Below, piece by piece: positions 1 to 64,000 of a stretch of 64,000 bases of DNA. The notes beneath the pieces are model-generated. The model was given only the letters and a program-made list of their open reading frames with translations, searched no databases and was not told the DNA's origin. The stretch comes from a virus. Taxonomy: Duplodnaviria; Caudoviricetes. Numbering within the stretch: position 1 is the first letter of the stretch; the number at the start of each line of letters is the position of its first letter. Where the stretch lies: positions 14,068-78,067 of IMG/VR virus record IMGVR_UViG_3300029288_000143. One strand, given 5' to 3'. Position numbers and translations under genes: made by a program.

Positions 1-1
1 C

Positions 2-454
2 GTGGCCAACGACGTCGTGACGTTCGGTACCTTCACCCCGACCGTCGCGGGTATTCTCCGTGATCAGGTGTGGCGTTGGAGTCTGACCCCCACCACGATG
101 CTCCTCGCTGTCGACCTCCAGCGGGACATTCTGTCTGATGACGACTGGCACAACGTTTATTCGCCAATTCAGAAGCACGTCCTCTTTGAAGAGGGGAAAT
201 TCGGCGAGATCTACGGGATGGAAGTGTTCACCGACGGTTTCCGTTACCCGACCCTGCGCGTCCTAGACCCAGGCGAAGTGTACTTCCTGTCGGCCCCCAC
301 GACCCTCGGCGTGCACATTCCTCTCATTCCTCTGTACAGCGAGCCCGTAAATCGGCACTTCGAAGGCATCCCCAAGAAGGGCTGGTTCGTCGCTTCCTAC
401 CAGGCTACCGTCGTGGCCAACAGCAAGGGCGTGTCCAAGGGCATCAAGGTCTAA
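2..454 (+). CDS. Major capsid protein, C-terminal fragment (5' part outside window)
   Basis: C-terminus ...EVYFLSAPTTLG...KKGWFVASYQATVVANSKGVSKGIKV resembles HK97-fold MCP ends of large phages. Followed by a strong hairpin and head-related genes. Confidence 0.7.
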   Translation: MANDVVTFGTFTPTVAGILRDQVWRWSLTPTTMLLAVDLQRDILSDDDWHNVYSPIQKHVLFEEGKFGEIYGMEVFTDGFRYPTLRVLDPGEVYFLSAPTTLGVHIPLIPLYSEPVNRHFEGIPKKGWFVASYQATVVANSKGVSKGIKV

Positions 455-493
455 CTTCTCCTAACTCTCCTTCCTAATTTCTTCTGATTACCA

Positions 494-521
494 GGAAGCC
501 CGATTTTGCGATCGGGCTTCC
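494..521 (+). terminator. Perfect 11-bp stem-loop after capsid gene (terminator or mRNA-stabilising hairpin)
   Basis: GGAAGCCCGAT-TTTGCG-ATCGGGCTTCC; no clear U-tract after it. Confidence 0.5.
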
Positions 522-551
522 GCATAATTGGGCGAAATTCTTCAGGTTATT

Positions 552-3500
552 ATGAAAAATTTAGACTGGACTCCTGATACCGCGGAACAAGCCGGCGAGG
601 CCATCGGCATCGCTTGGGATACAGCGGAATTTACACCGGAAGATTTGCTTCAGGGTATGAATGTCGAGCTTGAGCACTGTTCAGACCCAGATACCGAAGT
701 AATTACTTGTAATTCTGAAGATACTGCTCGAATCGCTTGGGCACACCTTAAAGAATCGTCCGCATATTATCGCAATCTAGCTAAAATGGAACAAAGCTTT
801 AAAGAAGCCTCCGCCAGAACGGCCGCCGAGCTTGAACCCGAGGACTTGGCTAAAGCGCGCGGTCTAGAAAAAACTCGTCCTGTAGTTGACCCCTATGAAA
901 TTCGTGCGCGCGAAATTCTTAAAGAGCAAGGCAACGAGCAGCCGACAAAAAAAGAACTCGATGCAGCCTACGATTTAGCCTCACGTGAAGGGCGAAAGCC
1001 CGGCGCGGCACCGGCCCCAGAAGCCGCGTCCGAGCCAGTTAAAATCAAGCGCGGAAAAAAGGTCTATAAGGCGCCCAAGCAAAAAGCTGAAGAGCCCAAG
1101 CCCGACAAGCAAGAGTTCATCGCGGCTTTCCTGGCCGATTATGACCATAGGCGCAAGTCTTTTATCATTGATAGTCTGAATGCGCTACGCGCTGATAAAT
1201 CTATTTCTAAAGAGCAGCGCGTTCAAGTAGGTAAAACTATCGCGGCCATGCAGCCCGAAGCTCTGGCGGCGTTTGCTTATTCTAAAGCACTTGCTGATTT
1301 TGAGACCAAAGCAAAAACTAAGGCACAAGAATCGGCTTTTCACACCAAAGTAAAACAATACCTCAAAGCGCAGGGTATCGAAGACTATACGCAAGAGCAA
1401 TGGAGCGCGGCAGTTTCTGCGATCATCGCCCAAGAGCGCAAAGAAGCCAAAGAACTAGAGAACACCAATATAGAAAAAGGCACCAAGCATCTGCAAGAGA
1501 AGAAGGAAACTGTAGACCCAGAAGACGAACAAAATGATCAACAGGTTGCGGAGTTCACGCAGCCGCTAGTCACGTCTGCGGTCAGTCAAATCAAGTCTTT
1601 TGTCAAAAATCCAAAGGCGGAAGTCTGGACACAGTATCCTGGTGCAGATAAAACCCGGTGCTTCGTTTTAGATGTGTTGGTTCCTCGCGGTGAGCGCTAC
1701 GCTGCACGCGTAGGTAATTATCTCAATATACCGGCTGATGTTGTGCTCGGTGCAATAGAATCATCCGGCGCAGCGTATAAAGAATACATTACATACATCT
1801 CAGAGTTTAATACAGAACTCACCCAGGCTTTAACTGCAGCGTTTGAGGCTGAATTACCAAAGCTAGCACCGTACATAGATTTGGGTTTAGACAAAAAAGA
1901 CACAGCGGATGCCGCCGACGATAAAAAAGCTAAACCGAAGATTAAATCCGATGTCCCCACACTTGACACCAAGCTCATAGGCTGGGAGCTGGAGATATTT
2001 GATACTGTAGCGTTTGGGGAATCTATTTCTGACGCACCCGAAGGTTTGCTTTTGGTTGCTACAATCGAAGAATCGTATATCGCCCATTGGTCCGCTGTGG
2101 ACAAAGCGGCAATCAAAATTCTGCATACAGACATTCCTAAAACAGTTAAAAATCCAGGTAAGTGGCCTGATTGGGCAAAAACTGACAAATGGTTCGACGT
2201 CAGCACCGAGATGGCAGAACCCAGCGAAGCCGTGGTCGTGGCACAGCTTGCGAAGTACGCTGGCGGAAATGATTCCTACAGTCTAAGCGCTAGTTCGGCG
2301 CTCAAGCTCAAGCGTGATTCTGGTTCACCAGCGTACACTAAATATTTTGCTAAAAAGTTCGAAAATTTAAAGACTAAACCAGAAAAGACCGATACTCCGG
2401 TCATTGCGACAGAGATTTTCCGTGATTATTTAGAATTACCCGAATCAGATCCGCTACAGTCGCTAGCCGAAGCCATCGTTATGGAAAAAATGGGAGATAT
2501 AGCGGAGCATCAGACAGCCAGAATACAAGATCAAGGATATACAGATTGGATGGTCCTGGTATACGATTCAGTCAAGCAGACTGTGATTCCTGACGCGCCC
2601 AAAGGTCTATTGCTTTTAGGTATTATTTCCAAAAAAGATAAAGAACAGCACACTCAGGCGTTGGCACGACGCAAAGCCATTATCAATAGTGCGCAGGCTA
2701 CAGGGGCACAGCAGCTTGAACTTTTTGGGCCCAATGCGGGGCGCGGTGAAGGCCAAGGTGTGGCTGAGTTTACCAAAAAGGCCGAGGCTGAACTAGGACT
2801 TTCCGAGGATGAAGCCGATCTATGGCGCCAGTATTTCATTGTATCGTTGAAGCAAACTCAGCACACTCACGTGAAACCTATGCCGCGCAAACCAAAAAAA
2901 TTCAAAACTGAAACAGGCAAGCAAGTGACTATGAAGCCCGACGAATCTGAATTCGCTGAAGATATTTCACAAATTGGTAAATCGGACGTCGAAACCTACG
3001 ACCAGCGTTACAGCAGCGTGAAGACGGCGGTGGTTAAGGACTGCAAAGAAAAAGACCTGGATGATCGCCCCAAGGCCGAGCAAAAAGTTTGCCTCTACAG
3101 CGAAGAGGGCAAGCTGCTCGGCCGGCATCCCACGGAAGAATCGGCGGAAAAGCAACGCCGCAAGGTCGAGATGGAAAAGCACTCGGCCTACTTCAAAGTC
3201 AATCCTCTGGCTTTCGTTTCGGCAGACGAAATTTCTGATTACTACGAAGAGCAACATCTCCGGATGGCCTATGGGTTCTATGACGCAGACCAAGCGCAAA
3301 GGGCCCAAGCCAAAGTAACGGCAATCTGGAAAATGCGCAAAGCTCGAGTTGGCGCAGAGTTGACCTATACCAAGCAAAACGGCAACGAAGTAGAATTCAT
3401 CGGTACGGTGGACAGCGCGCGAACGTACCGAGGTACGGCTGGGCTGGATCCGGTAGCCATCACTTCCATCAATCCCTTTGAAGAATACGCCCAAGGCAAA

Positions 3501-4277
3501 ATTGGCAACGACACGGCTGCACTGACCGCCGCACTGCAGTCTTGGCACGGAACGCAAACTAAAGTCGCTTCGAAAGGCAAAACCATGCTTAAAGTTAAAG
3601 CTTCAGCTCTTCTTCGCATTGCGGAACTCATTGAGGTCGATGCCCCGAGTAAAGAACAGATTCGTGCCGCTGGGCTCAAGTGGCTCGCCGAGGCAGTAAA
3701 ACCACGACAGCGCACTGCGGCAGATCTAACTCCTCGCGTTGAGATGATGGACGCGCTGGAAGATCTAGGTATTGTGGTGAAGAACTTCCAGGACGAAGGC
3801 AAATTTGTCGGCATGGTTAAAGATATCGGTAATGCCTTTGCCGCACAAAAAGACGCCATGGGTCTAAAACTGTGGAACGCGCTCAAGGCGGAGCTTTCGG
3901 CGCAGCTACGCGGAATGGCTGAAGATATTGGTTCAGGTGCTTCCGAGCAAGAAGGCTTCGCTGAGGCGCTAGGTGAAGCCATTAAAACCGCAGAAGGCAA
4001 AGTTCAGGCTTTCTTAGGCAAAGCCCAAGCCCAGCCCAGCGGAGTTGCAACAGCAGAAGTCAAGACCGCACTGAACGCTCCAGTATTCGCGCCACCGCAG
4101 GACCCCACCACAGAACTGCAGAGTAAGCTAGCATATATCCTCAATACCATCGAAGACTACATTGCGCAATATGCAGGCGATGCCGCCAAACTCATGGAAG
4201 TAAAAGGCGCGCTGGTTCGCGCTTGTGCTTCAGCCTATATTGATTTGAATTCACCGCGCGCCGCAGCCAAGAAATAA
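552..4277 (+). CDS. Very large multi-domain head-associated protein with N-terminal DUF5661-like domain
   Basis: ORF opens at TTG 528, ATG 552 preferred. FTPEDLLQGMNVELEH...IAWAHLKE...YY matches DUF5661. Internal CLYSEEGKLLGRHPTEESAEKQRRKVE module recurs in phage proteins. Lys/Glu/Ala-rich. Confidence 0.75.
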   Translation: MKNLDWTPDTAEQAGEAIGIAWDTAEFTPEDLLQGMNVELEHCSDPDTEVITCNSEDTARIAWAHLKESSAYYRNLAKMEQSFKEASARTAAELEPEDLAKARGLEKTRPVVDPYEIRAREILKEQGNEQPTKKELDAAYDLASREGRKPGAAPAPEAASEPVKIKRGKKVYKAPKQKAEEPKPDKQEFIAAFLADYDHRRKSFIIDSLNALRADKSISKEQRVQVGKTIAAMQPEALAAFAYSKALADFETKAKTKAQESAFHTKVKQYLKAQGIEDYTQEQWSAAVSAIIAQERKEAKELENTNIEKGTKHLQEKKETVDPEDEQNDQQVAEFTQPLVTSAVSQIKSFVKNPKAEVWTQYPGADKTRCFVLDVLVPRGERYAARVGNYLNIPADVVLGAIESSGAAYKEYITYISEFNTELTQALTAAFEAELPKLAPYIDLGLDKKDTADAADDKKAKPKIKSDVPTLDTKLIGWELEIFDTVAFGESISDAPEGLLLVATIEESYIAHWSAVDKAAIKILHTDIPKTVKNPGKWPDWAKTDKWFDVSTEMAEPSEAVVVAQLAKYAGGNDSYSLSASSALKLKRDSGSPAYTKYFAKKFENLKTKPEKTDTPVIATEIFRDYLELPESDPLQSLAEAIVMEKMGDIAEHQTARIQDQGYTDWMVLVYDSVKQTVIPDAPKGLLLLGIISKKDKEQHTQALARRKAIINSAQATGAQQLELFGPNAGRGEGQGVAEFTKKAEAELGLSEDEADLWRQYFIVSLKQTQHTHVKPMPRKPKKFKTETGKQVTMKPDESEFAEDISQIGKSDVETYDQRYSSVKTAVVKDCKEKDLDDRPKAEQKVCLYSEEGKLLGRHPTEESAEKQRRKVEMEKHSAYFKVNPLAFVSADEISDYYEEQHLRMAYGFYDADQAQRAQAKVTAIWKMRKARVGAELTYTKQNGNEVEFIGTVDSARTYRGTAGLDPVAITSINPFEEYAQGKIGNDTAALTAALQSWHGTQTKVASKGKTMLKVKASALLRIAELIEVDAPSKEQIRAAGLKWLAEAVKPRQRTAADLTPRVEMMDALEDLGIVVKNFQDEGKFVGMVKDIGNAFAAQKDAMGLKLWNALKAELSAQLRGMAEDIGSGASEQEGFAEALGEAIKTAEGKVQAFLGKAQAQPSGVATAEVKTALNAPVFAPPQDPTTELQSKLAYILNTIEDYIAQYAGDAAKLMEVKGALVRACASAYIDLNSPRAAAKK

Positions 4278-4288
4278 TAGAGGTTTCC

Positions 4289-4714
4289 ATGACACGCCAA
4301 GCTGGACTAGAAGCAGTTATCGATCTCTCGGATGAGATCTCCGACCTCGCCGATCTCGTCGCCGACGTAGCTTCAGCGATTAATTACAATTCGGCCAAGG
4401 CTGAGCTATTTGCCGTCATGCTCCTCGACGCCATCGCGGAGTCCGCGCAGGACAGCCAAGTCGACACTTTCATGGGTGTACCGAATGGTGTTCCTGGTGT
4501 GCCGCCGGCTCCCGGGGCACCTGCCGATATGATGCTCGAGGCGCCCGCGCCCATGACGGATATGCCCGGGGCACCGCCCGTGGACATGGGTCTGGGTTTG
4601 GGCGGTCCTGCGGAAGCTGAATTGGGAGGAGCGCCTGTACCAGCTGAATTGGGAGATACGCCCGGCCCAGACGACGAAATCGTCGATGTCGATGAAGCCG
4701 ACGTCGAGTTCTAG
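4289..4714 (+). CDS. Acidic, Pro/Gly-rich low-complexity protein (scaffold/inner-head-like)
   Basis: 141-aa ORF with SD-like GAGG; helical N-terminal half, disordered acidic C-terminal half. Confidence 0.65.
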   Translation: MTRQAGLEAVIDLSDEISDLADLVADVASAINYNSAKAELFAVMLLDAIAESAQDSQVDTFMGVPNGVPGVPPAPGAPADMMLEAPAPMTDMPGAPPVDMGLGLGGPAEAELGGAPVPAELGDTPGPDDEIVDVDEADVEF

Positions 4715-4917
4715 TGCCGCTCGCGAGATTCATTGTAGCGTGGTGCTGTGCGGCGGAGCTGCCCGACCGCAATGCAGTCATGAAATACTGTACTTCCACC
4801 TTGGCTACGCTGCGTGACGTTCGGCATCATGGCCTCGCTGTAGAAGTCAGAGAAGCGATCAAGAAAGGTCGCGAGCGCTACATAAAAGATTTCATTAAGG
4901 ACCTGTCGTGCCGGTAG
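4714..4917 (+). CDS. Small hypothetical protein
   Basis: GTG overlaps the previous stop and the ORF overlaps the next start; fills the gap in the operon. Confidence 0.35.
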   Translation: MPLARFIVAWCCAAELPDRNAVMKYCTSTLATLRDVRHHGLAVEVREAIKKGRERYIKDFIKDLSCR

Positions 4918-5504
4918 ACCTGGATTCAGCAACGTTCCTGCAAATCGGCGAGCCCGTTGGCACTCCTGAGGGGCCCGGCGTCGTCGTGGACATCGCGCTG
5001 AATCTAGCGAACTATGGCGGCGAATTGCAGATCGATCCGCCTGCCATTTCAGTAAAACTCGATTCAGGCAAAACCATACAGGCATGTCTCTGCAGCTTGG
5101 ACTTCGGAGATCCAGACATCAATGCTGAAATTAGTCGAGAATTTGACCGTCTGTGGCCGCCCGTTGAATCCGTTCCAGAAGCTGGACTAGAGAGAACTGC
5201 CATCTCGCCTCGATACGATACAACGGTGTTGCTCGGCGAAACTCTAGAAGAGTTCGCGCCGGACGTTGCAGCCAAGGCAGCGGGTTTGGGTCTCGTGGAC
5301 GCGATCAAAATCTACGATAAAGTCTATGCACCGCTAACGCGCGATCGACGTCCCGGTGAAGAGGTCATGCGCCTCGTTGAGCTGGAAAAGTATTTGGTTA
5401 TTGAAATGAATTCGATTCCCACCCACTATCGCGACACCATCGACACCTGGCTGATGCGGCAGTTTGAATTAAATGTCCGCTGGGTCGCTGTGCTACCCGC
5501 CTGA
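4908..5504 (+). CDS. Hypothetical protein (N-terminal SH3/KOW-like beta domain)
   Basis: 198-aa ORF; LQIGEPVGTPEGPGVVVDI pattern. Confidence 0.65.
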   Translation: MPVDLDSATFLQIGEPVGTPEGPGVVVDIALNLANYGGELQIDPPAISVKLDSGKTIQACLCSLDFGDPDINAEISREFDRLWPPVESVPEAGLERTAISPRYDTTVLLGETLEEFAPDVAAKAAGLGLVDAIKIYDKVYAPLTRDRRPGEEVMRLVELEKYLVIEMNSIPTHYRDTIDTWLMRQFELNVRWVAVLPA

Positions 5505-5515
5505 TTCTTTTCTTC

Positions 5516-5533
5516 CACGTTAATTTATAGTAG
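5516..5533 (+). promoter_or_regulatory. Putative phage late promoter CACGTTA-N5-TAGTAG
   Basis: Intergenic CACGTTAatttaTAGTAG; same motif before several structural genes. Confidence 0.6.
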
Positions 5534-5563
5534 TCCAAAACTCCTGCGAGTTGAGTTATCCCT

Positions 5564-6322
5564 ATGCCCAAACCCGGCGCGGTTATTACAAGCATTCCCG
5601 GCTATGACGTCGGTTCCGGCGCCATTGTGTTGTCGTGGCGCAATAGTATTGCAAAACTATGGCTTCAAGATAAACAAAAAGTCGTAAGACTCAAGATTCC
5701 CGAGTCTATCGTCCCGAAAATCGAAGACTTTTCGCTCAGGGCGGCGCCGTCCATAATCGATCAATCCGTTGAACAGCGACCAGATCAAATCACAGGGCTA
5801 CCGAGTTTCTGGGGACCCCGAGACCCCAACTACCCATCGAGCCTCACGGATGTGTCATATAGACCACAACAATGGTGGAACCGCATGGTGGGGAGATGGG
5901 CCAAATTATTGAATAATTCCGCTGAGTTGCAGCGCCGAATCGCTTCTCTGAAAGGTGCAGAAATGCTAAATCCACAGTCAAAACCGCAGCGTATCATGCA
6001 CCTGGAACTCTGGACACCGGAGATGGAAAAGGACGCTGAGCTGGATAAAGAGACTTTGGTCAAGCTCACCCAGGAATGTTGGGATGAGTACGAGCACCTC
6101 CGAACCCGAAGTCACCCCAGATTCGGCCGAGGCTGGAATACCCGGATTGCGGAATTCCTGGTATTTTTCATCGCCGAGAATGAGCTTACCCGAGAAGAGC
6201 GCTGCTGCTTCCTAGAATTCATGAAGACCATCGGGCTGATTCAGGAAAATGATTGCATTGAGGTCAAGACGCTGATGTCGCAGTACCTGCCCGAGGCTAT
6301 GCGGATCGAAATTCAGAAGTAA
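5564..6322 (+). CDS. Hypothetical protein
   Basis: 252-aa ORF directly after the late-type motif. Confidence 0.7.
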   Translation: MPKPGAVITSIPGYDVGSGAIVLSWRNSIAKLWLQDKQKVVRLKIPESIVPKIEDFSLRAAPSIIDQSVEQRPDQITGLPSFWGPRDPNYPSSLTDVSYRPQQWWNRMVGRWAKLLNNSAELQRRIASLKGAEMLNPQSKPQRIMHLELWTPEMEKDAELDKETLVKLTQECWDEYEHLRTRSHPRFGRGWNTRIAEFLVFFIAENELTREERCCFLEFMKTIGLIQENDCIEVKTLMSQYLPEAMRIEIQK

Positions 6323-7740
6323 TGTTGTACCGCGGCCATCTATATCGTCTGGCTGGGTTAAGCGCCGCACCACGCAGCGCTGCGCCCAAGCTAGACCCCA
6401 AAGATAAGAAACTCACAGACGAGGATAAGAAACCTGTACTCGAAGCATGGCAGCCCCTGACGGACAAGCTCCTGGCACAGTATGAAATTAGACCCAACGG
6501 GCCCATAGTGGTTACGCAGGAAGCCGATGGGTACGATTTAATCTATAGTATTGACCAGGTGTTCAATTCTCCAGCGTTCATTCGATTCGACGTCTCGACG
6601 GCCAAGAAAGCCATTCAAGAAATCCAGGTCCGGCTCATGTGCTCGCCGCCGCATTCATTCGTCGCGGCGCAACCGGCTCATGTCAAAGACCTCATGATGG
6701 CATTGAAGACAATTTCAAAGTGCCAGAAGCGATCTGGTACATTCACGCCTCTCGACGAGAACGCCGCACAAAAGGAAGCCGAGGATTACGTCGAGAACAC
6801 CATTATGTTCCTGGTGAACGCAGGCGTGGAAATAGATTTCACCAAGCAAGATGATGTCGTCGCGGCACTGGAAAAAGCCGACCTCGATGAAGGCGAAAAA
6901 GCCGCCGCGCAAGCCGCTGTTAAACAATGGGACCGCGACGAATATACAGCTTTTGTGAAGTTACTCCAGCAGCAAGCCGGGGAAATCATCAGTGTCCGGG
7001 AATCCATTTACAAGAAAGTCGCTGAGCTGACTCGGCACGAAGCCTTCGCCGTTAGCCCAGAAACCGTCAGAATCGAAGGCTACCATAACGGCGCCGCGGT
7101 CATTGGATTAGACGTACCTTGGCCCACCGTTCTGGAACTCACGGGACGCGGCGAAAACCTCAAACTCGTGAACTTCGCCACGACTATCTGCAGTGTGATT
7201 GTGAATTCCGGGCCCAATGAAAACTTAGCCAAAGCGCTTCTCACTGCGCAAGTGGATTTGATTCTCGCGGGCGACCGTGCGGCCAACCCGAGTCTCAGCA
7301 AGCCCACGACCGATAAGCTCAATTGGACCGACGAGCAAGTCCAGGAGTTCTTGAAGACGGGCGTTGGCTTGTTGGCACACAGGGTGGATTTGAAACAGCC
7401 ACGCAACAACGACCTCACGAGCGTCGTCGTGGACAATAAAGTAATTGAATCGTATGAAAAGGGACCGGAGAATCAAATCGAAAGAAACGCAAAAGAATAT
7501 CGTGCTAGCGTTCAGCGGCAGCTAAATAGTAGAAAGCCGGCCTACTGGTTTACATATTATGAAAACGATAATAAAGTAGAAGTTCACGCTACTGGAAACG
7601 GTAAAATCGTCAAAACTTTCCAAAATATTCCGCATCGATTCGACTATGATCTGGATAAACTCCCCATGGAGACAGCGCAACGACCAGATCAAGAGAAGCC
7701 GCAAAAGAAAAGAAGCGTGAGAACTCGCGCCAGACAGTAA
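6322..7740 (+). CDS. Hypothetical virion/inner-head protein carrying the shared N-terminal YRGxxYRxA motif
   Basis: 472 aa; TAATG coupling to the upstream gene; begins MLYRGHLYRLAG. Confidence 0.75.
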   Translation: MLYRGHLYRLAGLSAAPRSAAPKLDPKDKKLTDEDKKPVLEAWQPLTDKLLAQYEIRPNGPIVVTQEADGYDLIYSIDQVFNSPAFIRFDVSTAKKAIQEIQVRLMCSPPHSFVAAQPAHVKDLMMALKTISKCQKRSGTFTPLDENAAQKEAEDYVENTIMFLVNAGVEIDFTKQDDVVAALEKADLDEGEKAAAQAAVKQWDRDEYTAFVKLLQQQAGEIISVRESIYKKVAELTRHEAFAVSPETVRIEGYHNGAAVIGLDVPWPTVLELTGRGENLKLVNFATTICSVIVNSGPNENLAKALLTAQVDLILAGDRAANPSLSKPTTDKLNWTDEQVQEFLKTGVGLLAHRVDLKQPRNNDLTSVVVDNKVIESYEKGPENQIERNAKEYRASVQRQLNSRKPAYWFTYYENDNKVEVHATGNGKIVKTFQNIPHRFDYDLDKLPMETAQRPDQEKPQKKRSVRTRARQ

Positions 7741-7749
7741 AACATCTGC

Positions 7750-8952
7750 ATGAAAATTACACCGGAAATCATGGCGGAGTGCAAGCATTACCCAGATGGT
7801 ACTATAGGTGTACGAAATCGTAGCGGCAGAATGATAAAGTATGAATGCTGCGCGTCCTGTGCTGGGTGCGGCGAACCATTTTTATCTGAACATTTCTACA
7901 AAAACGGACAGCGCGTTTTTAACACGTATTGCTCTGTTTCTTGTAGAAGTAAAAATATGGTTCTTTCCGACGAAACACACCACAAAATGGTGGTGTCGCA
8001 TCTCGGTAAACCTGTTTCACCAGAAACGCGTAGGAAGTTAAGCGCAGCGTCTCGTGGTAGACCAATGCCCCTGCACGTGTCGGCTGTATTGCACTCACCA
8101 GAGGCCAAACTAAAAGCCAGAGCAGGGCGAGACGCCCACGTGGCACTGCATGGTGGAAATTTAAAACCAGCACAGCATGCTGCTAAACACAACCACTACC
8201 GACACTATATAAATAAAGCGGCAAACCGCGGTTTGATTTTTGAACTGACTAAAGATGAATTCTTAGACATAACATCTAAGCCTTGTCATTACTGCGGTGT
8301 AGCATCCAGCATCACAGTTAAAAATCATGCTTGCTGCACCACAGATGGTTTTTATGTCTGCAATGGCGTAGATCGCGTGGATTCAAGCAAAGGATATACG
8401 CTGGATAACGTGGTTCCGTGCTGCACCCAGTGTAACATAGCAAAGTTAAATAAAAATATCGCTGAGTTTTTAATTTGGGTACTGAAAACGGATTTGTTTT
8501 TACGTAATAAACCCACTAGTTTAACTTATTTCGGAGACATCATTGAGGCACAGCAGAGCGTTATGCGCGTTGTATTTGGTGAGCATAAGCGTAGGCGTAA
8601 GCACGGCAGTAAAGATTATATAGTCAGCACGCTGAGCATAATTGATTTTGCACGCCTAATAAGAACGCAATGCTTCTACTGCGGTGGAGGGTTATCTAAC
8701 GCGCGTGCACGCACTTACGGGCGTAACAGAAAACGTCCGGCTGATGGTGTAGTGCTGGAATACAATGGTTTGGACAGAATAGACCCCGATGGTGGCTATA
8801 CCCTGGAAAATGTGGTTCCGTGTTGTGCAACGTGCAATAGAGCTAAATTAGATTACTCACAGGACGAATTCTATACCTGGGTAACACGCGTAGCCAACCA
8901 CATTAGAAATACGCCAGAACTGTTTGATTTGGTCTCGTCCCATCTTTGTTAG
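7750..8952 (+). CDS. Free-standing HNH homing endonuclease with two tandem His-Me domains
   Basis: CHYCG...NGVDRVDSSKGYTLDNVVPCCTQCNIAK and CFYCG...NGLDRIDPDGGYTLENVVPCCATCNRAK; N-terminal Cys cluster and NUMOD-like helix; AT-richer than flanks. Confidence 0.85.
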   Translation: MKITPEIMAECKHYPDGTIGVRNRSGRMIKYECCASCAGCGEPFLSEHFYKNGQRVFNTYCSVSCRSKNMVLSDETHHKMVVSHLGKPVSPETRRKLSAASRGRPMPLHVSAVLHSPEAKLKARAGRDAHVALHGGNLKPAQHAAKHNHYRHYINKAANRGLIFELTKDEFLDITSKPCHYCGVASSITVKNHACCTTDGFYVCNGVDRVDSSKGYTLDNVVPCCTQCNIAKLNKNIAEFLIWVLKTDLFLRNKPTSLTYFGDIIEAQQSVMRVVFGEHKRRRKHGSKDYIVSTLSIIDFARLIRTQCFYCGGGLSNARARTYGRNRKRPADGVVLEYNGLDRIDPDGGYTLENVVPCCATCNRAKLDYSQDEFYTWVTRVANHIRNTPELFDLVSSHLC

Positions 8953-8976
8953 TTTGCCGAACTTCAGGAGCCCAGA

Positions 8977-10479
8977 ATGCTCAAAGAGACAATCATTTCG
9001 AGAAATTCGCTGGGTGCAACTCAGCTCACGCATAACATTGTAGCCAATACTTATGGCAGCGCTCCGACACTTGCAACGGATGGTTTCTACATCCGCTGCG
9101 CGGCGTCTCGCAACTACGATGCCTATGAGGCATTGTTCAGTTTCGACGGTACCGCTACCATCCTGACCAAGGCCGTCGTGAGGCCGTGGTTTTGGGTGCC
9201 GGACCACGATCCCGGCGCGGCTGGCGGCACCTGGCTGGCCGGCAAGTTCATGGAGAACATTTCAACGGGCGCTGGTAGCACTGATGTATTTGCTGCGGTC
9301 AGGAGAATCAATAGCGTCCCGGTAGCGGCTACCCGCTGCTATCTCCAGGTCGTCAGTGTTGTGGGGTTCATTCCCGTTGACCTATACATGACGGTCATGG
9401 GGATTGAAGGTATTGTTGCCGAAGTCGACATGACGGATGTCTCGGTTGAATTGGACGTCGGGGACGTCTCGGTTATGGCACCGTTCACTCAGGCAACCCA
9501 TACTACGCCCGTATCGTTCACGGCGGCATTCGCGACTGCAAACACGATTCTCTGTGCTTCGGCGCCGTTCGTGATCGATGAGGCTAACTGCCGGGTAGTA
9601 TTTGTGTTGTACCGACACGTCGGTGACCTGTGGTCGGCCCCGTTGGTCAATGGCATTGGCGGCGTATCACTGACAGCCGCCGCCAACGTCATCACGCTGG
9701 CCGGTACTGCTGGGGCCCCGCTGCTCGCAGGTGATGAACTGTGGGTTGGGGTGCAGCAGCGCCCAGTGTCGGGTGGTGGGGGCGGCGCAGCCGGTGGCGG
9801 CGACGCTATTTACACTTCCCCAAACGATTTCTCGGTTACGTTTTTGGCGCCTACGCAGTTGACCCTCACGGGACTGTCGTACACCCCGACGTTGGGACAA
9901 TTCGTTTCGGTGTACTATGTTGACGTGGCCGGTATGGCCAAGACTCTAACGCCCGACACCAACGCGTTCGCCTGGAATTCAGGGACCGGAATTCTGACCG
10001 TCACGTCCGCTACTTTTGCGGCAACTGATTCATACCGCGTTATGGTATTCGGCCCCGACAAATCTCTGGACCTCGCCAGTAACTCAAAACGAACAGCAGA
10101 AATTAGCCCCGCAAATCTCTACGCCACTACCGAACCCCTGGTGGACGCCACTAACGTTGGAGCCGGAACCGTATATTACCCGAGCGACACGGGTGGTGAT
10201 ATGTTAGGTTACGGTGGATTGTGCCTACAGATGGTTACAAGTGGAGGTGTTACGACGACCGTAGAAGTGACGAACGACACGGCCGCGGTCCCTGACTGGC
10301 TGGACATCACGTTGGCGGGCGACGATCTGTGTCTGCGGTCATGGGCTGCCAGCTATGTAGATCGATCCACCATGGTGGACTTCGACAATCTGAACGTCCG
10401 GGCATTTCGCATCAAGTCAATAACGGCCGATGCGTCCAACGCTGTCCAGTACAACATCCGTCGCAAGGCCGTCAGCTAA
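8977..10479 (+). CDS. Virion structural/decoration protein (beta-rich, poly-Gly linker)
   Basis: 500 aa, Thr/Ala/Val/Gly-rich, GGGGGAAGGG hinge. Confidence 0.65.
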   Translation: MLKETIISRNSLGATQLTHNIVANTYGSAPTLATDGFYIRCAASRNYDAYEALFSFDGTATILTKAVVRPWFWVPDHDPGAAGGTWLAGKFMENISTGAGSTDVFAAVRRINSVPVAATRCYLQVVSVVGFIPVDLYMTVMGIEGIVAEVDMTDVSVELDVGDVSVMAPFTQATHTTPVSFTAAFATANTILCASAPFVIDEANCRVVFVLYRHVGDLWSAPLVNGIGGVSLTAAANVITLAGTAGAPLLAGDELWVGVQQRPVSGGGGGAAGGGDAIYTSPNDFSVTFLAPTQLTLTGLSYTPTLGQFVSVYYVDVAGMAKTLTPDTNAFAWNSGTGILTVTSATFAATDSYRVMVFGPDKSLDLASNSKRTAEISPANLYATTEPLVDATNVGAGTVYYPSDTGGDMLGYGGLCLQMVTSGGVTTTVEVTNDTAAVPDWLDITLAGDDLCLRSWAASYVDRSTMVDFDNLNVRAFRIKSITADASNAVQYNIRRKAVS

Positions 10480-10489
10480 TAGGTGCAGC

Positions 10490-10771
10490 ATGATTCTTTA
10501 CCCGAAAAACTACGTTGAGAAGCCGTCGACCGAGAAGCCAGCGCAGGACAGCAAACCGGCTATTCTGCTCATCAAGGCCTTGGCAGATAAAGATGCCGTG
10601 ACTTACGAGGAAGCCGTCAAGGCCGTGATGGTGGCGGAGAAACAGGCAGGCCGTTATTGGACCAACGATGAGGTCTGCGAGATGGTCAAGGCCGTGGATA
10701 ATGAGTGGCACGGCGACGGGAAACCAGCGGCCGTGGAAATGCTGGTCGAAGACAAAGGAAAAGTGAAATAA
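10490..10771 (+). CDS. Small hypothetical protein
   Basis: ATG 10490 after AGGTG SD; stop coupled to the next ATG. Confidence 0.6.
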   Translation: MILYPKNYVEKPSTEKPAQDSKPAILLIKALADKDAVTYEEAVKAVMVAEKQAGRYWTNDEVCEMVKAVDNEWHGDGKPAAVEMLVEDKGKVK

Positions 10772-11172
10772 TGCGCCCCTGCACGTCTTTGCTACGTAAT
10801 AAAGAAGTCACGCTGGATCTCACGCAGGCCGCTGCCCCCACAACCTATGATGCCCTGACGGCCACCGGCGACGTCATGATCATGGGCATAAACGCGTACG
10901 TCCAAACTGCTGGTGGCGGCGATCTGACGTCTGTCTCGATCCAGACTAATCAAACCACACCATTGGTACTGCTGACCGCCGGCCAAGGCGCGGTGGCCAA
11001 TCTACTGGCCCAGAGCCACCCGACCTCCACCATGCAGACTTTGGTGGCGCCTTGGACGTTGCGGTCGGGCCAGAAGGTGCAGTACACCTTGACGGCCGCA
11101 GGTGGGGCCCACACGGGCTCCATGCGACTATTCTGCTCCTATATGCCAATTAGTCCCGGAGCTACTTTGTAG
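10771..11172 (+). CDS. Small beta-rich virion protein
   Basis: ATG overlaps the previous TAA; jelly-roll-like composition. Confidence 0.6.
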   Translation: MRPCTSLLRNKEVTLDLTQAAAPTTYDALTATGDVMIMGINAYVQTAGGGDLTSVSIQTNQTTPLVLLTAGQGAVANLLAQSHPTSTMQTLVAPWTLRSGQKVQYTLTAAGGAHTGSMRLFCSYMPISPGATL

Positions 11173-11186
11173 AGTAGAGGTGCGGC

Positions 11187-11783
11187 ATGATTGGTGCAAT
11201 GTTCCCGGGTTGGGAAGATCTTCGAATCACAGCTTTTGAACCAAATAGCGGGGCCGATGCTCCGCAGTTGATTCAGTTTCCTGCTGCCACGACCTACGCG
11301 CCTCAGGTTTGGAGATTCCAGAACGTGGGGTCGGTGAATTTCTTGAACGCCGTGTCCCAGATGAGCCATGGTGTTGACCTGACGCAACCGGCTTACCTGC
11401 ATCTACATCTCAGCAACGACGCCATCATGGTGGAAGGCGCCATCATTGGGCTGTTTGTCGCGTTGAATGTTTGCACCATTGGTGGGGTCTGGGGAACCGA
11501 AGAGATCTACTGGTGCAGCTATACGGTGCCGGCCGGCGGCATCGCGGCCAAGACGCACATCAAAACACCAGATGTTCCAATTTCGGCCGCACTACAGGCC
11601 AAGATGGGCAATAGTTCGGCCATTTTGATCAGTGTGTTTCGGGACAAAGATACTGTGGTCGCGACCCAGAACGCCGGGGCCGTGACCGAGACCCTGAATG
11701 ACGAAGTCTGGTTCTTGGAATGCGACTTCCACTTCTTCAAGTACCGAGGCGGTAGCCAGAATCATGCGGCTCCGTTTGCTTAG
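11187..11783 (+). CDS. Virion structural protein (beta-sandwich)
   Basis: 198 aa with GAGGTG SD. Confidence 0.6.
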   Translation: MIGAMFPGWEDLRITAFEPNSGADAPQLIQFPAATTYAPQVWRFQNVGSVNFLNAVSQMSHGVDLTQPAYLHLHLSNDAIMVEGAIIGLFVALNVCTIGGVWGTEEIYWCSYTVPAGGIAAKTHIKTPDVPISAALQAKMGNSSAILISVFRDKDTVVATQNAGAVTETLNDEVWFLECDFHFFKYRGGSQNHAAPFA

Positions 11784-11841
11784 TAGTTTGTCCGCAGTGC
11801 AAATTAGACTAAATGATCAGTAGACAATATAAAGGTGACGC

Positions 11842-13074
11842 ATGTTGATAACACCTACATCGGAAAAAATGAGGGGCTTGGTCGACCTTATTGATCTGAC
11901 CGACCCCGTCGCGATAGCGCAAAGGGGCGGCACCGTCACGGGAGCGCTGCAATTTGATGCTGTGAAAGGGGCCTACCTGGATGGCGTCAACGACTACGTC
12001 CGATATCCTGTCGGTACCCAGGTGTTCGGGGCTCCGGGTGTCTGGTCAGTAGTAATTGAGTGTACTCCGGGGTTTGAAGCCAATGACGCCGGCATACATT
12101 ATTTTATATATGGATCAGCTACATCGCGTTTGTACCACTCGGCAGGCAATCTGCTCTTCCGCATGGGGACTACATTTTATATAACTGCTGCGTATGCGGC
12201 ATATGCGGCATATTGGAAAACAAACCAACGCAACGTAATCGTGTATACGGCAATAAACGGAAGTCCAAAGCTTTACCTAAACGGCAATCTTGTTGTTACG
12301 ACAAACATACAGGTAACCGCAGAAAATTTATCTTCATTGTATGTTGGATCTGACAATAGCGGATCCGGCAAGTTCCTCGGACATATCCATAGTATCAAAT
12401 TCTTCAAGGGCACCGTTGCGGCCGATCTCCTGACCGCCGGGGAGGCGGCCTCATTTTACGACCGGTCGACTTACACGTTTCGCAGTCGCGCAATCTGCTG
12501 CCTGCCCATGGGCGCAGAACAGCACGATCCGGTCAATAATCTCGTTCGTGACACCAGTGGACGGGGCAACCACTTCACCTTGGGCGACGGCACCGCGGCA
12601 ACCAAACCGACCAAGTTGGCGACCCGGGGCTATAGTTTTGACGGTGGGGATTATCTAAAAGCAAACTACAACATCATAAATGGAACCCCGTGGACAGCCT
12701 GTATGTTGGTGTCTATCACAGGTTCTAACTATTTGTTTGGTGCATATACTGGCGCGGCAGAAGTAAGGGTGAATAAGGCAATAGGAACGCCTGCTGTGCT
12801 TTTCACCACATTGGGTGCTGGCGACGTTTACACATACGACAACAAAATATCTACTAACGCAACCACAATAGTTAATGACCGGGCTTTGTCATTTATTACA
12901 TTTAGTGACACCGACTGTGCATACTCGTCTGTAGTGAACATCATGAGTCGGTATAACAATTCGGGTCCAGCAACAGGGAACGTATATTATTTTTCACTAT
13001 ACCCGTTTGTTCTGACCTATCTACAACGATTCGACGAATATCAATATGCCTTGCAAAACCTGGGGAAAATCTAA
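11842..13074 (+). CDS. LamG/concanavalin-like jelly-roll virion protein (two domains)
   Basis: YLDGVNDYVRY, PKLYLNGNL, LYVG...F.GHIHSIKFF, DTSGRGNH, YSFDGGDY motifs. Confidence 0.8.
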   Translation: MLITPTSEKMRGLVDLIDLTDPVAIAQRGGTVTGALQFDAVKGAYLDGVNDYVRYPVGTQVFGAPGVWSVVIECTPGFEANDAGIHYFIYGSATSRLYHSAGNLLFRMGTTFYITAAYAAYAAYWKTNQRNVIVYTAINGSPKLYLNGNLVVTTNIQVTAENLSSLYVGSDNSGSGKFLGHIHSIKFFKGTVAADLLTAGEAASFYDRSTYTFRSRAICCLPMGAEQHDPVNNLVRDTSGRGNHFTLGDGTAATKPTKLATRGYSFDGGDYLKANYNIINGTPWTACMLVSITGSNYLFGAYTGAAEVRVNKAIGTPAVLFTTLGAGDVYTYDNKISTNATTIVNDRALSFITFSDTDCAYSSVVNIMSRYNNSGPATGNVYYFSLYPFVLTYLQRFDEYQYALQNLGKI

Positions 13075-15030
13075 ATGTCTAACGTGATCACCTTGCTCCG
13101 GGCCGAGGGTTCCCTGGTAGGGTATTTCGACTTTAGGTCCGGCACCATTCAGGATTGGTCGGGCCGGGGAAATCACGGGACGTTTACCTCAACACCCTAC
13201 TTCACTCGTGACGGTTTGGATTTTGGGACCGGAAACTCCCGGTACGTTAATGTTCCTGACAGTGACAACCTGCGATTGACGACCGGGTGTCTCGTGGGAT
13301 TCGCGGCCGGGGGTGGTATTAGGCAAGTAGCCAATGCGGCGTTTGTGTTCAAACGAGCCGCAACAATTGAATATAGCCTTAATTTAACTGCATTGGCTAT
13401 CGTCACCGACGGCACGGTTGGAACGAATATCACCTATACGCTTCCTTCCAATACCAAATACGTTGCGGCCAACATCACCAACGGCGCTAAATCAAACTTC
13501 TATGTCAATGGTCTTTACATTGGTGACAGTTCCAGCAACCTGACGCTGACCCCCTCGAATCAGGCCGTGAGGCTGGGAAATTTCGTCGATACCGTGACCA
13601 AGGTATCGGCTGTCCTGATTATCAACCGACCCTTGACCGCCACAGAACATTCCGCGCTGTTCAGTGAGCTTTCGGCCGCCACTTGGCCTGCCCTGACCCG
13701 TTGCATCAGCTATGTCGACACAAAGCCCCGGGTTCCGGATACTGGATTAGTGGCGGCATGGGATTTCGGGGCCCTGCAGAACGGCAAGGTTGTGGATCTG
13801 ACGGGTCATGGTTATGACGCCACGGCCTTTGGTGTCGTGACGGAGCAGACCCCCTGGGGCCGCGGTGTCCGGGGCAACGGGACCAGCTCCTACCTGCAGA
13901 CCGGAAACGTCGACCTCAGCACCACCGATAAGGTCACGGTCGTGATGGTCGCGAAACCCCGAGATCTTGCTGTGTCGGCTGCAATGGTTGAGTTGTCGAC
14001 CGGTTTTCCATCAGCCACTGATGGTCTTGCCCTGTACGGTGGGTCCAGCAACGTGAACGCCGGTTTGCGTGGCAATACCGGAACTTGCCTTGCTTCTACT
14101 GCCGCCATGACCTCCGGTGTGCCGTTGATGATCGTGGGTGTATTTGATAAATCGCTGGCCACTAACGAGTGCACCGTTTACCTCAATGGATTTGATGCCA
14201 CGGCTACCCGGACCGACCTCAACAATACCAATTTGTTTGGAAACAAACCATTCTATTTCTTGGCCCGTGGAGGAGCCTCGCTGTTCTCGAATGCCTGGTT
14301 GAAAAGCTGTGCTGTCTACAACCGTGCCTTTACGGCCGCAGAAGTCCGGGCCACCTGGGATGCCAGCGGCCTGAAGTCTGCCGGCTGGTCCACAGACTTT
14401 GGGGTTCCCGTGAGTGTTGCGGCGCGGGGCGGAACCGCGGGCCAGCAACTCGAAACCACAGATTTCAAGTTCCTGACCTCGACACCTCGGTATAGTGTCG
14501 CGACATCGACTATTTCCGGCACGGTCGTCAAAACGATCTCGTGTTCGACCGCTGGTCCTTTGTTCCTGGGTTCTCCGTCCCTGGGCCAGACCCCCACAGA
14601 AGCAGCCTATGGTCAGTGGAGTTGTTGGTTCAATAAGTCGGCCGGTGGGGTAATCGATTGGATGCCGGTCGCCAGTGACAAGATTGCGCCGGCAACCGCC
14701 GGGAACAACGGCTACCTGCTCCGCATTGATGCCAGTGAAAAAGTTTGGTTCTATAAGAACAATGGCGTGACCTTGACGCAACTATTTGCCACGGGCAATG
14801 ACTACATCGTAGCATCGACTTGGTACGGCTTGAGATTGGCCCGCAGTTATGCTGGCGCCTGGACCTTGCAGATCATCGGCGGGGCTTTCACGGGCTGGAC
14901 CACTGTCGGAGGCGCCACCAACAACGACTATGTTGTGTCGGGTTACCAAATCTGGGATGTAGATTCGAGTGATTTGCTGAGTATCGGAAGTTGTTGCGGG
15001 AAATATCAGTACAGGAAATCAATAGCGTGA
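13075..15030 (+). CDS. LamG/concanavalin-like virion protein (about three domains; receptor binding or decoration)
   Basis: GYFDFRSGTIQDWSGRGNHG, LVAAWDF...VVDLTGHGYDA, TVYLNG, AVYNRAFTAAEV motifs. Confidence 0.8.
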   Translation: MSNVITLLRAEGSLVGYFDFRSGTIQDWSGRGNHGTFTSTPYFTRDGLDFGTGNSRYVNVPDSDNLRLTTGCLVGFAAGGGIRQVANAAFVFKRAATIEYSLNLTALAIVTDGTVGTNITYTLPSNTKYVAANITNGAKSNFYVNGLYIGDSSSNLTLTPSNQAVRLGNFVDTVTKVSAVLIINRPLTATEHSALFSELSAATWPALTRCISYVDTKPRVPDTGLVAAWDFGALQNGKVVDLTGHGYDATAFGVVTEQTPWGRGVRGNGTSSYLQTGNVDLSTTDKVTVVMVAKPRDLAVSAAMVELSTGFPSATDGLALYGGSSNVNAGLRGNTGTCLASTAAMTSGVPLMIVGVFDKSLATNECTVYLNGFDATATRTDLNNTNLFGNKPFYFLARGGASLFSNAWLKSCAVYNRAFTAAEVRATWDASGLKSAGWSTDFGVPVSVAARGGTAGQQLETTDFKFLTSTPRYSVATSTISGTVVKTISCSTAGPLFLGSPSLGQTPTEAAYGQWSCWFNKSAGGVIDWMPVASDKIAPATAGNNGYLLRIDASEKVWFYKNNGVTLTQLFATGNDYIVASTWYGLRLARSYAGAWTLQIIGGAFTGWTTVGGATNNDYVVSGYQIWDVDSSDLLSIGSCCGKYQYRKSIA

Positions 15031-15066
15031 TGTCGAAACATCAATACTGGACCGCGAGGAACCAAC

Positions 15067-15507
15067 ATGGCGTTCACATATAATTCCGGCCTGTTCCTCT
15101 TGGCCGACGAAACCACGGGCGTACGATGGAATGACCCGGCTGCTGTATTCCACATGGCGCTCGTGACGGCCGCGTATGTATTTGACCCCACCCATACTGT
15201 TTACGGGGACCTAAGTGCGGAGATTACAAACATATCTTATGTCGCGGGTGGTAATGCCATCACTACTCGCACATGTATAAAAGACAATATAAATGATCGC
15301 ATAATCTTTGATGGTGATGACGTAACCTACGTCGCGTTGGCCGCTGGTGACCTTCCGGCAGCCGGCGTGATCTATTTAAATTCCGTCGGACAGCCCAAAA
15401 CCCTCGTCAGTTATAATGCCATCACGGTGCCGATCATGCCGAGCGGTGGAGCGTTCACCATCATGGCAAATGCCACTACAGGGTATTTTATTATCTCAAA
15501 TCTGTAG
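15067..15507 (+). CDS. Minor tail/fibre-associated structural protein
   Basis: FHMALVT...EIT...YVAGG...FDGDDVTY...AAGVIY pattern common to small phage tail proteins. Confidence 0.65.
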   Translation: MAFTYNSGLFLLADETTGVRWNDPAAVFHMALVTAAYVFDPTHTVYGDLSAEITNISYVAGGNAITTRTCIKDNINDRIIFDGDDVTYVALAAGDLPAAGVIYLNSVGQPKTLVSYNAITVPIMPSGGAFTIMANATTGYFIISNL

Positions 15508-15513
15508 TGCAGT

Positions 15514-16062
15514 ATGGCCGATTATGCCCTGACGGATCTCAGTTGGTACCGCTATCTGCAGGACGTCCAGGCTCCGGTTTCTTCTGCTTCGGCCAACGCC
15601 GAGGCTCAAGATGTTACCGTTCAGGTCGACCTGTCGGTTCTGGTTTCTTCTGCTTCGGCCAATGCCGAGGCCCAGAACGTCACGGTCACAGGTGGGGCAC
15701 CGCCGGTTGTCAATCGTCGTGTCTTGGTCGCGACGGCCTCGGCCAATTGGTCGGCGCAGAGCGTCACGGCAGTCGAGCAGGGCTACTGGGTCACGACCTT
15801 CTGGGCTGCGGTCCAGACCACCACGGACCTGGCCAGCATCGAGAACATCGCGTCCACGTCTCTACAGGGCGCAGGAGTTTTCAGCACCGACTTGGCGTCG
15901 TGGAGCAGCAGTACTGACCTTATGTCTGCCGCGGGCGACGACATCACGTTGACCTTGGGATTGCCGGCCAGAACTGATTTTTGGTCGTCAGCCCTGCACG
16001 AAACTGAGTTCCTCGGTTTGGCCATCAGGACCGACTTCTTCTCCACCCCAACCCCGCTGTAA
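15514..16062 (+). CDS. Virion protein with duplicated VSSASANAEAQ(D/N)VTV repeat
   Basis: Near-identical DNA repeat GGTTTCTTCTGCTTCGGCCAAYGCCGAGGC at ~15576 and ~15642. Confidence 0.6.
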   Translation: MADYALTDLSWYRYLQDVQAPVSSASANAEAQDVTVQVDLSVLVSSASANAEAQNVTVTGGAPPVVNRRVLVATASANWSAQSVTAVEQGYWVTTFWAAVQTTTDLASIENIASTSLQGAGVFSTDLASWSSSTDLMSAAGDDITLTLGLPARTDFWSSALHETEFLGLAIRTDFFSTPTPL

Positions 16063-16072
16063 AATGTGAAAC

Positions 16073-16426
16073 ATGGCCTATGCAACGTCCATCACGATGT
16101 ATCGAAATCGCAACCACACCGTCAGGGTAACGGTGGACCTCACGACCTTGGTGTCGATCCAGAACGCCACCGTGCGGTTTTCAGTTCGGCGCGGGGCCGT
16201 GACGGAAAACGGCGCCATCGTGATCAACAAAACAAATCTTCCCAGTATTGTGCTGGGTGCTGAAGTCATCTTGCCCGACACCGTCGAGTTCTACCTGCAG
16301 CCCAGCGATACCTCAGGGTTGACAGCAGGAAATTACACGGCTGACGCGACCATCACGACGACGCTCGGTACCTTCCAACTCTTGGCGCCCTTGGCCCTGA
16401 CGCTCATGGAGCCCGTGACACCGTAA
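16073..16426 (+). CDS. BppU-N-like/Ig-like small baseplate or fibre adaptor
   Basis: VEFYLQPSDTSGLTAGNYTADATIT pattern typical of BppU N-terminal domains. Confidence 0.55.
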   Translation: MAYATSITMYRNRNHTVRVTVDLTTLVSIQNATVRFSVRRGAVTENGAIVINKTNLPSIVLGAEVILPDTVEFYLQPSDTSGLTAGNYTADATITTTLGTFQLLAPLALTLMEPVTP

Positions 16427-17532
16427 TGGCCGATTTCAACGATCTCGACCTGACGCAATACACCCCGGCAGAATCGGATGACATCCGCGAAGCCGATTTG
16501 GATTTGGTACTGCTCATGATGTCGAGTGACGCCGACGCGCCTGGGCAGATTAATATGGACAACATCACGACCGGAACCGATCTGGGGTCTGACATGGCTG
16601 TTTGGGCTACTCTGCGTAATCGAGTTTTGACCGATGCCGTCAGCACGACCAACCGCGCCTGTCAATTCCTGGCGTTTGTTGATGAGCATTTGGTCACGAC
16701 GGCCGGCTGGACTCGTGTCGGTAGTGGTGGCGGAACTGCCAGTGGTCTCTACGGATGGGGCGCCGCAAAGGTCCTGCCGGCCTTTGCGGCTTCCCCTGGG
16801 TTAATGAAAACCCTGGCCTGGGGCCTCTATCAGAACGCCAGTGGTGCTCAGGTACTGTTCAGCCTGTCAACCGCCTACTGTAAGATCCAACTGGCCCCTC
16901 AAGGCGGGTTTGCCGCCGGGGCGTCCGATGAAGACACACTGCCAACGGCACCGGCCGAAAATCTCGTCCTGACTACCACCACGACTTACACGAATGTGGG
17001 CGCTAATCTCAATCAAGTGTTCACGTTTGCCTATACTGCGGACCATAATTCATTTATATTTTTCGGCAAATTTGGCGCCGTCGACAACCTTGCGTATGCG
17101 ATCGTGAAACTTGAGGATTACAAAACCGGCGATACCCGACCTTACTGGGCCTATTGCAATGCCAGGTCTGACGCCGATAATTGGTCATTACTGTTGATGT
17201 CATCCACGCCCATAACCGACAGCATGATCGGCTGGCACCCCACGACCGGCAAACAGGTCTACTCGATCTTGAACCCCGTGACCAACTCAGCCGATGTGTT
17301 TCTGAACATGCCGGTTGACCCAGTCAGCGGATACCACCAAAAACTAGAATGTTTGCTGGGCTGTACGACCGCGGGCTCAATTCACTTGCGTGGCAAGATA
17401 CCCGGAGTCTACCGAGTGTCCAGCGCCTTGGCAACCGGCGACAAGCTCAGCCTGTCCGGCGGCGTGTATGAGCAGGTGGTGATCGGTGATTATGCGGTTC
17501 CGTGGATGAGTTCCGACGCGATGACGTGGTAA
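16426..17532 (+). CDS. Virion structural protein
   Basis: 368 aa, TAATG coupling, beta-rich. Confidence 0.65.
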   Translation: MADFNDLDLTQYTPAESDDIREADLDLVLLMMSSDADAPGQINMDNITTGTDLGSDMAVWATLRNRVLTDAVSTTNRACQFLAFVDEHLVTTAGWTRVGSGGGTASGLYGWGAAKVLPAFAASPGLMKTLAWGLYQNASGAQVLFSLSTAYCKIQLAPQGGFAAGASDEDTLPTAPAENLVLTTTTTYTNVGANLNQVFTFAYTADHNSFIFFGKFGAVDNLAYAIVKLEDYKTGDTRPYWAYCNARSDADNWSLLLMSSTPITDSMIGWHPTTGKQVYSILNPVTNSADVFLNMPVDPVSGYHQKLECLLGCTTAGSIHLRGKIPGVYRVSSALATGDKLSLSGGVYEQVVIGDYAVPWMSSDAMTW

Positions 17533-17536
17533 TATC

Positions 17537-18280
17537 ATGACCAGATATTTAGTCTACCGAAATGCTGTTTATCGCATCGCTTCCATGCCGTTGCAAGTTT
17601 TGCAGTTGGGCCCTGGCCAGAAATTCGATCCTGATTTCAAGACTTCCTGCACGCCTCCTTGGCAGGTTAACCCCTTCAATTACAAGCCGCTGTGCAGCAG
17701 CGGTAATCAACAACCGCTCTGGACCTCATCATACGACTACGAGGCAAAAAGTACTGAATGGCTAAGGTACTGCGCTCGCGGCTATGAAGACGACATTGGG
17801 GAACAGGCCGTCATTTTTGAAGTGTCACCGTCTGCACGTGTGATGCATATTTTGAACGAAGACGACTTTGAAACAGCTTTAGGTCTATATCCTGGTGAGC
17901 CTTCCAACGACATGAAACGCATGGGAATGGGCCGACCTTTAGATTGGAACGCTGTCGCGCAGGAGTACGATGGATTTCATGTAGGGCGCGAAGCAATTTC
18001 TACTTCAGAACTTCGGGAGTGGAGCGTCGAATCGACCGTATGGTTTAACCCGAAAGTCTTGACGGTAAAGCAAATAGTTGACATCCAACATTACTGTGAC
18101 GCCGCTGGACACGGTCGTAGTTTGTCCCCACAAGAGCGTAAAGACATCAAGCAACAAAAAGAACAAACAGAAGAGTCTTTCGGGGAAAAACTTGACCAGT
18201 GGCTCGAGCACAGGACTGGGCCACAACCACAGCCGCCCCATGACCAGTACAGGTTCCGTTACGAAATACCCCGGCCATAG
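17537..18280 (+). CDS. Hypothetical protein with shared N-terminal motif; possible ADP-ribosyltransferase fold
   Basis: Begins MTRYLVYRNAVYRIA; KP..LWTSS..W...ARVMHI...LDW...YDGFHV...WSVES pattern. The ART assignment is inference only. Confidence 0.6.
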   Translation: MTRYLVYRNAVYRIASMPLQVLQLGPGQKFDPDFKTSCTPPWQVNPFNYKPLCSSGNQQPLWTSSYDYEAKSTEWLRYCARGYEDDIGEQAVIFEVSPSARVMHILNEDDFETALGLYPGEPSNDMKRMGMGRPLDWNAVAQEYDGFHVGREAISTSELREWSVESTVWFNPKVLTVKQIVDIQHYCDAAGHGRSLSPQERKDIKQQKEQTEESFGEKLDQWLEHRTGPQPQPPHDQYRFRYEIPRP

Positions 18281-18296
18281 CAGCAAGGAAAATTCA

Positions 18297-19353
18297 ATGC
18301 CGACAAAACTGCAATACCGTGGTCATGTTTACCGGCAAGCCAACCCCTGAATGGTGGGGACAGGACCAAGATCATCACTACACGCAGCCCGCAGATCCCG
18401 AGACTGAAATCCCGGTGGCAGATCTGCTGCGGGAATTCGACGAGATGATCGAGATCGCGTGCCGAGACGGCACCTGGAATGTTGATCCATATCTCTTCGG
18501 CATGGCCAATGGCATGATTTTCATGCGGTCAATAGTCAGCGGCGAAGAACCTCAGTATTTGGAGGCGCCGGCCGAGTGGTCGGGCGAGTCCAGTGGGGTA
18601 GAGGCAGAATCGGATAAGCGTTCACTTGCGCGGGGTGAAACTACACGTTACGTTACCCGTGACTATCTTCGCCAATATGTAGAGTCTACCGGTGTCGATT
18701 TGGACGACATAAAGCGTCATTATGGCCTCGGACAACATTCGGCCAGTGCCCAGTACCGACGGGGTTTTGTCGACGGGCAGGATTTCGGGCATGCTATTTT
18801 AGACGACGCGGCCCAACTTGAGCATGGTACCACAGCACTACAACGTGATGTCGACCGATTAGGCTGGGACGGGGCCGTTGAGCACCAGCAAGATTTAGGC
18901 GACGCGGCCCAGCAACGTCTGGACCCCAATGCCATCAGCAAAACCATGTGGCAAATGGGCGTGCGGGATGCCAAACTGCTCGGCCCAGGGCTTATAACAG
19001 TCGAAGAGGCGAAAGCTAGGGCGGCCAGAAGTGTCGCCAGCACTAAACAAGAAATATTGGCAACCCTGACCTCCAAGTTTAATTTCGGCGAACCCAACGA
19101 ATTTGACACACAAATCAGCACCGAAGCGGCCTACGCGCAGGAGCAGGACGCCATGGTGGCGTGGACAGCAGTCCGGCAGTACATCGATTCCGTGCTGCGG
19201 CAGCTCCTTCCCGTCACCACGACCGAAACAGATTTCGGCATGGCCCAAACCATCCTTGGTCTCATTGAGGTGGCGTCACATGTCGGTCGTGTGCGTTGCC
19301 GATGCTCAGATCCTTGGCGACTGCATGTCGGCATCACGACGCTCGCCAAATAG
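18297..19353 (+). CDS. Protein apparently expressed through a +1 frameshift at CCC_TGA (17-aa motif leader plus 334 aa)
   Basis: ATG 18297 with AAGGA SD gives MPTKLQYRGHVYRQANP* (stop 18348-18350). The +1 frame continues EWWGQDQD... to 19353 and has no good start of its own. Confidence 0.6.
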
Positions 19354-19610
19354 TCTGCCACACACCTGCTTTGCCATGTCGTACTCCTCAGATCCAAACG
19401 ATCGACTGAGAAATATTTTAGCAATAATTTTATTGCTTTACCTAGTTTATTGGTTCTGGAGTTACTTCCCGAAGCACCAATCACGTTAATTTTGGGTATA
19501 CGACGAGTACACGAAACAATTCGGGCAAGCAGATCCCACGGCTCCGCTGGTCAAATACCTTCAGACTCTCAAATCGTTCGAGAAGTAACAACTGCAGCAC
19601 ACTTTTCCGC

Positions 19611-19639
19611 TTGACATTCCCACCGTTCCCTGCTATGTT
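19611..19639 (+). promoter_or_regulatory. sigma70-type promoter, leaderless transcript
   Basis: TTGACA-17-TATGTT-6-ATG(19646). Confidence 0.75.
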
Positions 19640-19645
19640 GCTAGT

Positions 19646-20119
19646 ATGCCAGCCAAATCCTACTACGCATTTGCCTTTGGCAAAGCCGATTTCGAAAACA
19701 ATATTTTAGTTCCTCTGAGTGCTGCGTTCCGTCATTTCTGCATGGCAGAATGGTGTAAAGCGCTCGGCACTACACACAAGTTTTTCGATCACTGGTCGGC
19801 AGAAGTCGACAATCTCACCGACACTTACCTGGAAGCTGTCGTGCAGCCAACGACGCTGCAGCCGGCTGGCAGAATTAAAGTTTATCTCCGCGTAGTTGCC
19901 CGGCTGCGCGATCAAGACGAGCACTTGCAGAACCTGGCGTTCCAGCACTATTGCAAGTCATTTCCAGAACAGCATCCGAAAACTACACGGCTGCCCAAAG
20001 TCGTGATCGACGCATTCTGGCACGACATCCATCTCCGCACCAAAGCTGCACTCGTCGACACCCGGCAGACAGGGCGCATTTGGCTATTCGAGTCTGTTTT
20101 CAGCCCGATTTCCGCTTGA
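19646..20119 (+). CDS. Early hypothetical protein, paralogue A
   Basis: FAF.K..FEN..LVPL.AAFRH.C...WC...GTT....DHW.AEV.NLT shared with the next gene. Confidence 0.8.
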   Translation: MPAKSYYAFAFGKADFENNILVPLSAAFRHFCMAEWCKALGTTHKFFDHWSAEVDNLTDTYLEAVVQPTTLQPAGRIKVYLRVVARLRDQDEHLQNLAFQHYCKSFPEQHPKTTRLPKVVIDAFWHDIHLRTKAALVDTRQTGRIWLFESVFSPISA

Positions 20120-20144
20120 CATTCCCACCGTTCTCTGCTACTCT
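20116..20144 (+). promoter_or_regulatory. sigma70-type promoter, leaderless transcript (duplicate of 19611)
   Basis: TTGACA-17-TACTCT-6-ATG(20151); TTCCGCTTGACATTCCCACCGTTC identical to the upstream copy. Confidence 0.75.
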
Positions 20145-20150
20145 GGCTAT

Positions 20151-20630
20151 ATGACTACTGTATGCCGTATTGGCTTCGCATTCTCAAAAACTGAACTCGA
20201 GAACCAGATGTTGGTCCCGCTGCGCGCCGCATTCCGCCACTATTGTTTGGTCGCGTGGTGTCGGCTACAGGGCACCACATATCAGTACTACGACCACTGG
20301 CAGGCGGAGGTTGTGAATCTTACTGCAGCGTTTTTCGATGCGCTGACGACGCCTTCAACACTTAAACCTGCCGGTAGAATTAGAGCATACGAGCACGTCG
20401 TCGCAGGAATCCGAGATAATACGATTGTGTTCGAGGAAGCAGCACGCGACCACTATTTGGACGCCTTTCCCGAGCAAGAAGACAAGATTAAGAACAAGCG
20501 TTTGGACAAAGCTACATTGGATAAATTCTGGATTTTATTGAACGCGCGTGCGAAAAAGAACCTCGTCGCGAACAAACTCGTGGGCAAACGCTGGCAGTTC
20601 GAATCAGTTTTTGGTCCTATCGACGCTTAG
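20151..20630 (+). CDS. Early hypothetical protein, paralogue B
   Basis: Full-length similarity to 19646..20119, including the W.FESVF.PI.A end. Confidence 0.8.
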   Translation: MTTVCRIGFAFSKTELENQMLVPLRAAFRHYCLVAWCRLQGTTYQYYDHWQAEVVNLTAAFFDALTTPSTLKPAGRIRAYEHVVAGIRDNTIVFEEAARDHYLDAFPEQEDKIKNKRLDKATLDKFWILLNARAKKNLVANKLVGKRWQFESVFGPIDA

Positions 20631-20735
20631 TTTCTTGCTAGCCGATTTTTCCTACCCTACAACCACGCCACTTTCCCACGTCTCCTGCATAAAAATGGCT
20701 CCGGCTGCCCTTTTCCCGTGACACAGCAGTAAAAG

Positions 20736-20753
20736 CACGTTATACTTTAGTAA
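20736..20753 (+). promoter_or_regulatory. Putative phage late promoter
   Basis: CACGTTAtacttTAGTAA. Confidence 0.55.
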
Positions 20754-20771
20754 CCACCGCGGTGATTCCCC

Positions 20772-22361
20772 GTGGTTACTACCAAAGGACGCCTCATGCT
20801 GTGGAATAAAGCCAAGTTTGATTTCGCCGTCACGACGCTTAAATCCCATACTTCCATTGAAAGCGTCTGCGCCATTCTTTCCAAGAGGTGGAGAGAAACC
20901 ATCTCACCAAACGCACTGCGCCGCGCGTTTCGCCGCGAAAAGCTCAAGCAGCCCCAGAGCTACTTGAAAAACGAAAAGTCCTTGGGACCTGAATGCCAGG
21001 GCAAGGTTGCGAAAAAGAATTTTGTTGTCTGGGATGCCGGCGTAATCAAAACTACAATCGAAGTGTTGAAGCGCCACGGCACATTGGCACCGGCTTGTGC
21101 GGAATTAGCCGAATTGTTCAAGCTACCGGTGAACAAATACTCCATGGCGCGGGGCTTCCAGCGCCTGGGGCTAAAGCCTCCAGCGAGTTTCTTAGATCCG
21201 CACAAAAACATTGAAGCTCGGCACGAACAAGCCCGCCGAGCCGGAAATGCGTTCGCCCGAAACGTCGAGGCGAAGAAACTGGGGACCAGAGCGGGGATCG
21301 GGAAGATTGAGATGCCGGAGTGGACCCTTGGTGAAGACGAAGAAGGCCGAGCGGTTAAGCCGCCAAAAATTGGCTTAAACCTAGACGAAGGGCAACGCCG
21401 ATTATTCCTAAGCACAGTACAACGAGGGCCTAGAACGATCAATGAACTAGCAGACCAGTTTGACGTTTCGCCCAAAACCATTAGAAGTATTTTTGAATCA
21501 CTACAAGGTCAAGGGTATACACTAGCCCTAGAGCACGATCAGGTTATAAGTTTTAACTCTAACGCAGAAAACAGCATAGAAAACGCGAAAGAAATTCCAG
21601 ACTACGCCGGAGAGGACGGAGTTTTCTGTTTCGGCGCTGTGGCTGATACACATTTTGGCTCCAAATATTGTGACGAGCAAGCGTTTAAAGATTACGTTGA
21701 TTACGCCTACTCACTAGGTGTTAGAACTATACTGCACGCAGGCGACTTGATGACTGGTTTGCTTAACCACCACGGTATGTCATACGAGGTAAAATTATTA
21801 GGTTTTGACGAGCAGGTAGAGCATACCCTCAACTCTCTACCGCAGAGAGAAAGTCTATCTTATTGGTATATTATCGGGAACCACGAGCAAAATTCCTGGG
21901 CAAAATCAATAGGTTACTCGCCTGGACGCGCCTTAGAGCGCCGCGCCCGCGAGCTAGGACGCACCGATATACACTATATAGGTGATATACAAGGCAGAGT
22001 GGTATTCGGACAAGAAGAACAAGCTATTAAGGTCGAGCTGGCGCACCCCAAAGTCAGCGGAAGCACATATGCAATTTCATATCCGGTACAAAAATGGGTA
22101 GAACGCATGCCTGGAGGGGCAAAGCCGCATATACTTTTGTCAGGCCATCTTCACAACTACTCTATCATAAATACACGAAATGTAGTTTGTATCCAGCCAG
22201 GGTGCTTTGAGCATTCCACTCCATACACTAAAGAAATGGGCTTGCACCCCGCCGTTGGAGGAGTTATTGTTTGGGCTAAGCGAGACGGCGTAAACTTATG
22301 GCTTCGTAGTGAGTGGGTAGCAACCCGCACCAAACCTGTAGACTGGACCCAGATCGAATGA
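20772..22361 (+). CDS. Calcineurin-like metallophosphoesterase with N-terminal HTH-like modules
   Basis: ADTHFGS, HAGDLMTG, IIGNHE, LAHP, LSGHLH motifs; RTINELADQFDVSPKTIRS HTH. Confidence 0.8.
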   Translation: MVTTKGRLMLWNKAKFDFAVTTLKSHTSIESVCAILSKRWRETISPNALRRAFRREKLKQPQSYLKNEKSLGPECQGKVAKKNFVVWDAGVIKTTIEVLKRHGTLAPACAELAELFKLPVNKYSMARGFQRLGLKPPASFLDPHKNIEARHEQARRAGNAFARNVEAKKLGTRAGIGKIEMPEWTLGEDEEGRAVKPPKIGLNLDEGQRRLFLSTVQRGPRTINELADQFDVSPKTIRSIFESLQGQGYTLALEHDQVISFNSNAENSIENAKEIPDYAGEDGVFCFGAVADTHFGSKYCDEQAFKDYVDYAYSLGVRTILHAGDLMTGLLNHHGMSYEVKLLGFDEQVEHTLNSLPQRESLSYWYIIGNHEQNSWAKSIGYSPGRALERRARELGRTDIHYIGDIQGRVVFGQEEQAIKVELAHPKVSGSTYAISYPVQKWVERMPGGAKPHILLSGHLHNYSIINTRNVVCIQPGCFEHSTPYTKEMGLHPAVGGVIVWAKRDGVNLWLRSEWVATRTKPVDWTQIE

Positions 22362-22375
22362 CTCGCGGGTGACTT

Positions 22376-23134
22376 ATGTTGCTTTCGGGCGTGTACAAGA
22401 TTCAAAATACAGTTAATGGCAAACAGTACATAGGTAGTTCTGTGAATATACGAGAACGCTGGCAAGACCACGAAAGAAACCTGCGTGCCGGTACGCACGC
22501 TAACGCCAGGCTGCAACACGCCTGGAATAAATATGGGGCAGACGCGTTTATATTTTCTATCATAGAGCTAGTCTCTCCAACCAAAGATGCTTTAATTGCA
22601 CGCGAGCAAGCGTGGATAGATTTGCACAATACTGCTCATCGGGATGTTGGGTACAATATAAGTCCGACGGCAGGATCTTCTCTGGGCACCAAATTTTCTG
22701 CGGAAACTTGTGCGCGCATGAGTAAAGCACAAAAGGGCAAAGTGCTCACGGAAGAGCACAAAAGAAAGATAGGCGCAGCGGCAAAAGGCAGAAAAGCGTC
22801 GGACGAAACTAAAATAAAGATTGGAAACGGTAGTCGAGGCAGAAAGCACACAGAGGAATGTAAAGCTAGAATCGGAGCTGCGTCCGCTGCTTGGACACGT
22901 GGGCCTGTATCGGACGAGACGCGCGCCAAACAAAGTGTAACGCGAAGAGCGAAACGATTGGGACATGGCGCCTCTAATGGCAGGGCAAAATTAACAGAAG
23001 AACAAGTGATTGAGATCCGCAGACTTTACGCCACACGCGAATACACCAACGTTCAAATAGCGCAGCTTTTTGGCGTGTGCAAATCCACCATAGGCAGGAT
23101 AGTACAGGGTAAACACTGGATTTTTGTAGCTTAA
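22376..23134 (+). CDS. GIY-YIG homing endonuclease with NUMOD3 repeats and C-terminal HTH
   Basis: SGVYKIQNTVNGKQYIGSS, REQAWID, GYNISPTAGS, SEETKxKIS-type repeats, AKLTEEQVIEIR. Confidence 0.9.
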   Translation: MLLSGVYKIQNTVNGKQYIGSSVNIRERWQDHERNLRAGTHANARLQHAWNKYGADAFIFSIIELVSPTKDALIAREQAWIDLHNTAHRDVGYNISPTAGSSLGTKFSAETCARMSKAQKGKVLTEEHKRKIGAAAKGRKASDETKIKIGNGSRGRKHTEECKARIGAASAAWTRGPVSDETRAKQSVTRRAKRLGHGASNGRAKLTEEQVIEIRRLYATREYTNVQIAQLFGVCKSTIGRIVQGKHWIFVA

Positions 23135-23284
23135 AATTGTGCGGTATTAATTAATGCACGCTGGCAAGATAAAGTATCGAATTCTTTCATTCATAATTTA
23201 AACTTTTATGCCTTCCTTTTGTGCTCCATGCCAGTAAATTTTGTAAAACAATAGGGAAGAATTTACCTGCTTCCACGGTAGACT

Positions 23285-23638
23285 ATGCTCGTCGACCTCC
23301 TCCACGACTTATTCCTAGATCTTGACGATATGGAATTTTTCCTTGACGCCTATTCCAATGACTACGAAGAGACGCTAGCTAAAATAGAACTATGTGAAAC
23401 TACACGCGAATTAATTTATTTACTTCAGCGCTATCCTGTTTTGGTCGTAGCGTGCATTGCACACCTCGAAGTAATTCTAGCGCGACCCTACGATGAAACC
23501 GCGCAAGATCTTCCTTGTCTTGTGCTCCTCCATGTGCTATATAAAGTGCAGAGCGCAGCGCTGGAGCCTGCAGTAAAACTGTTTGTAGGAAAACAACACC
23601 GCCACGCTGACCGCTTTATCGCCGATCTCGGCTATTGA
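23285..23638 (+). CDS. Hypothetical helical protein
   Basis: 117-aa ORF in operon orientation. Confidence 0.55.
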   Translation: MLVDLLHDLFLDLDDMEFFLDAYSNDYEETLAKIELCETTRELIYLLQRYPVLVVACIAHLEVILARPYDETAQDLPCLVLLHVLYKVQSAALEPAVKLFVGKQHRHADRFIADLGY

Positions 23639-23645
23639 GGTAAAC

Positions 23646-23996
23646 TTGGATTTCATCAAGCTGGCAAACGAGATCGGCGAACTCGTACAAGAGAAGAACC
23701 AAGTCTACGGCGATTCGTTCGCGCGTGCTGGTGAAATTCTGAAAATTCTATACCCCAGGGGTATTGAACCTTCGCAGTACAGAGATGTCCTGGCTATCAC
23801 GCGCATCCTGGACAAGTTGTTTCGCATCGCTACAGCTCGTGATGCCCTGGGCGAATCCCCGTACCGAGATCTCATGGGCTACGCCCTCTTGGGTCTCGCG
23901 AACGCCGAAGCAAAACAAGAGACAACCACACCTGCGGAACAATTTAAACGCGACCTTGCCGACGTAAGACAGCAACGTAAAAAGCCCGCCATTTAG
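23646..23996 (+). CDS. MazG-like nucleotide pyrophosphohydrolase family (Nmad1/DUF1599-like)
   Basis: EKNQVYGDSF...RILDKLFRIA...ESPYRDLMGYALL; TTG start with GAGGT SD. Confidence 0.7.
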   Translation: MDFIKLANEIGELVQEKNQVYGDSFARAGEILKILYPRGIEPSQYRDVLAITRILDKLFRIATARDALGESPYRDLMGYALLGLANAEAKQETTTPAEQFKRDLADVRQQRKKPAI

Positions 23997-24054
23997 CTGT
24001 TTTGACCACTTTTATACCTACCTGAAAAAATCGACATTCCCGATTAATTTTTTC

Positions 24055-24083
24055 TTGACTTCATAAATAATCTGTTCTATAGT
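24055..24083 (+). promoter_or_regulatory. sigma70-type promoter
   Basis: TTGACT-17-TATAGT. Confidence 0.7.
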
Positions 24084-24126
24084 GACGTCATACACAATTC
24101 GCGCGCTTTTCTGCGCTTGGAGCATC

Positions 24127-25014
24127 ATGCCGTTATCCGACGTCACCAAACAGGACTTTCTACAACGCAACATAATTGATAATCCCGGACTCAAACGCTA
24201 TATTGGTTCGTTGGCCAAGCAGCGCTTGCGTTTCGTCTGGGGCAACGACCGGGCTATCGAGCGCGAGGACATCGAAGCCGAACTCATGCTCAAGGCTGTG
24301 GAGGCCGCGAGGAAATGCGAGGCCAAAGGGATCGATGGCCGACACTGTACCAATACTCTGAGAGTCGCGGTAACGAATCACAGCTTGAATCTAGCGACAC
24401 GCTTCGGGTCAAAGGCACGCAACCCCCTGACGCGTGTCAGTAAGGCCGACAAATTCCGAACTGCCTGGTGGACAGATTTGGAAGCGAATTCAGTAATTCA
24501 GGTCATGGTCTCGACTCACCCCCGCCACCGCAAAAATAAATACATCCTGACGTGCAATACTAATTCTGGCCTACAGCAGTATTGCCACGTGAACCGCCTT
24601 TTCGATACTGAAGAAGATGCACGCAAAAGTCTAAAACGCTATCGCGTCTTAGGCGATGGCAAGCGCAAAGCCGTCGTAGATCTCACTGTCGATATGGACG
24701 ATTTCCAGCCCACAACCAAATCATTTGATCTCCCGACCTCGCAGGATGGCGAAACTACTTTGTACAATTTCGTCGGCGGCAAAAAAGACAAAAGCACCGA
24801 AATAGAATTAAACAAAATACGCAATCCGAAAACCCGTGCTTGTTGCGCTCTGGCGCTGGGTTGTGGGGACTACGAGACCTTCCGGGTTTGGGCACAGCAG
24901 CACGGCTGCGATATCGGAACTACCACGTATCGTGAATTCCTACGGCTCGCCATGGAGTTCTGCGGGGTGGAAAAAGAAGATCTAGAGCGTGCCTTGACCA
25001 AATTCCGCCAGTAG
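24127..25014 (+). CDS. Phage sigma-factor-like protein
   Basis: Region-2-like IEREDIEAELMLKAVEAARK...TLRVAVTNHSLNL and SFDLPTSQDGETTL. ATG 24127 chosen because GTG 24082 lies inside the -10 box. Confidence 0.55.
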   Translation: MPLSDVTKQDFLQRNIIDNPGLKRYIGSLAKQRLRFVWGNDRAIEREDIEAELMLKAVEAARKCEAKGIDGRHCTNTLRVAVTNHSLNLATRFGSKARNPLTRVSKADKFRTAWWTDLEANSVIQVMVSTHPRHRKNKYILTCNTNSGLQQYCHVNRLFDTEEDARKSLKRYRVLGDGKRKAVVDLTVDMDDFQPTTKSFDLPTSQDGETTLYNFVGGKKDKSTEIELNKIRNPKTRACCALALGCGDYETFRVWAQQHGCDIGTTTYREFLRLAMEFCGVEKEDLERALTKFRQ

Positions 25015-25017
25015 CGC

Positions 25018-25046
25018 TTGACTTTCACCCGTCTGTACAGTAAACT
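25018..25046 (+). promoter_or_regulatory. sigma70-type promoter
   Basis: TTGACT-17-TAAACT. Confidence 0.65.
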
Positions 25047-25067
25047 CCTACTATTGCAGTAGGAGCA

Positions 25068-25655
25068 GTGATGCCAAATAATTCTTTCTGGTCTAACGAA
25101 CTAGTACAAACCGGCCCAGACACCTGGGAGGTCCGCTACGGCAAACACCAAGGCCAGCGGCAAAAGGTCTCCGCAGCCAGAAACAGGGAGGCCGGCGTCA
25201 AACCCGCGCAGCACAACCGCGTCAGGGTATACAAGTATTTCCTGGACCGTAGACACAAAACCATTACAGACGCCCAGGGTAATGTAGTAGCACGGCGCGT
25301 TACTATTACTCAAGGCAAAAAACTCATGGGGCACAAGCAAACGCTCGTACGCTTCATGATGGATGGATTGGAATGGGCCGGGCGTACGGTGCTGGGCGGT
25401 AAGAACGCGTTGGTGCTTCGCCCAGGCCGACGGAAAATTGCCAAGTGCCCATGCGGTAAAACGTTGAAATCGGATAATGCCACAGGGCTCTGCCGTGAGT
25501 GCAGGAAAAAAGAAACTCAGAGCAAAAATAAAACCTGCACAGAATGCGGCAAGGCCATCAGAGACCAAAATGTGACAGGTCTGTGTGCAAAACATTACCG
25601 AGAGTCGAAGCACGCAGCAGAGCAAAAGCGTAATTTCAACCCCTTTGCACCGTAA
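25068..25655 (+). CDS. Basic protein with two C-terminal Zn-finger repeats
   Basis: CPCG...TGLCREC and CTECG...TGLCAKH; AGGAG SD. Confidence 0.7.
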   Translation: MMPNNSFWSNELVQTGPDTWEVRYGKHQGQRQKVSAARNREAGVKPAQHNRVRVYKYFLDRRHKTITDAQGNVVARRVTITQGKKLMGHKQTLVRFMMDGLEWAGRTVLGGKNALVLRPGRRKIAKCPCGKTLKSDNATGLCRECRKKETQSKNKTCTECGKAIRDQNVTGLCAKHYRESKHAAEQKRNFNPFAP

Positions 25656-25663
25656 CGAATTTT

Positions 25664-25681
25664 CACCTTAAATTGTAATAG
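25664..25681 (+). promoter_or_regulatory. Putative phage late promoter
   Basis: CACCTTAaattgTAATAG. Confidence 0.55.
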
Positions 25682-25714
25682 CGGCTTTCCGCCCACCAGG
25701 GCGAAGCCCTGCTT

Positions 25715-26698
25715 ATGATCCAAACTCGACCCTCCCCACAATTTATTCGTATCGACCCCATGAGCGAAACTGCGCTCTCAGGGCTCGCGGAGCGCGACAT
25801 CACGCGCTACCTCGAGGTCGTGAAGCTCACGTTGCAGCGCTTCATGGAAGAGTGTCTGGGCAAGGAAGGTCAGTTCCGGGAATTCTTCGACCGCTTCGCC
25901 AGTTTCACCACGGGTTTCATCGTAAATGAAACTCTGGACCGAGACCCCAATAAGCGGCATCTACAAATAGCCAGATATTTCGACGACATTCAAGAGCGCC
26001 CGCCACAGATTTTCATCCAGGACAATGGGTATAATTACCAGCCGTCCGGCTTAGGCGGAATTGACGATGGCTGGAATATGCGGAATGAACGCGGGCAACA
26101 AGTAATTCGTGTTGCAGACGTAGTGACGATCCCCTGCCAGATTACCTGCGCCGCGTTGTCTGAGCAGGACATCAACAACATGGCGGCATTTATTTCTGCG
26201 GCTTTCGGACAGTTTCAGCAGGAGATCTGCAAATATATCCTGAAGCCCAAGCCAAATCCGGACCGTCCTGCACACTGGGAAGTACGCCTACCCTTCACGT
26301 TCAAAGTCAGTCCCAAGAAACATGAATCTCTGCACGAGGACACTCGGCAACAACTCTGGTCCGTGACGGCCGACATGGACGTAGTGTTTGAAAACTCCGT
26401 CTACATGATCTACGCGAACCAACCCAAACTCGAGTTCACGGAAGGCACTCTGGGCGTTTCCGTGCCGTCAACTATCCGGTTGGGCCAGAACGTTCCCATT
26501 AACCTGACGAAACATCCCCCACGCTTCACCGTTTATACTGATGATCCGCGCGTAGCTGTGGTGCACAAAACCAATTTGACTTTCTCGCTGCAGCCCAGAC
26601 GCCCCGGCACCTGCACGTTGTTCGTCACCGCAGAAGATGGTGGGTCCAAAGGTCCCAGGATATTTTTCCAGCAGACCATTACGGTGGTTTCCAGATAA
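25715..26698 (+). CDS. Neck/tail-completion-like protein with C-terminal Ig-like domain
   Basis: Lies just before the sheath; PQIFIQDNG...VTIPCQITCAALSEQD; Ig-like end TDDPRVAVV...PGTCTLFVT. Confidence 0.55.
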   Translation: MIQTRPSPQFIRIDPMSETALSGLAERDITRYLEVVKLTLQRFMEECLGKEGQFREFFDRFASFTTGFIVNETLDRDPNKRHLQIARYFDDIQERPPQIFIQDNGYNYQPSGLGGIDDGWNMRNERGQQVIRVADVVTIPCQITCAALSEQDINNMAAFISAAFGQFQQEICKYILKPKPNPDRPAHWEVRLPFTFKVSPKKHESLHEDTRQQLWSVTADMDVVFENSVYMIYANQPKLEFTEGTLGVSVPSTIRLGQNVPINLTKHPPRFTVYTDDPRVAVVHKTNLTFSLQPRRPGTCTLFVTAEDGGSKGPRIFFQQTITVVSR

Positions 26699-26700
26699 TC

Positions 26701-26991
26701 ATGGATACAGATTTACAGAAAGAATATGGAGTTCTGTACACCAAAGTACTAGATATTTTGTACACAGCGGATTTAGCACAAACCCACAGTCCAGATCCAA
26801 ATGAATACTGGCCAGAAGTCGGTGAAATAATTCCTCGACTGCACCTGTGCGGATCTCCGGAAGAAGTCCATAGTCTAGTCTATCGAGTTTTTTGCCAATT
26901 ATTTAGCGATAAAATAGCTGGAGATTTTGATCGTTATCGTGCCCCGGCAGAACGAATTTTTGAAGCGTACATTTTATATCAGCCTGTCTAG
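26701..26991 (+). CDS. DUF1871/YugE-like small helical protein
   Basis: PDPNEYWPEVGEIIPRL...EEVHSLVYRVFCQLF; AT-rich insertion in the tail module. Confidence 0.55.
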   Translation: MDTDLQKEYGVLYTKVLDILYTADLAQTHSPDPNEYWPEVGEIIPRLHLCGSPEEVHSLVYRVFCQLFSDKIAGDFDRYRAPAERIFEAYILYQPV

Positions 26992-26997
26992 TAAATT

Positions 26998-27015
26998 CAC
27001 GTTAATATCTATTAG
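26998..27015 (+). promoter_or_regulatory. Putative phage late promoter (tail sheath operon)
   Basis: CACGTTAatatcTATTAG. Confidence 0.6.
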
Positions 27016-27081
27016 CAATTAGCTTCCTTTTGGGTGCAGTCAATAATTGCGCCCGATTTCTTGTAGTTTAAGGAGTTCAAC

Positions 27082-30000
27082 ATGGCAATCGGCGATATCC
27101 GGCTTACCAATTCGCGTTATGTGCGTCCCGGCGCTTACATTGGATTTGTGCCGCAGCCGTCCCCAGTTTCCCCGACGGGAAACCCACGCTATCCCTGCAT
27201 CGTGGGCCGTGGGTCGCGCCTCGCACGGGTTAACGCCGAGCAGCACGTGCGTGCTCGCGTGTACGGTGAGCAGCTCACATTCACGTCTACGGCGCCGTAC
27301 ATCGCGTACCTGGACAATAACGCCAATCCCGACAAGGGTTTGACGCAGGTTTACGACTCCTCGGGGCGTCCTGTGCCTTCCGACAAGTGGGCGTTCCTGG
27401 TGAATCTCTCGGCCTCGGGTTACTACAACCGCGTGCAGATTGATTCCACGACGTTCAACAAAAACGTCACGTATTACGTGGAATACCAGTCGGTAGACCG
27501 CGGCGTGCTCGACGAGATGATGTTCGACGGTGTTCGCGAGATGCTGCTCGTCGGCGATGCCGAGGGGCAGAATAAGTACGTAGAGTTCACGGACTATCGT
27601 GTGGTCACGTCGCTCGTGGGCTCCACCGTGGACCCGGACGCCTGCACGGCGGACACAGATAATACGTTCTACGCTAGCACCATCGTGCCGGCTGCACTAG
27701 TACCCGCTCCTGCTCCTGGCGCGGGTTCTGTCGCGCTAAACGCGGCCACCAATTACATTGGTGGGTATAACCGCAAATATGTGCTAGAGTGTGTGGCCGT
27801 CAACGGTGGTGTTTCAGCAGACTTTAGTCTAACTGTAACCAACTACTCCGGCGGTAACGCGCAGACGCCAAACGTGCCGTACGTCCCGGCAGCTACTACT
27901 TCTATTTTCCGGCGTATTTTCGCAGACCCGGCCACAGCGTTCTCGTTGTCCAACCCCGCGAGTGTTGGTGTGCTGTCTGGTTATCTGACCACCAACCCGC
28001 TTCCCAATTTCTTTGGGTCCGACGGAATCGTACTGGACATCGACGCGGCATTTATTGGCGGTGACGTAGGCATTACTTGGACTTGGATGGCGTATGGACC
28101 GGGCAAAGTTGAATTTGCTTCGGCACATGACAATACTAACCAATACTCGACTGTTCTAGACCCGGTGGAGCTTGGTGATATTGACCCTGCACTAGCGGCC
28201 ACCGCACAAACGTCGGGGGGTAAAATCACTGTTCATGCCGACACCGATTTTTCTGATACTTTGGACCGTAGCTATTTCCTGCACTGCAGCGCATCCGGCG
28301 GTGCGGTGCCTAATCGTACGGCCACCATCACTTGGGCAGGGTACAAGGAACTTCCGTACACCACCGGCTCCATCGGTCTCGTAGAGGGTACTCCGGCTTC
28401 GTACCAGCGGGTGCTGCTGGAAAACGGAATCTATCTGACGTTTGCATTCGGAACGTCACACAACCTGGTGGACACTACCAACGTGCTAGCTTCGCCGGCC
28501 GCGTCTACACTTTCTAGTGCTATCACGCTGGCCAATGAAATCCGTACTGAATACGGCGAGCACGACAATAACACCGGTGGTGCTTGGCATGTCGCGGGCT
28601 CTGGAGCGCACCAAATCGTGGCTGCGGCTTCAGCAGACCTCGCGACTCTGCGGACACTTGCGCTGGATATCCAGACCAAGTACTCGGCGCACCTCGCTGA
28701 CACAACTGAGCACGTCGTCGTTGATGCCATCTGGACTCTCGATACTGATCTGACCATCACGGCAGCGTCGGACCTGGCTGCGCTGGTCAATTTCCTGAAC
28801 GATGTGCGTACCAAGTATACTCGGCACGGCGTAGCCAACGGATTTGACCTGGCAGACACCTGGCGCGTTGATGCCAAGGCAGCGCGGCGTGAGTTTACGG
28901 GTAAAGACGACCGTACCGTTACCCTGACGTTCAGCGCTCCTGTGGCCGCGACGTCCGTGACCGCAACGTACACGTCGTCCACTCTCGAGGGCGGTTGGGC
29001 CACCGAAACCATTTCGGATTACAGCGACCCCTGGTTTGATCTCCCGGACAACATCCGGCTCATGGTCCGAAACCTTCAGGGTTTCACTTCGAACCCTGGC
29101 CCACCGCTGATTCCTAACACGCACGAGCGCTATGCGGCCAATGACGTCTTCACGTTCGCGACGCTCAACCACGATGAGATTGACTGGTCACTGGTAAATC
29201 GTGCGTCCGAGACCACGGATTCCTCAGATATTCGACAGGATACTCTCGGGACCATTACCGGTACTCCGCTGTATTTCTACCTCGTACTGCAGGAGACCCC
29301 AGAAACCGTGCTCAGGGTGAAGGACGCCGCTACCCTGCTGCCCATTTCTTACACCTGGATTTCTGATACTCCGTACATCGCATTTGCCTCCGATCCTACA
29401 GTCGATGTCATCGTGGATTACGAGTACCGCGGCAACGAGCCGGACCCCGGTAATGCTTACTACATTACGGCGAACCGTATCCGTATCGACTCGGGCTCTG
29501 AGAATGAGTACGAGATCCCGCGGCGCTTCCTGAATCATGATGCTTCTCGTCTGGGTCTGTACCCCGCGGAGACCAATAACCATCTCTGGCTCGGCAGCGA
29601 GACCATGTGGGATGCCCGTCCGTTCGGGATTTACTGTGTGCAGGTCAAGAGCGCAGCTGGCGACGATACCTTCACGACCACGGACTATCGACGGGGTATC
29701 GATGCGACCGAGACCTCCAATGCCATCACGGACGTAATTCCGCTGTCTCACTTCGCGGTTATTCCGTATGCCAAAACCTCGATCGAGAATATGAACAACC
29801 CCTTCGAGGCGAAAGAGCGCCTCCTGTGGGTCGGTGCGCAGGTTGGAACTCAGGTGGGTGACGAATCGACAGCCAATACCCTGGTGTATTACGCGCGTCG
29901 CACTCTTCAGTGTAGCCCAAGCTCTCCCGGCAAGGGCAACATCATTCTGATTGGTAACAACGAAGCTACCCGGACCTACGCCCTGGAAGACGGTTCAGCG

Positions 30001-30612
30001 ACTACCGTGACGCTCGACGGTTCGTACATCGCGGCGTACACCGCGGCTTTGGTAGCGTCGTTCCTGAACCCCAGCGACACCATCGGACGCAAATCGGTGT
30101 CTTCATTCGACACCATCACAACGTTCAACGAGAAGGAATTGGTCCTTCTGGGTCAGGCTTCCATCACGTCGCTGGATTCTATCGGTACTGGTATTTATCA
30201 GTACGTGGAGTCTGTGACCGTCGATACCACGGAACTCGCGCTGAACGAGATTTCGGCTCGTACTCAGGCACACTACGTCGTGAAGTACGTGCGGCAGAAG
30301 ATGGACGAGACCCTGACGTATCTCGTTCCTCCTTCTCCTCTGGCCGGTGTTGCGATCATCACGAACCAGCTGGTGCTCTGCCTCAGCGGGCTCGTAGCGA
30401 GCGGCGTGATTGCGCCGTACGGCAGCGACACGAATCCTCCGACGATCCGGCAGATTAATCCGGACCAGGATGTGTACGTGTTCGCGGATGAGATCGAGAA
30501 GACGAAGTATCACTTCTGGTATTACTTTAATGCCAGGTACCCGATCAAGCGCCTCTTCGGTCTCTACAGTGTTGATACCAAGTTCTGGCAGACCCAGTCT
30601 GCTGGTCAGTAA
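27082..30612 (+). CDS. Contractile tail sheath protein with large inserted domains
   Basis: N-term YVRPGAYIGF; sheath C-term (ESVTVD...NEISAR...YVVKYVRQKMDE...YPIKRLFGLY); upstream of the tube gene; AGGAG SD. Confidence 0.85.
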   Translation: MAIGDIRLTNSRYVRPGAYIGFVPQPSPVSPTGNPRYPCIVGRGSRLARVNAEQHVRARVYGEQLTFTSTAPYIAYLDNNANPDKGLTQVYDSSGRPVPSDKWAFLVNLSASGYYNRVQIDSTTFNKNVTYYVEYQSVDRGVLDEMMFDGVREMLLVGDAEGQNKYVEFTDYRVVTSLVGSTVDPDACTADTDNTFYASTIVPAALVPAPAPGAGSVALNAATNYIGGYNRKYVLECVAVNGGVSADFSLTVTNYSGGNAQTPNVPYVPAATTSIFRRIFADPATAFSLSNPASVGVLSGYLTTNPLPNFFGSDGIVLDIDAAFIGGDVGITWTWMAYGPGKVEFASAHDNTNQYSTVLDPVELGDIDPALAATAQTSGGKITVHADTDFSDTLDRSYFLHCSASGGAVPNRTATITWAGYKELPYTTGSIGLVEGTPASYQRVLLENGIYLTFAFGTSHNLVDTTNVLASPAASTLSSAITLANEIRTEYGEHDNNTGGAWHVAGSGAHQIVAAASADLATLRTLALDIQTKYSAHLADTTEHVVVDAIWTLDTDLTITAASDLAALVNFLNDVRTKYTRHGVANGFDLADTWRVDAKAARREFTGKDDRTVTLTFSAPVAATSVTATYTSSTLEGGWATETISDYSDPWFDLPDNIRLMVRNLQGFTSNPGPPLIPNTHERYAANDVFTFATLNHDEIDWSLVNRASETTDSSDIRQDTLGTITGTPLYFYLVLQETPETVLRVKDAATLLPISYTWISDTPYIAFASDPTVDVIVDYEYRGNEPDPGNAYYITANRIRIDSGSENEYEIPRRFLNHDASRLGLYPAETNNHLWLGSETMWDARPFGIYCVQVKSAAGDDTFTTTDYRRGIDATETSNAITDVIPLSHFAVIPYAKTSIENMNNPFEAKERLLWVGAQVGTQVGDESTANTLVYYARRTLQCSPSSPGKGNIILIGNNEATRTYALEDGSATTVTLDGSYIAAYTAALVASFLNPSDTIGRKSVSSFDTITTFNEKELVLLGQASITSLDSIGTGIYQYVESVTVDTTELALNEISARTQAHYVVKYVRQKMDETLTYLVPPSPLAGVAIITNQLVLCLSGLVASGVIAPYGSDTNPPTIRQINPDQDVYVFADEIEKTKYHFWYYFNARYPIKRLFGLYSVDTKFWQTQSAGQ

Positions 30613-30618
30613 CTAAGG

Positions 30619-30656
30619 GCGCCGGGTCCACGCTTAACTATATGTGGACCCGGCGC
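30619..30656 (+). terminator. 13-bp GC-rich hairpin after sheath gene, followed by AATTTTT
   Basis: GCGCCGGGTCCAC-GCTTAACTATAT-GTGGACCCGGCGC. Confidence 0.65.
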
Positions 30657-30664
30657 AATTTTTC

Positions 30665-31078
30665 ATGATTCTAGAAGTCAGTGCCGAGTATGATGCCGCC
30701 ACGGACGTCGCGCAAGTCGCAACGATTGTGCAAACTGACGCCGGAGTATCAGCAGCAGACCAGGTCGAATCCGGAGTAGTGGAATTACTTCAAGGTTCAG
30801 CTGCACAGTACAGCGCGGCGTTTAATTATCGTGACGTCGTGTTGATCGAAAACGACGGGCAGTATTCTGACGTTGGGCGTTTTTATACTTTTGTGCTCCA
30901 TCCTAATATGCAAAAGCATATGACAGCTCGGTGCACAGTGACGCTAAATAATGGAGATACGGCGACCCGAGTCGTTCCTGTAAATTATCGTTATGTGGGA
31001 TCGACAATGCCGACATTGAATCCTCTGTTCGGCGGTGTTGAGAATTACGATTTCGAACAAACCCCAGACAAGCCGTAG
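30665..31078 (+). CDS. Hypothetical tail-module protein
   Basis: ORF opens at GTG 30644 inside the hairpin; ATG 30665 more plausible. Confidence 0.6.
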   Translation: MILEVSAEYDAATDVAQVATIVQTDAGVSAADQVESGVVELLQGSAAQYSAAFNYRDVVLIENDGQYSDVGRFYTFVLHPNMQKHMTARCTVTLNNGDTATRVVPVNYRYVGSTMPTLNPLFGGVENYDFEQTPDKP

Positions 31079-31084
31079 GTCCAT

Positions 31085-31516
31085 ATGTTATACCCATGCA
31101 GAATTGATTGGCCAGCCAATATCACAGCGGGCGATGAGTACACGTTTGTCGTTGAAGACACGGCGCTGGCAAACGCCAATGCGATTTACGAGCCGGTGCT
31201 CAGAGTTTATAATTTCGGGACTGAAACGTTAGATCTCACGATTACCCACAAGCTAGACCTGGGTACTGGCGATGACCCACTACACAACGGTATCTTTGAA
31301 ATGGATGTCGTCGTGACGATCATTCCAACCGGTACTTACGTGGACTTCACTTTCGGCGGTCTGCATCTCGCTACTGATACCGTTTTGGCCGTTACCCACA
31401 CCGTTGAAGTCGCGAATGCCTCGGGGTCCACGCAGCTCATGCATGCCGTACTTTACGGCAAAGCCGAACTCGAAGCTCAGCTTCCAGCGTCTGCGGCGAT
31501 TATTCGCAACGCTTAA
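31085..31516 (+). CDS. Beta-rich virion protein
   Basis: 143-aa ORF in the tail operon. Confidence 0.6.
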   Translation: MLYPCRIDWPANITAGDEYTFVVEDTALANANAIYEPVLRVYNFGTETLDLTITHKLDLGTGDDPLHNGIFEMDVVVTIIPTGTYVDFTFGGLHLATDTVLAVTHTVEVANASGSTQLMHAVLYGKAELEAQLPASAAIIRNA

Positions 31517-31525
31517 AGGCACGAC

Positions 31526-32203
31526 ATGATCCGCATTAGAAACATTTCACGAACTCCCACGGCACCCGGAAACCGCATAGGTTTCAAGATTAAAGGCATC
31601 GGGACTTCCGGCATGCACGCGGGTTATCTCGATCTGGAGCCGCAGCAGCAAGTGGAACTCCCGCGTCTTGCCATGAAGGACTGGCCGTTTTCTGCCAAGC
31701 AAGCCCTGGCGGAATACGTGGCCCATGGTCTCGTGGAAGTCGCGGAAGTCGATTCCGTGCATCTATATAAAGACAAGGGACACGACCTCGCCTATTCCCC
31801 CGATTACATTCTGGCCGAAGCTGGTGCCAATATGCTCACGGCGTCCATCACAGCAGCCATAGATTTCACTGCACAATTCAATCAGCATGCCGCGAGCACG
31901 GCGATACACACTGCAGCAGCGGTCCAAATTACGCATGCAGTGCCTACGACCACTCTAGCGAGTCTTCAGAATTGGCTAGTTAACGCGGGTGGCGCGCAGC
32001 TAGTATTCGTTGCGCACCTAGCCGATGCTGCCGCGCATTCTACTTTGGATAATTCCAACGCCATCGCTTCGATCGCGCCGGTGTCTATCCCCGCAGCGGC
32101 AGCTGCGGTCGTAGAACTCATGCGTGCGTACACCGCGCACAAAGAATGGTTTTTAGAATCTACCGCGGCCGTGCTCAACGTTCCCGGCATCCTGACTTAC
32201 TAA
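31526..32203 (+). CDS. Virion decoration protein with His-containing helical repeats
   Basis: FNQHAASTAIH, FVAHLADAAAH, AYTAHKE repeats resemble the sheath insertion. Confidence 0.65.
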   Translation: MIRIRNISRTPTAPGNRIGFKIKGIGTSGMHAGYLDLEPQQQVELPRLAMKDWPFSAKQALAEYVAHGLVEVAEVDSVHLYKDKGHDLAYSPDYILAEAGANMLTASITAAIDFTAQFNQHAASTAIHTAAAVQITHAVPTTTLASLQNWLVNAGGAQLVFVAHLADAAAHSTLDNSNAIASIAPVSIPAAAAAVVELMRAYTAHKEWFLESTAAVLNVPGILTY

Positions 32204-32240
32204 CGTTGTCGGGCGCGGCCTGACAAAGAAAAGGTGATCC

Positions 32241-32774
32241 ATGGCACTAGATTACGCAAAATATGCATCTAACTCCGTCGGCGTCGTGACCGAGCCGCTC
32301 AATTATACTCACCCGCAAGCCCCGACTGAGAAAACCTACCACGGCATCGCAATTTCGATCAACGGTGCCGTTGTGGGCCGCGTCCAGTCATGGAACAATA
32401 AGGGCGGTAAAACTCGTGAGGCTTCTCACGTTTACGAACTAAACAACCGTACCTTCGGGCGCCCCGTCGATGTTGTGCCTGGCGTGGCCAAAGGGTACAC
32501 TATTGCGGCTTCTGCGCTTGAATTATGGGGCAAGGAGATCGAATTTATCCTTGGATCTTCAACACGTTACATCGATCTCGTGAGCCAAACGGCTCCGTTC
32601 ACCGCCGAGGAATTCTGGCACCGCGGCTCTAACCCTTATGAAACGTGGACGTACCTTGGCTGCTGGATGACTGATATGGATCAATCCGAATTCAAATCGG
32701 ACGGTGATGCTAAAGTTACGACCAACGTGAACTTTACGTATACCGCTAGAATGCACATTCAGCATTCTATCTAG
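32241..32774 (+). CDS. Tail tube protein
   Basis: ISINGAVVGRVQSW...VYELN...PVDVVPG...WTYLGCWMTD...TTNVNFTYT; position after the sheath. Confidence 0.8.
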   Translation: MALDYAKYASNSVGVVTEPLNYTHPQAPTEKTYHGIAISINGAVVGRVQSWNNKGGKTREASHVYELNNRTFGRPVDVVPGVAKGYTIAASALELWGKEIEFILGSSTRYIDLVSQTAPFTAEEFWHRGSNPYETWTYLGCWMTDMDQSEFKSDGDAKVTTNVNFTYTARMHIQHSI

Positions 32775-32830
32775 ATTTTGGTAAATACCTAAATTCTTTG
32801 TTGTAAAACGTCCTCCGTCAGGAGGATACG

Positions 32831-33634
32831 ATGCCGACATTTGCACGCATTGATGCCAAGAGTGCTACTGTTTCCCACCACCTCCGGGCCGCGCGCCAAG
32901 TAATTCTCAATTCCCTTCCTCGTCCGTCCGATCGTGCAGTAAACAAAGTATTGGAAAGGCTCACGCAGGCATATCAAACTTTGCCGCTGCACAGGCTTAC
33001 CCTTTTGATGCAGGTTATTGAAACAGCCCCGAGGATTAAACGCGCGGAATCGATGCGAAATGTTTATCAGCAACTGGACAACATTTTGCTGGATTTGGGA
33101 CACTGTACAAAAACACCAGATCAAGACGACGCCATTTTAGCGTTCATGAAAGCAGTTTCTACCAAGGGGTGGAAAACTCAGGAATTGAATGAACGCGAGA
33201 CGCAACAAGATGGATTCAAACAGTCACAAGACTACATCGATACTATTGCCGTCGACGCAGACGAACTCCTGCAAACTGAATTCGGCGTAATCTCGGTTCC
33301 CATTGTGCTATTGCAAGGATATTCTATTCCCAAGCAGGCACTGAACGATTGGTCGCAAGAACCTTATAATTTAGACATCGCGGTCGTGTTTGGCCGCTAC
33401 ATCACGCTTTCACCGGTTCCATGTATTGGAATTGCTAAAAAATTAGTCGAAATTCATCGGGATAAAGAAACTATCGTCGACATGACAAAATTCTTCCGGA
33501 TGGCTCGGGAGCTTAAAGCTGAAATGCCAATTCCATTTCCGCGTCTGGTTGGTGGACATTATTACTGTCCGGTGTGGACAGAACGAGACGAAGCTCGACG
33601 ATTTTTGAGACAGTGGGATTTGTTATTGAGATAA
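32831..33634 (+). CDS. Hypothetical protein
   Basis: 267 aa; AGGAGG SD. Confidence 0.7.
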   Translation: MPTFARIDAKSATVSHHLRAARQVILNSLPRPSDRAVNKVLERLTQAYQTLPLHRLTLLMQVIETAPRIKRAESMRNVYQQLDNILLDLGHCTKTPDQDDAILAFMKAVSTKGWKTQELNERETQQDGFKQSQDYIDTIAVDADELLQTEFGVISVPIVLLQGYSIPKQALNDWSQEPYNLDIAVVFGRYITLSPVPCIGIAKKLVEIHRDKETIVDMTKFFRMARELKAEMPIPFPRLVGGHYYCPVWTERDEARRFLRQWDLLLR

Positions 33635-33665
33635 CTGTAAAACCCAACCTCACTTTGAGGTCCCA

Positions 33666-34760
33666 ATGCCCACACAAAAAACCGGAATGACTCCTCCCCA
33701 AAATCCTGCTGCGCCGACGACCCCTGTGCCAACCCAGGAAGTGTCGCAGCAAGCGCCCACGCTGCAGCCTGGACAGTCGATGACTATCGGTGGGCGCGAG
33801 ATGACGAGGATGTCGGTGCTCGGCGCAGTGAACGAGCACATGCAGACAACGGGCAAAGATCTATTCGGCAACCCCGCTGGAGGAGGCGTTAGTCCAGACG
33901 CCGCACAATTCGCGGCAGACGCAGCGCAACTGGGACTGAACGTTACGGCTGAGCCACAGCGCAGACCAGATCTGCCAGTACGTCAGGTGCCACGACAAGA
34001 GGACGCTGATGTCGTTCGTCCGCCGGAAAAAGATGAAAACCCGAACGAATTGGTCAATATTATTTCCGACCAGATCAACATGGCGCATCGGTCAGGAAAT
34101 GAAGATCTGGCTAATGAATTACGGGAAACTTTGAATAAACTCCTGGGCACGCAACAGTCACTCAAAAAAGTGCACAGGGCCAAAAAAGAGAACGCTATTC
34201 TGTCCAGGTTGAAGGCCGACCTAGGTATTCAGAAAATCAAACCCGTGTCAGTGGATTGGGGCGGGTACAAATGGCACTTTGCTCCAGCCCCCGCAGCCAT
34301 GGACCGTTGGCTCGTCGCGATGGCAGCGACTGATGGTGCCAACATGTATTCCGTCCTCAAGGTCGCGATTTCCCTGGTAGGGATTGATGGCGAACCCGTA
34401 TGGAAGGTCCTGGGCATCGAGCTAGAAGCAGATTACCGCCAGGATGGCAGTGACAAAACTGTGCGTGTGCCGCTGTACACGCGTCTTTGCCCGTCGTGTG
34501 GCAATAATGTCGGCTTTGAGACTGATACGTGTCAGCAGTGCGGAACACTGCTCGACGTATTTTCCATGCCGCTGCCTCTACGGCTCCGGTGTGCGGATGC
34601 GGTGAACCAGTTTTTCCAGAATGATTTCGGTCCGTACGAGCAACTGGTCGATTTGTACGATTTGCTCAATAAAGCAATGCCAGACCGAATTAAAAACCAC
34701 AACGATATCTACCCTTTTCTGAAAGTATCCCAGCCGCAGCCGCAGCCGACCCTTACTTAG
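33666..34760 (+). CDS. Tail assembly chaperone (G-like)
   Basis: Between tube and tape measure; ends ...IYPFLK with slippery C_CCT_TTT; internal CPSC/CQQC Zn ribbon. Confidence 0.7.
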   Translation: MPTQKTGMTPPQNPAAPTTPVPTQEVSQQAPTLQPGQSMTIGGREMTRMSVLGAVNEHMQTTGKDLFGNPAGGGVSPDAAQFAADAAQLGLNVTAEPQRRPDLPVRQVPRQEDADVVRPPEKDENPNELVNIISDQINMAHRSGNEDLANELRETLNKLLGTQQSLKKVHRAKKENAILSRLKADLGIQKIKPVSVDWGGYKWHFAPAPAAMDRWLVAMAATDGANMYSVLKVAISLVGIDGEPVWKVLGIELEADYRQDGSDKTVRVPLYTRLCPSCGNNVGFETDTCQQCGTLLDVFSMPLPLRLRCADAVNQFFQNDFGPYEQLVDLYDLLNKAMPDRIKNHNDIYPFLKVSQPQPQPTLT

Positions 34761-35200
34761 CAATTTGGGGTCGTGTTTGTGCTAGGTTGAGGCTTTCGCC
34801 GCTGGAAGAGCGCGCGAAGCAGTTGTACTACAATCCCACGGCTTTGCTGTGGACCGATTGGAATTGTGGGCAGGAAAACGATGCAACGTTTGATCGCCTA
34901 GGTGATATGCTGGGCGTGCGCTGGACCCGGGAACAAGTCGAACAGGTTTTCAACAGTCGTACGGACCCCCGGCAAAAGCTGGAAACTATTTCGATCCCAC
35001 TGACATTTGTAATTCAGCCTGAGTTCCAAGAGGCTGTCAAAAGTATGTTTGGTTCTAAGTTCGGTATTGACCCGCCTGAATGGGCCAAGACTGCAACGGT
35101 GGTTGAAGGTTGGGATATCCCTCGCGATCAATTCATGCATTTGGCTCGCGGTGCTTCCGTGGCGATCCCTGTGGAGCAAATGCGACAGCGTAAGCACTAG
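34712..35200 (+). CDS. -1 frameshift extension of the tail assembly chaperone (GT-like)
   Basis: Heptamer CCCTTTT at 34712-34718; the -1 frame is open from 34694 to 35200 (SESIPAAAAADPYLAIWGRVCARLRLSPLEERAK...). Confidence 0.7.
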   Translation, partial: PFSESIPAAAAADPYLAIWGRVCARLRLSPLEERAKQLYYNPTALLWTDWNCGQENDATFDRLGDMLGVRWTREQVEQVFNSRTDPRQKLETISIPLTFVIQPEFQEAVKSMFGSKFGIDPPEWAKTATVVEGWDIPRDQFMHLARGASVAIPVEQMRQRKH

Positions 35201-35208
35201 GTGAAGTC

Positions 35209-37911
35209 ATGACGGTATTGGGCGGCACTCCTCCAGGCGGAACTGGCAGCGGTAAAGGCGGAAACCCGCCTGCAACCCCGTCTAACATCAATCTTGCTAG
35301 CAGCACGGCGTCGATTAATGCCGAAACCGAAGCCTTGCTGCCCAATACCAAAGCACTAGATCAAAACGAGGGTGCACGTGAACGCTTAGGGCGACTACAG
35401 AAACAAAAGATACCCGAAACGTTCCTGGAATATTTAAAACGCGAAACAGAAGAACTTCAAAAAGCCACCGTGGCCATGGGGCAGTATCGTCAATATGTCG
35501 GTCAAAGCTTTGAAGCGGTCAAAGGCTTCATGACCGAAATGCAGAACATGAATTCGTTGACTGCAATTTACACGAGAACCTTGAACCAGCTCGAGCACAG
35601 CACACAAACCTATACGTCGTCCATGCAGGCCAATACGGACAACATGGGGCAGGCAACAGAACAAGCCGATAGATTCTTTGAGGGTACCAGGGCAGCAGCA
35701 GCAGAAGCAGAAAATCTAGCTGCTACGTATAAAATGTCCTCGGAGGAAATCAACGCAGCGAGTCGCACGGCGCAGAAAATGTTCGCAACCCAACTCGGGG
35801 CCATGGACGACGTGGGCCAGGGCATGAAAGACCTGCAGAAGAATTCAATAGTACTGGGTCGCTATCTTGGCGTTGATCAAAAAGAAGTCATGGAATCTTG
35901 GCGCGAACGTATGGAAGCGTCGAACATGACTTTGGAAGACGCGCAGCAAGAAACCGCGATGCTCACGAAGGTCACGGACCAGTACACCAAGGAATTGACC
36001 TCGCTGAGCGGCGAGATGCTCAAGACGGCTAAAATCGGCAAAAAAGAGATGTTCGAGGCGACCAAGGCCATCAACAATGAGTTTAAAATCGGGGTGCCGA
36101 ATGTCGTCGCGTATACTAACGCCATGGCCAAAATGGCCGTGCAGGCAGCTAAATTCGGTGGAACAAAAAATGAGCAAAAAGATGCCATGGAAGGCGTGCT
36201 TCGACTAGGCAAGTCGCTCACAACGGTGAAGGGCGAATTCGGGCTCATGGGTATGCTGGCGTCTGAAAAACTATACGCCCAGTTTAAGACGGCACCAGAA
36301 ACTTTGTCCAAAGGTCTACGTGAGCGCTTCAGTGCACGCGCCAGCATGATGGAGGGGGCACCCGACATCATGAAACGCCAGTACGCGATGGAAACTGCTG
36401 GAGGGAGTAAAGAATTTACGCGCTTGGCTTTCGCTGAGTTAGCTGCAAAAGGTAGCGGAAATGTAGATCAATTAGCTGCACAAATACAAGAAGTTGCTGG
36501 TGGTTCGGCCATAACAGCGCGTATGCTCGCCAGTGCAACTTTGTCTAAGGATGAAAAGTCTTTCGACAAAGCATTCAGCGAGCTAGAAGAATCTAACAAA
36601 ACTGAAGCACAAAAACAGCTCGATAAAGTGGAAGAGACCGTTAAAAACGGAGCGAAAACCAATACACTGCTGGGTAATGTCGTAAGTGAACTACAAAAAA
36701 TTCAAAAATACATGATGTATATGGCCGTAGGAAGCCCCATATTGTCTGCACTTGCCGGACCATTGGCTGGTAAGCTGCTCGGGGGTGTACTAGGTTTAGG
36801 CACTAAAGTCCTTGCAGGCGGCGCAGTGACCAGCGCAACTTCAACGACAGCAGCCGGAACCATTGTAACGGGCGGCAGTACTGCTGCGGCTACGGGTGCC
36901 GGCGCGCTCGCAGCGATCAAGGCGGCTGCCGCGGCTGCGGCGGTCCCTGCTGCGCTGGCCGCAGGTGCTGCAGCTGTGGGCTATGTTGGGTATAAAGCGT
37001 TCAAGGCTCACGAAGGCGATAAGGAAGACGAAGCGTCGGGCAGAAGAGCGCGTGGCGGGGCTAAATTCTCGAAATGGTTGACAGGGCAGGATTCCGTAGA
37101 TCTAAACAATGTCGTTATGAATATGTCGTGGGAGGAATTAGCCAACAGGAAAAAAATGATCGTTGAGCTTAAAAAGGACGTAACTAGGCTAAAAAGTCTG
37201 GGCGACAAGATGACGGAAGTAGACAAAAAAGAGCTAGAACTACGTGAGGAAAAGCTCGCTAAAATACAGAAATCTATCAAAGCCATTACCGACGCCGAGG
37301 CGAAAGAAAAAGCGTTCACCGACCAAGAGCTTAATGCACGCCATGAAGCCACTGTGGCAGAAACCGTGAAGCGCGGTTTTGCCAATCTGGACGTTAGAGG
37401 CGGCACTCAAGGTATGGTGGCATCTTTCCTTTCTGGTCAAGGCCAAGATGTCATGCGCGGCGACTTTGCAGGTAATATCGCTGCGGCACTCGAGGGAAGC
37501 GAAGGCAAAGCGCTCAAGGAAAAGCTCGGTGAGGTTGGATTTAAAGAGTTTACAACGGCGTTAAACAAAGAAACTATGATTAAACAGATGGGTATAGCGA
37601 CATACGCCGAAGAGGCAAGAGTGCGTCGAGGCAGTAATACGCAAATAGCAGAAGAATGGGGCAAACGCGGGCGTGGTGCGGCGTCCACCATCATAGGGTT
37701 CACAGACGAAGAGCGTAAAGCCGTAAACAAGGGAACCAAATTGAGCATTTCGGCTGCCGCGGGAGATGACGGCAGCATTGCAATTCCCACAGTCGACGCC
37801 AACGGCACCATGACGATAGCTATGCCGTCGCAGTTCTTGAGAATAAACGGTAATGCGATGTCGACACAAATGTCAGATCTGCAGAACACCAACAGCAAGC
37901 CCGGTCTGTAA
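35209..37911 (+). CDS. Tape measure protein
   Basis: 900 aa, helical Ala/Glu/Lys/Met-rich with a hydrophobic Gly/Ala stretch; follows the G/GT chaperone. Confidence 0.75.
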   Translation: MTVLGGTPPGGTGSGKGGNPPATPSNINLASSTASINAETEALLPNTKALDQNEGARERLGRLQKQKIPETFLEYLKRETEELQKATVAMGQYRQYVGQSFEAVKGFMTEMQNMNSLTAIYTRTLNQLEHSTQTYTSSMQANTDNMGQATEQADRFFEGTRAAAAEAENLAATYKMSSEEINAASRTAQKMFATQLGAMDDVGQGMKDLQKNSIVLGRYLGVDQKEVMESWRERMEASNMTLEDAQQETAMLTKVTDQYTKELTSLSGEMLKTAKIGKKEMFEATKAINNEFKIGVPNVVAYTNAMAKMAVQAAKFGGTKNEQKDAMEGVLRLGKSLTTVKGEFGLMGMLASEKLYAQFKTAPETLSKGLRERFSARASMMEGAPDIMKRQYAMETAGGSKEFTRLAFAELAAKGSGNVDQLAAQIQEVAGGSAITARMLASATLSKDEKSFDKAFSELEESNKTEAQKQLDKVEETVKNGAKTNTLLGNVVSELQKIQKYMMYMAVGSPILSALAGPLAGKLLGGVLGLGTKVLAGGAVTSATSTTAAGTIVTGGSTAAATGAGALAAIKAAAAAAAVPAALAAGAAAVGYVGYKAFKAHEGDKEDEASGRRARGGAKFSKWLTGQDSVDLNNVVMNMSWEELANRKKMIVELKKDVTRLKSLGDKMTEVDKKELELREEKLAKIQKSIKAITDAEAKEKAFTDQELNARHEATVAETVKRGFANLDVRGGTQGMVASFLSGQGQDVMRGDFAGNIAAALEGSEGKALKEKLGEVGFKEFTTALNKETMIKQMGIATYAEEARVRRGSNTQIAEEWGKRGRGAASTIIGFTDEERKAVNKGTKLSISAAAGDDGSIAIPTVDANGTMTIAMPSQFLRINGNAMSTQMSDLQNTNSKPGL

Positions 37912-37934
37912 AACCGTTTCAGAAAGGATTTCAC

Positions 37935-38162
37935 ATGTCACAAAAACTTCGTAAGTGCATTCAACTCGGTAAAGTGGTGGTTCGTAATCGGACTTCCGGC
38001 GAAGTCATTGTGTATTACCCACTGCCAGACGGCTCGCCAGCGACTGCCACCATTTCCCCCGGTGGAAGTATGGAACTAGCGCCCAAGTTCACCACGCCGG
38101 CCATGTTGATGAAATCCAACCTGGAAGAGCTGGCCCGCAAAGGCCACGTGACTTTCATATAA
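37935..38162 (+). CDS. Small virion protein
   Basis: VVVRNRT...TISPGGSMEL...LEELARKGHV resembles the N-terminal domain of 31526..32203. Confidence 0.6.
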   Translation: MSQKLRKCIQLGKVVVRNRTSGEVIVYYPLPDGSPATATISPGGSMELAPKFTTPAMLMKSNLEELARKGHVTFI

Positions 38163-39043
38163 TGCAATGTCACATCCATGACAATGTTCCCGCCAGTGCA
38201 GATTTATTAGTCATTCACCACATTAAACCGCAAGCATTCGGCGGGCAAGACATACCTGAAAACCGTGTGATGCTGTGCGCATCATGTCACGACGTTCTGC
38301 ATAAAGCAGAACATAAATTATCCAAAGGAAAGACCGGAGAAGCACTAGATATTATCGATCGCTTTTTACCGAATCAGACTGCCAGGCAACAGCGTCTCCG
38401 TGCACTGATGAATTCTGTGGCCTCGGCGCGTAAGGCTTGGAAGACCAAGTCGAATGTTGTTCCGGAGGCTCAGGGTAAAGTTGACGACACTGTAATCGTA
38501 CAGCTAAATCTTCCGATTTGGTTACACCATAGGCTAAAAACAACCGCGCAAGATCAACAGGTTGGGTTGTACAAGCTCTGCCTCCGGGTGCTGGAGCAAT
38601 ATGTCGTCAAGCAAGACATGCCAACCTTGGACCCGGCTATACCCGCGGCTCCGGCACCAGAAGTAAAGTTCATCGCACCGAAGCCAAATAAAATAATCCA
38701 GATCTGGAATGTTTTGGATAAAGCCGACGCCATGGAACTCGAAACACGAATGTTGTCCGCGGGATCGAAAGAGCGCTATTGCGAGATCATGCAAAAGGCA
38801 CTCAAGCTATCCCCGTTGCCCCGCCACTTAGAAGATAAAGATTTTAGTCTGGACGACGCGTTCGGGCTGCTGACATGTGTGTTCGACAAACTTAAAAAAG
38901 CGCAAATGCGCGGAGTCGACGAACTATACTGCGGTGTACTTTTGCTGGCGCTCAAGGGTTACCCCGTTACTTTACAAATCCAGGCAGAAGCTCAGCACTA
39001 TAAAACAACAAAATGGTTATTGCATTTATTTCCTGCTGCGTAA
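38162..39043 (+). CDS. HNH endonuclease domain fused to a ribbon-helix-helix-like domain and a helical C-terminus
   Basis: IHHIKPQAFGGQDIPENRVMLCASCHDVLH; IVQLNLPIWLHHRLKTTAQDQQVGLYKLCLRVLEQYV. Confidence 0.75.
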   Translation: MQCHIHDNVPASADLLVIHHIKPQAFGGQDIPENRVMLCASCHDVLHKAEHKLSKGKTGEALDIIDRFLPNQTARQQRLRALMNSVASARKAWKTKSNVVPEAQGKVDDTVIVQLNLPIWLHHRLKTTAQDQQVGLYKLCLRVLEQYVVKQDMPTLDPAIPAAPAPEVKFIAPKPNKIIQIWNVLDKADAMELETRMLSAGSKERYCEIMQKALKLSPLPRHLEDKDFSLDDAFGLLTCVFDKLKKAQMRGVDELYCGVLLLALKGYPVTLQIQAEAQHYKTTKWLLHLFPAA

Positions 39044-39045
39044 AT

Positions 39046-39063
39046 CACCTTAAAGTTTAGTAG
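39046..39063 (+). promoter_or_regulatory. Putative phage late promoter
   Basis: CACCTTAaagttTAGTAG. Confidence 0.6.
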
Positions 39064-39076
39064 TTTGGAGGTCTCG

Positions 39077-39448
39077 ATGGATACTTTTGTCTTTCGCGAT
39101 GCTGTATATCGGCGTGTAATAGTTTCCCGTACGGCGGCTAGTGCCATGCAGGAGCTGCAGAGCGTTCCTCGAGATCTCACCGAGGAACAATTCGATGGCC
39201 TGTTGTGGCCGCTCGCAGAGAAGATGGTGCAGCAGTGTAGCACCAAAGATAAAGGGCCGACTACACGCGAGTGGTGCGTGTACTCTGGCGACAACCAGCA
39301 GGGCCTACAAAGCATGCATCTTGACCGGCAAGACGCCGTAGATCATGCTTTTATGTGGTTGCAACGCTATTTCTTGACTGGCCTTCGTGGTAACCCAAAA
39401 ATCAAGAATTTCGATACTTTCCTGCAAGAATACGTGAAAAATCACTAG
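39077..39448 (+). CDS. Hypothetical protein with shared N-terminal motif
   Basis: GGAGG SD; MDTFVFRDAVYRRVIVSRTAA. Confidence 0.7.
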   Translation: MDTFVFRDAVYRRVIVSRTAASAMQELQSVPRDLTEEQFDGLLWPLAEKMVQQCSTKDKGPTTREWCVYSGDNQQGLQSMHLDRQDAVDHAFMWLQRYFLTGLRGNPKIKNFDTFLQEYVKNH

Positions 39449-39474
39449 CTTCGATCTTTCCCGCCCCTTTCTGC

Positions 39475-39503
39475 TTGACTTCCTCCGAATAACTGAATAT
39501 AGT
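39475..39503 (+). promoter_or_regulatory. sigma70-type promoter
   Basis: TTGACT-17-TATAGT. Confidence 0.65.
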
Positions 39504-39568
39504 GGGTGCTGTTGCGCTGCCGGCGGATCCATTAATTTTGCCGCTGAATACCGGCCGCCGGCAGCGCA

Positions 39569-39922
39569 ATGCCTACAACCGAAAGGAAACCAATGTCCCT
39601 AATCATCGATCCAACTGCACAAAATGACACACCTTCTCCTGCTTCGGAACCAGAACAAACCCCAAACGCTGATGGAATGATGACCCCAGTCATCATGCTG
39701 TTCTGTCCCAGATGCCATGCACAGGCCGCCATGGAAGTCAGGCCTATGATGCTACTGCTTAGGTCCGATGGTGTCTTGGTAGTGGAGGAGAAGGAAGGTG
39801 AGGAGATCATCGGCCAGGCATTTGTCGTCGGGATGTCGCAGCCGCAGGCCAAGTGCCCGCAGTGTTCTTCGGGTGGAATCATCGTGCCGAACGGCGGCAT
39901 GCCGCCGAATCTGAAGTTATAA
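39569..39922 (+). CDS. Zn-ribbon protein
   Basis: CPRC...CPQC; AAGGA SD precedes the second Met at ~39593. Confidence 0.6.
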   Translation: MPTTERKPMSLIIDPTAQNDTPSPASEPEQTPNADGMMTPVIMLFCPRCHAQAAMEVRPMMLLLRSDGVLVVEEKEGEEIIGQAFVVGMSQPQAKCPQCSSGGIIVPNGGMPPNLKL

Positions 39923-40059
39923 CCTCTCGGATTGGTTGGTGTAGTCCTAATAATTACAGACACTTACATTTATTGTAAAAACACCTTATCTGTATTGACT
40001 GGCACGGTAACATTTACCGTGACCATAAACCACGGACAGGTGTCCGCGAGAGGTTTGTA

Positions 40060-40821
40060 ATGTATTTGATTTTTTCTTTGCTCCTGCTCATTCAGCAGGA
40101 CACGCCAGTGACGGTTTCGGCAGGAGCCCGCGGGTTTGTTCCAAGCCTGGTGGCTTCCTCGCGTCCTCCCAGTAAGGCCGACATCGTCAAATCCATTGAA
40201 GCTCTCAAAGCGAAAGGGGTTCCAGTTTCTCCCGAAAAAGTAAGCAAATATGCGGACGCAATTCTAACCGCGTCGCGCCAGCACAGCATCGATCCATATT
40301 TGCTCGTGGCCATCGCCCGCGTAGAAAGTAATTTTACGGCAGCAGTGCGTAAAGATATCCGCTGCTCTTTGCCTCGTCAAGGTTTCTGTTCCCAAGACTG
40401 TGGCGTTACCCAGCAAAACTTTTCCGGTGCACCGAAGTGGGTTAAATTTCGGTGTGCTCAAGTGCAGAAAGATTATAAAGAATCGTTCATGCTTGCGGCC
40501 GAGGAACTCGCCAAGCACACGGAATGGTGTCGAGAGAAAATTCACCTCGACAGAGTGCCCGAACGCTGCATACTTAATCGGTACAACGGCGGGCCTATGT
40601 ACCGAAAGGAAGAACAGTGCAAGCGTCTGTACAGCCAATGCTCGGCATTGCCCGAGGACCGAAAGCAAAAGTGCCTGTTTGGTCGGCGGCGCTGCATGAT
40701 TATCGCAACGTACTGGACACGAGTTCTGTGCTTCCACCAAGCAGCGCGCACCGCAACTACACCTACGCGCGACTGCCGGTGGTGCTGGAGCGTCGACTCC
40801 ATCGATAAACATTTTGAGTAA
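40060..40821 (+). CDS. Lytic transglycosylase (SLT/lysozyme-like) with N-terminal signal/anchor, Cys-rich
   Basis: SRQHSIDPYLLVAIARVESNF (catalytic Glu), CGVTQ, YNGG motifs; hydrophobic N-terminus. Confidence 0.8.
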   Translation: MYLIFSLLLLIQQDTPVTVSAGARGFVPSLVASSRPPSKADIVKSIEALKAKGVPVSPEKVSKYADAILTASRQHSIDPYLLVAIARVESNFTAAVRKDIRCSLPRQGFCSQDCGVTQQNFSGAPKWVKFRCAQVQKDYKESFMLAAEELAKHTEWCREKIHLDRVPERCILNRYNGGPMYRKEEQCKRLYSQCSALPEDRKQKCLFGRRRCMIIATYWTRVLCFHQAARTATTPTRDCRWCWSVDSIDKHFE

Positions 40822-40871
40822 GGTGAAGAGTTTTATCTTAGCCTAATTTCTTACGTAAAGGTATGATTTCC

Positions 40872-41024
40872 ATGGAAAATTCACCAGAAAATAAGCAGCA
40901 GACAGCAGACTCTGCACCACCGCTGCCGGTCAAAACGGCTGGCCCGGTGTGTCAGCTTGGCTTGCTACCTCCGCCTCCCCCATCACCCTGCATAGAGCAT
41001 CTCTATTTCGACTGCGATTTCTAG
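40872..41024 (+). CDS. 50-aa Pro-rich small protein (not in the ORF track)
   Basis: AAAGGT SD; MENSPENKQQTADSAPPLPVKTAGPVCQLGLLPPPPPSPCIEHLYFDCDF*. Confidence 0.4.
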   Translation: MENSPENKQQTADSAPPLPVKTAGPVCQLGLLPPPPPSPCIEHLYFDCDF

Positions 41025-41037
41025 CAAAACTTAATAG

Positions 41038-41055
41038 CACGTTATCTTTTAGTAG
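41038..41055 (+). promoter_or_regulatory. Putative phage late promoter
   Basis: CACGTTAtctttTAGTAG. Confidence 0.6.
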
Positions 41056-41075
41056 TTCTTACGAAAGGTATAATC

Positions 41076-41630
41076 ATGTCCGTACCTAAATTTATCCGCG
41101 TCGCCGGTCAATTATATCGTTTGGCTGAGCCACCGCCGCAGTTCACACAGGACAAAGACGAGCTTGGGAAGCTCGAGGCAGATCTCGAGATGGCAGAATC
41201 TATTGGCGCTACCGAAAACGCCAAGCAGATTAGGCAAAAAATTGAACAGCTAAAAACAGCTTTCGCACCCAGAGATAAATATTATGCTGACATGCCCGGC
41301 GCGAAGTACGTAATTGCACTTTCTCCCGAAGAAGAAGAGATTCTATTCCAGATCCATGAGGGACAGGGCGACGCCGTCTATGCAGTCGCGAGCCGCAGTC
41401 ATAGCGCTGGGTTAACTTGGGTCACTGAGGACGAACTCTCGACCGTAGTGTCTCGTCTTGCCTGGCTGCTCAGTGACGCGACCATCACAGCGGAGATGTC
41501 GGAACAAGAGCAAGAGACTGCCGCCTCGCTTCTCTATGAACTAGAAAACCTATCGTCCGGCAGCACTGGAATTGAGTATCCTCCTGGTGTCATCCGGGAA
41601 TTTGATTTGCAGACCCCACCCAGCGCTTAG
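41076..41630 (+). CDS. Putative internal head protein (shared motif)
   Basis: MSVPKFIRVAGQLYRLAE; acidic and helical. Confidence 0.7.
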   Translation: MSVPKFIRVAGQLYRLAEPPPQFTQDKDELGKLEADLEMAESIGATENAKQIRQKIEQLKTAFAPRDKYYADMPGAKYVIALSPEEEEILFQIHEGQGDAVYAVASRSHSAGLTWVTEDELSTVVSRLAWLLSDATITAEMSEQEQETAASLLYELENLSSGSTGIEYPPGVIREFDLQTPPSA

Positions 41631-41693
41631 TTTCATCTGTTTCCTGCTTTCTACCTTATATCTAGGTAGATTTGCGTCTACCGGAGAACCTCC

Positions 41694-43412
41694 ATGCCTG
41701 AAATTATTTATCGCGGCCAGCGCTATGTACTCCACACGGCAGCCGAAACCTATGCCCCGCCTGCCCCGCCGGCCAATTGGGAAACAAATAAGCAAGAATA
41801 TATCACCAAAGTCATAGCCGATTTGGAGGCTTTGGGCGAACGCGTTTATACTTTGGGTATTGAAAGCGACGTTATCGCGGAGCAACCCGGAGATGTCGAC
41901 GCAGAAGTAACGCAAACCAAAGTAAAACAAGTCCGGCACGAGCTTAAACTCCAAGAAGCCGCCGGTAATGCCGAAGCTGTGGCTGCTCTCAAGGCGCAAC
42001 TCGACGCACTGGGAATTAAGAAATCTACCACGGGTTTGGCATTGGATAACTTGGCCAAGGTAATTGACAATACAATCGCGGCAGTTGAACTCGGAGAGTA
42101 TCTAATCAAAAACCCCACGGTGCCTGCAAAACGTGCGGTAAAAATTCCTATTACTGAAGTCGTACCAGAGCTTACTCGTATCGTTGATCAGTGGGAAAAG
42201 TTTGCGCTATCGAGTCGGCCGGCGTCCGATGTGCCCGATCAGCAGCGCAAAAAAGAAGAAGTCCTGGGCTTCCCTAAATTCGTGAAGGTACAGCTTGACT
42301 TCATCAATAAACACATTGTAGAAGCTACTGAATTAGTCAACCGTGCTGCAGTGACCGAAGGCCAGGATCCCGAGGAAAGCGCACGTATCCAAGCTGCGCA
42401 AGCCGCACTTCCTAGTTTTATGTACCGGCTCAAGGTTGTGAATGAATCCATCGCCAAAGGCAAATATGTAATTTCCAACCGTGTCGACCTGCTGGCTGAG
42501 ATGGAAGATGCGCGGAAAGCCGCAGAAACTGCTGGCGACGCAGCACAGGCTGAAGAACTGCAGAAGCGTATCGATTGGGTGCAAGGTACTCAAACAACCG
42601 ATAAGGACCTGAAAGATCGATACATTAAAGACATTGTGAAAGAGTTGTTTACAGAGTTTAAAGCGCACTGGCTGGTGGCCAAGGCGCAAAAGGCTAAAGA
42701 AAAAGCCGAAGCTGACGCGAAGGCTAAGGCAGATAAGCCCGAAAAAGAAAAGAAACCGAAGGAACCCAAACCCGACAATCTCATGGAGGTAGTAAAAGAA
42801 CTCCTGGCTACGCTGGAGGATATCAAAAATAAACAGCCTATGTTCTTGCAAACCGCAAAAGCGCGCGAGGGTTTCGATAAACTCGTGCAGGACACCATCG
42901 CGGTTGGAAAGGCTGTAGACGCTGGCGCCGCTTCTGTGACGCTGTCGTCTGGGGAATACCCAATCAAAGAGGCCGTGAAGCTGGTGCAAGACGGTATGCG
43001 ACAGTACCGCAGCATGATGAAGCGAGAGTTTGAGCCCGGGGCCAGAGCGCAAGAGAAGCAAGTCGGTATGGGCAAGAGTCTGGAAGATCTAGATAAAAAG
43101 ATTGCGGAGATTGATCAGGCCATTTCTGCGGTTCGCAGCCAGCAGAGTCGTGCGTCTGCAGGTAGCCTGGAGTTGCTAGAACAAATCAAGCGAAAACCGG
43201 ATCGTGCAAGCAAACTGCCTTTGATGGCCCGGCGAGATAAAATAGAGCACGAAGTAGCAGAGCTTACTAAGCAAATCGACACCCTGCGCAAAGAGCGTAG
43301 TTCTGTGAGTCTAGCGCGTGACAATCTGCTTAAAAGCGTACGGCCAGGCCCACAGGCCACACCCGAAGTTACCAAACCAACGGGTCCCATTTACCAGACA
43401 CCGGAGTTCTAA
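41694..43412 (+). CDS. Putative internal head protein, coiled-coil rich (shared motif)
   Basis: MPEIIYRGQRYVLHTAAE; 572 aa, Lys/Glu/Ala-rich. Confidence 0.75.
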   Translation: MPEIIYRGQRYVLHTAAETYAPPAPPANWETNKQEYITKVIADLEALGERVYTLGIESDVIAEQPGDVDAEVTQTKVKQVRHELKLQEAAGNAEAVAALKAQLDALGIKKSTTGLALDNLAKVIDNTIAAVELGEYLIKNPTVPAKRAVKIPITEVVPELTRIVDQWEKFALSSRPASDVPDQQRKKEEVLGFPKFVKVQLDFINKHIVEATELVNRAAVTEGQDPEESARIQAAQAALPSFMYRLKVVNESIAKGKYVISNRVDLLAEMEDARKAAETAGDAAQAEELQKRIDWVQGTQTTDKDLKDRYIKDIVKELFTEFKAHWLVAKAQKAKEKAEADAKAKADKPEKEKKPKEPKPDNLMEVVKELLATLEDIKNKQPMFLQTAKAREGFDKLVQDTIAVGKAVDAGAASVTLSSGEYPIKEAVKLVQDGMRQYRSMMKREFEPGARAQEKQVGMGKSLEDLDKKIAEIDQAISAVRSQQSRASAGSLELLEQIKRKPDRASKLPLMARRDKIEHEVAELTKQIDTLRKERSSVSLARDNLLKSVRPGPQATPEVTKPTGPIYQTPEF

Positions 43413-43415
43413 ACT

Positions 43416-44126
43416 ATGGCCAACGCAGTTAAATTCAACGGTGCGCTTTATGTAATTGCAGGCAAACCTGCGGCCGGAACTCCACGTAACACCACTTGGA
43501 CGAAAAAACAGTTCAAGCACTACACATCACCAGTTAAAATGCCGGGTGTGCGCACCGACGTCATCCAAGGAGACGAAGCTGCTGTACAAACAGAAATTAA
43601 TCAGCTTAGGCGGGACATCGCAAAAGCTAAAGCTAGTTATGACAGCTTACTAGATCAGCGCAATCAGCAGTACGATAAACGAACTATTTCTCTCGAGGCG
43701 ACGCGCTCGCCGGAGCGTAATCGGCTGATCCGGGAATCAGAGCAAAAGATACTCGAACTAGATGCAAAACTAGACCGAATGGAAAAAGGCATCGAGCGCC
43801 TGATTGAAACACTAAACGAAAAACTAAATGCTCAGGTTTCCGAGACACCAAGCCCAGCAGATCCAGGAGGTCTCGTGGTCGAATATGACCCCATCAAGGT
43901 GCGCAAGCAGCAAGAGCTGCAGCGTGATTTGGCACAACTGCAGTCACACAAAGAAAAGCTATTAGCTGTGCAGCAAAAGTTCCTGCGGGATAAGTCTCAG
44001 CCGATGAGCGAAACTGCGGATAAACTCATCAAAAAAGATCTGCTCGACACCGACGACATGATCGCACAAAAGCAGCACATGCTCAGGGCTCTGTCGGCGC
44101 CTGCAGACCCAATGCTCAAGGATTAA
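43416..44126 (+). CDS. Putative internal head protein, coiled-coil (shared motif)
   Basis: MANAVKFNGALYVIAG. Confidence 0.7.
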   Translation: MANAVKFNGALYVIAGKPAAGTPRNTTWTKKQFKHYTSPVKMPGVRTDVIQGDEAAVQTEINQLRRDIAKAKASYDSLLDQRNQQYDKRTISLEATRSPERNRLIRESEQKILELDAKLDRMEKGIERLIETLNEKLNAQVSETPSPADPGGLVVEYDPIKVRKQQELQRDLAQLQSHKEKLLAVQQKFLRDKSQPMSETADKLIKKDLLDTDDMIAQKQHMLRALSAPADPMLKD

Positions 44127-44128
44127 TC

Positions 44129-44866
44129 ATGACGCCTAAATATATTCGTGTAGCTGGTAAACTATATCGTGCCTGCCCCTGTACTGAAGTTCCTGCTGCG
44201 GAGCATGCAGATGTAGTGCGCGAAGAACTCGAGATGCAGGGCTTTTCCGCGGTGCCATGCCAGGAACCCAAGAAAGTGTGTGTAGAGACTCCGCCAGCCC
44301 AGCCACAGATTTCGGCTCCACAACGCATTGAAACTACACAACGCTCAGCGCCGCAGTTCATTCGAGTACAAGGGCAAGTTTATAAAAAGGCGGCGGCAAA
44401 TCTTCCTGCTGTTGCTGCTGGAACGCTCAAAGCGCTGAATCGCGTCAGAATGCAAATTACTGCAATTCTGGGCGAAGCCGATCGCGGGGACGAAGACCGC
44501 GCGTCGGACACCGTCTGTATTTCCAATGTTCCAGGTGAGTTTCAGGTGCTGTCGGCCGATGCGCTGGGTGAGCGCGCACGTGAGGCGCTGGAACTACTGT
44601 ACAATTCTATCGCGCTGTGGGAGCGCAGCGCTACCGTCGCGTTGGCGGAGAATGAGATCATGCAGCACGCGTACGTGCTGCTCAATGACGTGCACGGCGC
44701 AGTGTCTGAGGCCGTTGAATCCGGCATTAATGCGCAGCCTGGATTTTTCTGTGTAGAGCGCGAAAAGTTCTTCGGTCTGGTATCGGATATCTCTGCGTGC
44801 ATGCAAGCCTTCACGAAGCTAGAGCGGATGTTGACCCAGAAATACAGCGTAGCCTCCGTCTCTTAG
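44129..44866 (+). CDS. Putative internal head protein with two copies of the shared motif
   Basis: MTPKYIRVAGKLYRA and internal PQFIRVQGQVYKKAA. Confidence 0.7.
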   Translation: MTPKYIRVAGKLYRACPCTEVPAAEHADVVREELEMQGFSAVPCQEPKKVCVETPPAQPQISAPQRIETTQRSAPQFIRVQGQVYKKAAANLPAVAAGTLKALNRVRMQITAILGEADRGDEDRASDTVCISNVPGEFQVLSADALGERAREALELLYNSIALWERSATVALAENEIMQHAYVLLNDVHGAVSEAVESGINAQPGFFCVEREKFFGLVSDISACMQAFTKLERMLTQKYSVASVS

Positions 44867-44867
44867 C

Positions 44868-44895
44868 TTGCATTCCTGCCAGTTTCTGCTATAGT
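44868..44895 (+). promoter_or_regulatory. sigma70-type promoter, leaderless transcript
   Basis: TTGCAT-16-TATAGT-6-ATG(44902). Confidence 0.55.
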
Positions 44896-44901
44896 GTTGA
44901 C

Positions 44902-45486
44902 ATGTCACAGCGCCTCCAATTCCGTGGGCACAACTACCGCCTGTACACTCCGAAAAGCCAACGCCGTGAATTTCGCATGGCGGTTGCGGGTCTATGGCGC
45001 GACGTCACGACAGTAATTCGGTATCTCGCAGAAAAAGGAATTGATCCAGTAGTTGTCGGCGGCCTCGCCGTGCAACACCACGGCGTAGAGCGTCTGACCG
45101 AAGATATCGATATCTTGATCTCCAGAGCTGCATACACGAAGCTCGTTGAGGAAGGCAAGATTAAGTTCGGGCAGCTGAAAATCATCCCCGGCACGGAAAT
45201 CGATGTGCTGACCGAGGGAAAGGACAACAACCCCGATCCTGAATTCATTCGAGCCGGAGATTCTAATTTCCCGACGTTTGCCGGTTTGATCTACCTGAAG
45301 CTGAAAGCGAACCGACTTAAAGACCGAGGCGATGTCGCGGAGCTACTTAAAGCCCACGAGTTCAATATCGAGGAACAGCAGGAAATCCTAACGTTCCTGC
45401 CAGAAGAGCTAAAAATTAGATTTTTAGCCATTTGGGACGAAGCCGGGCAAGAGCACGACAAACGCAAGCAAATGGTGGAAGAATAA
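44902..45486 (+). CDS. Nucleotidyltransferase (Pol-beta/MNT superfamily, DUF6036/AbiEii-like) with shared N-terminal motif
   Basis: VVVGGLAVQHHG..RLTEDIDI, LIYLKL..NRLKDRGDV; starts MSQRLQFRGHNYRLY. Confidence 0.8.
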   Translation: MSQRLQFRGHNYRLYTPKSQRREFRMAVAGLWRDVTTVIRYLAEKGIDPVVVGGLAVQHHGVERLTEDIDILISRAAYTKLVEEGKIKFGQLKIIPGTEIDVLTEGKDNNPDPEFIRAGDSNFPTFAGLIYLKLKANRLKDRGDVAELLKAHEFNIEEQQEILTFLPEELKIRFLAIWDEAGQEHDKRKQMVEE

Positions 45487-46145
45487 TGCAACGTGTGTTT
45501 TCAACGCTGAACGATCTCATCGCGCAAGGCGTTATTACCGATTATGCTCTTGGTGGCTCCGTTGCGTTCATGTTTTACTGCCAGCCGTTCCTGACCAACG
45601 ACACCGATTTCTTTGTACAAATGCCGGGAAGCGGACTGCTAGTCTCGCTCTCGCCAATCTACGCTTACGCGGCAGAACATAATTTTCCTCTGGACCATGA
45701 GCACATCGTTGTCGATGACGAGCCGGTGCAAATCATTCCAGCGCCCTCACCACTCTACGACGAAGCAATCGCTACAGCGCAGCAGCGGACAATCGAAGGA
45801 CAGAATGTAAAGGTCATGCTGCCGGAATATCTCGTCTGCACGGCACTGAATGCCGGCCGAATGAAAGATTTCGCAAAAATCGAAAAACTGCTCGAGGAAG
45901 CAGAAGTCGATCTGAGTAAACTAAAGGAACTCATTACCCGGTTTCAGCTATCTGCGCAGTGGAAGCGCTACCTTGTCGCCATTGGAGTTACTGATCCAGC
46001 TTTTCTGCATTTGGCGGAAACAAAAGCAACCTGGCGCCGTGCACAAGCCGATAAACGGATGGAAGACAAACTACAAGAAATAAAAAAGCTGCGCACCAGA
46101 GTCAGCGCAATCCGCTATAGAAACGCACTGTACAGACCTGTTTAA
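45486..46145 (+). CDS. Second nucleotidyltransferase of the same family
   Basis: YALGGSVAFMFY..PFLTNDTDFF, PEYLV..ALNAGRMKDFAKI; TAATG-coupled to the previous gene. Confidence 0.8.
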   Translation: MQRVFSTLNDLIAQGVITDYALGGSVAFMFYCQPFLTNDTDFFVQMPGSGLLVSLSPIYAYAAEHNFPLDHEHIVVDDEPVQIIPAPSPLYDEAIATAQQRTIEGQNVKVMLPEYLVCTALNAGRMKDFAKIEKLLEEAEVDLSKLKELITRFQLSAQWKRYLVAIGVTDPAFLHLAETKATWRRAQADKRMEDKLQEIKKLRTRVSAIRYRNALYRPV

Positions 46146-46228
46146 TTTTTGTCTTGTGAAATTCTACCTTCACGTCCGCTAAACTTGATATTACTGCCCA
46201 CAAATAAACGAGGCGTAGGCGAAAATTT

Positions 46229-46972
46229 GTGCGTTTATTGTGCGGAGGCACGAAGCAGCCGCAGTACTGCTGTAAAACGGCAGCACGCCGCCAGTGCGCG
46301 GTGCGGAGAACACCGGTGCTTACCAGCGATAAAACTGTAGATGGACGTTTGATTACTAGTTTGTCCCCTTGTAGTGAACGCAGAGTTTCTGTCAAATGCG
46401 ACACGTGTGGCGTGATCAACACCACTAGTTATGCCAACTACAACCGGGCGCAAAAGACGACGCACAATGGATCCGGGCGAACAACGTGTAGAAAATGTGC
46501 AGTAACAAAATCGGCGCTAGCACGCAAAGGCAAACCACGCGCACCTAAACCAAAACTGCCGCCAGAACAATTAGGGGCAAACCACAAAAGTTGGCGTGGC
46601 GGCAGGTACATCGACGCAAACAATTATGTAATGGTACACCAGCCAGACAGAAGTAAAGCCAGAACAACCGGCTGGGCGCACTATCGTAAAGAACATATCG
46701 TCGTTATGGAACAGCACATAGGCCGACGCCTGTTGCCCAATGAAACTGTACACCATATAGACGGAAACAAACAAAATAATGTGCTGTCCAATCTGTATTT
46801 AGTACACTCGCACGCAGAACACCGCAACGCGCACACGTCCCTGCAGCAAATAGGTTATGCGCTCATTAGAACCGGTATGCTTACGTTTGACCTACAAAAT
46901 GGGCAGTACATCGTGGGCGAAGCGCTTCAGCACCTGTTAGACCTTGCTAAAACAACTGAAGGGAACACCTGA
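46229..46972 (+). CDS. HNH homing endonuclease (HNH_3 type) with N-terminal Zn motifs
   Basis: WRGGRYID.NNYVMVH...EHIVVMEQHIGRRLLPNETVHHIDGNKQNNVLSNL; start codon uncertain. Confidence 0.85.
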   Translation: MRLLCGGTKQPQYCCKTAARRQCAVRRTPVLTSDKTVDGRLITSLSPCSERRVSVKCDTCGVINTTSYANYNRAQKTTHNGSGRTTCRKCAVTKSALARKGKPRAPKPKLPPEQLGANHKSWRGGRYIDANNYVMVHQPDRSKARTTGWAHYRKEHIVVMEQHIGRRLLPNETVHHIDGNKQNNVLSNLYLVHSHAEHRNAHTSLQQIGYALIRTGMLTFDLQNGQYIVGEALQHLLDLAKTTEGNT

Positions 46973-47575
46973 AGCGCAGACAGTATCGAAAATAAATTCG
47001 TCGAACACTGGGGAGACTATTGGTCTTAATTGTTCGACCAGACGCACCAGTGCTTGTCTTATCTCCCAATGTGCTGCTCTTGCGGTTCGCTGCGCTATGA
47101 TGTGGCGCCACGCGCGGAAGTTTGCCGTAACTACGATTTGGTTTTCCATACCAATAGGTAGAAATTGACGTGCGTCTTCCTTCGTTACACCCAAGGCACG
47201 AAGCTCTCTGTACGCGCCTAAAGCTTGTGTCATTAGCTCTCTGGCACGCGGACTATTTTCAAGGCGAGGTGGGAGTGCGAACTGCGCTGCTTGCTCGTCA
47301 ACATACCGCGTCGATTCTTGCGAATAAGCCACGCCTACGCGGTGTCTTACAAGCTCGTGTGTCATACCCCGGCTCACACCGCCGAACAACACGGTAATGC
47401 TTCCGTGCTCTAGCACAGACTCATGGCCACGCTTGATAAGCATAGCGATGAATTTCCGCGCCGTGTAGATTGTAACGGGTTCCTTGTACGATTGGTAGCA
47501 AACTCTTCCGGCGCGCTCTACGATTTGCATTTGGCTTTCAATTTCGGGCGTTGACGTGAGAATTTCTACGCGCAT
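46937..47575 (-). CDS. thyX: Flavin-dependent thymidylate synthase
   Basis: AGRVCYQS, RGHESVLEH, SRGMTHELVRHR, YSQESTRYV, EDARQFLP, AHWEIR. Confidence 0.95.
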   Translation of the reverse strand: MRVEILTSTPEIESQMQIVERAGRVCYQSYKEPVTIYTARKFIAMLIKRGHESVLEHGSITVLFGGVSRGMTHELVRHRVGVAYSQESTRYVDEQAAQFALPPRLENSPRARELMTQALGAYRELRALGVTKEDARQFLPIGMENQIVVTANFRAWRHIIAQRTARAAHWEIRQALVRLVEQLRPIVSPVFDEFIFDTVCASGVPFSCFSKV

Positions 47576-47720
47576 AGTTTTCCTTTTGTTTAGCGGCGTC
47601 CCTTCATTTTAGACACATAGCGTTACAGACATAGCGCCTTTGAAACAAGCAACAGCCTTAATAGATTACGAGTAGATCATGATTTTAATGTTTCCTTCTT
47701 GCGGTCTTGCGGTATCCCCT

Positions 47721-47749
47721 TTTGTATCATAAACTATAGTAGGTGTCAA
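47721..47749 (-). promoter_or_regulatory. sigma70-type promoter for thyX
   Basis: Minus strand TTGACA-17-TACAAA. Confidence 0.55.
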
Positions 47750-47873
47750 GAACAAAAACAGTACGAGGAACGCGCGGTGTTCAGCACGGCACAAATAAAA
47801 ATTGTGTCTGTGGAGTCTATAAACACCAGAACCGTCAAAACGCGCAAAACCGTTAAACTTCTTAGGAGGTACC

Positions 47874-48542
47874 ATGTACTCAGCACAAGCTTCTCGCTTC
47901 ATAGGTTTTGATACATCGACGTACTGCTCACCCCAGTATGCCAGAATTCTCTGGGATGCCGGGTACAGGCTGGCGATTCGGTATATTCGGCGGGATAAAC
48001 ACGTCAACGCCGTGCCAGACCTCAATGGCCTGGTTTCGCTGTCGCTTCAGGAGCGTGACGAACTCCTGAGCATTGGGTTCAAGATTACATGCGTGCAGTT
48101 CGCCAAACTCTCGCTCGTGCCATCAACCGCCGAAGGCACTGCGGCAGCCGAAGCTGGAGTTTACAACGCCAAAGCTTTGGGATTCAAGGCCGGCGACACT
48201 ATTTGGTACGATTTTGAGTGGTCTACCTCGCAAAATGCTTCTGCAGTAATGAGTTACATCGACGCCATTGGTAAATACACCGTGGCGAATGGCTTCAAAA
48301 TGGGGTCCTACGTCGGTCCCAATTGTAGTCTTTCTGGTGATCAGTGGTATGCGCGGCCCTACTGCACGGCGTACTGGAAATCCGGCGCGATTGTGCCTTG
48401 GGTTACGCAACGTGCGTTCCAGCTGATCCAGGGAGTTCCCATCACTGTCGGCAAGACGAGCACACGGGCCGGCATCAACATTGATCAGGATATCGTGTGT
48501 TATGACAACAAAAATGAAATTTTCTCTTGTCTCGCGGCCTAA
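47874..48542 (+). CDS. DUF1906 / GH25-like glycoside hydrolase (putative endolysin)
   Basis: GFDTS, GYRLAIRY, AEAGV..AKALGFKAGDTIWYDFE, GSYVG, IDQD; AGGAGG SD. Confidence 0.8.
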   Translation: MYSAQASRFIGFDTSTYCSPQYARILWDAGYRLAIRYIRRDKHVNAVPDLNGLVSLSLQERDELLSIGFKITCVQFAKLSLVPSTAEGTAAAEAGVYNAKALGFKAGDTIWYDFEWSTSQNASAVMSYIDAIGKYTVANGFKMGSYVGPNCSLSGDQWYARPYCTAYWKSGAIVPWVTQRAFQLIQGVPITVGKTSTRAGINIDQDIVCYDNKNEIFSCLAA

Positions 48543-48545
48543 CGA

Positions 48546-49136
48546 CTATAGATCCATCACGACGGGCTTCCCGACGACGTTGCCGAACCGATCCATCTGC
48601 GTGACGTTCAGCGCTTTGGTCCTGGCATAGTGCTGCTTCCCATTGCCGTGACTGAAAACATGGAGTCGCGGAGCGCGCTGCCGCACGATTTCCGCCAGGC
48701 CGCCGAATTCCGGCGGGCAGTGAGTAATCAAAATATCGAGGCCCTCGGGAATGTGGCACCAGCGATGGATCATGTAGTCGTCATGATCGCAAAATGCACC
48801 CGCCAGGCTAAACTCTCGACTGAATGACCACGGAGACCACGGCGTACCGAAAATTTTGAAGCCTTCAACTTCCACGGTTTCGTCGACCAAAACCTTAGCG
48901 TTGTAAAGGCGCGAAATTGCCTCGGTCTCGTTGGCATCGCACCATTCGTCTCGGTCACCGAATACGACGAATTTGTACTTGTGCGGTAGGCGCCCGAGCA
49001 ACGCGTTGAAACGGTCGACGTCGTAGCGTGTACCGAACGTGGAGCTGAAGTCCCCGGTGCAAATCAGTACATCACCATCGGGAACCGACAGCAGGTAGTC
49101 TTCGTGGTGGGTGCATCCAATAAAAACGAAGCGCAT
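48546..49136 (-). CDS. Metallophosphoesterase (MPPED-like) with degenerate metal ligands
   Basis: FIGCTH, PDGDVLICTGDFS, VFGDRDE, IFGTPWSP, LITHCPP, VFSHG; ATG 49136 with AGGAGG SD. Confidence 0.75.
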   Translation of the reverse strand: MRFVFIGCTHHEDYLLSVPDGDVLICTGDFSSTFGTRYDVDRFNALLGRLPHKYKFVVFGDRDEWCDANETEAISRLYNAKVLVDETVEVEGFKIFGTPWSPWSFSREFSLAGAFCDHDDYMIHRWCHIPEGLDILITHCPPEFGGLAEIVRQRAPRLHVFSHGNGKQHYARTKALNVTQMDRFGNVVGKPVVMDL

Positions 49137-49191
49137 GGGGACCTCCTGACTACAGTGTAGCAGAAGTGGACAACGCGTCAAGATGCAACTT

Positions 49192-49209
49192 CACCTTAGT
49201 TTATAGACA
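49192..49209 (+). promoter_or_regulatory. Putative late promoter (partial match)
   Basis: CACCTTAgtttaTAGACA. Confidence 0.4.
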
Positions 49210-49218
49210 GGAGACAGC

Positions 49219-50118
49219 ATGACTACACCAAATAAAATCCGAGTTCGCGGTGACGTGTACGAACTCGTGAAAAACGTAGCGCCGCTGGCGCAAATGGACC
49301 TCGCCGACGAGATGTCCCAAGATATGCGGTTGGCCCAAAATGAGTTCGTGACGACGGTAGAGAACGTCATCGATGCCGTGGATGAAATCGATCCGCGCGG
49401 CCTTGCATCTCCCATCGCCGGAATGGCCGCGCCAATCGGCAAGATATTCACCAAAGCGCAAGGAATCCTCAAACTATTTCAACACGACAAAATCAGCGTG
49501 GAACTCTACAAATTGGAGTACGGTCGTTGGTACTTGGTACACGAGCTGGTGCGTGTGGCCTATCACTTTGCGCGCCAAGATTACTACAAGCGAGACAACA
49601 AACTAGATATTGACACCGTGGTCAGCGCACTTGACTACGACAAAACACTAAAAGAACTGCGGCAAGACCACGAGCGCTATTACGCGGCAGCCGCATCTAA
49701 AATACTGCTGCGCTTCATTAAGGCCGGCAGTGAGGATGACACCCCTGTCGTACAGGATTCGAAAACAAGGCGTGAGCTAGACCTCAGTGCCGTGACGATA
49801 CAGCGAATTAAGGACACCATTAAGCACGTGCTGCAGGCTGCACTTGACCTCGGAACCGCCACGGCCGAAACCCTGGACAAATACGACAGCGCTGCTCGGC
49901 ATCTCGCGGCAGCTACAAATCTGGCTAAAGAAATCGCCAAGGCGCCGCAGATGTTGATGAAACCTGAACCCCTGACTCCGCCAGAGCACAAAGAGCGCAT
50001 CGATACAGACGCTACAATAAGTAAATCCGTTGAGGACGAGCCCACCGCCATTGATCCGCGCGTAAAGCACGGCACCTACCTTCACTACGCCGGAAAAACC
50101 TACCGTCCACTCACGTAG
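49219..50118 (+). CDS. Putative internal head protein with the motif at both termini
   Basis: MTTPNKIRVRGDVYELV...TYLHYAGKTYRPLT*; AGGAG SD. Confidence 0.7.
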   Translation: MTTPNKIRVRGDVYELVKNVAPLAQMDLADEMSQDMRLAQNEFVTTVENVIDAVDEIDPRGLASPIAGMAAPIGKIFTKAQGILKLFQHDKISVELYKLEYGRWYLVHELVRVAYHFARQDYYKRDNKLDIDTVVSALDYDKTLKELRQDHERYYAAAASKILLRFIKAGSEDDTPVVQDSKTRRELDLSAVTIQRIKDTIKHVLQAALDLGTATAETLDKYDSAARHLAAATNLAKEIAKAPQMLMKPEPLTPPEHKERIDTDATISKSVEDEPTAIDPRVKHGTYLHYAGKTYRPLT

Positions 50119-50163
50119 TTCCCTCCCTTTTCGCATAAAACCCGGTTCCGACGCGTTTTCTGC

Positions 50164-50192
50164 TTGACGGCCGCGTTGCCGTGCAGTACAGT
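50164..50192 (+). promoter_or_regulatory. sigma70-type promoter, leaderless transcript
   Basis: TTGACG-17-TACAGT-6-ATG(50199). Confidence 0.7.
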
Positions 50193-50198
50193 CGTGCC

Positions 50199-50432
50199 AT
50201 GCGTCGACTACTGCACCACCACGCCGAGCGCCGCCGTGTCCACGAGCACCGGCTGCGCCGCCTGCATCAGCACTACTACACAAGGCCATTTTTCTTAGAT
50301 GGCGGTTGGTCGCTACACGATGACCGAATCCCAGTAATTCGGCTAACGCCAGCGGCGTGGGAAAAGCTGCTCGAGATGCTAGAACGTCCACCTGCACCCA
50401 CGGAAGTGTTACGCAGACTTATGAAAGGCTAA
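50199..50432 (+). CDS. Small His/Arg-rich protein ending in a DUF1778/TacA-like antitoxin tail
   Basis: VIRLTPAAWEKLLEMLERPPAPTEVLRRLMK. Confidence 0.6.
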   Translation: MRRLLHHHAERRRVHEHRLRRLHQHYYTRPFFLDGGWSLHDDRIPVIRLTPAAWEKLLEMLERPPAPTEVLRRLMKG

Positions 50433-50434
50433 TA

Positions 50435-51031
50435 ATGCATAAAGTCAAGAATTCCACAGCGTGGAACGCAATCAAACAGCTTCCCATCGGCACGAAAGTC
50501 ATGGTTTCGGCGGAGTTGGTACAAGCAGACGACGTGGCTGGACGAGTTGACTATAAAACGGACCCACCGGCAGAATACCCACATGTGGTGTCGATGCCCA
50601 GAATTTGGCGCGCCAGAGCTTGCAAACCGTTCGTTGCGTGGATTTCGGGCGCCCGATGGTGCTGCGAGGGTGCACTGAAAACCACGTATTTCTACGACTA
50701 TTCGGCGCCTACGCACGGAAGTAGGTTTGTAACGAATAACAAGATTCCGGCGTTGCTCGTGCGCAAAGCACAGTTCAGCAAGGAAATTATTGTCCCCGTC
50801 GACGCCGTTGAGGAAATCGTGCTTAGCGTTACGGCGCCCAGACTTATGCTCGCCGAAGCAGCACCATTGATGCAAACGACGCCCTGCTCCGACGCCGCTC
50901 GCGAATATCTGCGAGAACGAAGCAAAGCGGCTGCGCGCGGGCAAGGAGGCAAATTTTTGCCATCCGCGCCAACACCAACAGCGGAAACTCCTGCTCCAGC
51001 CACCACATGGTCGTGGGCGCGACCAATTTGA
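50435..51031 (+). CDS. Hypothetical protein
   Basis: ATG 50435 just after the previous stop. Confidence 0.6.
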   Translation: MHKVKNSTAWNAIKQLPIGTKVMVSAELVQADDVAGRVDYKTDPPAEYPHVVSMPRIWRARACKPFVAWISGARWCCEGALKTTYFYDYSAPTHGSRFVTNNKIPALLVRKAQFSKEIIVPVDAVEEIVLSVTAPRLMLAEAAPLMQTTPCSDAAREYLRERSKAAARGQGGKFLPSAPTPTAETPAPATTWSWARPI

Positions 51032-51041
51032 TTGGTGAAAT

Positions 51042-51296
51042 ATGTCTAAAGAAGCGCTTGCAAAACTACTTAGAAAACGGCTGATCAAAGCCGGTCTGGT
51101 TCCTACGGAACTCGTCAATCGTGTGTCCGATGACGCTATTATTGACAGCTACATAACGTGCAGCGGGTGCCACACAAAAATTGTGACTTCTGAGGAGCTC
51201 GTGGCAGCGGTTGCACAGGCGCGCTCGACAGAACATTTTTTCGAGTTGTGTGACTTCGATGCACGGATGAAAAACCATTCCGCCGGACATAACTGA
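51042..51296 (+). CDS. Small hypothetical protein (CxxC)
   Basis: 84 aa; YITCSGC. Confidence 0.6.
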   Translation: MSKEALAKLLRKRLIKAGLVPTELVNRVSDDAIIDSYITCSGCHTKIVTSEELVAAVAQARSTEHFFELCDFDARMKNHSAGHN

Positions 51297-51306
51297 TAGG
51301 AAAGCA

Positions 51307-52872
51307 ATGCAAAATCAAGAAAATGATCTCCTCGCTGCGCTTCAAACGCTAGATCTCGTTGAGCAGACTCAGGGGCGCAACGCCAAAAGCGATTTACTCA
51401 AGCAACAAGTCGACAATCTTTATATCCAGGATATCATGCGGTACGCCCTAGGCTCCTATCGCTATTTCGTTACTCCGCCTGATGACGTTGTATCGCATCC
51501 TAGTTTGTCTCTGGAGAAATCCTGGGTCGAATTCAGAACACTGCTCAAGCGCCTGCGCACCCGCGAGGTAACGGGGAACGCGGCGCTGGCGGAGGTCAGC
51601 GCGCTGCTTTCACAGTGTCCTGCCTCAGCCTTGAAGTGGTACACGAGAATTCTGAACCATGACCTCCGTATCGGCATCGGGCACGATGTCGCTAAAGCTC
51701 TTTGGGGAGATGAGTTCCTTCTGGGCAAAGAAGCCAAGACCGAGGATTGGAAGTTCACGGGATGCGCCCTGGCCAAGCCCTGGGCCGACGTCTGGTCCAA
51801 GGGTGCCCCGTACCCCTTGGGCGTAGAGCGCAAGCTCGATGGAGAGCGTGCTCTGGTGTTCATCTGGCCCGCGACGGGCAAGATGGTCGTGACGACACGA
51901 AACGCCAAGCGGCGTGAAGCCATCGAGGGCGTTGAGGCGTTTGGGCAGCAACTCATTGATTTGGCCCACGCGATGAACCCCGACGATCCCGATATGCCGA
52001 TGTTCTTCGACGGGGAGTTTCTGGCCAAGACGTGGAATGATACGTCGAGCCTAATTCGTAAAACCAAGAACTTCGACGCCGAGGCATTCATTCGCGATAT
52101 CCGGATGCTCATTTTCGATTGGGCCCCAACAGCGGACTACTGCGCTGGGCGTTTCGATATGCCCTGGCTGGAGCGTAAGATTCGGCTTCTATCCGCCGTG
52201 GGCTGCACCAGGGCGACTCCCGAGCCTGTAGAGTTCTCTGCCAACCTCACAGTTCTGGGACATGTCATCGCACACAACGACGAGGAGCTTCAGGCCGAGT
52301 ACAATGCGTGTCTTGACGCCGGGTTCGAGGGCATTGTTGCAAAGGTCATGACGGCGCCAGAGTTGTTCAAGCGTACGGCAAATAACGTCAAGCTCAAACC
52401 CACGGACACGCAGACCGTAACGATCACGGGCGCAGTGGCGGGGCAAGGCAAGCACGCTGCCGCATCGAGCGCGTTTATTTCTGCGGTATCTGGGGTGCTG
52501 AATCGGTACGGCAAAGCCCAGGGCACGGTACCGTACATGCGCTGGACCGTTGACGATGTCGATGCCGCCATGGCCGCGGTCAGGAAGGTCGTGGCCGACG
52601 ATACGGAACGCCGGCTTGAAGCCGAGGGCAATGTCATTACGCTGCGGACGGGAGCCCGGCTGGGGTATTTCACAGCTGTAACCCCGAATGGCGACGAAAT
52701 CCATGTTGGCGGCGGGTATACACATAAAACCGGACGCGATCAGCGCATGGATTTCTGGCTCCGGCGGGACGAACTCTTGGGCAAGAAAATCGATATCAAA
52801 GTCCAGCAGGACAAGGAGCAGGTTGGTGTAGGGCGTTTCAACCGGTTTAGCCGAATCAGGGACGATTTGTAA
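51307..52872 (+). CDS. ATP-dependent DNA ligase
   Basis: Helical N-terminal DNA-binding domain, ERKLDGERA (adenylation Lys), FFDGEF, FEGIVAK, VKLKP, C-terminal OB fold ending RFSRIRDD. Confidence 0.92.
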   Translation: MQNQENDLLAALQTLDLVEQTQGRNAKSDLLKQQVDNLYIQDIMRYALGSYRYFVTPPDDVVSHPSLSLEKSWVEFRTLLKRLRTREVTGNAALAEVSALLSQCPASALKWYTRILNHDLRIGIGHDVAKALWGDEFLLGKEAKTEDWKFTGCALAKPWADVWSKGAPYPLGVERKLDGERALVFIWPATGKMVVTTRNAKRREAIEGVEAFGQQLIDLAHAMNPDDPDMPMFFDGEFLAKTWNDTSSLIRKTKNFDAEAFIRDIRMLIFDWAPTADYCAGRFDMPWLERKIRLLSAVGCTRATPEPVEFSANLTVLGHVIAHNDEELQAEYNACLDAGFEGIVAKVMTAPELFKRTANNVKLKPTDTQTVTITGAVAGQGKHAAASSAFISAVSGVLNRYGKAQGTVPYMRWTVDDVDAAMAAVRKVVADDTERRLEAEGNVITLRTGARLGYFTAVTPNGDEIHVGGGYTHKTGRDQRMDFWLRRDELLGKKIDIKVQQDKEQVGVGRFNRFSRIRDDL

Positions 52873-52878
52873 AATTAG

Positions 52879-53094
52879 TTGAAGCAGTACTTTGCAGAGC
52901 TAGAGGTGGCACATGTGGCGCTAGAACAAAAATTAAAGACGTGGCTTGTGAGAGCAAACTACGAGGATTGAAACGATTGCGCGCATTGCGACGACAATAA
53001 TTTCAGATGGACAGACCAGCGTACTTGGACAGAGACACTGAAATTTGCAGACCAACTGGCCGATTTCGCCGAGAAATACAAACCGACTCTGTAA
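52879..53094 (+). pseudogene. Interrupted ORF remnant with in-frame TGA at 52969-52971
   Basis: LKQYFAELEVAHVALEQKLKTWLVRANYED*NDCAHCDDNNFRWTDQRTWTETLKFADQLADFAEKYKPTL* fills the gap exactly. Confidence 0.4.
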
Positions 53095-53115
53095 CAGTAG
53101 CAGAAAGGCAAAACA

Positions 53116-53391
53116 ATGTCAAAATACGATCGACGCCAGAAAACTGAATCTATTTCTCTGTTTGACATTCTTTCCGCGGTTGACGCCAGCGTTGACACGG
53201 CGAAAACGGTCGCGGAGCTTAACTCGGATCTTAATTCAGATAAATATAAATTCACATCAGCAGAGCGTGCGGTACTAGCTACACTGCAGCACAAATGCGT
53301 TCTGATCGCAGAGCAGCACGGTGCATTTTTGGATATGGTTCTGCGGTCTATGGACGACGTAGAAGCCGAGGTCGAGAAAAGCGAGGACTAA
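53116..53391 (+). CDS. Hypothetical helical protein
   Basis: 91 aa; stop coupled to the next ATG. Confidence 0.6.
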   Translation: MSKYDRRQKTESISLFDILSAVDASVDTAKTVAELNSDLNSDKYKFTSAERAVLATLQHKCVLIAEQHGAFLDMVLRSMDDVEAEVEKSED

Positions 53392-53786
53392 TGCGGCGCA
53401 AAAAGGAAAAGCAGGAACTCCCGAAACGTACTGCCCGGGGTAATGAACGCCGCGAGTTGGAGGGCTATGTTGGCGTCGACGAATACTTTGATGACGACCC
53501 GCGTTCTATCGACGAGTACTGCGCCAGGATCCACTTAGCCTGCGAAGACGCACAGGCCTGCTGGCTCGCTCGGCATCCAGGCTGTGAAATCGAGCCAGGT
53601 ACATTTTGGCTTAGACTCATGGAACAAGGCGTCTATGACCAAACCCGCCTGTACGGCGTTTTCTATTACTGGGAGGCAGAAGAAGACGCCGACGAGTACG
53701 CAGAGACCCTGGCAGCCGCCCAGGCGACCAAAGCCGCACAAGAGCGCGAGCTGTACTTGCAGCTAAAAGCAAAGTTTGAACCATGA
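53391..53786 (+). CDS. Hypothetical protein
   Basis: TAATG coupling; MRRKKEKQELP... Confidence 0.6.
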   Translation: MRRKKEKQELPKRTARGNERRELEGYVGVDEYFDDDPRSIDEYCARIHLACEDAQACWLARHPGCEIEPGTFWLRLMEQGVYDQTRLYGVFYYWEAEEDADEYAETLAAAQATKAAQERELYLQLKAKFEP

Positions 53787-53798
53787 CCAAAGTTCAAT

Positions 53799-55310
53799 TT
53801 GAGTCAACCACCCCTCCTACATGGAGAGACGCGAAAAGGTCTCTGGTTGACTAGGGAACATCGAAAGGTGTAGCAGTTGGTCGAGAGAAATACATACACA
53901 CCCGTGGACGCTCCTCAAATCTACGGCTCTGTGGATCTGTCGTTAAAAAGCTCAAGGGGTAGAGCTGGTGCGCAGATCTTAAAAACCTCTTCCAACAATC
54001 CCGATGAGGCTCTCACTTCCCTTTCGAGGGAAGGGCAGGACTTGAGAGTACCTGCCGTTTATGTTCTTAATCAACGCGGCGAGCCATTAATGCCCACAAC
54101 GCCAAGGAAAGCACGAATGCTTCTCCGGGAAGGAAAGGCCAAGGTAAAGACTAGAACTCCGTTTGTAATTCAATTGCTTGTTCCAACCGGAGAAACCAAA
54201 CGGCCCATCGTTTTGGGAGTAGACGCTGGATACCTCCACGTTGGCCTGTCGGCCGTAACGGAAAATAAAGAAGTATACGCCGCGGAAATCACGCTTAGGT
54301 CTGATATTGTAGCCTTAATTTCGACTCGTAAAATGTATCGACAAACACGAAGAAGTAGAAAAACCTGGTACAGACAGCCGAGATGGTTGAATCGAGTAAA
54401 AAGCAAACCCAAAGGCTGGCTAGCTCCGTCAATTCAGCACAAGCTCAATAGCCATGTAAAACTGGTCGAGCGCGTTAAACGAATTCTTCCCATTACCTCA
54501 GTAATAGTGGAAATAGCTGCTTTTGACATTCAGAAAATCAAAAATCCAGATATACAGGGAGTAGAGTACCAAGAAGGTGTGCAAAAAGGTTTTACAAACG
54601 TGCGAGAATATGTGCTGTACAGAGATGGACATAAATGCCAAGCGTGCAAAGGAAAATCCAAAGACAAAATTTTGAAAGTAGTGTTGAACGCCCACCACAT
54701 AGAGTCTAGAAAAACAGGCGGAAATCGACCTGATAATCTCGTTACACTCTGTGCTGAGTGTCATAAGCTTTACCATAACGGTACCGTAAACATTAAAACT
54801 AAACCCAGCAAAAGTTTCAAAGCCGAAGCATTCATGACGATGGTGTGGCGACGATTGGTTGAACTATTAGGTGCCGCAATCCGATATGGCTACGAAACCA
54901 AACAAGCTAGAGCAGACGCTGGACTTAACAAAAGTCATGTTAATGACGCTTTTGTCGTCGCGGGCGGATGCTACCAGAACAGAACAGTTCCATTTTTAGT
55001 AAAACAAGTTAGGAAACAGAACCGAAAACTTTACAATGGACCACACTCCGGTCGGCGCAGCACCGCTGCTCGATTTGTTCGTGGGTTCCAACGATACGAT
55101 AAAGTCCTGTACAAAGGAGTGGAATGTTTTGTGTTTGGAAGAAGAACCAACGGTTATTTCGACGTCCGAGATCTATACGGTGCTAGAATACATGACGGCG
55201 CAAAAGCCAAGGACTGTGTTTTGCTGGAAACAGCAAGCACTTTATTAACCTGTACCCTAAGAGGTGGCACTCCCCTGCCTAAAGGCAGAGGTCTCCATGC
55301 CGAAGCCCAA
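53799..55310 (+). mobile_element. Non-autonomous IS200/IS605-family IscB (OMEGA) element
   Basis: omega-RNA-like leader starting GTCAACCACCCC, iscB ORF, terminal hairpin CCCCTGCCTAAAGGCAGAGG, then ATGAA flank; no tnpA in window; left boundary uncertain (53799-53803). Confidence 0.85.
53803..54041 (+). ncRNA. omega-RNA / HEARO RNA scaffold
   Basis: GTCAACC...GGTTGAC pairing, TACACACC..GGACGCTCCTC..GCTCTG core and CTTCCCTTTCGAGGGAAG hairpin directly upstream of iscB. Confidence 0.8.
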
Positions 55311-55799
55311 ATGAAAATCAGAACTGGTTTTGTCAGCAATTCGAGTAGTTCTAGCTTTGTCGTGCAAATCCGGCAGAGTCCGTGGGAAAAATCCGAGCCC
55401 AAATTGTTGCTTTCGCCGGAGCAACTCGCATGGCTAGAGTCTCAAGGATTTCGGTACTGTGCGCACACGTATCCCTCGCGAGTTGAGGAAACTGGGATTC
55501 TGGAAATGTACCCTGGCGCCGAAACGCCTGAAGCAGCAGAAAATATGTGGCTGTCGGTGATTTGTAACCAAGACGAAGTCATCGACGGTTTGGTCCGGCA
55601 GGGCATTCCATTTTGTGCGTCATGCCACTACGGACACGAGACTGTGGTTTGGCGCGCTGGCGATAAGCGCGTTTATGCATTGCCAAATTTAGGGCACGAA
55701 TACGAAACATACCAAGAGGAGAAACTTTTCAAAGCTAAAGTCAAAGTAGCATCACAAACCGTAGCAAGCATCAAGAAAAACGGGTGTAATCTCGTTTAG
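54042..55799 (+). CDS. iscB: IscB RNA-guided nuclease (423 aa) read through in frame into a 162-aa phage protein
   Basis: TTG start; VYVLNQRGEPLMPT (PLMP), LGVDAG (RuvC-I), RKMYRQTRRSRK (bridge helix), VIVEI (RuvC-II), HHIESRKTGGNRPDNLVTLCAECH (HNH), KSHVNDA (RuvC-III); no stop before ATG 55311. Confidence 0.9.
   Translation: MRVPAVYVLNQRGEPLMPTTPRKARMLLREGKAKVKTRTPFVIQLLVPTGETKRPIVLGVDAGYLHVGLSAVTENKEVYAAEITLRSDIVALISTRKMYRQTRRSRKTWYRQPRWLNRVKSKPKGWLAPSIQHKLNSHVKLVERVKRILPITSVIVEIAAFDIQKIKNPDIQGVEYQEGVQKGFTNVREYVLYRDGHKCQACKGKSKDKILKVVLNAHHIESRKTGGNRPDNLVTLCAECHKLYHNGTVNIKTKPSKSFKAEAFMTMVWRRLVELLGAAIRYGYETKQARADAGLNKSHVNDAFVVAGGCYQNRTVPFLVKQVRKQNRKLYNGPHSGRRSTAARFVRGFQRYDKVLYKGVECFVFGRRTNGYFDVRDLYGARIHDGAKAKDCVLLETASTLLTCTLRGGTPLPKGRGLHAEAQMKIRTGFVSNSSSSSFVVQIRQSPWEKSEPKLLLSPEQLAWLESQGFRYCAHTYPSRVEETGILEMYPGAETPEAAENMWLSVICNQDEVIDGLVRQGIPFCASCHYGHETVVWRAGDKRVYALPNLGHEYETYQEEKLFKAKVKVASQTVASIKKNGCNLV
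55311..55799 (+). CDS. MKIRTGFVSNSSSSSF-family protein 1 (now the C-terminus of the IscB ORF)
   Basis: Same N-terminal signature as the next two genes; lacks its own SD. Confidence 0.75.
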   Translation: MKIRTGFVSNSSSSSFVVQIRQSPWEKSEPKLLLSPEQLAWLESQGFRYCAHTYPSRVEETGILEMYPGAETPEAAENMWLSVICNQDEVIDGLVRQGIPFCASCHYGHETVVWRAGDKRVYALPNLGHEYETYQEEKLFKAKVKVASQTVASIKKNGCNLV

Positions 55800-55807
55800 G
55801 AGGAAAC

Positions 55808-56176
55808 ATGAAGATCAGAACCGGGTTCGTAAGTAATTCCAGCAGCTCCAGCTTTTTGATCTGGGGCATCACAGTAGACACGTCGGAGTTTCAGAAAGAA
55901 ATTCCCGTAAGAGATGAAGACGGGGAAGACTGCGAGGAAGAGAGCCCGTACGATGTCGCGGAGCGGCTTGAGTCCGAATACGGTGACATCGTGCGGTTTG
56001 CTTATGAAAACGACATCCTATATCTCGGTCGGTGCCCTTCAACTTGCGGCCTAGACGAGACCATGCGGAAGTTCCAGCAGCGCGTGGAAACCGAGGTGAA
56101 AGCCATGGCTGAGAAAGAAGGCGTAGCTCTGGGAGACGTGGAATTCGGGTGGCTCGAGGAAGCCTGGCACGACTGA
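55808..56176 (+). CDS. MKIRTGFVSNSSSSSF-family protein 2
   Basis: AGGAGG SD; acidic. Confidence 0.85.
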   Translation: MKIRTGFVSNSSSSSFLIWGITVDTSEFQKEIPVRDEDGEDCEEESPYDVAERLESEYGDIVRFAYENDILYLGRCPSTCGLDETMRKFQQRVETEVKAMAEKEGVALGDVEFGWLEEAWHD

Positions 56177-56186
56177 GGAGGACAAA

Positions 56187-56504
56187 ATGAAAATCAGAAC
56201 CGGTTTTGTAAGTAACTCGAGTAGTTCAAGCTTTTTGATTTGGGGCACCTTTGTCGAGGTAGACAAATTCGGCGAGGAATTCGATCGCGATGAAGTCGAA
56301 GGCGACATCGTGCACTCCGCCGGGCCCGACGACGACTATTACGTTTACGTCGGACGTGTGCCTAAAGAGTGTCGTGATGACGAAACCATGGGGCAATTCA
56401 AAGCCCGCGTCGAGACCGACGCCAGAGCGTTCCTGGCTGAGCAAAAAGTCGACGCGACAAATCTGAAATTTGGATGGCATTCGGCCGCGTGGTACGACGG
56501 ATAG
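56187..56504 (+). CDS. MKIRTGFVSNSSSSSF-family protein 3 (close paralogue of protein 2)
   Basis: GAGGAGG SD; shares DETMxxF..RVET...FGW....W.D. Confidence 0.85.
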   Translation: MKIRTGFVSNSSSSSFLIWGTFVEVDKFGEEFDRDEVEGDIVHSAGPDDDYYVYVGRVPKECRDDETMGQFKARVETDARAFLAEQKVDATNLKFGWHSAAWYDG

Positions 56505-56603
56505 AACGACTTTGGTCGTTTTAAAAAATCAGATACCTGCCGGGCGACTGTAGTCAAATCTGCAAAACGTGAAACCATTATCATTTAGTCACTGGAGGAT
56601 GAT

Positions 56604-56792
56604 GTGCAATTAATTGCTCTACGTTTTGAGATCAAAACCGACGGCATTGGGAAATGCGCGGAGGAGTGTCCGCAGTTGGCACGGGAGCACCCAGGATCAA
56701 CTTATCCAGATCGCTGCAGGGCATTCAAGGCCGACATTAGAGGTCTGGAACGTTTGCTCCAGTGCATGAAACACGAAATTGAGGTGCATTAA
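56604..56792 (+). CDS. Small Cys-containing hypothetical protein
   Basis: GGAGGA SD, GTG start; CAEECP..CRAF. Confidence 0.45.
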   Translation: MQLIALRFEIKTDGIGKCAEECPQLAREHPGSTYPDRCRAFKADIRGLERLLQCMKHEIEVH

Positions 56793-56793
56793 A

Positions 56794-57153
56794 ATGGTGA
56801 CAAAGTACGTAGAAGAAGATCTGGGTGAGTTTGTTTCTCAATCCAGGCTTGATCTCGATGCAGTAATTCAGCATCTGATGGAACTGCGCAAAAACATACT
56901 AGAAGCTGGGTTTTCAGACGTTTGGCTGGAATATGACCCAGACGATATATGTGGTGAATGTGGTAGAAGCAACTTGCACGTTAGAGCTTCGCGACCCGAA
57001 ACGCCTGCCGAGCGTGAAAAACGAGAGCAGCGCGAAGCTGCTGCACTAGCCCGCGATGCGCGCGAGAAAAAAGCCAAAGCAAAGAAGCTAATAGCTAGAG
57101 TTCGTAGTCTTGGTTTTTCGAATGAAGAAGTACTCGCCCAGTTCAAGAAGTAG
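56794..57153 (+). CDS. Hypothetical protein with charged helical tail
   Basis: GAGGTG SD; ATG 56794. Confidence 0.6.
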   Translation: MVTKYVEEDLGEFVSQSRLDLDAVIQHLMELRKNILEAGFSDVWLEYDPDDICGECGRSNLHVRASRPETPAEREKREQREAAALARDAREKKAKAKKLIARVRSLGFSNEEVLAQFKK

Positions 57154-59199
57154 TTAGAATCCCATCTTCTTTCCACCTCGTCCTAATTCCTCAACGAGAT
57201 ATTCCCGTGTAACCTCGACGCCCAGGACCTCGGCCTTCCGGATGGCCCGGATGAAGTTCTGCGGCAGGCAGGGCGTCGAAACATTTCTAGCGCCACCGGA
57301 AAACCGATTCAAAAATCCAGCAATCTGCTGAGGTTTAAGAAAATCAAATTCCAGAGTCACGGCGAAGCAACTCAGCAAACCGCTGGGGAGTCTTTCGCTG
57401 GGACCCGAGGTACACAACACCAAGCCTGGATGACGTGAAATCAAAGTTGCCAAATTATCCGACATGATAGTGTTGTTGGCGTCAGTATCTTCTGTCTGGC
57501 AATCGAATAGCGCATCAATATCCGTGATGACTCCAACAGCGCCTTCCCGTCGAAGTTTTTCAAAGAATTTCCTCATGACCATGGCGGTATCATGGGGCGA
57601 ATCCGAAATAAAGTCAGTAGCGCTTTTCTGGGTCACAACACCTGCAGATTCCCCGAGCCAGCGCGCAGCACTTCTTCGGCCCGAGCCAAATGGTCCGGAA
57701 CACAAAACAGCACAAGGGTGCTGGGCCAATTTGGGAGCCAAGCTGGCCAAGTCCAAGGAACAGTTTACAAGGGCAGGATCGAACTCCAAGCTGGGGTTAG
57801 TTCGAGGCAGAATTTCGTGTTCTGAAGAGTAAAGCTTCAAGTACTCTTCAGCCAGCAAATCCACGCAGTGGTCGGAAGTTTCGGGCGACACGGCGTGAAT
57901 GACTTCCGTGACCTTGGCCATGCGGGCCAAGTCGGCGGCCGAGAGGTTGTCATTCAGCAGGTACTCAGGTACTTTCGCGATGCCAGAGAAATAATGCTCG
58001 GCGATTTTCTTTCGAGTTTTTCGCGCTGGCACCGACATATTCAGGACCAGGTCAAACCTACGCAACACCGCCGAATCCATGTCCCGACAGGAATTGGTAA
58101 TCCAGAATGTTGGAACTGCATTGGTTTCCAGGAGGCGGTTCACAAAACCTTTGGCGCGTTGTTTAGCGGTAGTATCGGAATCCGGGGCGAATACATCTTC
58201 GACTTCGTCAAACAATAGCAGCGCGGCAGAACCTCGACGTAGAATTTCCTGAGCCAGACGATACGCCGTGAGTCGATCGTCGCGGTCTTTGGCCGAGAGA
58301 TCGGAGTTCTCTTCCACGACGCCAAAAAGAGGAACGCCCAGACTCTGAGCCAAAACTCTCGCGACCTCGCTTTTGCCTACACCTGGACGACCGTACAACA
58401 GCACATTGACGCCAGTTTTCTTTTTCGCGATGGCAGCATCGAGGTATTGACGGAACACCGTGAGTTTATCGTGATAATATTCAAAGTCATCCAGTGTCAG
58501 GCTGGTTGGGCTTGTGGGCAAAAAGAAAGTATTGAACACTTCATGGGGTTGCGCCGTGTAGATTTGTCGAGCCAAATCTTCCGAAAGTTCGAAAAACCTA
58601 TCGTTGTTTTCAGGGCGTAGGCGCAAGATACCTGAACGAACCAGCGTGCTGCCGGGCTGTAGACACGTCTCGATGACTTTTTCGTCGTGGCCCAAAACAG
58701 CGTAAATATTACTATATAATCCTTTCAGAGTACCGATATCAGTTTTACAAACCAACGGTTCGAAAAAAGTGCAATCATACACCGCGGCAAGAAATAGCAG
58801 AACATCGCGTTCGACTGGAGTCAAAGCCAGAACACGAGTAATCGCCGCCACGTTACTGGTAACGTGCTGGTCAAATGGAACTATTTCATGCTGTGCCGCG
58901 AGATACTCAGTGATGACGTCTTGAAGTTTAGTAAGTACCGCGGCGACCTCAGGCTCCTCGATAAGTGCACTAATTTTATCCGCAGAATGCAGCCGCTTGA
59001 GGCTGGAGGGCAGTCCGGCTTTGGTCGTACATGTTAGACCACGGCAGACAGAAAACTTTTCCTGTAGTTCTTCGGGGAGAAAACGTAACGGCGAGGCGTG
59101 CCAATTCGACACCGCCGAAGCTAGAAAATCCGGCCAACTCAAGGCGCCGGAGTTCAGACCACGGAGAAGCCATAGGCCAACATCACAGCATTGTGTCAT
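57154..59199 (-). CDS. Double-AAA+ ATPase (active D1, degenerate D2)
   Basis: GRPGVGKS, LLFDEVEDVF, WITN, LRRFD; D2 GPFGSGRRS / ITDIDAL; ATG 59199 set by the leaderless promoter. Confidence 0.85.
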   Translation of the reverse strand: MTQCCDVGLWLLRGLNSGALSWPDFLASAVSNWHASPLRFLPEELQEKFSVCRGLTCTTKAGLPSSLKRLHSADKISALIEEPEVAAVLTKLQDVITEYLAAQHEIVPFDQHVTSNVAAITRVLALTPVERDVLLFLAAVYDCTFFEPLVCKTDIGTLKGLYSNIYAVLGHDEKVIETCLQPGSTLVRSGILRLRPENNDRFFELSEDLARQIYTAQPHEVFNTFFLPTSPTSLTLDDFEYYHDKLTVFRQYLDAAIAKKKTGVNVLLYGRPGVGKSEVARVLAQSLGVPLFGVVEENSDLSAKDRDDRLTAYRLAQEILRRGSAALLLFDEVEDVFAPDSDTTAKQRAKGFVNRLLETNAVPTFWITNSCRDMDSAVLRRFDLVLNMSVPARKTRKKIAEHYFSGIAKVPEYLLNDNLSAADLARMAKVTEVIHAVSPETSDHCVDLLAEEYLKLYSSEHEILPRTNPSLEFDPALVNCSLDLASLAPKLAQHPCAVLCSGPFGSGRRSAARWLGESAGVVTQKSATDFISDSPHDTAMVMRKFFEKLRREGAVGVITDIDALFDCQTEDTDANNTIMSDNLATLISRHPGLVLCTSGPSERLPSGLLSCFAVTLEFDFLKPQQIAGFLNRFSGGARNVSTPCLPQNFIRAIRKAEVLGVEVTREYLVEELGRGGKKMGF

Positions 59200-59205
59200 G
59201 CGGGC

Positions 59206-59277
59206 ATTGTAGTGCACGACGGCCAAGCGGTCAAGCGGAAAATTGAGCTTGACGGCCGGGCTGCCAGGTGCTACAAA
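59206..59277. promoter_or_regulatory. Back-to-back divergent sigma70-type promoters
   Basis: Minus: TTGACC(59234)-17-TACAAT-6-ATG(59199); plus: TTGACG(59249)-17-TACAAA. Confidence 0.7.
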
Positions 59278-59293
59278 GGTCAAGGAGGCCAAG

Positions 59294-59665
59294 ATGGAAA
59301 GCTCTGATGTTCTCGATCCCTGCCCGGTTTGCTACAATTTCAGCCATCGTGGTGTTCCCTGCCGCGATAAAACCTACGAGGAGTCCGTTATGCACTGGTG
59401 GGATGGAGGAAATCTACCGGTGCTAAATAGCTTTTTCCATGCCGTCGAGGAAGTCGCAACCGGGCTTAGAAGAGCCACGATGGCATTCCCAGCGCTTATA
59501 GACAATCTAGTGGAAGTAAGGCCGAAGATTTCCGCGCTGTGCGACGCGGCGCGTGACACAGTGGATGCTTGGCGGAAACAAGGGCATCAGAACTGTCAGT
59601 GCGAGGTTTGCCAGGCGGTTGACCGCCTGTACTGTTGCTGGGAAGCGTTTGACCCAAGGCGCTGA
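59294..59665 (+). CDS. Cys-rich hypothetical protein
   Basis: AAGGAGG SD; CPVC..H..C and C.CEVC. Confidence 0.65.
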   Translation: MESSDVLDPCPVCYNFSHRGVPCRDKTYEESVMHWWDGGNLPVLNSFFHAVEEVATGLRRATMAFPALIDNLVEVRPKISALCDAARDTVDAWRKQGHQNCQCEVCQAVDRLYCCWEAFDPRR

Positions 59666-59681
59666 CCGATCGGAGCATGTA

Positions 59682-60086
59682 ATGACGTATAAAAAACTCA
59701 TGTACACCAAGAAATATATCTTCGAGCGCCTCGATGAGTTGCTGACTACTGCGCTGCATTACCATTACCTCGCGACAACACAGGCGCAATCAGCGCAGCA
59801 CTATAAGCGTTACTGGCAGGATGAAAAAACCATGAATTTGCTGCTGGTTGCTAGGATCATGCGGCATTCGGCCACAATTTCAAGCTCTGCGAAGCTCAAA
59901 TGTGTTAAAAAAGTCGAGCAGCAACTTAGAAGGGAAAACACCGGGCGCATCCAAGATGCTAGAGAGCATTTCGGCAAGGTGTTCCCCGGTGAAACCACGC
60001 TAAATCCCACGAAGCAGGATATTGATGCCTTCTGGCGCGAGGTCAACGACAAAATGGCCGGAGCTGTAGCGGATTTTGAAGCGTAG
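59682..60086 (+). CDS. Hypothetical helical protein
   Basis: GGAG SD; ATG 59682. Confidence 0.55.
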   Translation: MTYKKLMYTKKYIFERLDELLTTALHYHYLATTQAQSAQHYKRYWQDEKTMNLLLVARIMRHSATISSSAKLKCVKKVEQQLRRENTGRIQDAREHFGKVFPGETTLNPTKQDIDAFWREVNDKMAGAVADFEA

Positions 60087-60106
60087 CGCTCAACAAGAGG
60101 TGAACC

Positions 60107-60976
60107 TTGTCATATAGGCACATCGGAAATCTCTACCAGAACCAAACAATCCTTCAGTTCAAACGTTGTTTTTGGACTGAGAAAGTTCATGGGACCTCGG
60201 CGTCCCTGTCTTGGAATTCCGGTACTTTGAAGTACTCTCCAGGCGGATGCAAATATGACACTTTCGTGGCCATTTTCAACCACGAGGCTCTCGTCGCGGC
60301 GTTTACCGAATTGGGCCACGACGAGGTCGTGGTTTATGGGGAGCAGTACGGAGGCAAGCAGCAGGGGATGAGCAAGACCTACGGGCCAGATCCAAAATTC
60401 ATCGTGTTCGAGGTTCAGGTCGGTGAGTTCTGGCTCGATGTTCCCAAGGCCGCAAACGTCGCGGAGAAGCTCGGGTTGGAGTTTGTACCCTGGGGAGAAA
60501 TTCCAGCCGAGATGGCAGACATCGACGCGGCTCGGGATGCTGATTCCGAGGTAGCAGTAAGGCGCGGCATGGGACCCGGTCATAAGCGCGAGGGTGTGGT
60601 GCTCAGGCCCATCACGGAATGGATTCACCAATCCGGTCATGGGCCCATCCGGGTAAAACACAAGCGCGAGGATTTCCAGGAGACCCGGACCAAACGGGTT
60701 GTCGGCGACCCCTTGGCCGTGCAAGCCGGTGAAGCCGCTGCGCTCGAATGGGTCACGGACGAGCGCATGCGCCACGTTTGTGACCATGTTGCTGCGGTGC
60801 TCGGAAGGCCGCCCGTGATGGAAAATGTTCGTGATGTCATCGCGGCTATGATCGAGGATGTCTTGCGCGAGGGTGCGGAGGAAGTCACTGACGATCGACC
60901 GACGCGCAAGGCCATTGGGACAGCGGCAGTGAAAGCATTCAAGGCGAGGTTGATGGCCCACGGAGATGACGCTTGA
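60107..60976 (+). CDS. RNA ligase (Rnl2 family)
   Basis: TEKVHGT (adenylation Lys), VYGEQYG, FIVFEV, LEFVP, REGVVLRP, VKHK; GAGGTG SD, TTG start. Confidence 0.88.
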   Translation: MSYRHIGNLYQNQTILQFKRCFWTEKVHGTSASLSWNSGTLKYSPGGCKYDTFVAIFNHEALVAAFTELGHDEVVVYGEQYGGKQQGMSKTYGPDPKFIVFEVQVGEFWLDVPKAANVAEKLGLEFVPWGEIPAEMADIDAARDADSEVAVRRGMGPGHKREGVVLRPITEWIHQSGHGPIRVKHKREDFQETRTKRVVGDPLAVQAGEAAALEWVTDERMRHVCDHVAAVLGRPPVMENVRDVIAAMIEDVLREGAEEVTDDRPTRKAIGTAAVKAFKARLMAHGDDA

Positions 60977-61016
60977 CACTGGGCAAAAATATGCTACTAA
61001 TGAGTCGAGAAGTAAC

Positions 61017-61184
61017 ATGAGCACGAATTCAACAACGGGCAGAACATTGAGTTGGTGGGGCGCATTGGTCTGGATAGTGGCTAGCGGGGCATTTGCCGTA
61101 GTAGAGAAAACCATGTTTCTTCGGCTGATGTTTGTTCTCAGCGCAGTAATTACAGCGTTGACCCTACCGAGGAGCCCGTCGTGA
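61017..61184 (+). CDS. Small two-helix membrane protein
   Basis: WWGALVWIVASGAFAVV and FLRLMFVLSAVITALTL. Confidence 0.5.
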   Translation: MSTNSTTGRTLSWWGALVWIVASGAFAVVEKTMFLRLMFVLSAVITALTLPRSPS

Positions 61185-61780
61185 GTTTCAAAGCTGAAAT
61201 CGAAATCGATCCAGACGACGATAATGTGCATTGCGGGTGCTGCCGGTGGGCAGACACGGACAGGGGATGTTGCTTCTTCGACGTACCGCTATGGGTGCTT
61301 CAAAACAAAGATGGTGAGTTTGTGCACGGGGCAGGTTACATGCGCTGCCCCGCGTGTCTGGCGGCGGAAAAACGCAGCGGTTCTGGAATCGCGCACGAGA
61401 AGGCTGAGGCCGACAGCAGTTACTGGGAGCACAGAGCCAGAAAGACCGAGGATTCTCGTGGTGCCTTTTTCACCGCCCTGATGGTCGTCTCAGGCTGGCA
61501 GGAGGACGTTGCTCGGGCGCTGGGTTTCCTGAACCAGCCCGAGGGACAAGAGGGCTACGAAGTGGCCAGCGCCCAGACCGTGATCGAGGCTTGGCAGGCG
61601 ATGGAGCGGGAGTGCATTGATCTGCGCGCCCGGCTGCTGCTGGAGCAGGGCAAGCGTCAGGACCTCTGCGGCATTCCCGTCGAGGCGGACCCCACGGTGC
61701 CGGCGGGAGAAGTGCAAGTTCGCGTGCCGCGGTCCGGTAGTCGACGGCTGCAGCGCTTGATGATAGCAAAAAGACGATGA
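61181..61780 (+). CDS. Hypothetical protein with Cys cluster and coiled coil
   Basis: HCGCC...CCFF...RCPAC; overlapping start and stop. Confidence 0.6.
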   Translation: MSFKAEIEIDPDDDNVHCGCCRWADTDRGCCFFDVPLWVLQNKDGEFVHGAGYMRCPACLAAEKRSGSGIAHEKAEADSSYWEHRARKTEDSRGAFFTALMVVSGWQEDVARALGFLNQPEGQEGYEVASAQTVIEAWQAMERECIDLRARLLLEQGKRQDLCGIPVEADPTVPAGEVQVRVPRSGSRRLQRLMIAKRR

Positions 61781-62088
61781 GAGGCATGCAGGCCTGGACG
61801 AAGGAGCAATTCGAGAAGTCAAAACACATCGCGCGACAGCACGACCGCAAGTGCCGGCTCAGGATGGCGATGGTCGCGGGCAACCCAGACGAGGTCTGCA
61901 CTTGCGACGGGCACCGCAACCGCTGGGGCGAGGTCACTCGGGTGCCCCGGGAGCGTACGCTCGACGAAGTGGAGGTGGCGATCGGAGTCCAAAGTGACAT
62001 CGTCGTTCTGCCTCTTCAACCGGATGCAGGCGTGTTCGCTGAGTACACGAAGGACGCAGTGAAGGCAGTCCGCCATGCCTTCGACTAA
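61777..62088 (+). CDS. Hypothetical protein
   Basis: ATGA overlap; H..KC...CTC. Confidence 0.55.
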   Translation: MRGMQAWTKEQFEKSKHIARQHDRKCRLRMAMVAGNPDEVCTCDGHRNRWGEVTRVPRERTLDEVEVAIGVQSDIVVLPLQPDAGVFAEYTKDAVKAVRHAFD

Positions 62089-62109
62089 GCCGCGTCGAGG
62101 AGTGACGTT

Positions 62110-62421
62110 ATGAAGCCGAAGGTCTACATCAGCCCGGATGGGCATCAAGTCGAAGCAATTCAGTTTCCCGACGACAGCGAGATCGACGACGATGCTTGGT
62201 TCGAGGGCGCACGTGAGTGCCTGCGGTTCATCGGGTTCGACCGCCTCGTGAAGGTCGATTTAGAAAATCCCGACGAAGGCATCGTCTTCTCGACCGGCGG
62301 CAACGACAACGCCTGGTGTGCCTGGCCGGGAAGCTGGATCGTCCGGGACACGAACTACCGATACCGGGTGATGAACGACATCGAGTTCACGGCCAACTAC
62401 AGGCCGCGGGGAGAAGGCTGA
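62110..62421 (+). CDS. Small phage protein (VEAIQF...PGSWIV..Y..F..NY family)
   Basis: GAGGAG SD; motif common in phage early regions. Confidence 0.65.
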   Translation: MKPKVYISPDGHQVEAIQFPDDSEIDDDAWFEGARECLRFIGFDRLVKVDLENPDEGIVFSTGGNDNAWCAWPGSWIVRDTNYRYRVMNDIEFTANYRPRGEG

Positions 62422-63014
62422 TGGCCGGCAAACCCATCAAGGTTTCACGTCTGGAGCACCGCTTGTCCGGCGTCAAGGCAGACGTGCTGTTCTGCCGCTC
62501 GACCAAAGCGTTTTACGTGAACATAATGGGGCACCAGGTAGGCGCAGAGTCAGAAAAGGAGTGCGTACGAAAAGCGCACGAATACTGCGACTCCCTGGTC
62601 AACCTCGAATGGAAGAAGGTGATTATCATCAACACCCGAGTCAAGGAATATTTCAACGATGCAGACGACGCGGTGTGTTTGCGGTACCGCATCGATGTCA
62701 TCGCACGAAAACTCGGAGGTGGGTATCTGCACGTCGGTTCCGGCACGGTGCCCGTCGAAGAATACGCTTACTTTGCTTCGTCCTACCACGATCCAGTGGA
62801 GAGCAGGCCAGAGAAGGGTGAGTACATTCTTCCGTATTCGGAAGAGCTGGTCATGGCTTTGGACAAGATCATGTTGGGCATCAAGGTGCTCAGGTCTTCG
62901 CTCGATGCCCTGATGGCATCGAGCGATTCGGCGCGCATCATCGAGACGGCCACCAAGAGTGCTTGGGCAGCGCTCACGGACGGCAAGTCTGAATCCGAGG
63001 AGGTAACACCATGA
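62421..63014 (+). CDS. Hypothetical protein
   Basis: TGATG coupling; MAGKPIKV... Confidence 0.65.
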   Translation: MAGKPIKVSRLEHRLSGVKADVLFCRSTKAFYVNIMGHQVGAESEKECVRKAHEYCDSLVNLEWKKVIIINTRVKEYFNDADDAVCLRYRIDVIARKLGGGYLHVGSGTVPVEEYAYFASSYHDPVESRPEKGEYILPYSEELVMALDKIMLGIKVLRSSLDALMASSDSARIIETATKSAWAALTDGKSESEEVTP

Positions 63015-63277
63015 AACTCTTCAAAATCACCTACAATGTCACGATTTTTATGGCTGTTCCAGACCACGAAGTTTTCGAAGGCGAACTCGATGACGAACAC
63101 GTGCCTGCCCTCGAAGCTGTGTTGAAGCGTGGTGCTGCGCGCCTACTGCGCCAAAGCAGTGAAGAGATCGAGAGCATGAGTCAGGTCATGCACGACGAGG
63201 ATGACGCCGTGATTTATGGCTCGGGTGGCTCCACGGTCAAGGCGTATTTCACTAAGCAAAACGGAAAGGTCGACTAA
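63011..63277 (+). CDS. Hypothetical acidic protein
   Basis: GGAGG SD; ATGA overlap. Confidence 0.6.
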   Translation: MKLFKITYNVTIFMAVPDHEVFEGELDDEHVPALEAVLKRGAARLLRQSSEEIESMSQVMHDEDDAVIYGSGGSTVKAYFTKQNGKVD

Positions 63278-63283
63278 TTATCG

Positions 63284-63586
63284 ATGCGCAAAATTAAGCG
63301 CCGCCCGCTTTGCGGGGCTAAAGGCCAAAGAATCAAGCTGTCACCTGGCGGTGCTGAGTTTGTGCGGTGTGCTGGCCTCGACTGCGAAATGCACGACGTA
63401 ACACTCAGAATTGAGACTTGGAACTGTCGTGCCACTACCGTGGCTGATGCCGTGCAGGTTCCTGAGGTTAAAGCACTAGTAGAAGGAGTTAATTCTTTAA
63501 TTGATTTATATGGCGACGACCCAGGAACTAATTATAACGTCATAACTGCTATGATGCGGTTGGTCGGACCATTTACCATCTACTGA
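63284..63586 (+). CDS. Lar-like Zn-ribbon small protein
   Basis: PLCG...FVRC...C....ETWNCRA pattern. Confidence 0.5.
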   Translation: MRKIKRRPLCGAKGQRIKLSPGGAEFVRCAGLDCEMHDVTLRIETWNCRATTVADAVQVPEVKALVEGVNSLIDLYGDDPGTNYNVITAMMRLVGPFTIY

Positions 63587-63605
63587 TCGAAATATGGAGG
63601 CAAAA

Positions 63606-63812
63606 ATGAAAATCAGAGTTCAGTTCAAGGACCCGGATGCTATCTACGAGGCCATCGAAGCCGCGGTGAAGCGCAGCGTAGCCGAACTCTCGGGAGTTTC
63701 GCCGACCGAACGCGAACTAATTCTGGAGGCCCGGCAAGAAGAGGTATCGGAGTTTTGCACTCGCTGGTTTGAGTCAGGGGATTACTGCGTGGTGGAGATC
63801 GATAGTTCCTAA
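63606..63812 (+). CDS. Small hypothetical protein
   Basis: GGAGG SD; MKIRVQFKDPDAIYE...WFESGDYCVVEID. Confidence 0.6.
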   Translation: MKIRVQFKDPDAIYEAIEAAVKRSVAELSGVSPTERELILEARQEEVSEFCTRWFESGDYCVVEIDSS

Positions 63813-64000
63813 AAGTTTTGCGTTTTACTACGCACACGTTTAGGTTTAATCCGACTGTCCAAGTCCCCATGGTCTTGGTCTAGTCTGACGGATGCACTAC
63901 CCTTAGTCACCACTATAGCGTCTAAGTCAACATCCGGAAATCTAGTCTTAAATCTAGATAAAAGAATAGATTTCACTTTGCCAACATCAAGGCCATTAAG
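63809..64000 (-). CDS. 3' end of a convergent minus-strand gene (partial)
   Basis: Open frame LNGLDVGKVKSILLSRFKTRFPDVDLDAIVV...KTQNF* running off the window edge. Confidence 0.4.
   Translation of the reverse strand, partial: LNGLDVGKVKSILLSRFKTRFPDVDLDAIVVTKGSASVRLDQDHGDLDSRIKPKRVRSKTQNF

What the first reader, a model, noticed from the sequence alone, without database searches (positions are those of the whole stretch)
6322..50118. A shared ~12-aa N-terminal tag on ten unrelated proteins: candidate capsid-packaging/injection signal
Seen in sequence: the motif [ILF]-x-[YFV]-x-[GND]-x-x-Y-x-x-(A) begins ten ORFs: 6322 (MLYRGHLYRLA), 17537 (YLVYRNAVYRIA), 18297 (KLQYRGHVYRQA), 39077 (TFVFRDAVYRRV), 41076 (KFIRVAGQLYRLA), 41694 (EIIYRGQRYVLHTA), 43416 (AVKFNGALYVIA), 44129 (KYIRVAGKLYRA), 44902 (RLQFRGHNYRLY) and 49219 (KIRVRGDVYELV). 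Two extra copies occur inside 44129 (QFIRVQGQVYKKAA) and at the very C-terminus of 49219 (YLHYAGKTYRPLT). The rest of these proteins share nothing, and the DNA encoding the motif is not a repeat, so selection acts on the peptide. Several carriers sit directly after the late-type promoter or near head genes. Established: T4 internal proteins carry an N-terminal capsid-targeting sequence that the prohead protease removes. Inference: this beta-hairpin-like peptide addresses cargo (coiled-coil proteins, a nucleotidyltransferase, a possible ART) into the head for co-injection, with cleavage after the R/K-x-A that often follows.
Basis: partly seen in the sequence, partly recalled or inferred. Interest (0 to 1): 0.88.

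Follow-up and report, generated by a model that had tools for sequence, protein, structure and literature searches.

The report
Portable hairpin tag on jumbo-phage proteins
A group of uncultivated giant phages puts the same 11-14-residue peptide on the ends of many otherwise unrelated proteins, which looks like an undescribed address or docking label, most plausibly for loading proteins into the phage head, but nothing yet shows what reads it.

Summary
All 16 lie on the + strand of this one 78-kb phage contig. The best score in the other 3.0 million six-frame positions of the genome is 17.9 bits. Fifteen of the 16 copies sit within 6 residues of a start or 4 of a stop. Synonymous codons vary freely, so selection acts on the peptide.

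The tag is kept in orthologues in at least six other uncultivated phage lineages. In one nucleotidyltransferase family, 8 of 19 members carry it and 11 do not. Some helical proteins carry two to five copies, including two in the head-assembly operon. Carriers include two nucleotidyltransferases (one folds like the toxin MenT1), a NUDIX protein, a possible ADP-ribosyltransferase and a sigma-70 factor.

Capsid loading fits the head-operon carriers and the effector-like cargo. No partner was identified. No consistent protease site follows the tag, and some copies are C-terminal or internal, unlike the T4 signal. I rate capsid loading at about 0.4. One carrier, at 18297, is a 17-codon ORF out of frame with its body. 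The scan has noted comparable lineage-specific tags in other jumbo phages.

The parts
6322..6354 (+). Tag copy MLYRGHLYRLA, at residue 1 of the 472-aa ORF 6322-7740
   Evidence: 27.7 bits, leave-one-out 20.8. A relative (L013) has the same gene order: a homologue of the 252-aa protein, then a tagged protein.
17549..17581 (+). Tag copy LVYRNAVYRIA, 4 residues after the ATG of the 247-aa ORF 17537-18280
   Evidence: 25.2 bits. The orthologue in L015 (49% identity) keeps a diverged tag, VKYKNAVYRAV.
18297..18350 (+). 17-codon ORF made of little but the tag (MPTKLQYRGHVYRQANP), with an AAGGA ribosome-binding site, ending AAC CCC TGA. The long ORF to 19353 is in the +1 frame.
   Evidence: 29.2 bits, the best copy. 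No homologue of the body was found, so frameshift versus assembly error could not be tested.
39086..39118 (+). Tag copy FVFRDAVYRRV at the N-terminus of the 123-aa ORF 39077-39448
   Evidence: 20.2 bits, leave-one-out 9.5. Preceded by the promoter-like motif at 39046.
41094..41126 (+). Tag copy (PKF)IRVAGQLYRLA at the N-terminus of the 184-aa ORF 41076-41630
   Evidence: 27.3 bits. Promoter-like motif at 41038. The stretch after the tag recurs in the three-tag protein P0022.
41703..41735 (+). Tag copy IIYRGQRYVLH at the N-terminus of the 572-aa coiled-coil ORF 41694-43412
   Evidence: 24.4 bits. Only coiled-coil Pfam hits. An orthologue lies in L015.
43428..43460 (+). Tag copy VKFNGALYVIA at the N-terminus of the 236-aa ORF 43416-44126
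   Evidence: 21.8 bits, leave-one-out 11.4. The L015 orthologue starts MLPNTINFRGAIYTVA.
44144..44392 (+). Tag-helix-tag module: N-terminal copy at 44144-44176 and internal copy at 44360-44392 of the 245-aa ORF 44129-44866
   Evidence: 23.5 and 25.3 bits. Residues 1-88 are a paralogue of the 90-aa two-tag protein at C6:10046 (38% identity, E 7e-12).
44914..44946 (+). Tag copy LQFRGHNYRLY at the N-terminus of nucleotidyltransferase 44902-45486
   Evidence: 26.5 bits. DUF2204 hit. Nearest solved fold is the toxin MenT1. In the model the tag is a hairpin at residues 4-13 with pLDDT 47-67, not packed on the body. Eight of 19 family members carry the tag.
46110..46142 (+). Tag copy IRYRNALYRPV at the very C-terminus of the second nucleotidyltransferase (45483-46145).
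   Evidence: 23.4 bits, not a seed. DUF2204 hit.
49237..49269 (+). Tag copy IRVRGDVYELV at the N-terminus of the 299-aa ORF 49219-50118
   Evidence: 25.3 bits.
50080..50112 (+). Tag copy LHYAGKTYRPL, 1 residue before the stop of the same ORF

Best explanation
The peptide is a portable docking label of about 14 residues. Its consensus is P-K-x-[ILV]-[RQK]-[YVF]-x-G-x-[LV]-Y-[RK]-x-[AV]. It probably folds as an amphipathic two-stranded beta-hairpin.

A clade of uncultivated jumbo phages joins it, through proline-, alanine- and acid-rich linkers, to the ends of accessory proteins that share nothing else. One tag marks a client protein. Helical proteins with two to five tags act as cross-linkers.

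The most likely reader is a component of the assembling prohead: the scaffold or core, the inner face of the capsid, or the portal. On this view the multi-tag helical proteins encoded between the portal, the protease and the major head protein build or bridge an internal core. Single-tag enzymes and coiled-coil proteins would then be loaded into the head and delivered with the DNA.

Shown: the tag, its enrichment, its terminal placement, selection on the peptide, its modular gain and loss, the multi-copy carriers, and where the carrier genes lie.

Inferred: the hairpin fold (low-confidence model), the existence of one common partner, that the partner is in the prohead, and delivery into the host cell.
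For: - The tag is real and confined to the phage contig.
- Selection acts on the peptide.
- Orthologues in L003/L004, L010, L013, L015, L016 and G003 keep the tag while its sequence drifts.
- In the nucleotidyltransferase family, 8 of 19 members carry it and 11 have other N-termini.
- C6 is a phage contig with a large terminase, portal, prohead protease and major head protein.
- In that head region, the gene directly after the portal is tagged in three lineages.
- The 247-aa helical protein after the protease ends in two degenerate tags. A 90-aa protein between the protease and the major head protein is tag-helix-tag.
- Other multi-copy carriers: P0022 with three tags, P0023 with five, and a 193-aa G003 protein with three.
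- Carriers are accessory or effector-type, never core replication or shell proteins: a MenT1-like nucleotidyltransferase, a second nucleotidyltransferase, a NUDIX protein, a weak PARP hit in a relative's post-portal gene, and a sigma-70 factor.
- A promoter-like motif occurs 7 times on C6, always in + strand intergenic DNA. It precedes tagged genes (39077, 41076, and the operon that contains 6322) and also the head-region gene C6:5551.
- Precedent: the T4 capsid targeting sequence sends diverse internal proteins into the scaffolding core (PMC3012670).
Against: - No partner was identified and no virion data exist, because the phage is uncultivated.
- No conserved protease site follows the tag.
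- Tags also occur at C-termini and internally, and in G003 about half are internal. A free end is therefore not required.
- In G003 all 11 tags lie in an 8-kb cluster beside the DNA ligase, 17 kb from the major head protein. In the window the largest group (39077-50118) lies among nucleotide-metabolism and lysis-type genes, not head genes.
- The promoter-like motif also precedes an exonuclease-like gene at 20772, so it is not clearly a 'late' promoter.
- A sigma factor with five tags would fit a cytoplasmic transcription hub equally well.
- Cultured distant relatives with the same head-gene lineage have no such tag.
- The hairpin has low model confidence, and a single-sequence model drew helices instead.
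Confidence: 0.4

Rival explanations
1. The tag docks on a hub that is not part of the virion. Candidates are a phage or host protein in the infected cell, for example RNA polymerase or a replication or transcription centre. The tagged enzymes and regulators would be gathered there.
For: - A sigma-70 factor carries five tags.
- The carriers include nucleic-acid enzymes: nucleotidyltransferases and a NUDIX protein.
- The main tag clusters lie beside the DNA ligase in both C6 and G003.
- The promoter-like motif also drives an exonuclease-like gene.
- From my own knowledge: T4 uses short terminal peptides to dock its late sigma factor gp55, gp33 and the DNA polymerase on the sliding clamp.
Against: - Typical clients of a replication hub are untagged: the ligase, the exonuclease and the HNH nucleases.
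- Four carriers lie inside the head-assembly operon, one of them directly after the portal in three lineages.
- The tag resembles no known clamp-binding or polymerase-binding motif, and nothing was found in Pfam or the PDB.
Confidence: 0.27
2. The tags bind one another. Hairpins pair into small sheets, so multi-tag proteins form a network or condensate and single-tag proteins partition into it. No separate receptor is needed. The network could be inside the prohead or in the cytoplasm.
For: - Many carriers have two to five tags spaced by linkers or helices.
- Tandem tags lie 8-15 residues apart in P0023, in the G003 193-aa protein and in C6:8164.
- No receptor candidate conserved across all tag-bearing loci was found.
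Against: No evidence of self-pairing. The single-sequence model of the tag-helix-tag protein did not pair its two tags, but it was low confidence. Isolated 11-residue hairpins rarely associate stably.
Confidence: 0.15
3. The tag is a basic, aromatic hairpin that binds nucleic acid, either phage DNA or RNA, and tethers the carriers to the genome.
For: The tag carries a net positive charge (R/K at four or five positions) and an invariant Tyr. Several carriers act on nucleic acids or nucleotides.
Against: One face of the predicted hairpin is hydrophobic (I/L, Y/V, Y), which suits protein docking better. No similarity to known nucleic-acid-binding motifs was found. The flanks are acidic.
Confidence: 0.1
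4. The tag is a recognition signal for a protease or unfoldase (a degron) or for a chaperone, and sets the lifetime of a set of phage proteins.
For: Known degrons sit at protein ends, as most tags do. The phage has a prohead protease, and one tag-bearing relative encodes a ClpP-type protease.
Against: Internal and multiple copies are hard to fit with a degron, as are the strict Gly and Tyr and the tags on scaffold-like proteins.
Confidence: 0.05
5. Chance similarity, or a leftover of common descent with no function.
For: A few copies are weak in leave-one-out scoring (8.4-11.4 bits).
Against: - Sixteen copies on C6 against none in the background at 18 bits or more.
- The copies are placed at protein ends.
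- Synonymous codons vary freely.
- The tag is kept in orthologues that are only 40-50% identical overall.
Confidence: 0.01

Closest known systems
Capsid targeting sequence (CTS) of phage T4 internal proteins IPI, IPII, IPIII (PMC3012670; the consensus and the cleavage by gp21 are from my own knowledge)
   Same: A short conserved peptide on otherwise unrelated, fast-evolving accessory proteins of a large phage that has a T4-type prohead protease. It is mostly N-terminal, and the carriers include effector-type enzymes.
   Different: There is no sequence similarity and no conserved Glu cleavage site after the tag. The tag also occurs at C-termini and internally, and in two to five copies on helical proteins. 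Packaging has not been shown.
Encapsulin cargo-loading peptides (my own knowledge)
   Same: A short peptide at either end of a cargo enzyme, joined by a flexible Pro/Ala-rich linker. In encapsulins it docks on the inside of an HK97-fold shell, and this phage also has an HK97-lineage major head protein.
   Different: The sequence and the predicted shape differ: a hairpin here, an extended GSL-type peptide there. The system is a DNA-packaging phage, and binding to the shell is untested.
Polyvalent proteins and MuF-fused toxins of phages (mentioned in PMC7824862; details from my own knowledge)
   Same: The same kinds of domain are proposed to travel with the DNA: ADP-ribosyltransferase, nucleotide-degrading and nucleotidyltransferase domains.
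   Different: In those systems the effectors are fused into one long protein, or to a folded portal-associated MuF domain. Here each is a separate protein with a short tag, and no MuF domain was found.
Pfam DUF4278, the N-terminal part of the cyanobacterial glutamine-synthetase inactivating factor IF17 (PMC6212724)
   Same: From memory, members begin with a similar L-x-Y-R-G-x-x-Y stretch. This is a lead only.
   Different: The DUF4278 model gives no hit on any tag of C6 at E up to 10. That family is cellular and tied to nitrogen control.
Lineage-specific shared N-terminal tags noted by this scan in other jumbo phages (e1-370441, e1-5344466, e1-5340821, e1-5336059)
   Same: Many unrelated proteins of an uncultivated jumbo phage share one short terminal peptide. 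Each lineage has its own version, and the function is untested.
   Different: The sequence is different. This one also occurs at C-termini, internally and in several copies per protein.

Membership tests
T4-type capsid targeting sequence | One short peptide shared by otherwise unrelated phage proteins | tested here: met
   16 copies on C6; the carriers share only the tag apart from two paralogue pairs.
T4-type capsid targeting sequence | Strictly N-terminal position | tested here: not met
   Four C-terminal and one internal copy on C6. In the pooled scan of C6 and related loci (52 copies, 42 distinct), 7 were C-terminal and 10 internal.
T4-type capsid targeting sequence | The tag ends in the prohead-protease cleavage motif (x-x-Glu) and is removed | tested here: not met
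   No conserved residue follows the tag, and E/D is at the next two positions in about 30% of copies. Actual cleavage cannot be tested here.
T4-type capsid targeting sequence | Carriers are found inside the head | not testable with these tools
   The phage is uncultivated, and its cultured distant relatives lack the tag.
T4-type capsid targeting sequence | The phage encodes a prohead protease and a scaffold or core | tested here: met
   phrog_18299 head maturation protease at C6:7343-8155, followed by helical scaffold-like proteins.
Encapsulin cargo-loading peptide | Terminal peptide on a flexible linker | tested here: met
   The flanks are rich in P, A, E and Q. The modelled tag is detached from the body.
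Encapsulin cargo-loading peptide | Binds the inner face of an HK97-fold shell protein | not testable with these tools
   Only single-chain structure prediction was available.
Pfam DUF4278 (PF14105) | Match to the family model above its cut-off | tested here: not met
   The only hit in the genome is C4:38001-38126 (16 bits, below the cut-off). There is none on C6, and none for ten N-terminal fragments at E up to 10.
Pfam CBM_5_12 hairpin | Match to the family model above its cut-off | tested here: not met
   One fragment (41694) scores 17.2 bits against a cut-off of 26.2; the others give nothing.
MenT/AbiEii-type nucleotidyltransferases (for carrier 44902) | Pol-beta-type nucleotidyltransferase fold close to MenT toxins | tested here: met
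   Model pLDDT 91.8. Best solved matches are MenT1 8an4/8an5, E 4e-5, TM 0.5. Pfam DUF2204 scores 21.3 bits against a cut-off of 20.3. Activity is untested.

The most novel reading that the evidence does not exclude
A clade of jumbo phages, binned here with a Patescibacteria genome, uses one beta-hairpin address tag in two ways. Multi-tag helical proteins build an internal head core. The same tag loads that core with separate effector proteins for injection with the DNA: toxin-type nucleotidyltransferases, a NUDIX enzyme, an ADP-ribosyltransferase-like protein and, in one relative, a sigma factor. This would be a modular cargo-loading system, like that of encapsulins, operating inside a DNA phage.
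Probability: 0.3. Interest if true: 0.8.

Novelty: new variant of a known kind. Interest (0 to 1): 0.6.

Why it matters
A portable tag that sends proteins to one place is the key to a whole set of unknown genes. Here about one gene in six on this contig would be assigned to a common pathway at once.

If the destination is the capsid, three things follow. The tag would list the proteins these phages inject, which are their first-strike tools against the host. It would show a loading principle in a DNA phage close to that of encapsulins. It would also offer a 14-residue handle for packaging foreign proteins.

If the destination is another hub, the tag marks an undescribed interaction network that includes a sigma factor and toxin-type enzymes.

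Either way the question becomes directly testable with a peptide, a few recombinant head proteins and a GFP fusion.

Tried and rejected
- Pfam and PHROGs on all carriers and on 30-residue N-terminal fragments found no family for the tag.
- A profile of the tag against PDB sequences found nothing.
- The DUF4278 model does not hit the tags.
- Cultured distant relatives (PaBG, phiRSL1, NCTB, Erwinia Y3, Rctr197k) have no tag. Clustering of PaBG N-termini shows no tag of its own, so no virion proteome could be brought to bear.
- tblastn of the nucleotidyltransferase, and blastn of two stretches, against 50,697 phage records gave no match.
- The portal profile found no relative in species-representative genomes, and only three loci in metagenome contigs: two short fragments (L010, L012) and the 177.6-kb contig already found as L004.
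- The word-based homologue search with the 90-aa two-tag protein and with the 18319 body found only themselves.
- The single-sequence model of the tag-helix-tag protein was uninformative: pLDDT 60, tags drawn as helices.
- The ESM Atlas gave no usable hit for carrier 6322.
- No cleavage motif was found after the tag.
- The N-terminus of the major head protein (MSIYRNKIV...) looked tag-like by eye but scores under 5 bits.
- CRISPR spacers on C4 do not match C6.
- PHROGs on the 27082-39043 block gave no structural names, so the promoter-like motif cannot be called 'late'.

Full report
**Where the window lies.** The window is bases 14068-78067 of contig C6 (78,067 bp) of a 23-contig, 1.59-Mb genome bin. 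The bin's RpoB is 86% identical to that of a Patescibacteria genome.

C6 itself is phage DNA, and nearly all its genes are on the + strand. Upstream of the window it encodes:
- a large terminase (phrog_17415, E 8e-94);
- a portal (phrog_16240, E 1e-74);
- a prohead protease (phrog_18299, E 9e-47);
- two paralogous virion proteins (phrog_16710);
- a major head protein (phrog_2522) that runs into the window's first bases.

The terminase and portal are 27-29% identical to those of cultured jumbo phages such as PaBG, phiRSL1 and the Erwinia Y3 group. The nearest relatives are uncultivated contigs of 132, 177 and 260 kb, which CheckV rates 49-74% complete. Contig C4 of the same bin shares 17 ORFs with the 260-kb relative. 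The phage is therefore at least 186 kb, and C6 is only part of it. The link to a Patescibacteria host rests on binning alone.

**Checking the observation.** I built an 11-column log-odds matrix from them and scanned every frame of the whole genome.
- All 16 hits of 20 bits or more lie on the + strand of C6.
- The best of 3.02 million positions elsewhere scores 17.9 bits.
- Four of the 16 were not used to build the matrix: the N-terminus of the gene directly after the portal (C6:5117), both ends of a 90-aa protein (C6:10061 and 10271), and the C-terminus of the second nucleotidyltransferase (window 46110).
- Eleven copies start 0-6 residues after an ATG, four end 0-4 residues before the stop, and one is internal. 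The binomial P for that placement is 7e-14.
- The codons for the conserved Arg, Gly and Tyr vary. Identical residues share a codon in only 34% of pairs, so selection is on the peptide.
- Outside the tag the carriers are unrelated, with two exceptions. The first 88 residues of 44129 are a paralogue of the 90-aa two-tag protein, and the two nucleotidyltransferases are distant relatives.
- One correction is needed. The ORF at 18297 has 17 codons, has a good ribosome-binding site and ends AAC CCC TGA. Its presumed body is in the +1 frame. No homologue of the body exists in the databases searched. A programmed +1 shift, an assembly error and a free-standing mini-ORF therefore all remain open.

**Conservation elsewhere.** The tag is a property of a phage lineage, not of this contig.
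- In the relative with 57% portal identity, and in another with 69%, the gene after the portal again starts with the tag: MLQYRGHRYRVA and MRQVIYRGCVYRLA.
- A 37-kb contig (L015) is syntenic with window 41694-45486. It also holds the orthologue of 17537. Each orthologue keeps a diverged tag.
- In the nucleotidyltransferase family of 44902, 8 of 19 members carry the tag, down to 39% identity. The other 11 have unrelated N-termini. The tag is therefore gained and lost as a module.
- The contigs around three of the tagged family members (L013, L015, L016) carry further terminal tags on other genes.
- In the 260-kb relative G003, all 11 copies scoring 14.7 bits or more lie in one 8-kb cluster beside the DNA ligase, and about half are internal. 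One further tag-like N-terminus lies near 58.7 kb.
- Pooling 42 distinct copies extends the motif to P-[KR]-x-[ILV]-[RQK]-[YVF]-x-G-x-[LVT]-Y-[RVEK]-x-[AV]. Tyr is invariant and Gly is present in 87%. The flanks are rich in Pro, Ala, Glu and Gln.
- Exact-pattern scans of IMG/VR found few further contigs, so the lineage is rare in that collection.
- Five cultured distant relatives lack the tag.

**Shape.** The alternation of hydrophobic and basic residues around a Gly/Asn/Asp suggests an amphipathic hairpin.
- A model of the tagged nucleotidyltransferase, built with its 19-sequence alignment, is confident for the body (pLDDT 91.8).
- It draws residues 4-13 as strand-turn-strand, with Arg-Gly at the turn. 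That part has pLDDT 47-67 and makes no confident contact with the body.
- A single-sequence model of the two-tag protein was uninformative.
- The hairpin is therefore an inference with weak support.

**Carriers.**

In the window:
- coiled-coil or helical proteins of unknown function (6322, 41076, 41694, 43416, 44129, 49219);
- small orphan proteins (17537, 39077);
- two nucleotidyltransferases of the DUF2204 type. The first has the toxin MenT1 as its nearest solved fold (E 4e-5, TM 0.5).

In relatives:
- a 740-aa protein with a NUDIX domain (59 bits);
- a 695-aa gene after the portal with a weak PARP-type hit (E 0.005, below the cut-off);
- a sigma-70 factor (region 2 at 56 bits) carrying five tags.

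Upstream of the window, in the head region:
- the 129-aa protein after the portal;
- a 247-aa Ala/Lys/Arg-rich helical protein after the protease, which ends in two degenerate tags with Phe in place of Tyr;
- the 90-aa tag-helix-tag protein;
- a 90-aa helical protein with a weak copy of the tag.

No core replication enzyme or shell protein is tagged.

**What it most likely does.** The features point to a short docking motif read by a common partner, or by other copies of itself. These features are a short conserved peptide on flexible linkers, mostly at protein ends, modular, and sometimes in several copies per protein.

Capsid loading is the best single reading, for three reasons.
- Multi-tag helical proteins sit exactly where scaffold or core proteins are encoded.
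- The gene after the portal is tagged in three lineages.
- The single-tag carriers are the kinds of enzyme that phages are known or proposed to deliver with their DNA (T4 internal proteins, PMC3012670; polyvalent proteins, PMC7824862).

A promoter-like motif, CAC[GC]TTA[AT]-N2-7-TA[GA], occurs seven times on C6, always in + strand intergenic DNA. The other 3.0 Mb holds 13 copies. It precedes tagged genes and a head-region gene, but also an exonuclease-like gene.

Several points count against capsid loading.
- No protease site follows the tag.
- Some copies are internal or C-terminal.
- The main clusters lie beside the ligase rather than the head genes.
- The sigma-factor carrier would suit a cytoplasmic hub equally well.

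I put capsid or core loading at 0.4, another hub at about 0.27, self-association at 0.15, nucleic-acid binding at 0.1, a degron at 0.05 and chance at 0.01.

**Comparison with what is known.** The system works most like the T4 capsid targeting sequence and like encapsulin cargo-loading peptides, but it is a member of neither. It shares no sequence with them, has no cleavage motif and is not restricted to one terminus. It matches no Pfam, PHROG or PDB entry. My recollection of a similar start in DUF4278 proteins did not survive the model test. I found no paper describing the tag. This scan has already recorded comparable lineage-specific tags in other jumbo phages. The general phenomenon is therefore not unique to this genome, and the function remains untested in every case.

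**Verdict.** I class it as a new variant of a known kind of system, a shared address tag on phage proteins, with unusual multi-copy carriers and two-ended placement. Interest is 0.6.

Noticed in passing
window 18297-19353: The best-scoring tag copy is a 17-codon ORF with an AAGGA ribosome-binding site, ending AAC CCC TGA. The 342-344-aa ORF that follows is in the +1 frame and has no convincing start of its own. This could be a programmed +1 frameshift, an assembly indel or a free mini-ORF.
   Followed up: partly
contig C4 of the same genome, about 13-55 kb and 82.3-91.2 kb: C4 shares 17 ORFs (30-52% identity) with the 260-kb phage contig G003, so it is probably part of the same jumbo phage as C6. 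It also carries an array of 18 copies of a 36-nt repeat, next to ORFs that I read by eye as a type I-C cas operon (no family search was run on them). That would be a phage-borne CRISPR-Cas system. No spacer matches C6.
   Followed up: partly
contig C4, 76014-76820: Two adjacent genes start with weaker tag copies, (L)PILYKNCVYRLA at 17.5 bits and MPILIYRNAIYIP. These are the only credible tags outside C6.
   Followed up: partly
window 5516, 20736, 25664, 26998, 39046, 41038; also C6:5504: The promoter-like motif CAC[GC]TTA[AT]-N2-7-TA[GA] occurs 7 times on C6, always in + strand intergenic DNA just upstream of a gene. The other 3.0 Mb holds 13 copies.
   Followed up: partly
L002 (C6) 2832-5108: The portal is 758 aa. 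Cultured jumbo-phage portals align only to about residue 493. After that come a Gly-rich linker and a C-terminal domain of about 170 residues that is conserved in the 57%-identical relative. This is a candidate interior docking domain.
   Followed up: no
L133 361-1986 (protein P0023, a 2-kb Logan contig): A sigma-70 family factor (region 2 at 56 bits) with two tags at its N-terminus, two more after region 4 and one at its C-terminus.
   Followed up: partly
window 528-4277: A 1249-aa protein directly after the major head protein starts with a DUF5661 domain. In relative L013 a 273-aa DUF5661 protein ends in a tag copy.
   Followed up: no
window 55808-56504 and C4:94767: Three genes start with the same MKIRTGFVSNSSSSSF-like peptide (two adjacent in the window, one on C4). 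This is a second, different shared N-terminus.
   Followed up: no
whole genome bin: The bin's RpoB is 86% identical to that of a Patescibacteria genome, yet the bin holds at least 186 kb of jumbo-phage DNA. Either it is a chimeric bin or this is a hint of a jumbo phage of a CPR bacterium.
   Followed up: partly

Follow-up and report, generated by a model that had tools for sequence, protein, structure and literature searches.

Insertion at N|ATGA without target duplication has been shown from empty sites for some ISC transposons, and other ISC families insert at GT|GG or GT|GA (Kapitonov et al. 2016, PMC4810608). The ISC2 transposons of the N|ATGA type were defined in cyanobacteria and proteobacteria; they begin with 5'-GTCA, possess subterminal hairpins and encode an IscB protein with an HNH insert (PMC4810608). 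In iscB elements, the omega-RNA scaffold corresponds to the transposon's right end and the guide to the sequence outside this end; the elements are typically co-oriented with an upstream gene, and only about 1.5% of the iscB genes have a tnpA gene nearby, leaving some 98% without one (Meers et al. 2023, bioRxiv 10.1101/2023.03.14.532601). Experiments demonstrated that GstIscB requires a TAM, TTCAT as written 5' of the left end (Meers et al. 2023). The GstIscB element (ISGst) of Geobacillus stearothermophilus is a non-autonomous IS605-type element that resides in the bacterial chromosome, with TnpA acting in trans; it has a HEARO-type omega-RNA upstream of iscB and takes its guide from the outside flank.

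The window, i. e. the whole stretch of 64,000 nucleotides of viral DNA analysed here, contains at positions 53803-55310 a 1,508-bp non-autonomous IscB/omega-RNA element, which belongs to the ISC2 group of the IS200/IS605 superfamily. It is a transposon of a known family and of an ordinary kind that sits at the usual type of site for this family. The target motif, the origin of the guide and the homing role have already been published; what is new is the read-through of iscB, in frame, into the following gene. The element shares with ISGst its non-autonomous state, the arrangement of omega-RNA, iscB and outside guide, the co-orientation with the upstream gene and a target that is the reverse complement of the tested TAM; unlike ISGst, it lies on a phage-like contig, in a genome bin without TnpA, and its iscB reading frame has no stop codon. 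With the ISC2 transposons of the N|ATGA type it has in common the GTCA terminus, a subterminal hairpin, the position upstream of ATGA with no duplication seen, and an IscB with an HNH insert. In the 1.59-Mb bin, IscB is present in a single copy, and a search for the Y1 transposase TnpA (PF01797) gave zero matches. This is compatible with ISC2 membership because the non-autonomous majority of iscB genes normally has no tnpA nearby. No target duplication was seen in the flanks. The original prediction of an intact IscB/omega-RNA element was borne out by the HEARO match, the RRXRR and HNH domains and the complete set of catalytic residues, and every sequence feature that it listed was found in its predicted place. 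The features are compiled in the table.

Table. Features of the IscB/omega-RNA element and its surroundings (positions in the window).
Feature	Position	Strand	Basis
Upstream ORF, up to 163 aa, without known family	53295..53786	+	ORF list
Predicted 16-nt omega-RNA guide	53787..53802	+	Flank directly 5' of the scaffold; length inferred
Omega-RNA scaffold (HEARO), right end in TnpA orientation	53803..54041	+	Rfam RF02033, L007 homology
IscB coding part, 423 codons if TTG 54042 is the start	54042..55310	+	Domains, alignments, dN/dS
Subterminal hairpin with TAAA loop, left-end hairpin in TnpA orientation	55272..55291	.	Conserved position
Terminal spacer, 19 nt, last bases of the element	55292..55310	+	Loop-to-end spacing
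ATGAA: target, predicted TAM, and start codon with the first two bases of codon 2	55311..55315	+	Three insertions
First MKIRTGFVSNSSSSSF paralogue, 162 aa and stop, in frame with IscB, without own Shine-Dalgarno sequence	55311..55799	+	
Second paralogue, 122 aa, own GGAGGA ribosome-binding site	55808..56176	+	
Third paralogue, 105 aa, own GGAGGA ribosome-binding site	56187..56504	+	

The omega-RNA lies directly upstream of iscB on the same strand. The Rfam covariance search that had been proposed as a check matched the full RF02033 model (1-211) on the plus strand at 53803-54016 with 100.1 bits and an E value of 1e-20, which is above the gathering score of 83. An extra hairpin at 54017-34 shows compensatory (paired) changes as compared to its counterpart in the element of locus L007, which encodes the closest IscB. 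That the guide is taken from the flank 5' of the scaffold, as stated in the original prediction, holds in the literature (Meers et al. 2023). Here, the predicted guide exactly spans the gap between the stop codon of the upstream ORF and the start of the element, and read-through transcription yielding guide and scaffold probably comes from this ORF, which has the same orientation. The 163-aa protein encoded by it has no Pfam match, and no relatives of it were present in IMG/VR, the JGI metagenomes or the GTDB genomes. In the genome bin, the own flank at 53787-53802 was the sole match of the 16-mer even if up to two mismatches were allowed; since the scaffold occupies the place where the TAM would be, self-cleavage at this site is not expected.

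The IscB protein consists of the PLMP/RRXRR region, a RuvC domain that is split by the HNH insert, a TAM-interacting domain and a variable tail of about 20 aa that is not followed by a stop codon (Pfam: RRXRR 2.6e-62, HNH 3e-7). In an alignment of 15 IscB sequences, the catalytic residues D61, E157, H218/H219, N232, H241, H299 and D302 as well as the four zinc-binding cysteines are invariant, and the protein from the window keeps every residue that is invariant in this set, including the RuvC Asp, Glu and His..Asp and the HNH His/Asn/His. It also aligns, over two stretches and with an E value of about 1e-41, to OgeuIscB (omega-RNA complexes PDB 7XHT, 7UTN, 8CSZ) and related PDB chains, with the same domain order and matched catalytic residues, although OgeuIscB is a distant relative of 496 aa with a normal stop codon. 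The presence of the RuvC D/E/H-D and HNH residues, noticed from the letters at the outset, is therefore supported by the alignment of the 15 sequences and by that to the solved IscBs. The start codon is uncertain: we have adopted TTG 54042, a start that retains the conserved VYVLN strand and is preceded at 6 nt by a purine-rich stretch, and public gene calls of the contig from two different sources give proteins of 560 aa and 622 aa, respectively. The closest IscB (P0002, 80-81% identity) is encoded at locus L007 of a Patescibacteria-group MAG (GCA_041651265.1) and the second-closest (P0003, 64% identity) at locus L008; both elements occupy unrelated insertion sites. Relative to L007 (81% identical), the dN/dS ratio of iscB is 0.11, and the scaffold is even better conserved than the coding sequence (88% vs 78% identity). 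Therefore, both the nuclease and the RNA have been under selection in the past.

The ends of the element were located by comparison of the window with L007 and L008. In the three-way DNA alignment, the similarity begins exactly at GTCAAC (window 53803) and stops at 55310, 33 nt beyond the base that opens the CCTAAAGG hairpin loop. The spacing from loop to end is 33 nt in each of the elements, and in all three independent insertions ATGAA comes directly after the end, with unrelated sequence beyond it; as in the window, the ATGAA flank of L007 lies on an ATG. A terminal hairpin had been proposed, and it is indeed found, at 55272-55291, with eight base pairs including one G-T pair, formed on the minus strand, i. 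e. the strand that TnpA would use. Its folding energy is unexceptional (z -0.2 to -0.4), and the support for this imperfect subterminal hairpin is its conserved position: L008 and some 45 viral relatives share its place and its fixed distance from the end, with 19 nt between hairpin and end in the window and 17-23 nt, mostly 18-19 nt, in the relatives. In L007, the end hairpin is degraded. The sequence ATGAA is the reverse complement of the GstIscB TAM, i. e. TTCAT read in the orientation of iscB. The TAM of OgeuIscB is NWRRNA, not ATGAA. The statement that ATGA or ATGAA serves as the TAM of some IscB proteins was thus correct, as targets of the ATGAA type have been published and tested (Kapitonov et al. 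2016; Meers et al. 2023).

The position of the ends also depends on the target model. Several ISC2 families that share the 5'-GTCA and AT|GR-3' junctions of our element insert at GT|GG or GT|GA (Kapitonov et al. 2016, PMC4810608), and occupied sites look alike under both models. If the element had inserted at GT|GA, it would extend from 53805 to 55312 (5'-CA...AT-3'), guide and TAM would be shifted by 2 nt, and an ancestral GTG start codon would have been turned into ATG by the last two bases of the element. We consider this unlikely and favour N|ATGA for the following reasons: (i) The tested TAM of GstIscB, TTCAT, includes the AT; (ii) the conserved P1 stem of the scaffold includes the G and T at 53803-4 as paired bases; and (iii) all eight paralogues of the downstream gene in this genome start with ATG. 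Moreover, for other ISC families empty sites have demonstrated N|ATGA (PMC4810608). The statement that the element ends exactly before 55311 thus stands in so far as its 3' end is directly followed by ATGAA, with which the first MKIRTGF gene starts as predicted. Yet occupied sites do not discriminate between N|ATGA and GT|GA, so that both boundaries carry an ambiguity of 2 nt, and under GT|GA the end would be 55312. An empty allele reading ...TTTGA ATGAAAATC would count against the GT|GA model, one reading ...TTTGA GTGAAAATC would fit it.

Empty-site alleles in related phages, which had been suggested as a check, were found neither in IMG/VR nor in the JGI metagenomes, the GTDB genomes or the viral contigs, and the boundaries therefore rest on the comparison of occupied sites. 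Close relatives of the upstream 163-aa protein and of the 162-aa protein encoded downstream (the partner) were absent from IMG/VR, and the predicted 22-nt empty junction did not occur in the metagenomes and viral contigs searched. The partner gene is missing from 40 relatives of the host genome; in its closest homologues (L089-L091, 53% identity) another gene lies upstream, and there is no synteny. For two viral elements, we also looked for orthologues of the downstream genes that might reveal an ancestral ATG or GTG, and only self-matches or relatives with 36-39% identity were obtained. The predicted empty site has no Shine-Dalgarno sequence, unlike the second and third paralogues, and we have counted this against the explanation that we prefer.

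Does the clade regularly dock on start codons? To answer this, we used 80 IscB loci from viral contigs, 67 of which are non-redundant, and picked the best-scoring hairpin after the IscB core blind to the sequence that follows. An ATG 15-23 nt after the top hairpin was present in 43 of the 67 loci as compared to a background of 18%; this ATG was part of ATGA in 33 and of ATGAA in 25 of the 43 cases. In most of the remaining loci, another hairpin had scored higher. The ATG at the junction opens a reading frame of at least 50 codons in 29 out of 46 cases (63%), whereas ATGA sites elsewhere on that strand of these loci do so in 27% (binomial p about 5e-7, with loci that are not fully independent), and several of these frames encode recognisable native N-termini of AbrB-, IMPDH-, SecY- and NifS-like proteins. 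Thus, judged from about 45 viral relatives, the clade sits on the start codons of genes about twice as often as expected by chance. The idea that an element targeting ATGAA lands on ATG starts is in agreement with this enrichment, but the fusions that it can create were found in only one out of 47 elements. A replacement Shine-Dalgarno sequence supplied by the end of the element was considered and rejected, as SD-like motifs are present in 6 of 47 ends with a background of 14%. The clade thus brings no replacement ribosome-binding site, and one may ask how the genes downstream come to be translated; this might be coupled to the stop codon of iscB close by.

In the assembled sequence, the frame 53877..55799 is free of stop codons and ATG 55311 is in phase with iscB, in agreement with the initial observation that iscB has no stop and runs on for another 162 aa. 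The predicted product consists of IscB, a linker of about 20 aa and the 162-aa protein. The read-through is real in the assembly and it is unique: It occurs in one of 47 viral elements and in one of the 120 closest IscBs. In 22 of the 47 viral elements, iscB stops 30 to 34 nt before the junction at a TAA within the hairpin loop or next to it; 10 stop further upstream, several just before the junction, and five at the TGA of ATGA. The C-terminal tail that follows the conserved core comprises 1-37 aa in the 120 closest IscB clusters vs 182 aa in the window. Short indels in the variable part of the tail, ahead of the hairpin, distinguish the three elements: in L008, iscB stops at the TAA of the loop, in L007 at the TGA within ATGA, and in the window it is read in the third frame. 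A gain or loss of a single base would restore a normal stop codon. Since the window uses the one frame that avoids the stops of its relatives, the fusion is most likely incidental, an accident of the tail frame. With freely drifting frames about one third of the elements should be fused, and because only one in 47 is, the rarity of the read-through suggests that selection normally acts against it. That it has survived here calls for an explanation, for example a recent origin, redundancy or tolerance.

Alternatively, the read-through could be an error of assembly or consensus; the true tail would then be one base longer or shorter, and iscB would end normally, either at the TAA in the loop or with the TGA of ATGA. 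A change of +1 or -1 upstream of the hairpin restores one of these two normal stops, and the two database copies of the contig (78,120 and 78,067 bp) probably stem from the same assembly. We regard such an error as quite unlikely, as the ORF is the same in both records, homopolymers in the region are short, with four C at most, and the relatives naturally differ in the length of the tail.

Our view of the fusion as an accident was weighed against a function of the chimera, in which selection keeps IscB with a new C-terminal domain or uses the read-through to express the downstream protein. The frame is open for 585 codons and both parts are intact, with iscB under purifying selection; the linker corresponds to the variable tail and is probably flexible, and AlphaFold predicts with confidence that the partner folds on its own (pLDDT 85, low for residues 1-10). 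The relatives of the partner tell a different story. A word search returned 40 relatives with at best 53% identity and a profile search 227 cluster representatives at E values up to 1e-30; the best 150 of these 227 are all stand-alone proteins of 125-219 aa, none of them fused, and almost all match from residue 1. Therefore, ATG 55311 is the native start of the gene. A 16-aa N-terminal motif opens eight ORFs in the bin (three at this locus, four on contig 4 and one on contig 9), and it is conserved at the level of the protein because the codons of the eight ORFs differ synonymously; this conservation at the free N-terminus of eight paralogues counts against a functional fusion. Together with the uniqueness of the fusion among the 47 viral relatives and the 120 closest IscBs, and with a frame difference of one base as a sufficient explanation, this makes a selected fusion improbable, and the newly appended domain that had been envisaged does not hold as an evolved architecture. 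The partner has no Pfam match, Foldseek searches of the model against PDB and BFVD returned nothing at E values up to 0.001, and the best VIA-align match (Z 4.6) is to a generic ferredoxin-like fold and not a convincing fold identity. Its nearest Atlas clusters are 83-95% viral.

Taken as a whole, we consider it probable that the locus carries a single-copy non-autonomous ISC2/IscB transposon at the start codon of the first tandem paralogue, with the missing stop codon as an accident. The element would have inserted without duplication immediately 5' of ATGA(A), the start of the first of three tandem paralogues. As published work suggests, transcription from the co-oriented upstream gene would produce an omega-RNA with the 5' 16 nt (53787-53802) as the guide, and IscB with this RNA would cut element-free copies of the locus, in which the match to the guide is directly followed by ATGAA. 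Repair of the break from an occupied copy might then retain the element after excision or spread it to co-infecting relatives; such homing against their empty alleles is plausible. Among the relatives, the tail that links the conserved IscB core to the end hairpin is of variable length, and in the window its frame is in phase with the target ATG. No Shine-Dalgarno sequence was found within 15 nt of the ATG of the first paralogue, in contrast to the GGAGGA before the second and third, and this difference had been noticed correctly at the beginning; the gene is probably made only as a fusion or very weakly, and the two intact adjacent paralogues may make the loss of its separate expression tolerable.

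It is conceivable that the element has lost its mobility and was co-opted by its host element, for instance as a regulator or to fight competing phages. It is present in a single copy in a bin without TnpA, IscB and the omega-RNA are conserved, and the guide matches nothing else in the bin, all of which would fit. However, the absence of a nearby tnpA is the normal state for about 98% of the iscB genes, the terminal hairpin and its spacing are intact, and a guide that equals the own flank is what one expects of a homing element, so that we consider co-option unlikely. The host element itself is phage-like. The bin has 1.59 Mb as compared to 0.7-1.4 Mb in its relatives, and the 78-kb contig may therefore be a phage that was binned with a small-genome (Patescibacteria-like) MAG. 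The phage identity is likely and is based on the gene content. The genes of the contig are mostly orphans on one strand, and they include a PHROG DNA ligase (2.5e-55), an RNA ligase, several GIY-YIG and HNH homing endonucleases and a glycoside hydrolase. Terminase_6N, Phage_sheath_1 and Phage_capsid had no match above the cut-off in the bin, nor did the nine largest ORFs of C6:1-14067 match Pfam families.

For an element that docks on ATG-A starts, one of the three frames of the tail automatically gives an in-frame chimera with the downstream gene. This frame is almost never seen, and the window, as the single exception found, provides a natural test case for the tolerance of IscB towards C-terminal cargo. 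Should selection have kept the read-through after all, which we hold to be improbable, the locus would encode a working RNA-guided nuclease with a 162-aa domain of a viral family, or the read-through would be the sole route of expression for the downstream gene. If true, this would be one way in which new IscB/Cas9-like domain architectures can arise in nature.

The 3' junctions of about 45 viral IscB loci reveal that the elements are located at start codons, and this raises the issue of how the genes behind them are translated. Among these loci, the element ends do not contain Shine-Dalgarno-like motifs above chance frequency, and therefore a ribosome-binding site is missing from most of the downstream genes. 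The distance between the IscB stop codon and the junction ATG is usually 34 nt or less, so translational coupling could explain the expression of the downstream genes: It is possible that they are translated via coupling to the IscB stop. At the window junction, a five-codon mini-ORF (ATG CCG AAG CCC AAA TGA) starts 5 nt 3' of a GAGG in the 3' arm of the hairpin, and its TGA stop overlaps the ATG at 55311. This mini-ORF, which is not conserved at the loci of the closest IscB, P0002 (L007), and of P0003 (L008), could permit a low level of termination-reinitiation at the gene behind it. No ATG junction was found 3' of IscB in L060 and L061, two loci on IMG/VR contigs of 206-235 kb. In its place, a tRNA T-arm-like stretch is present about 70 nt beyond the end hairpin, and this may represent a different target type.

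The IscB frame is also open in the upstream direction, across the 3' half of the omega-RNA. Many relatives (P0002-P0011, P0019, P0062) have the same open frame, and the predicted translation LKT.SN.PDE.LT is conserved between them and the window over this region; the conservation may reflect translation of part of the stretch or act on the RNA alone. Two public gene calls of the window contig differ in the IscB start, resulting in proteins of 560 aa vs 622 aa.

The N-terminal motif MK[IV]R.GFVSNSSSSSF (16 aa) opens eight ORFs that are different in their remaining parts, and it is always located at residue 1. A profile search with the 162-aa form, the first of the downstream paralogues, identified 227 proteins with a cut-off of E <= 1e-30, and the number rose to 8,389 when the cut-off was relaxed to E <= 0.001; the clusters resembling the family are for the most part viral. 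The family matched neither a Pfam model nor a known fold, and residues 1-10 of the motif protein have low AlphaFold confidence.

Features at the element, in its genome bin (G000) and at the locus of the closest IscB
Feature	Location	Strand	Remark
DNA ligase, ATP-dependent, PHROG-type	window 51307-52872		
Open IscB frame	window 53877-54041		
Mini-ORF	window 55297-55314		five codons
Motif ORFs	window 55311-56504; G000 contig 4, 17.6-21.5 kb (L003-L006); contig 9, near 11183		shared N-terminus
IS605-type TnpB	L007 684-1901	-	same contig as closest IscB, about 4 kb apart

Several free-standing homing endonucleases of the HNH and GIY-YIG types, the latter with NUMOD3 (window 7750-8952 and other ORFs), are encoded on the window contig, as is an RNA ligase in addition to the DNA ligase. 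The window contig is a genome rich in selfish nucleases.
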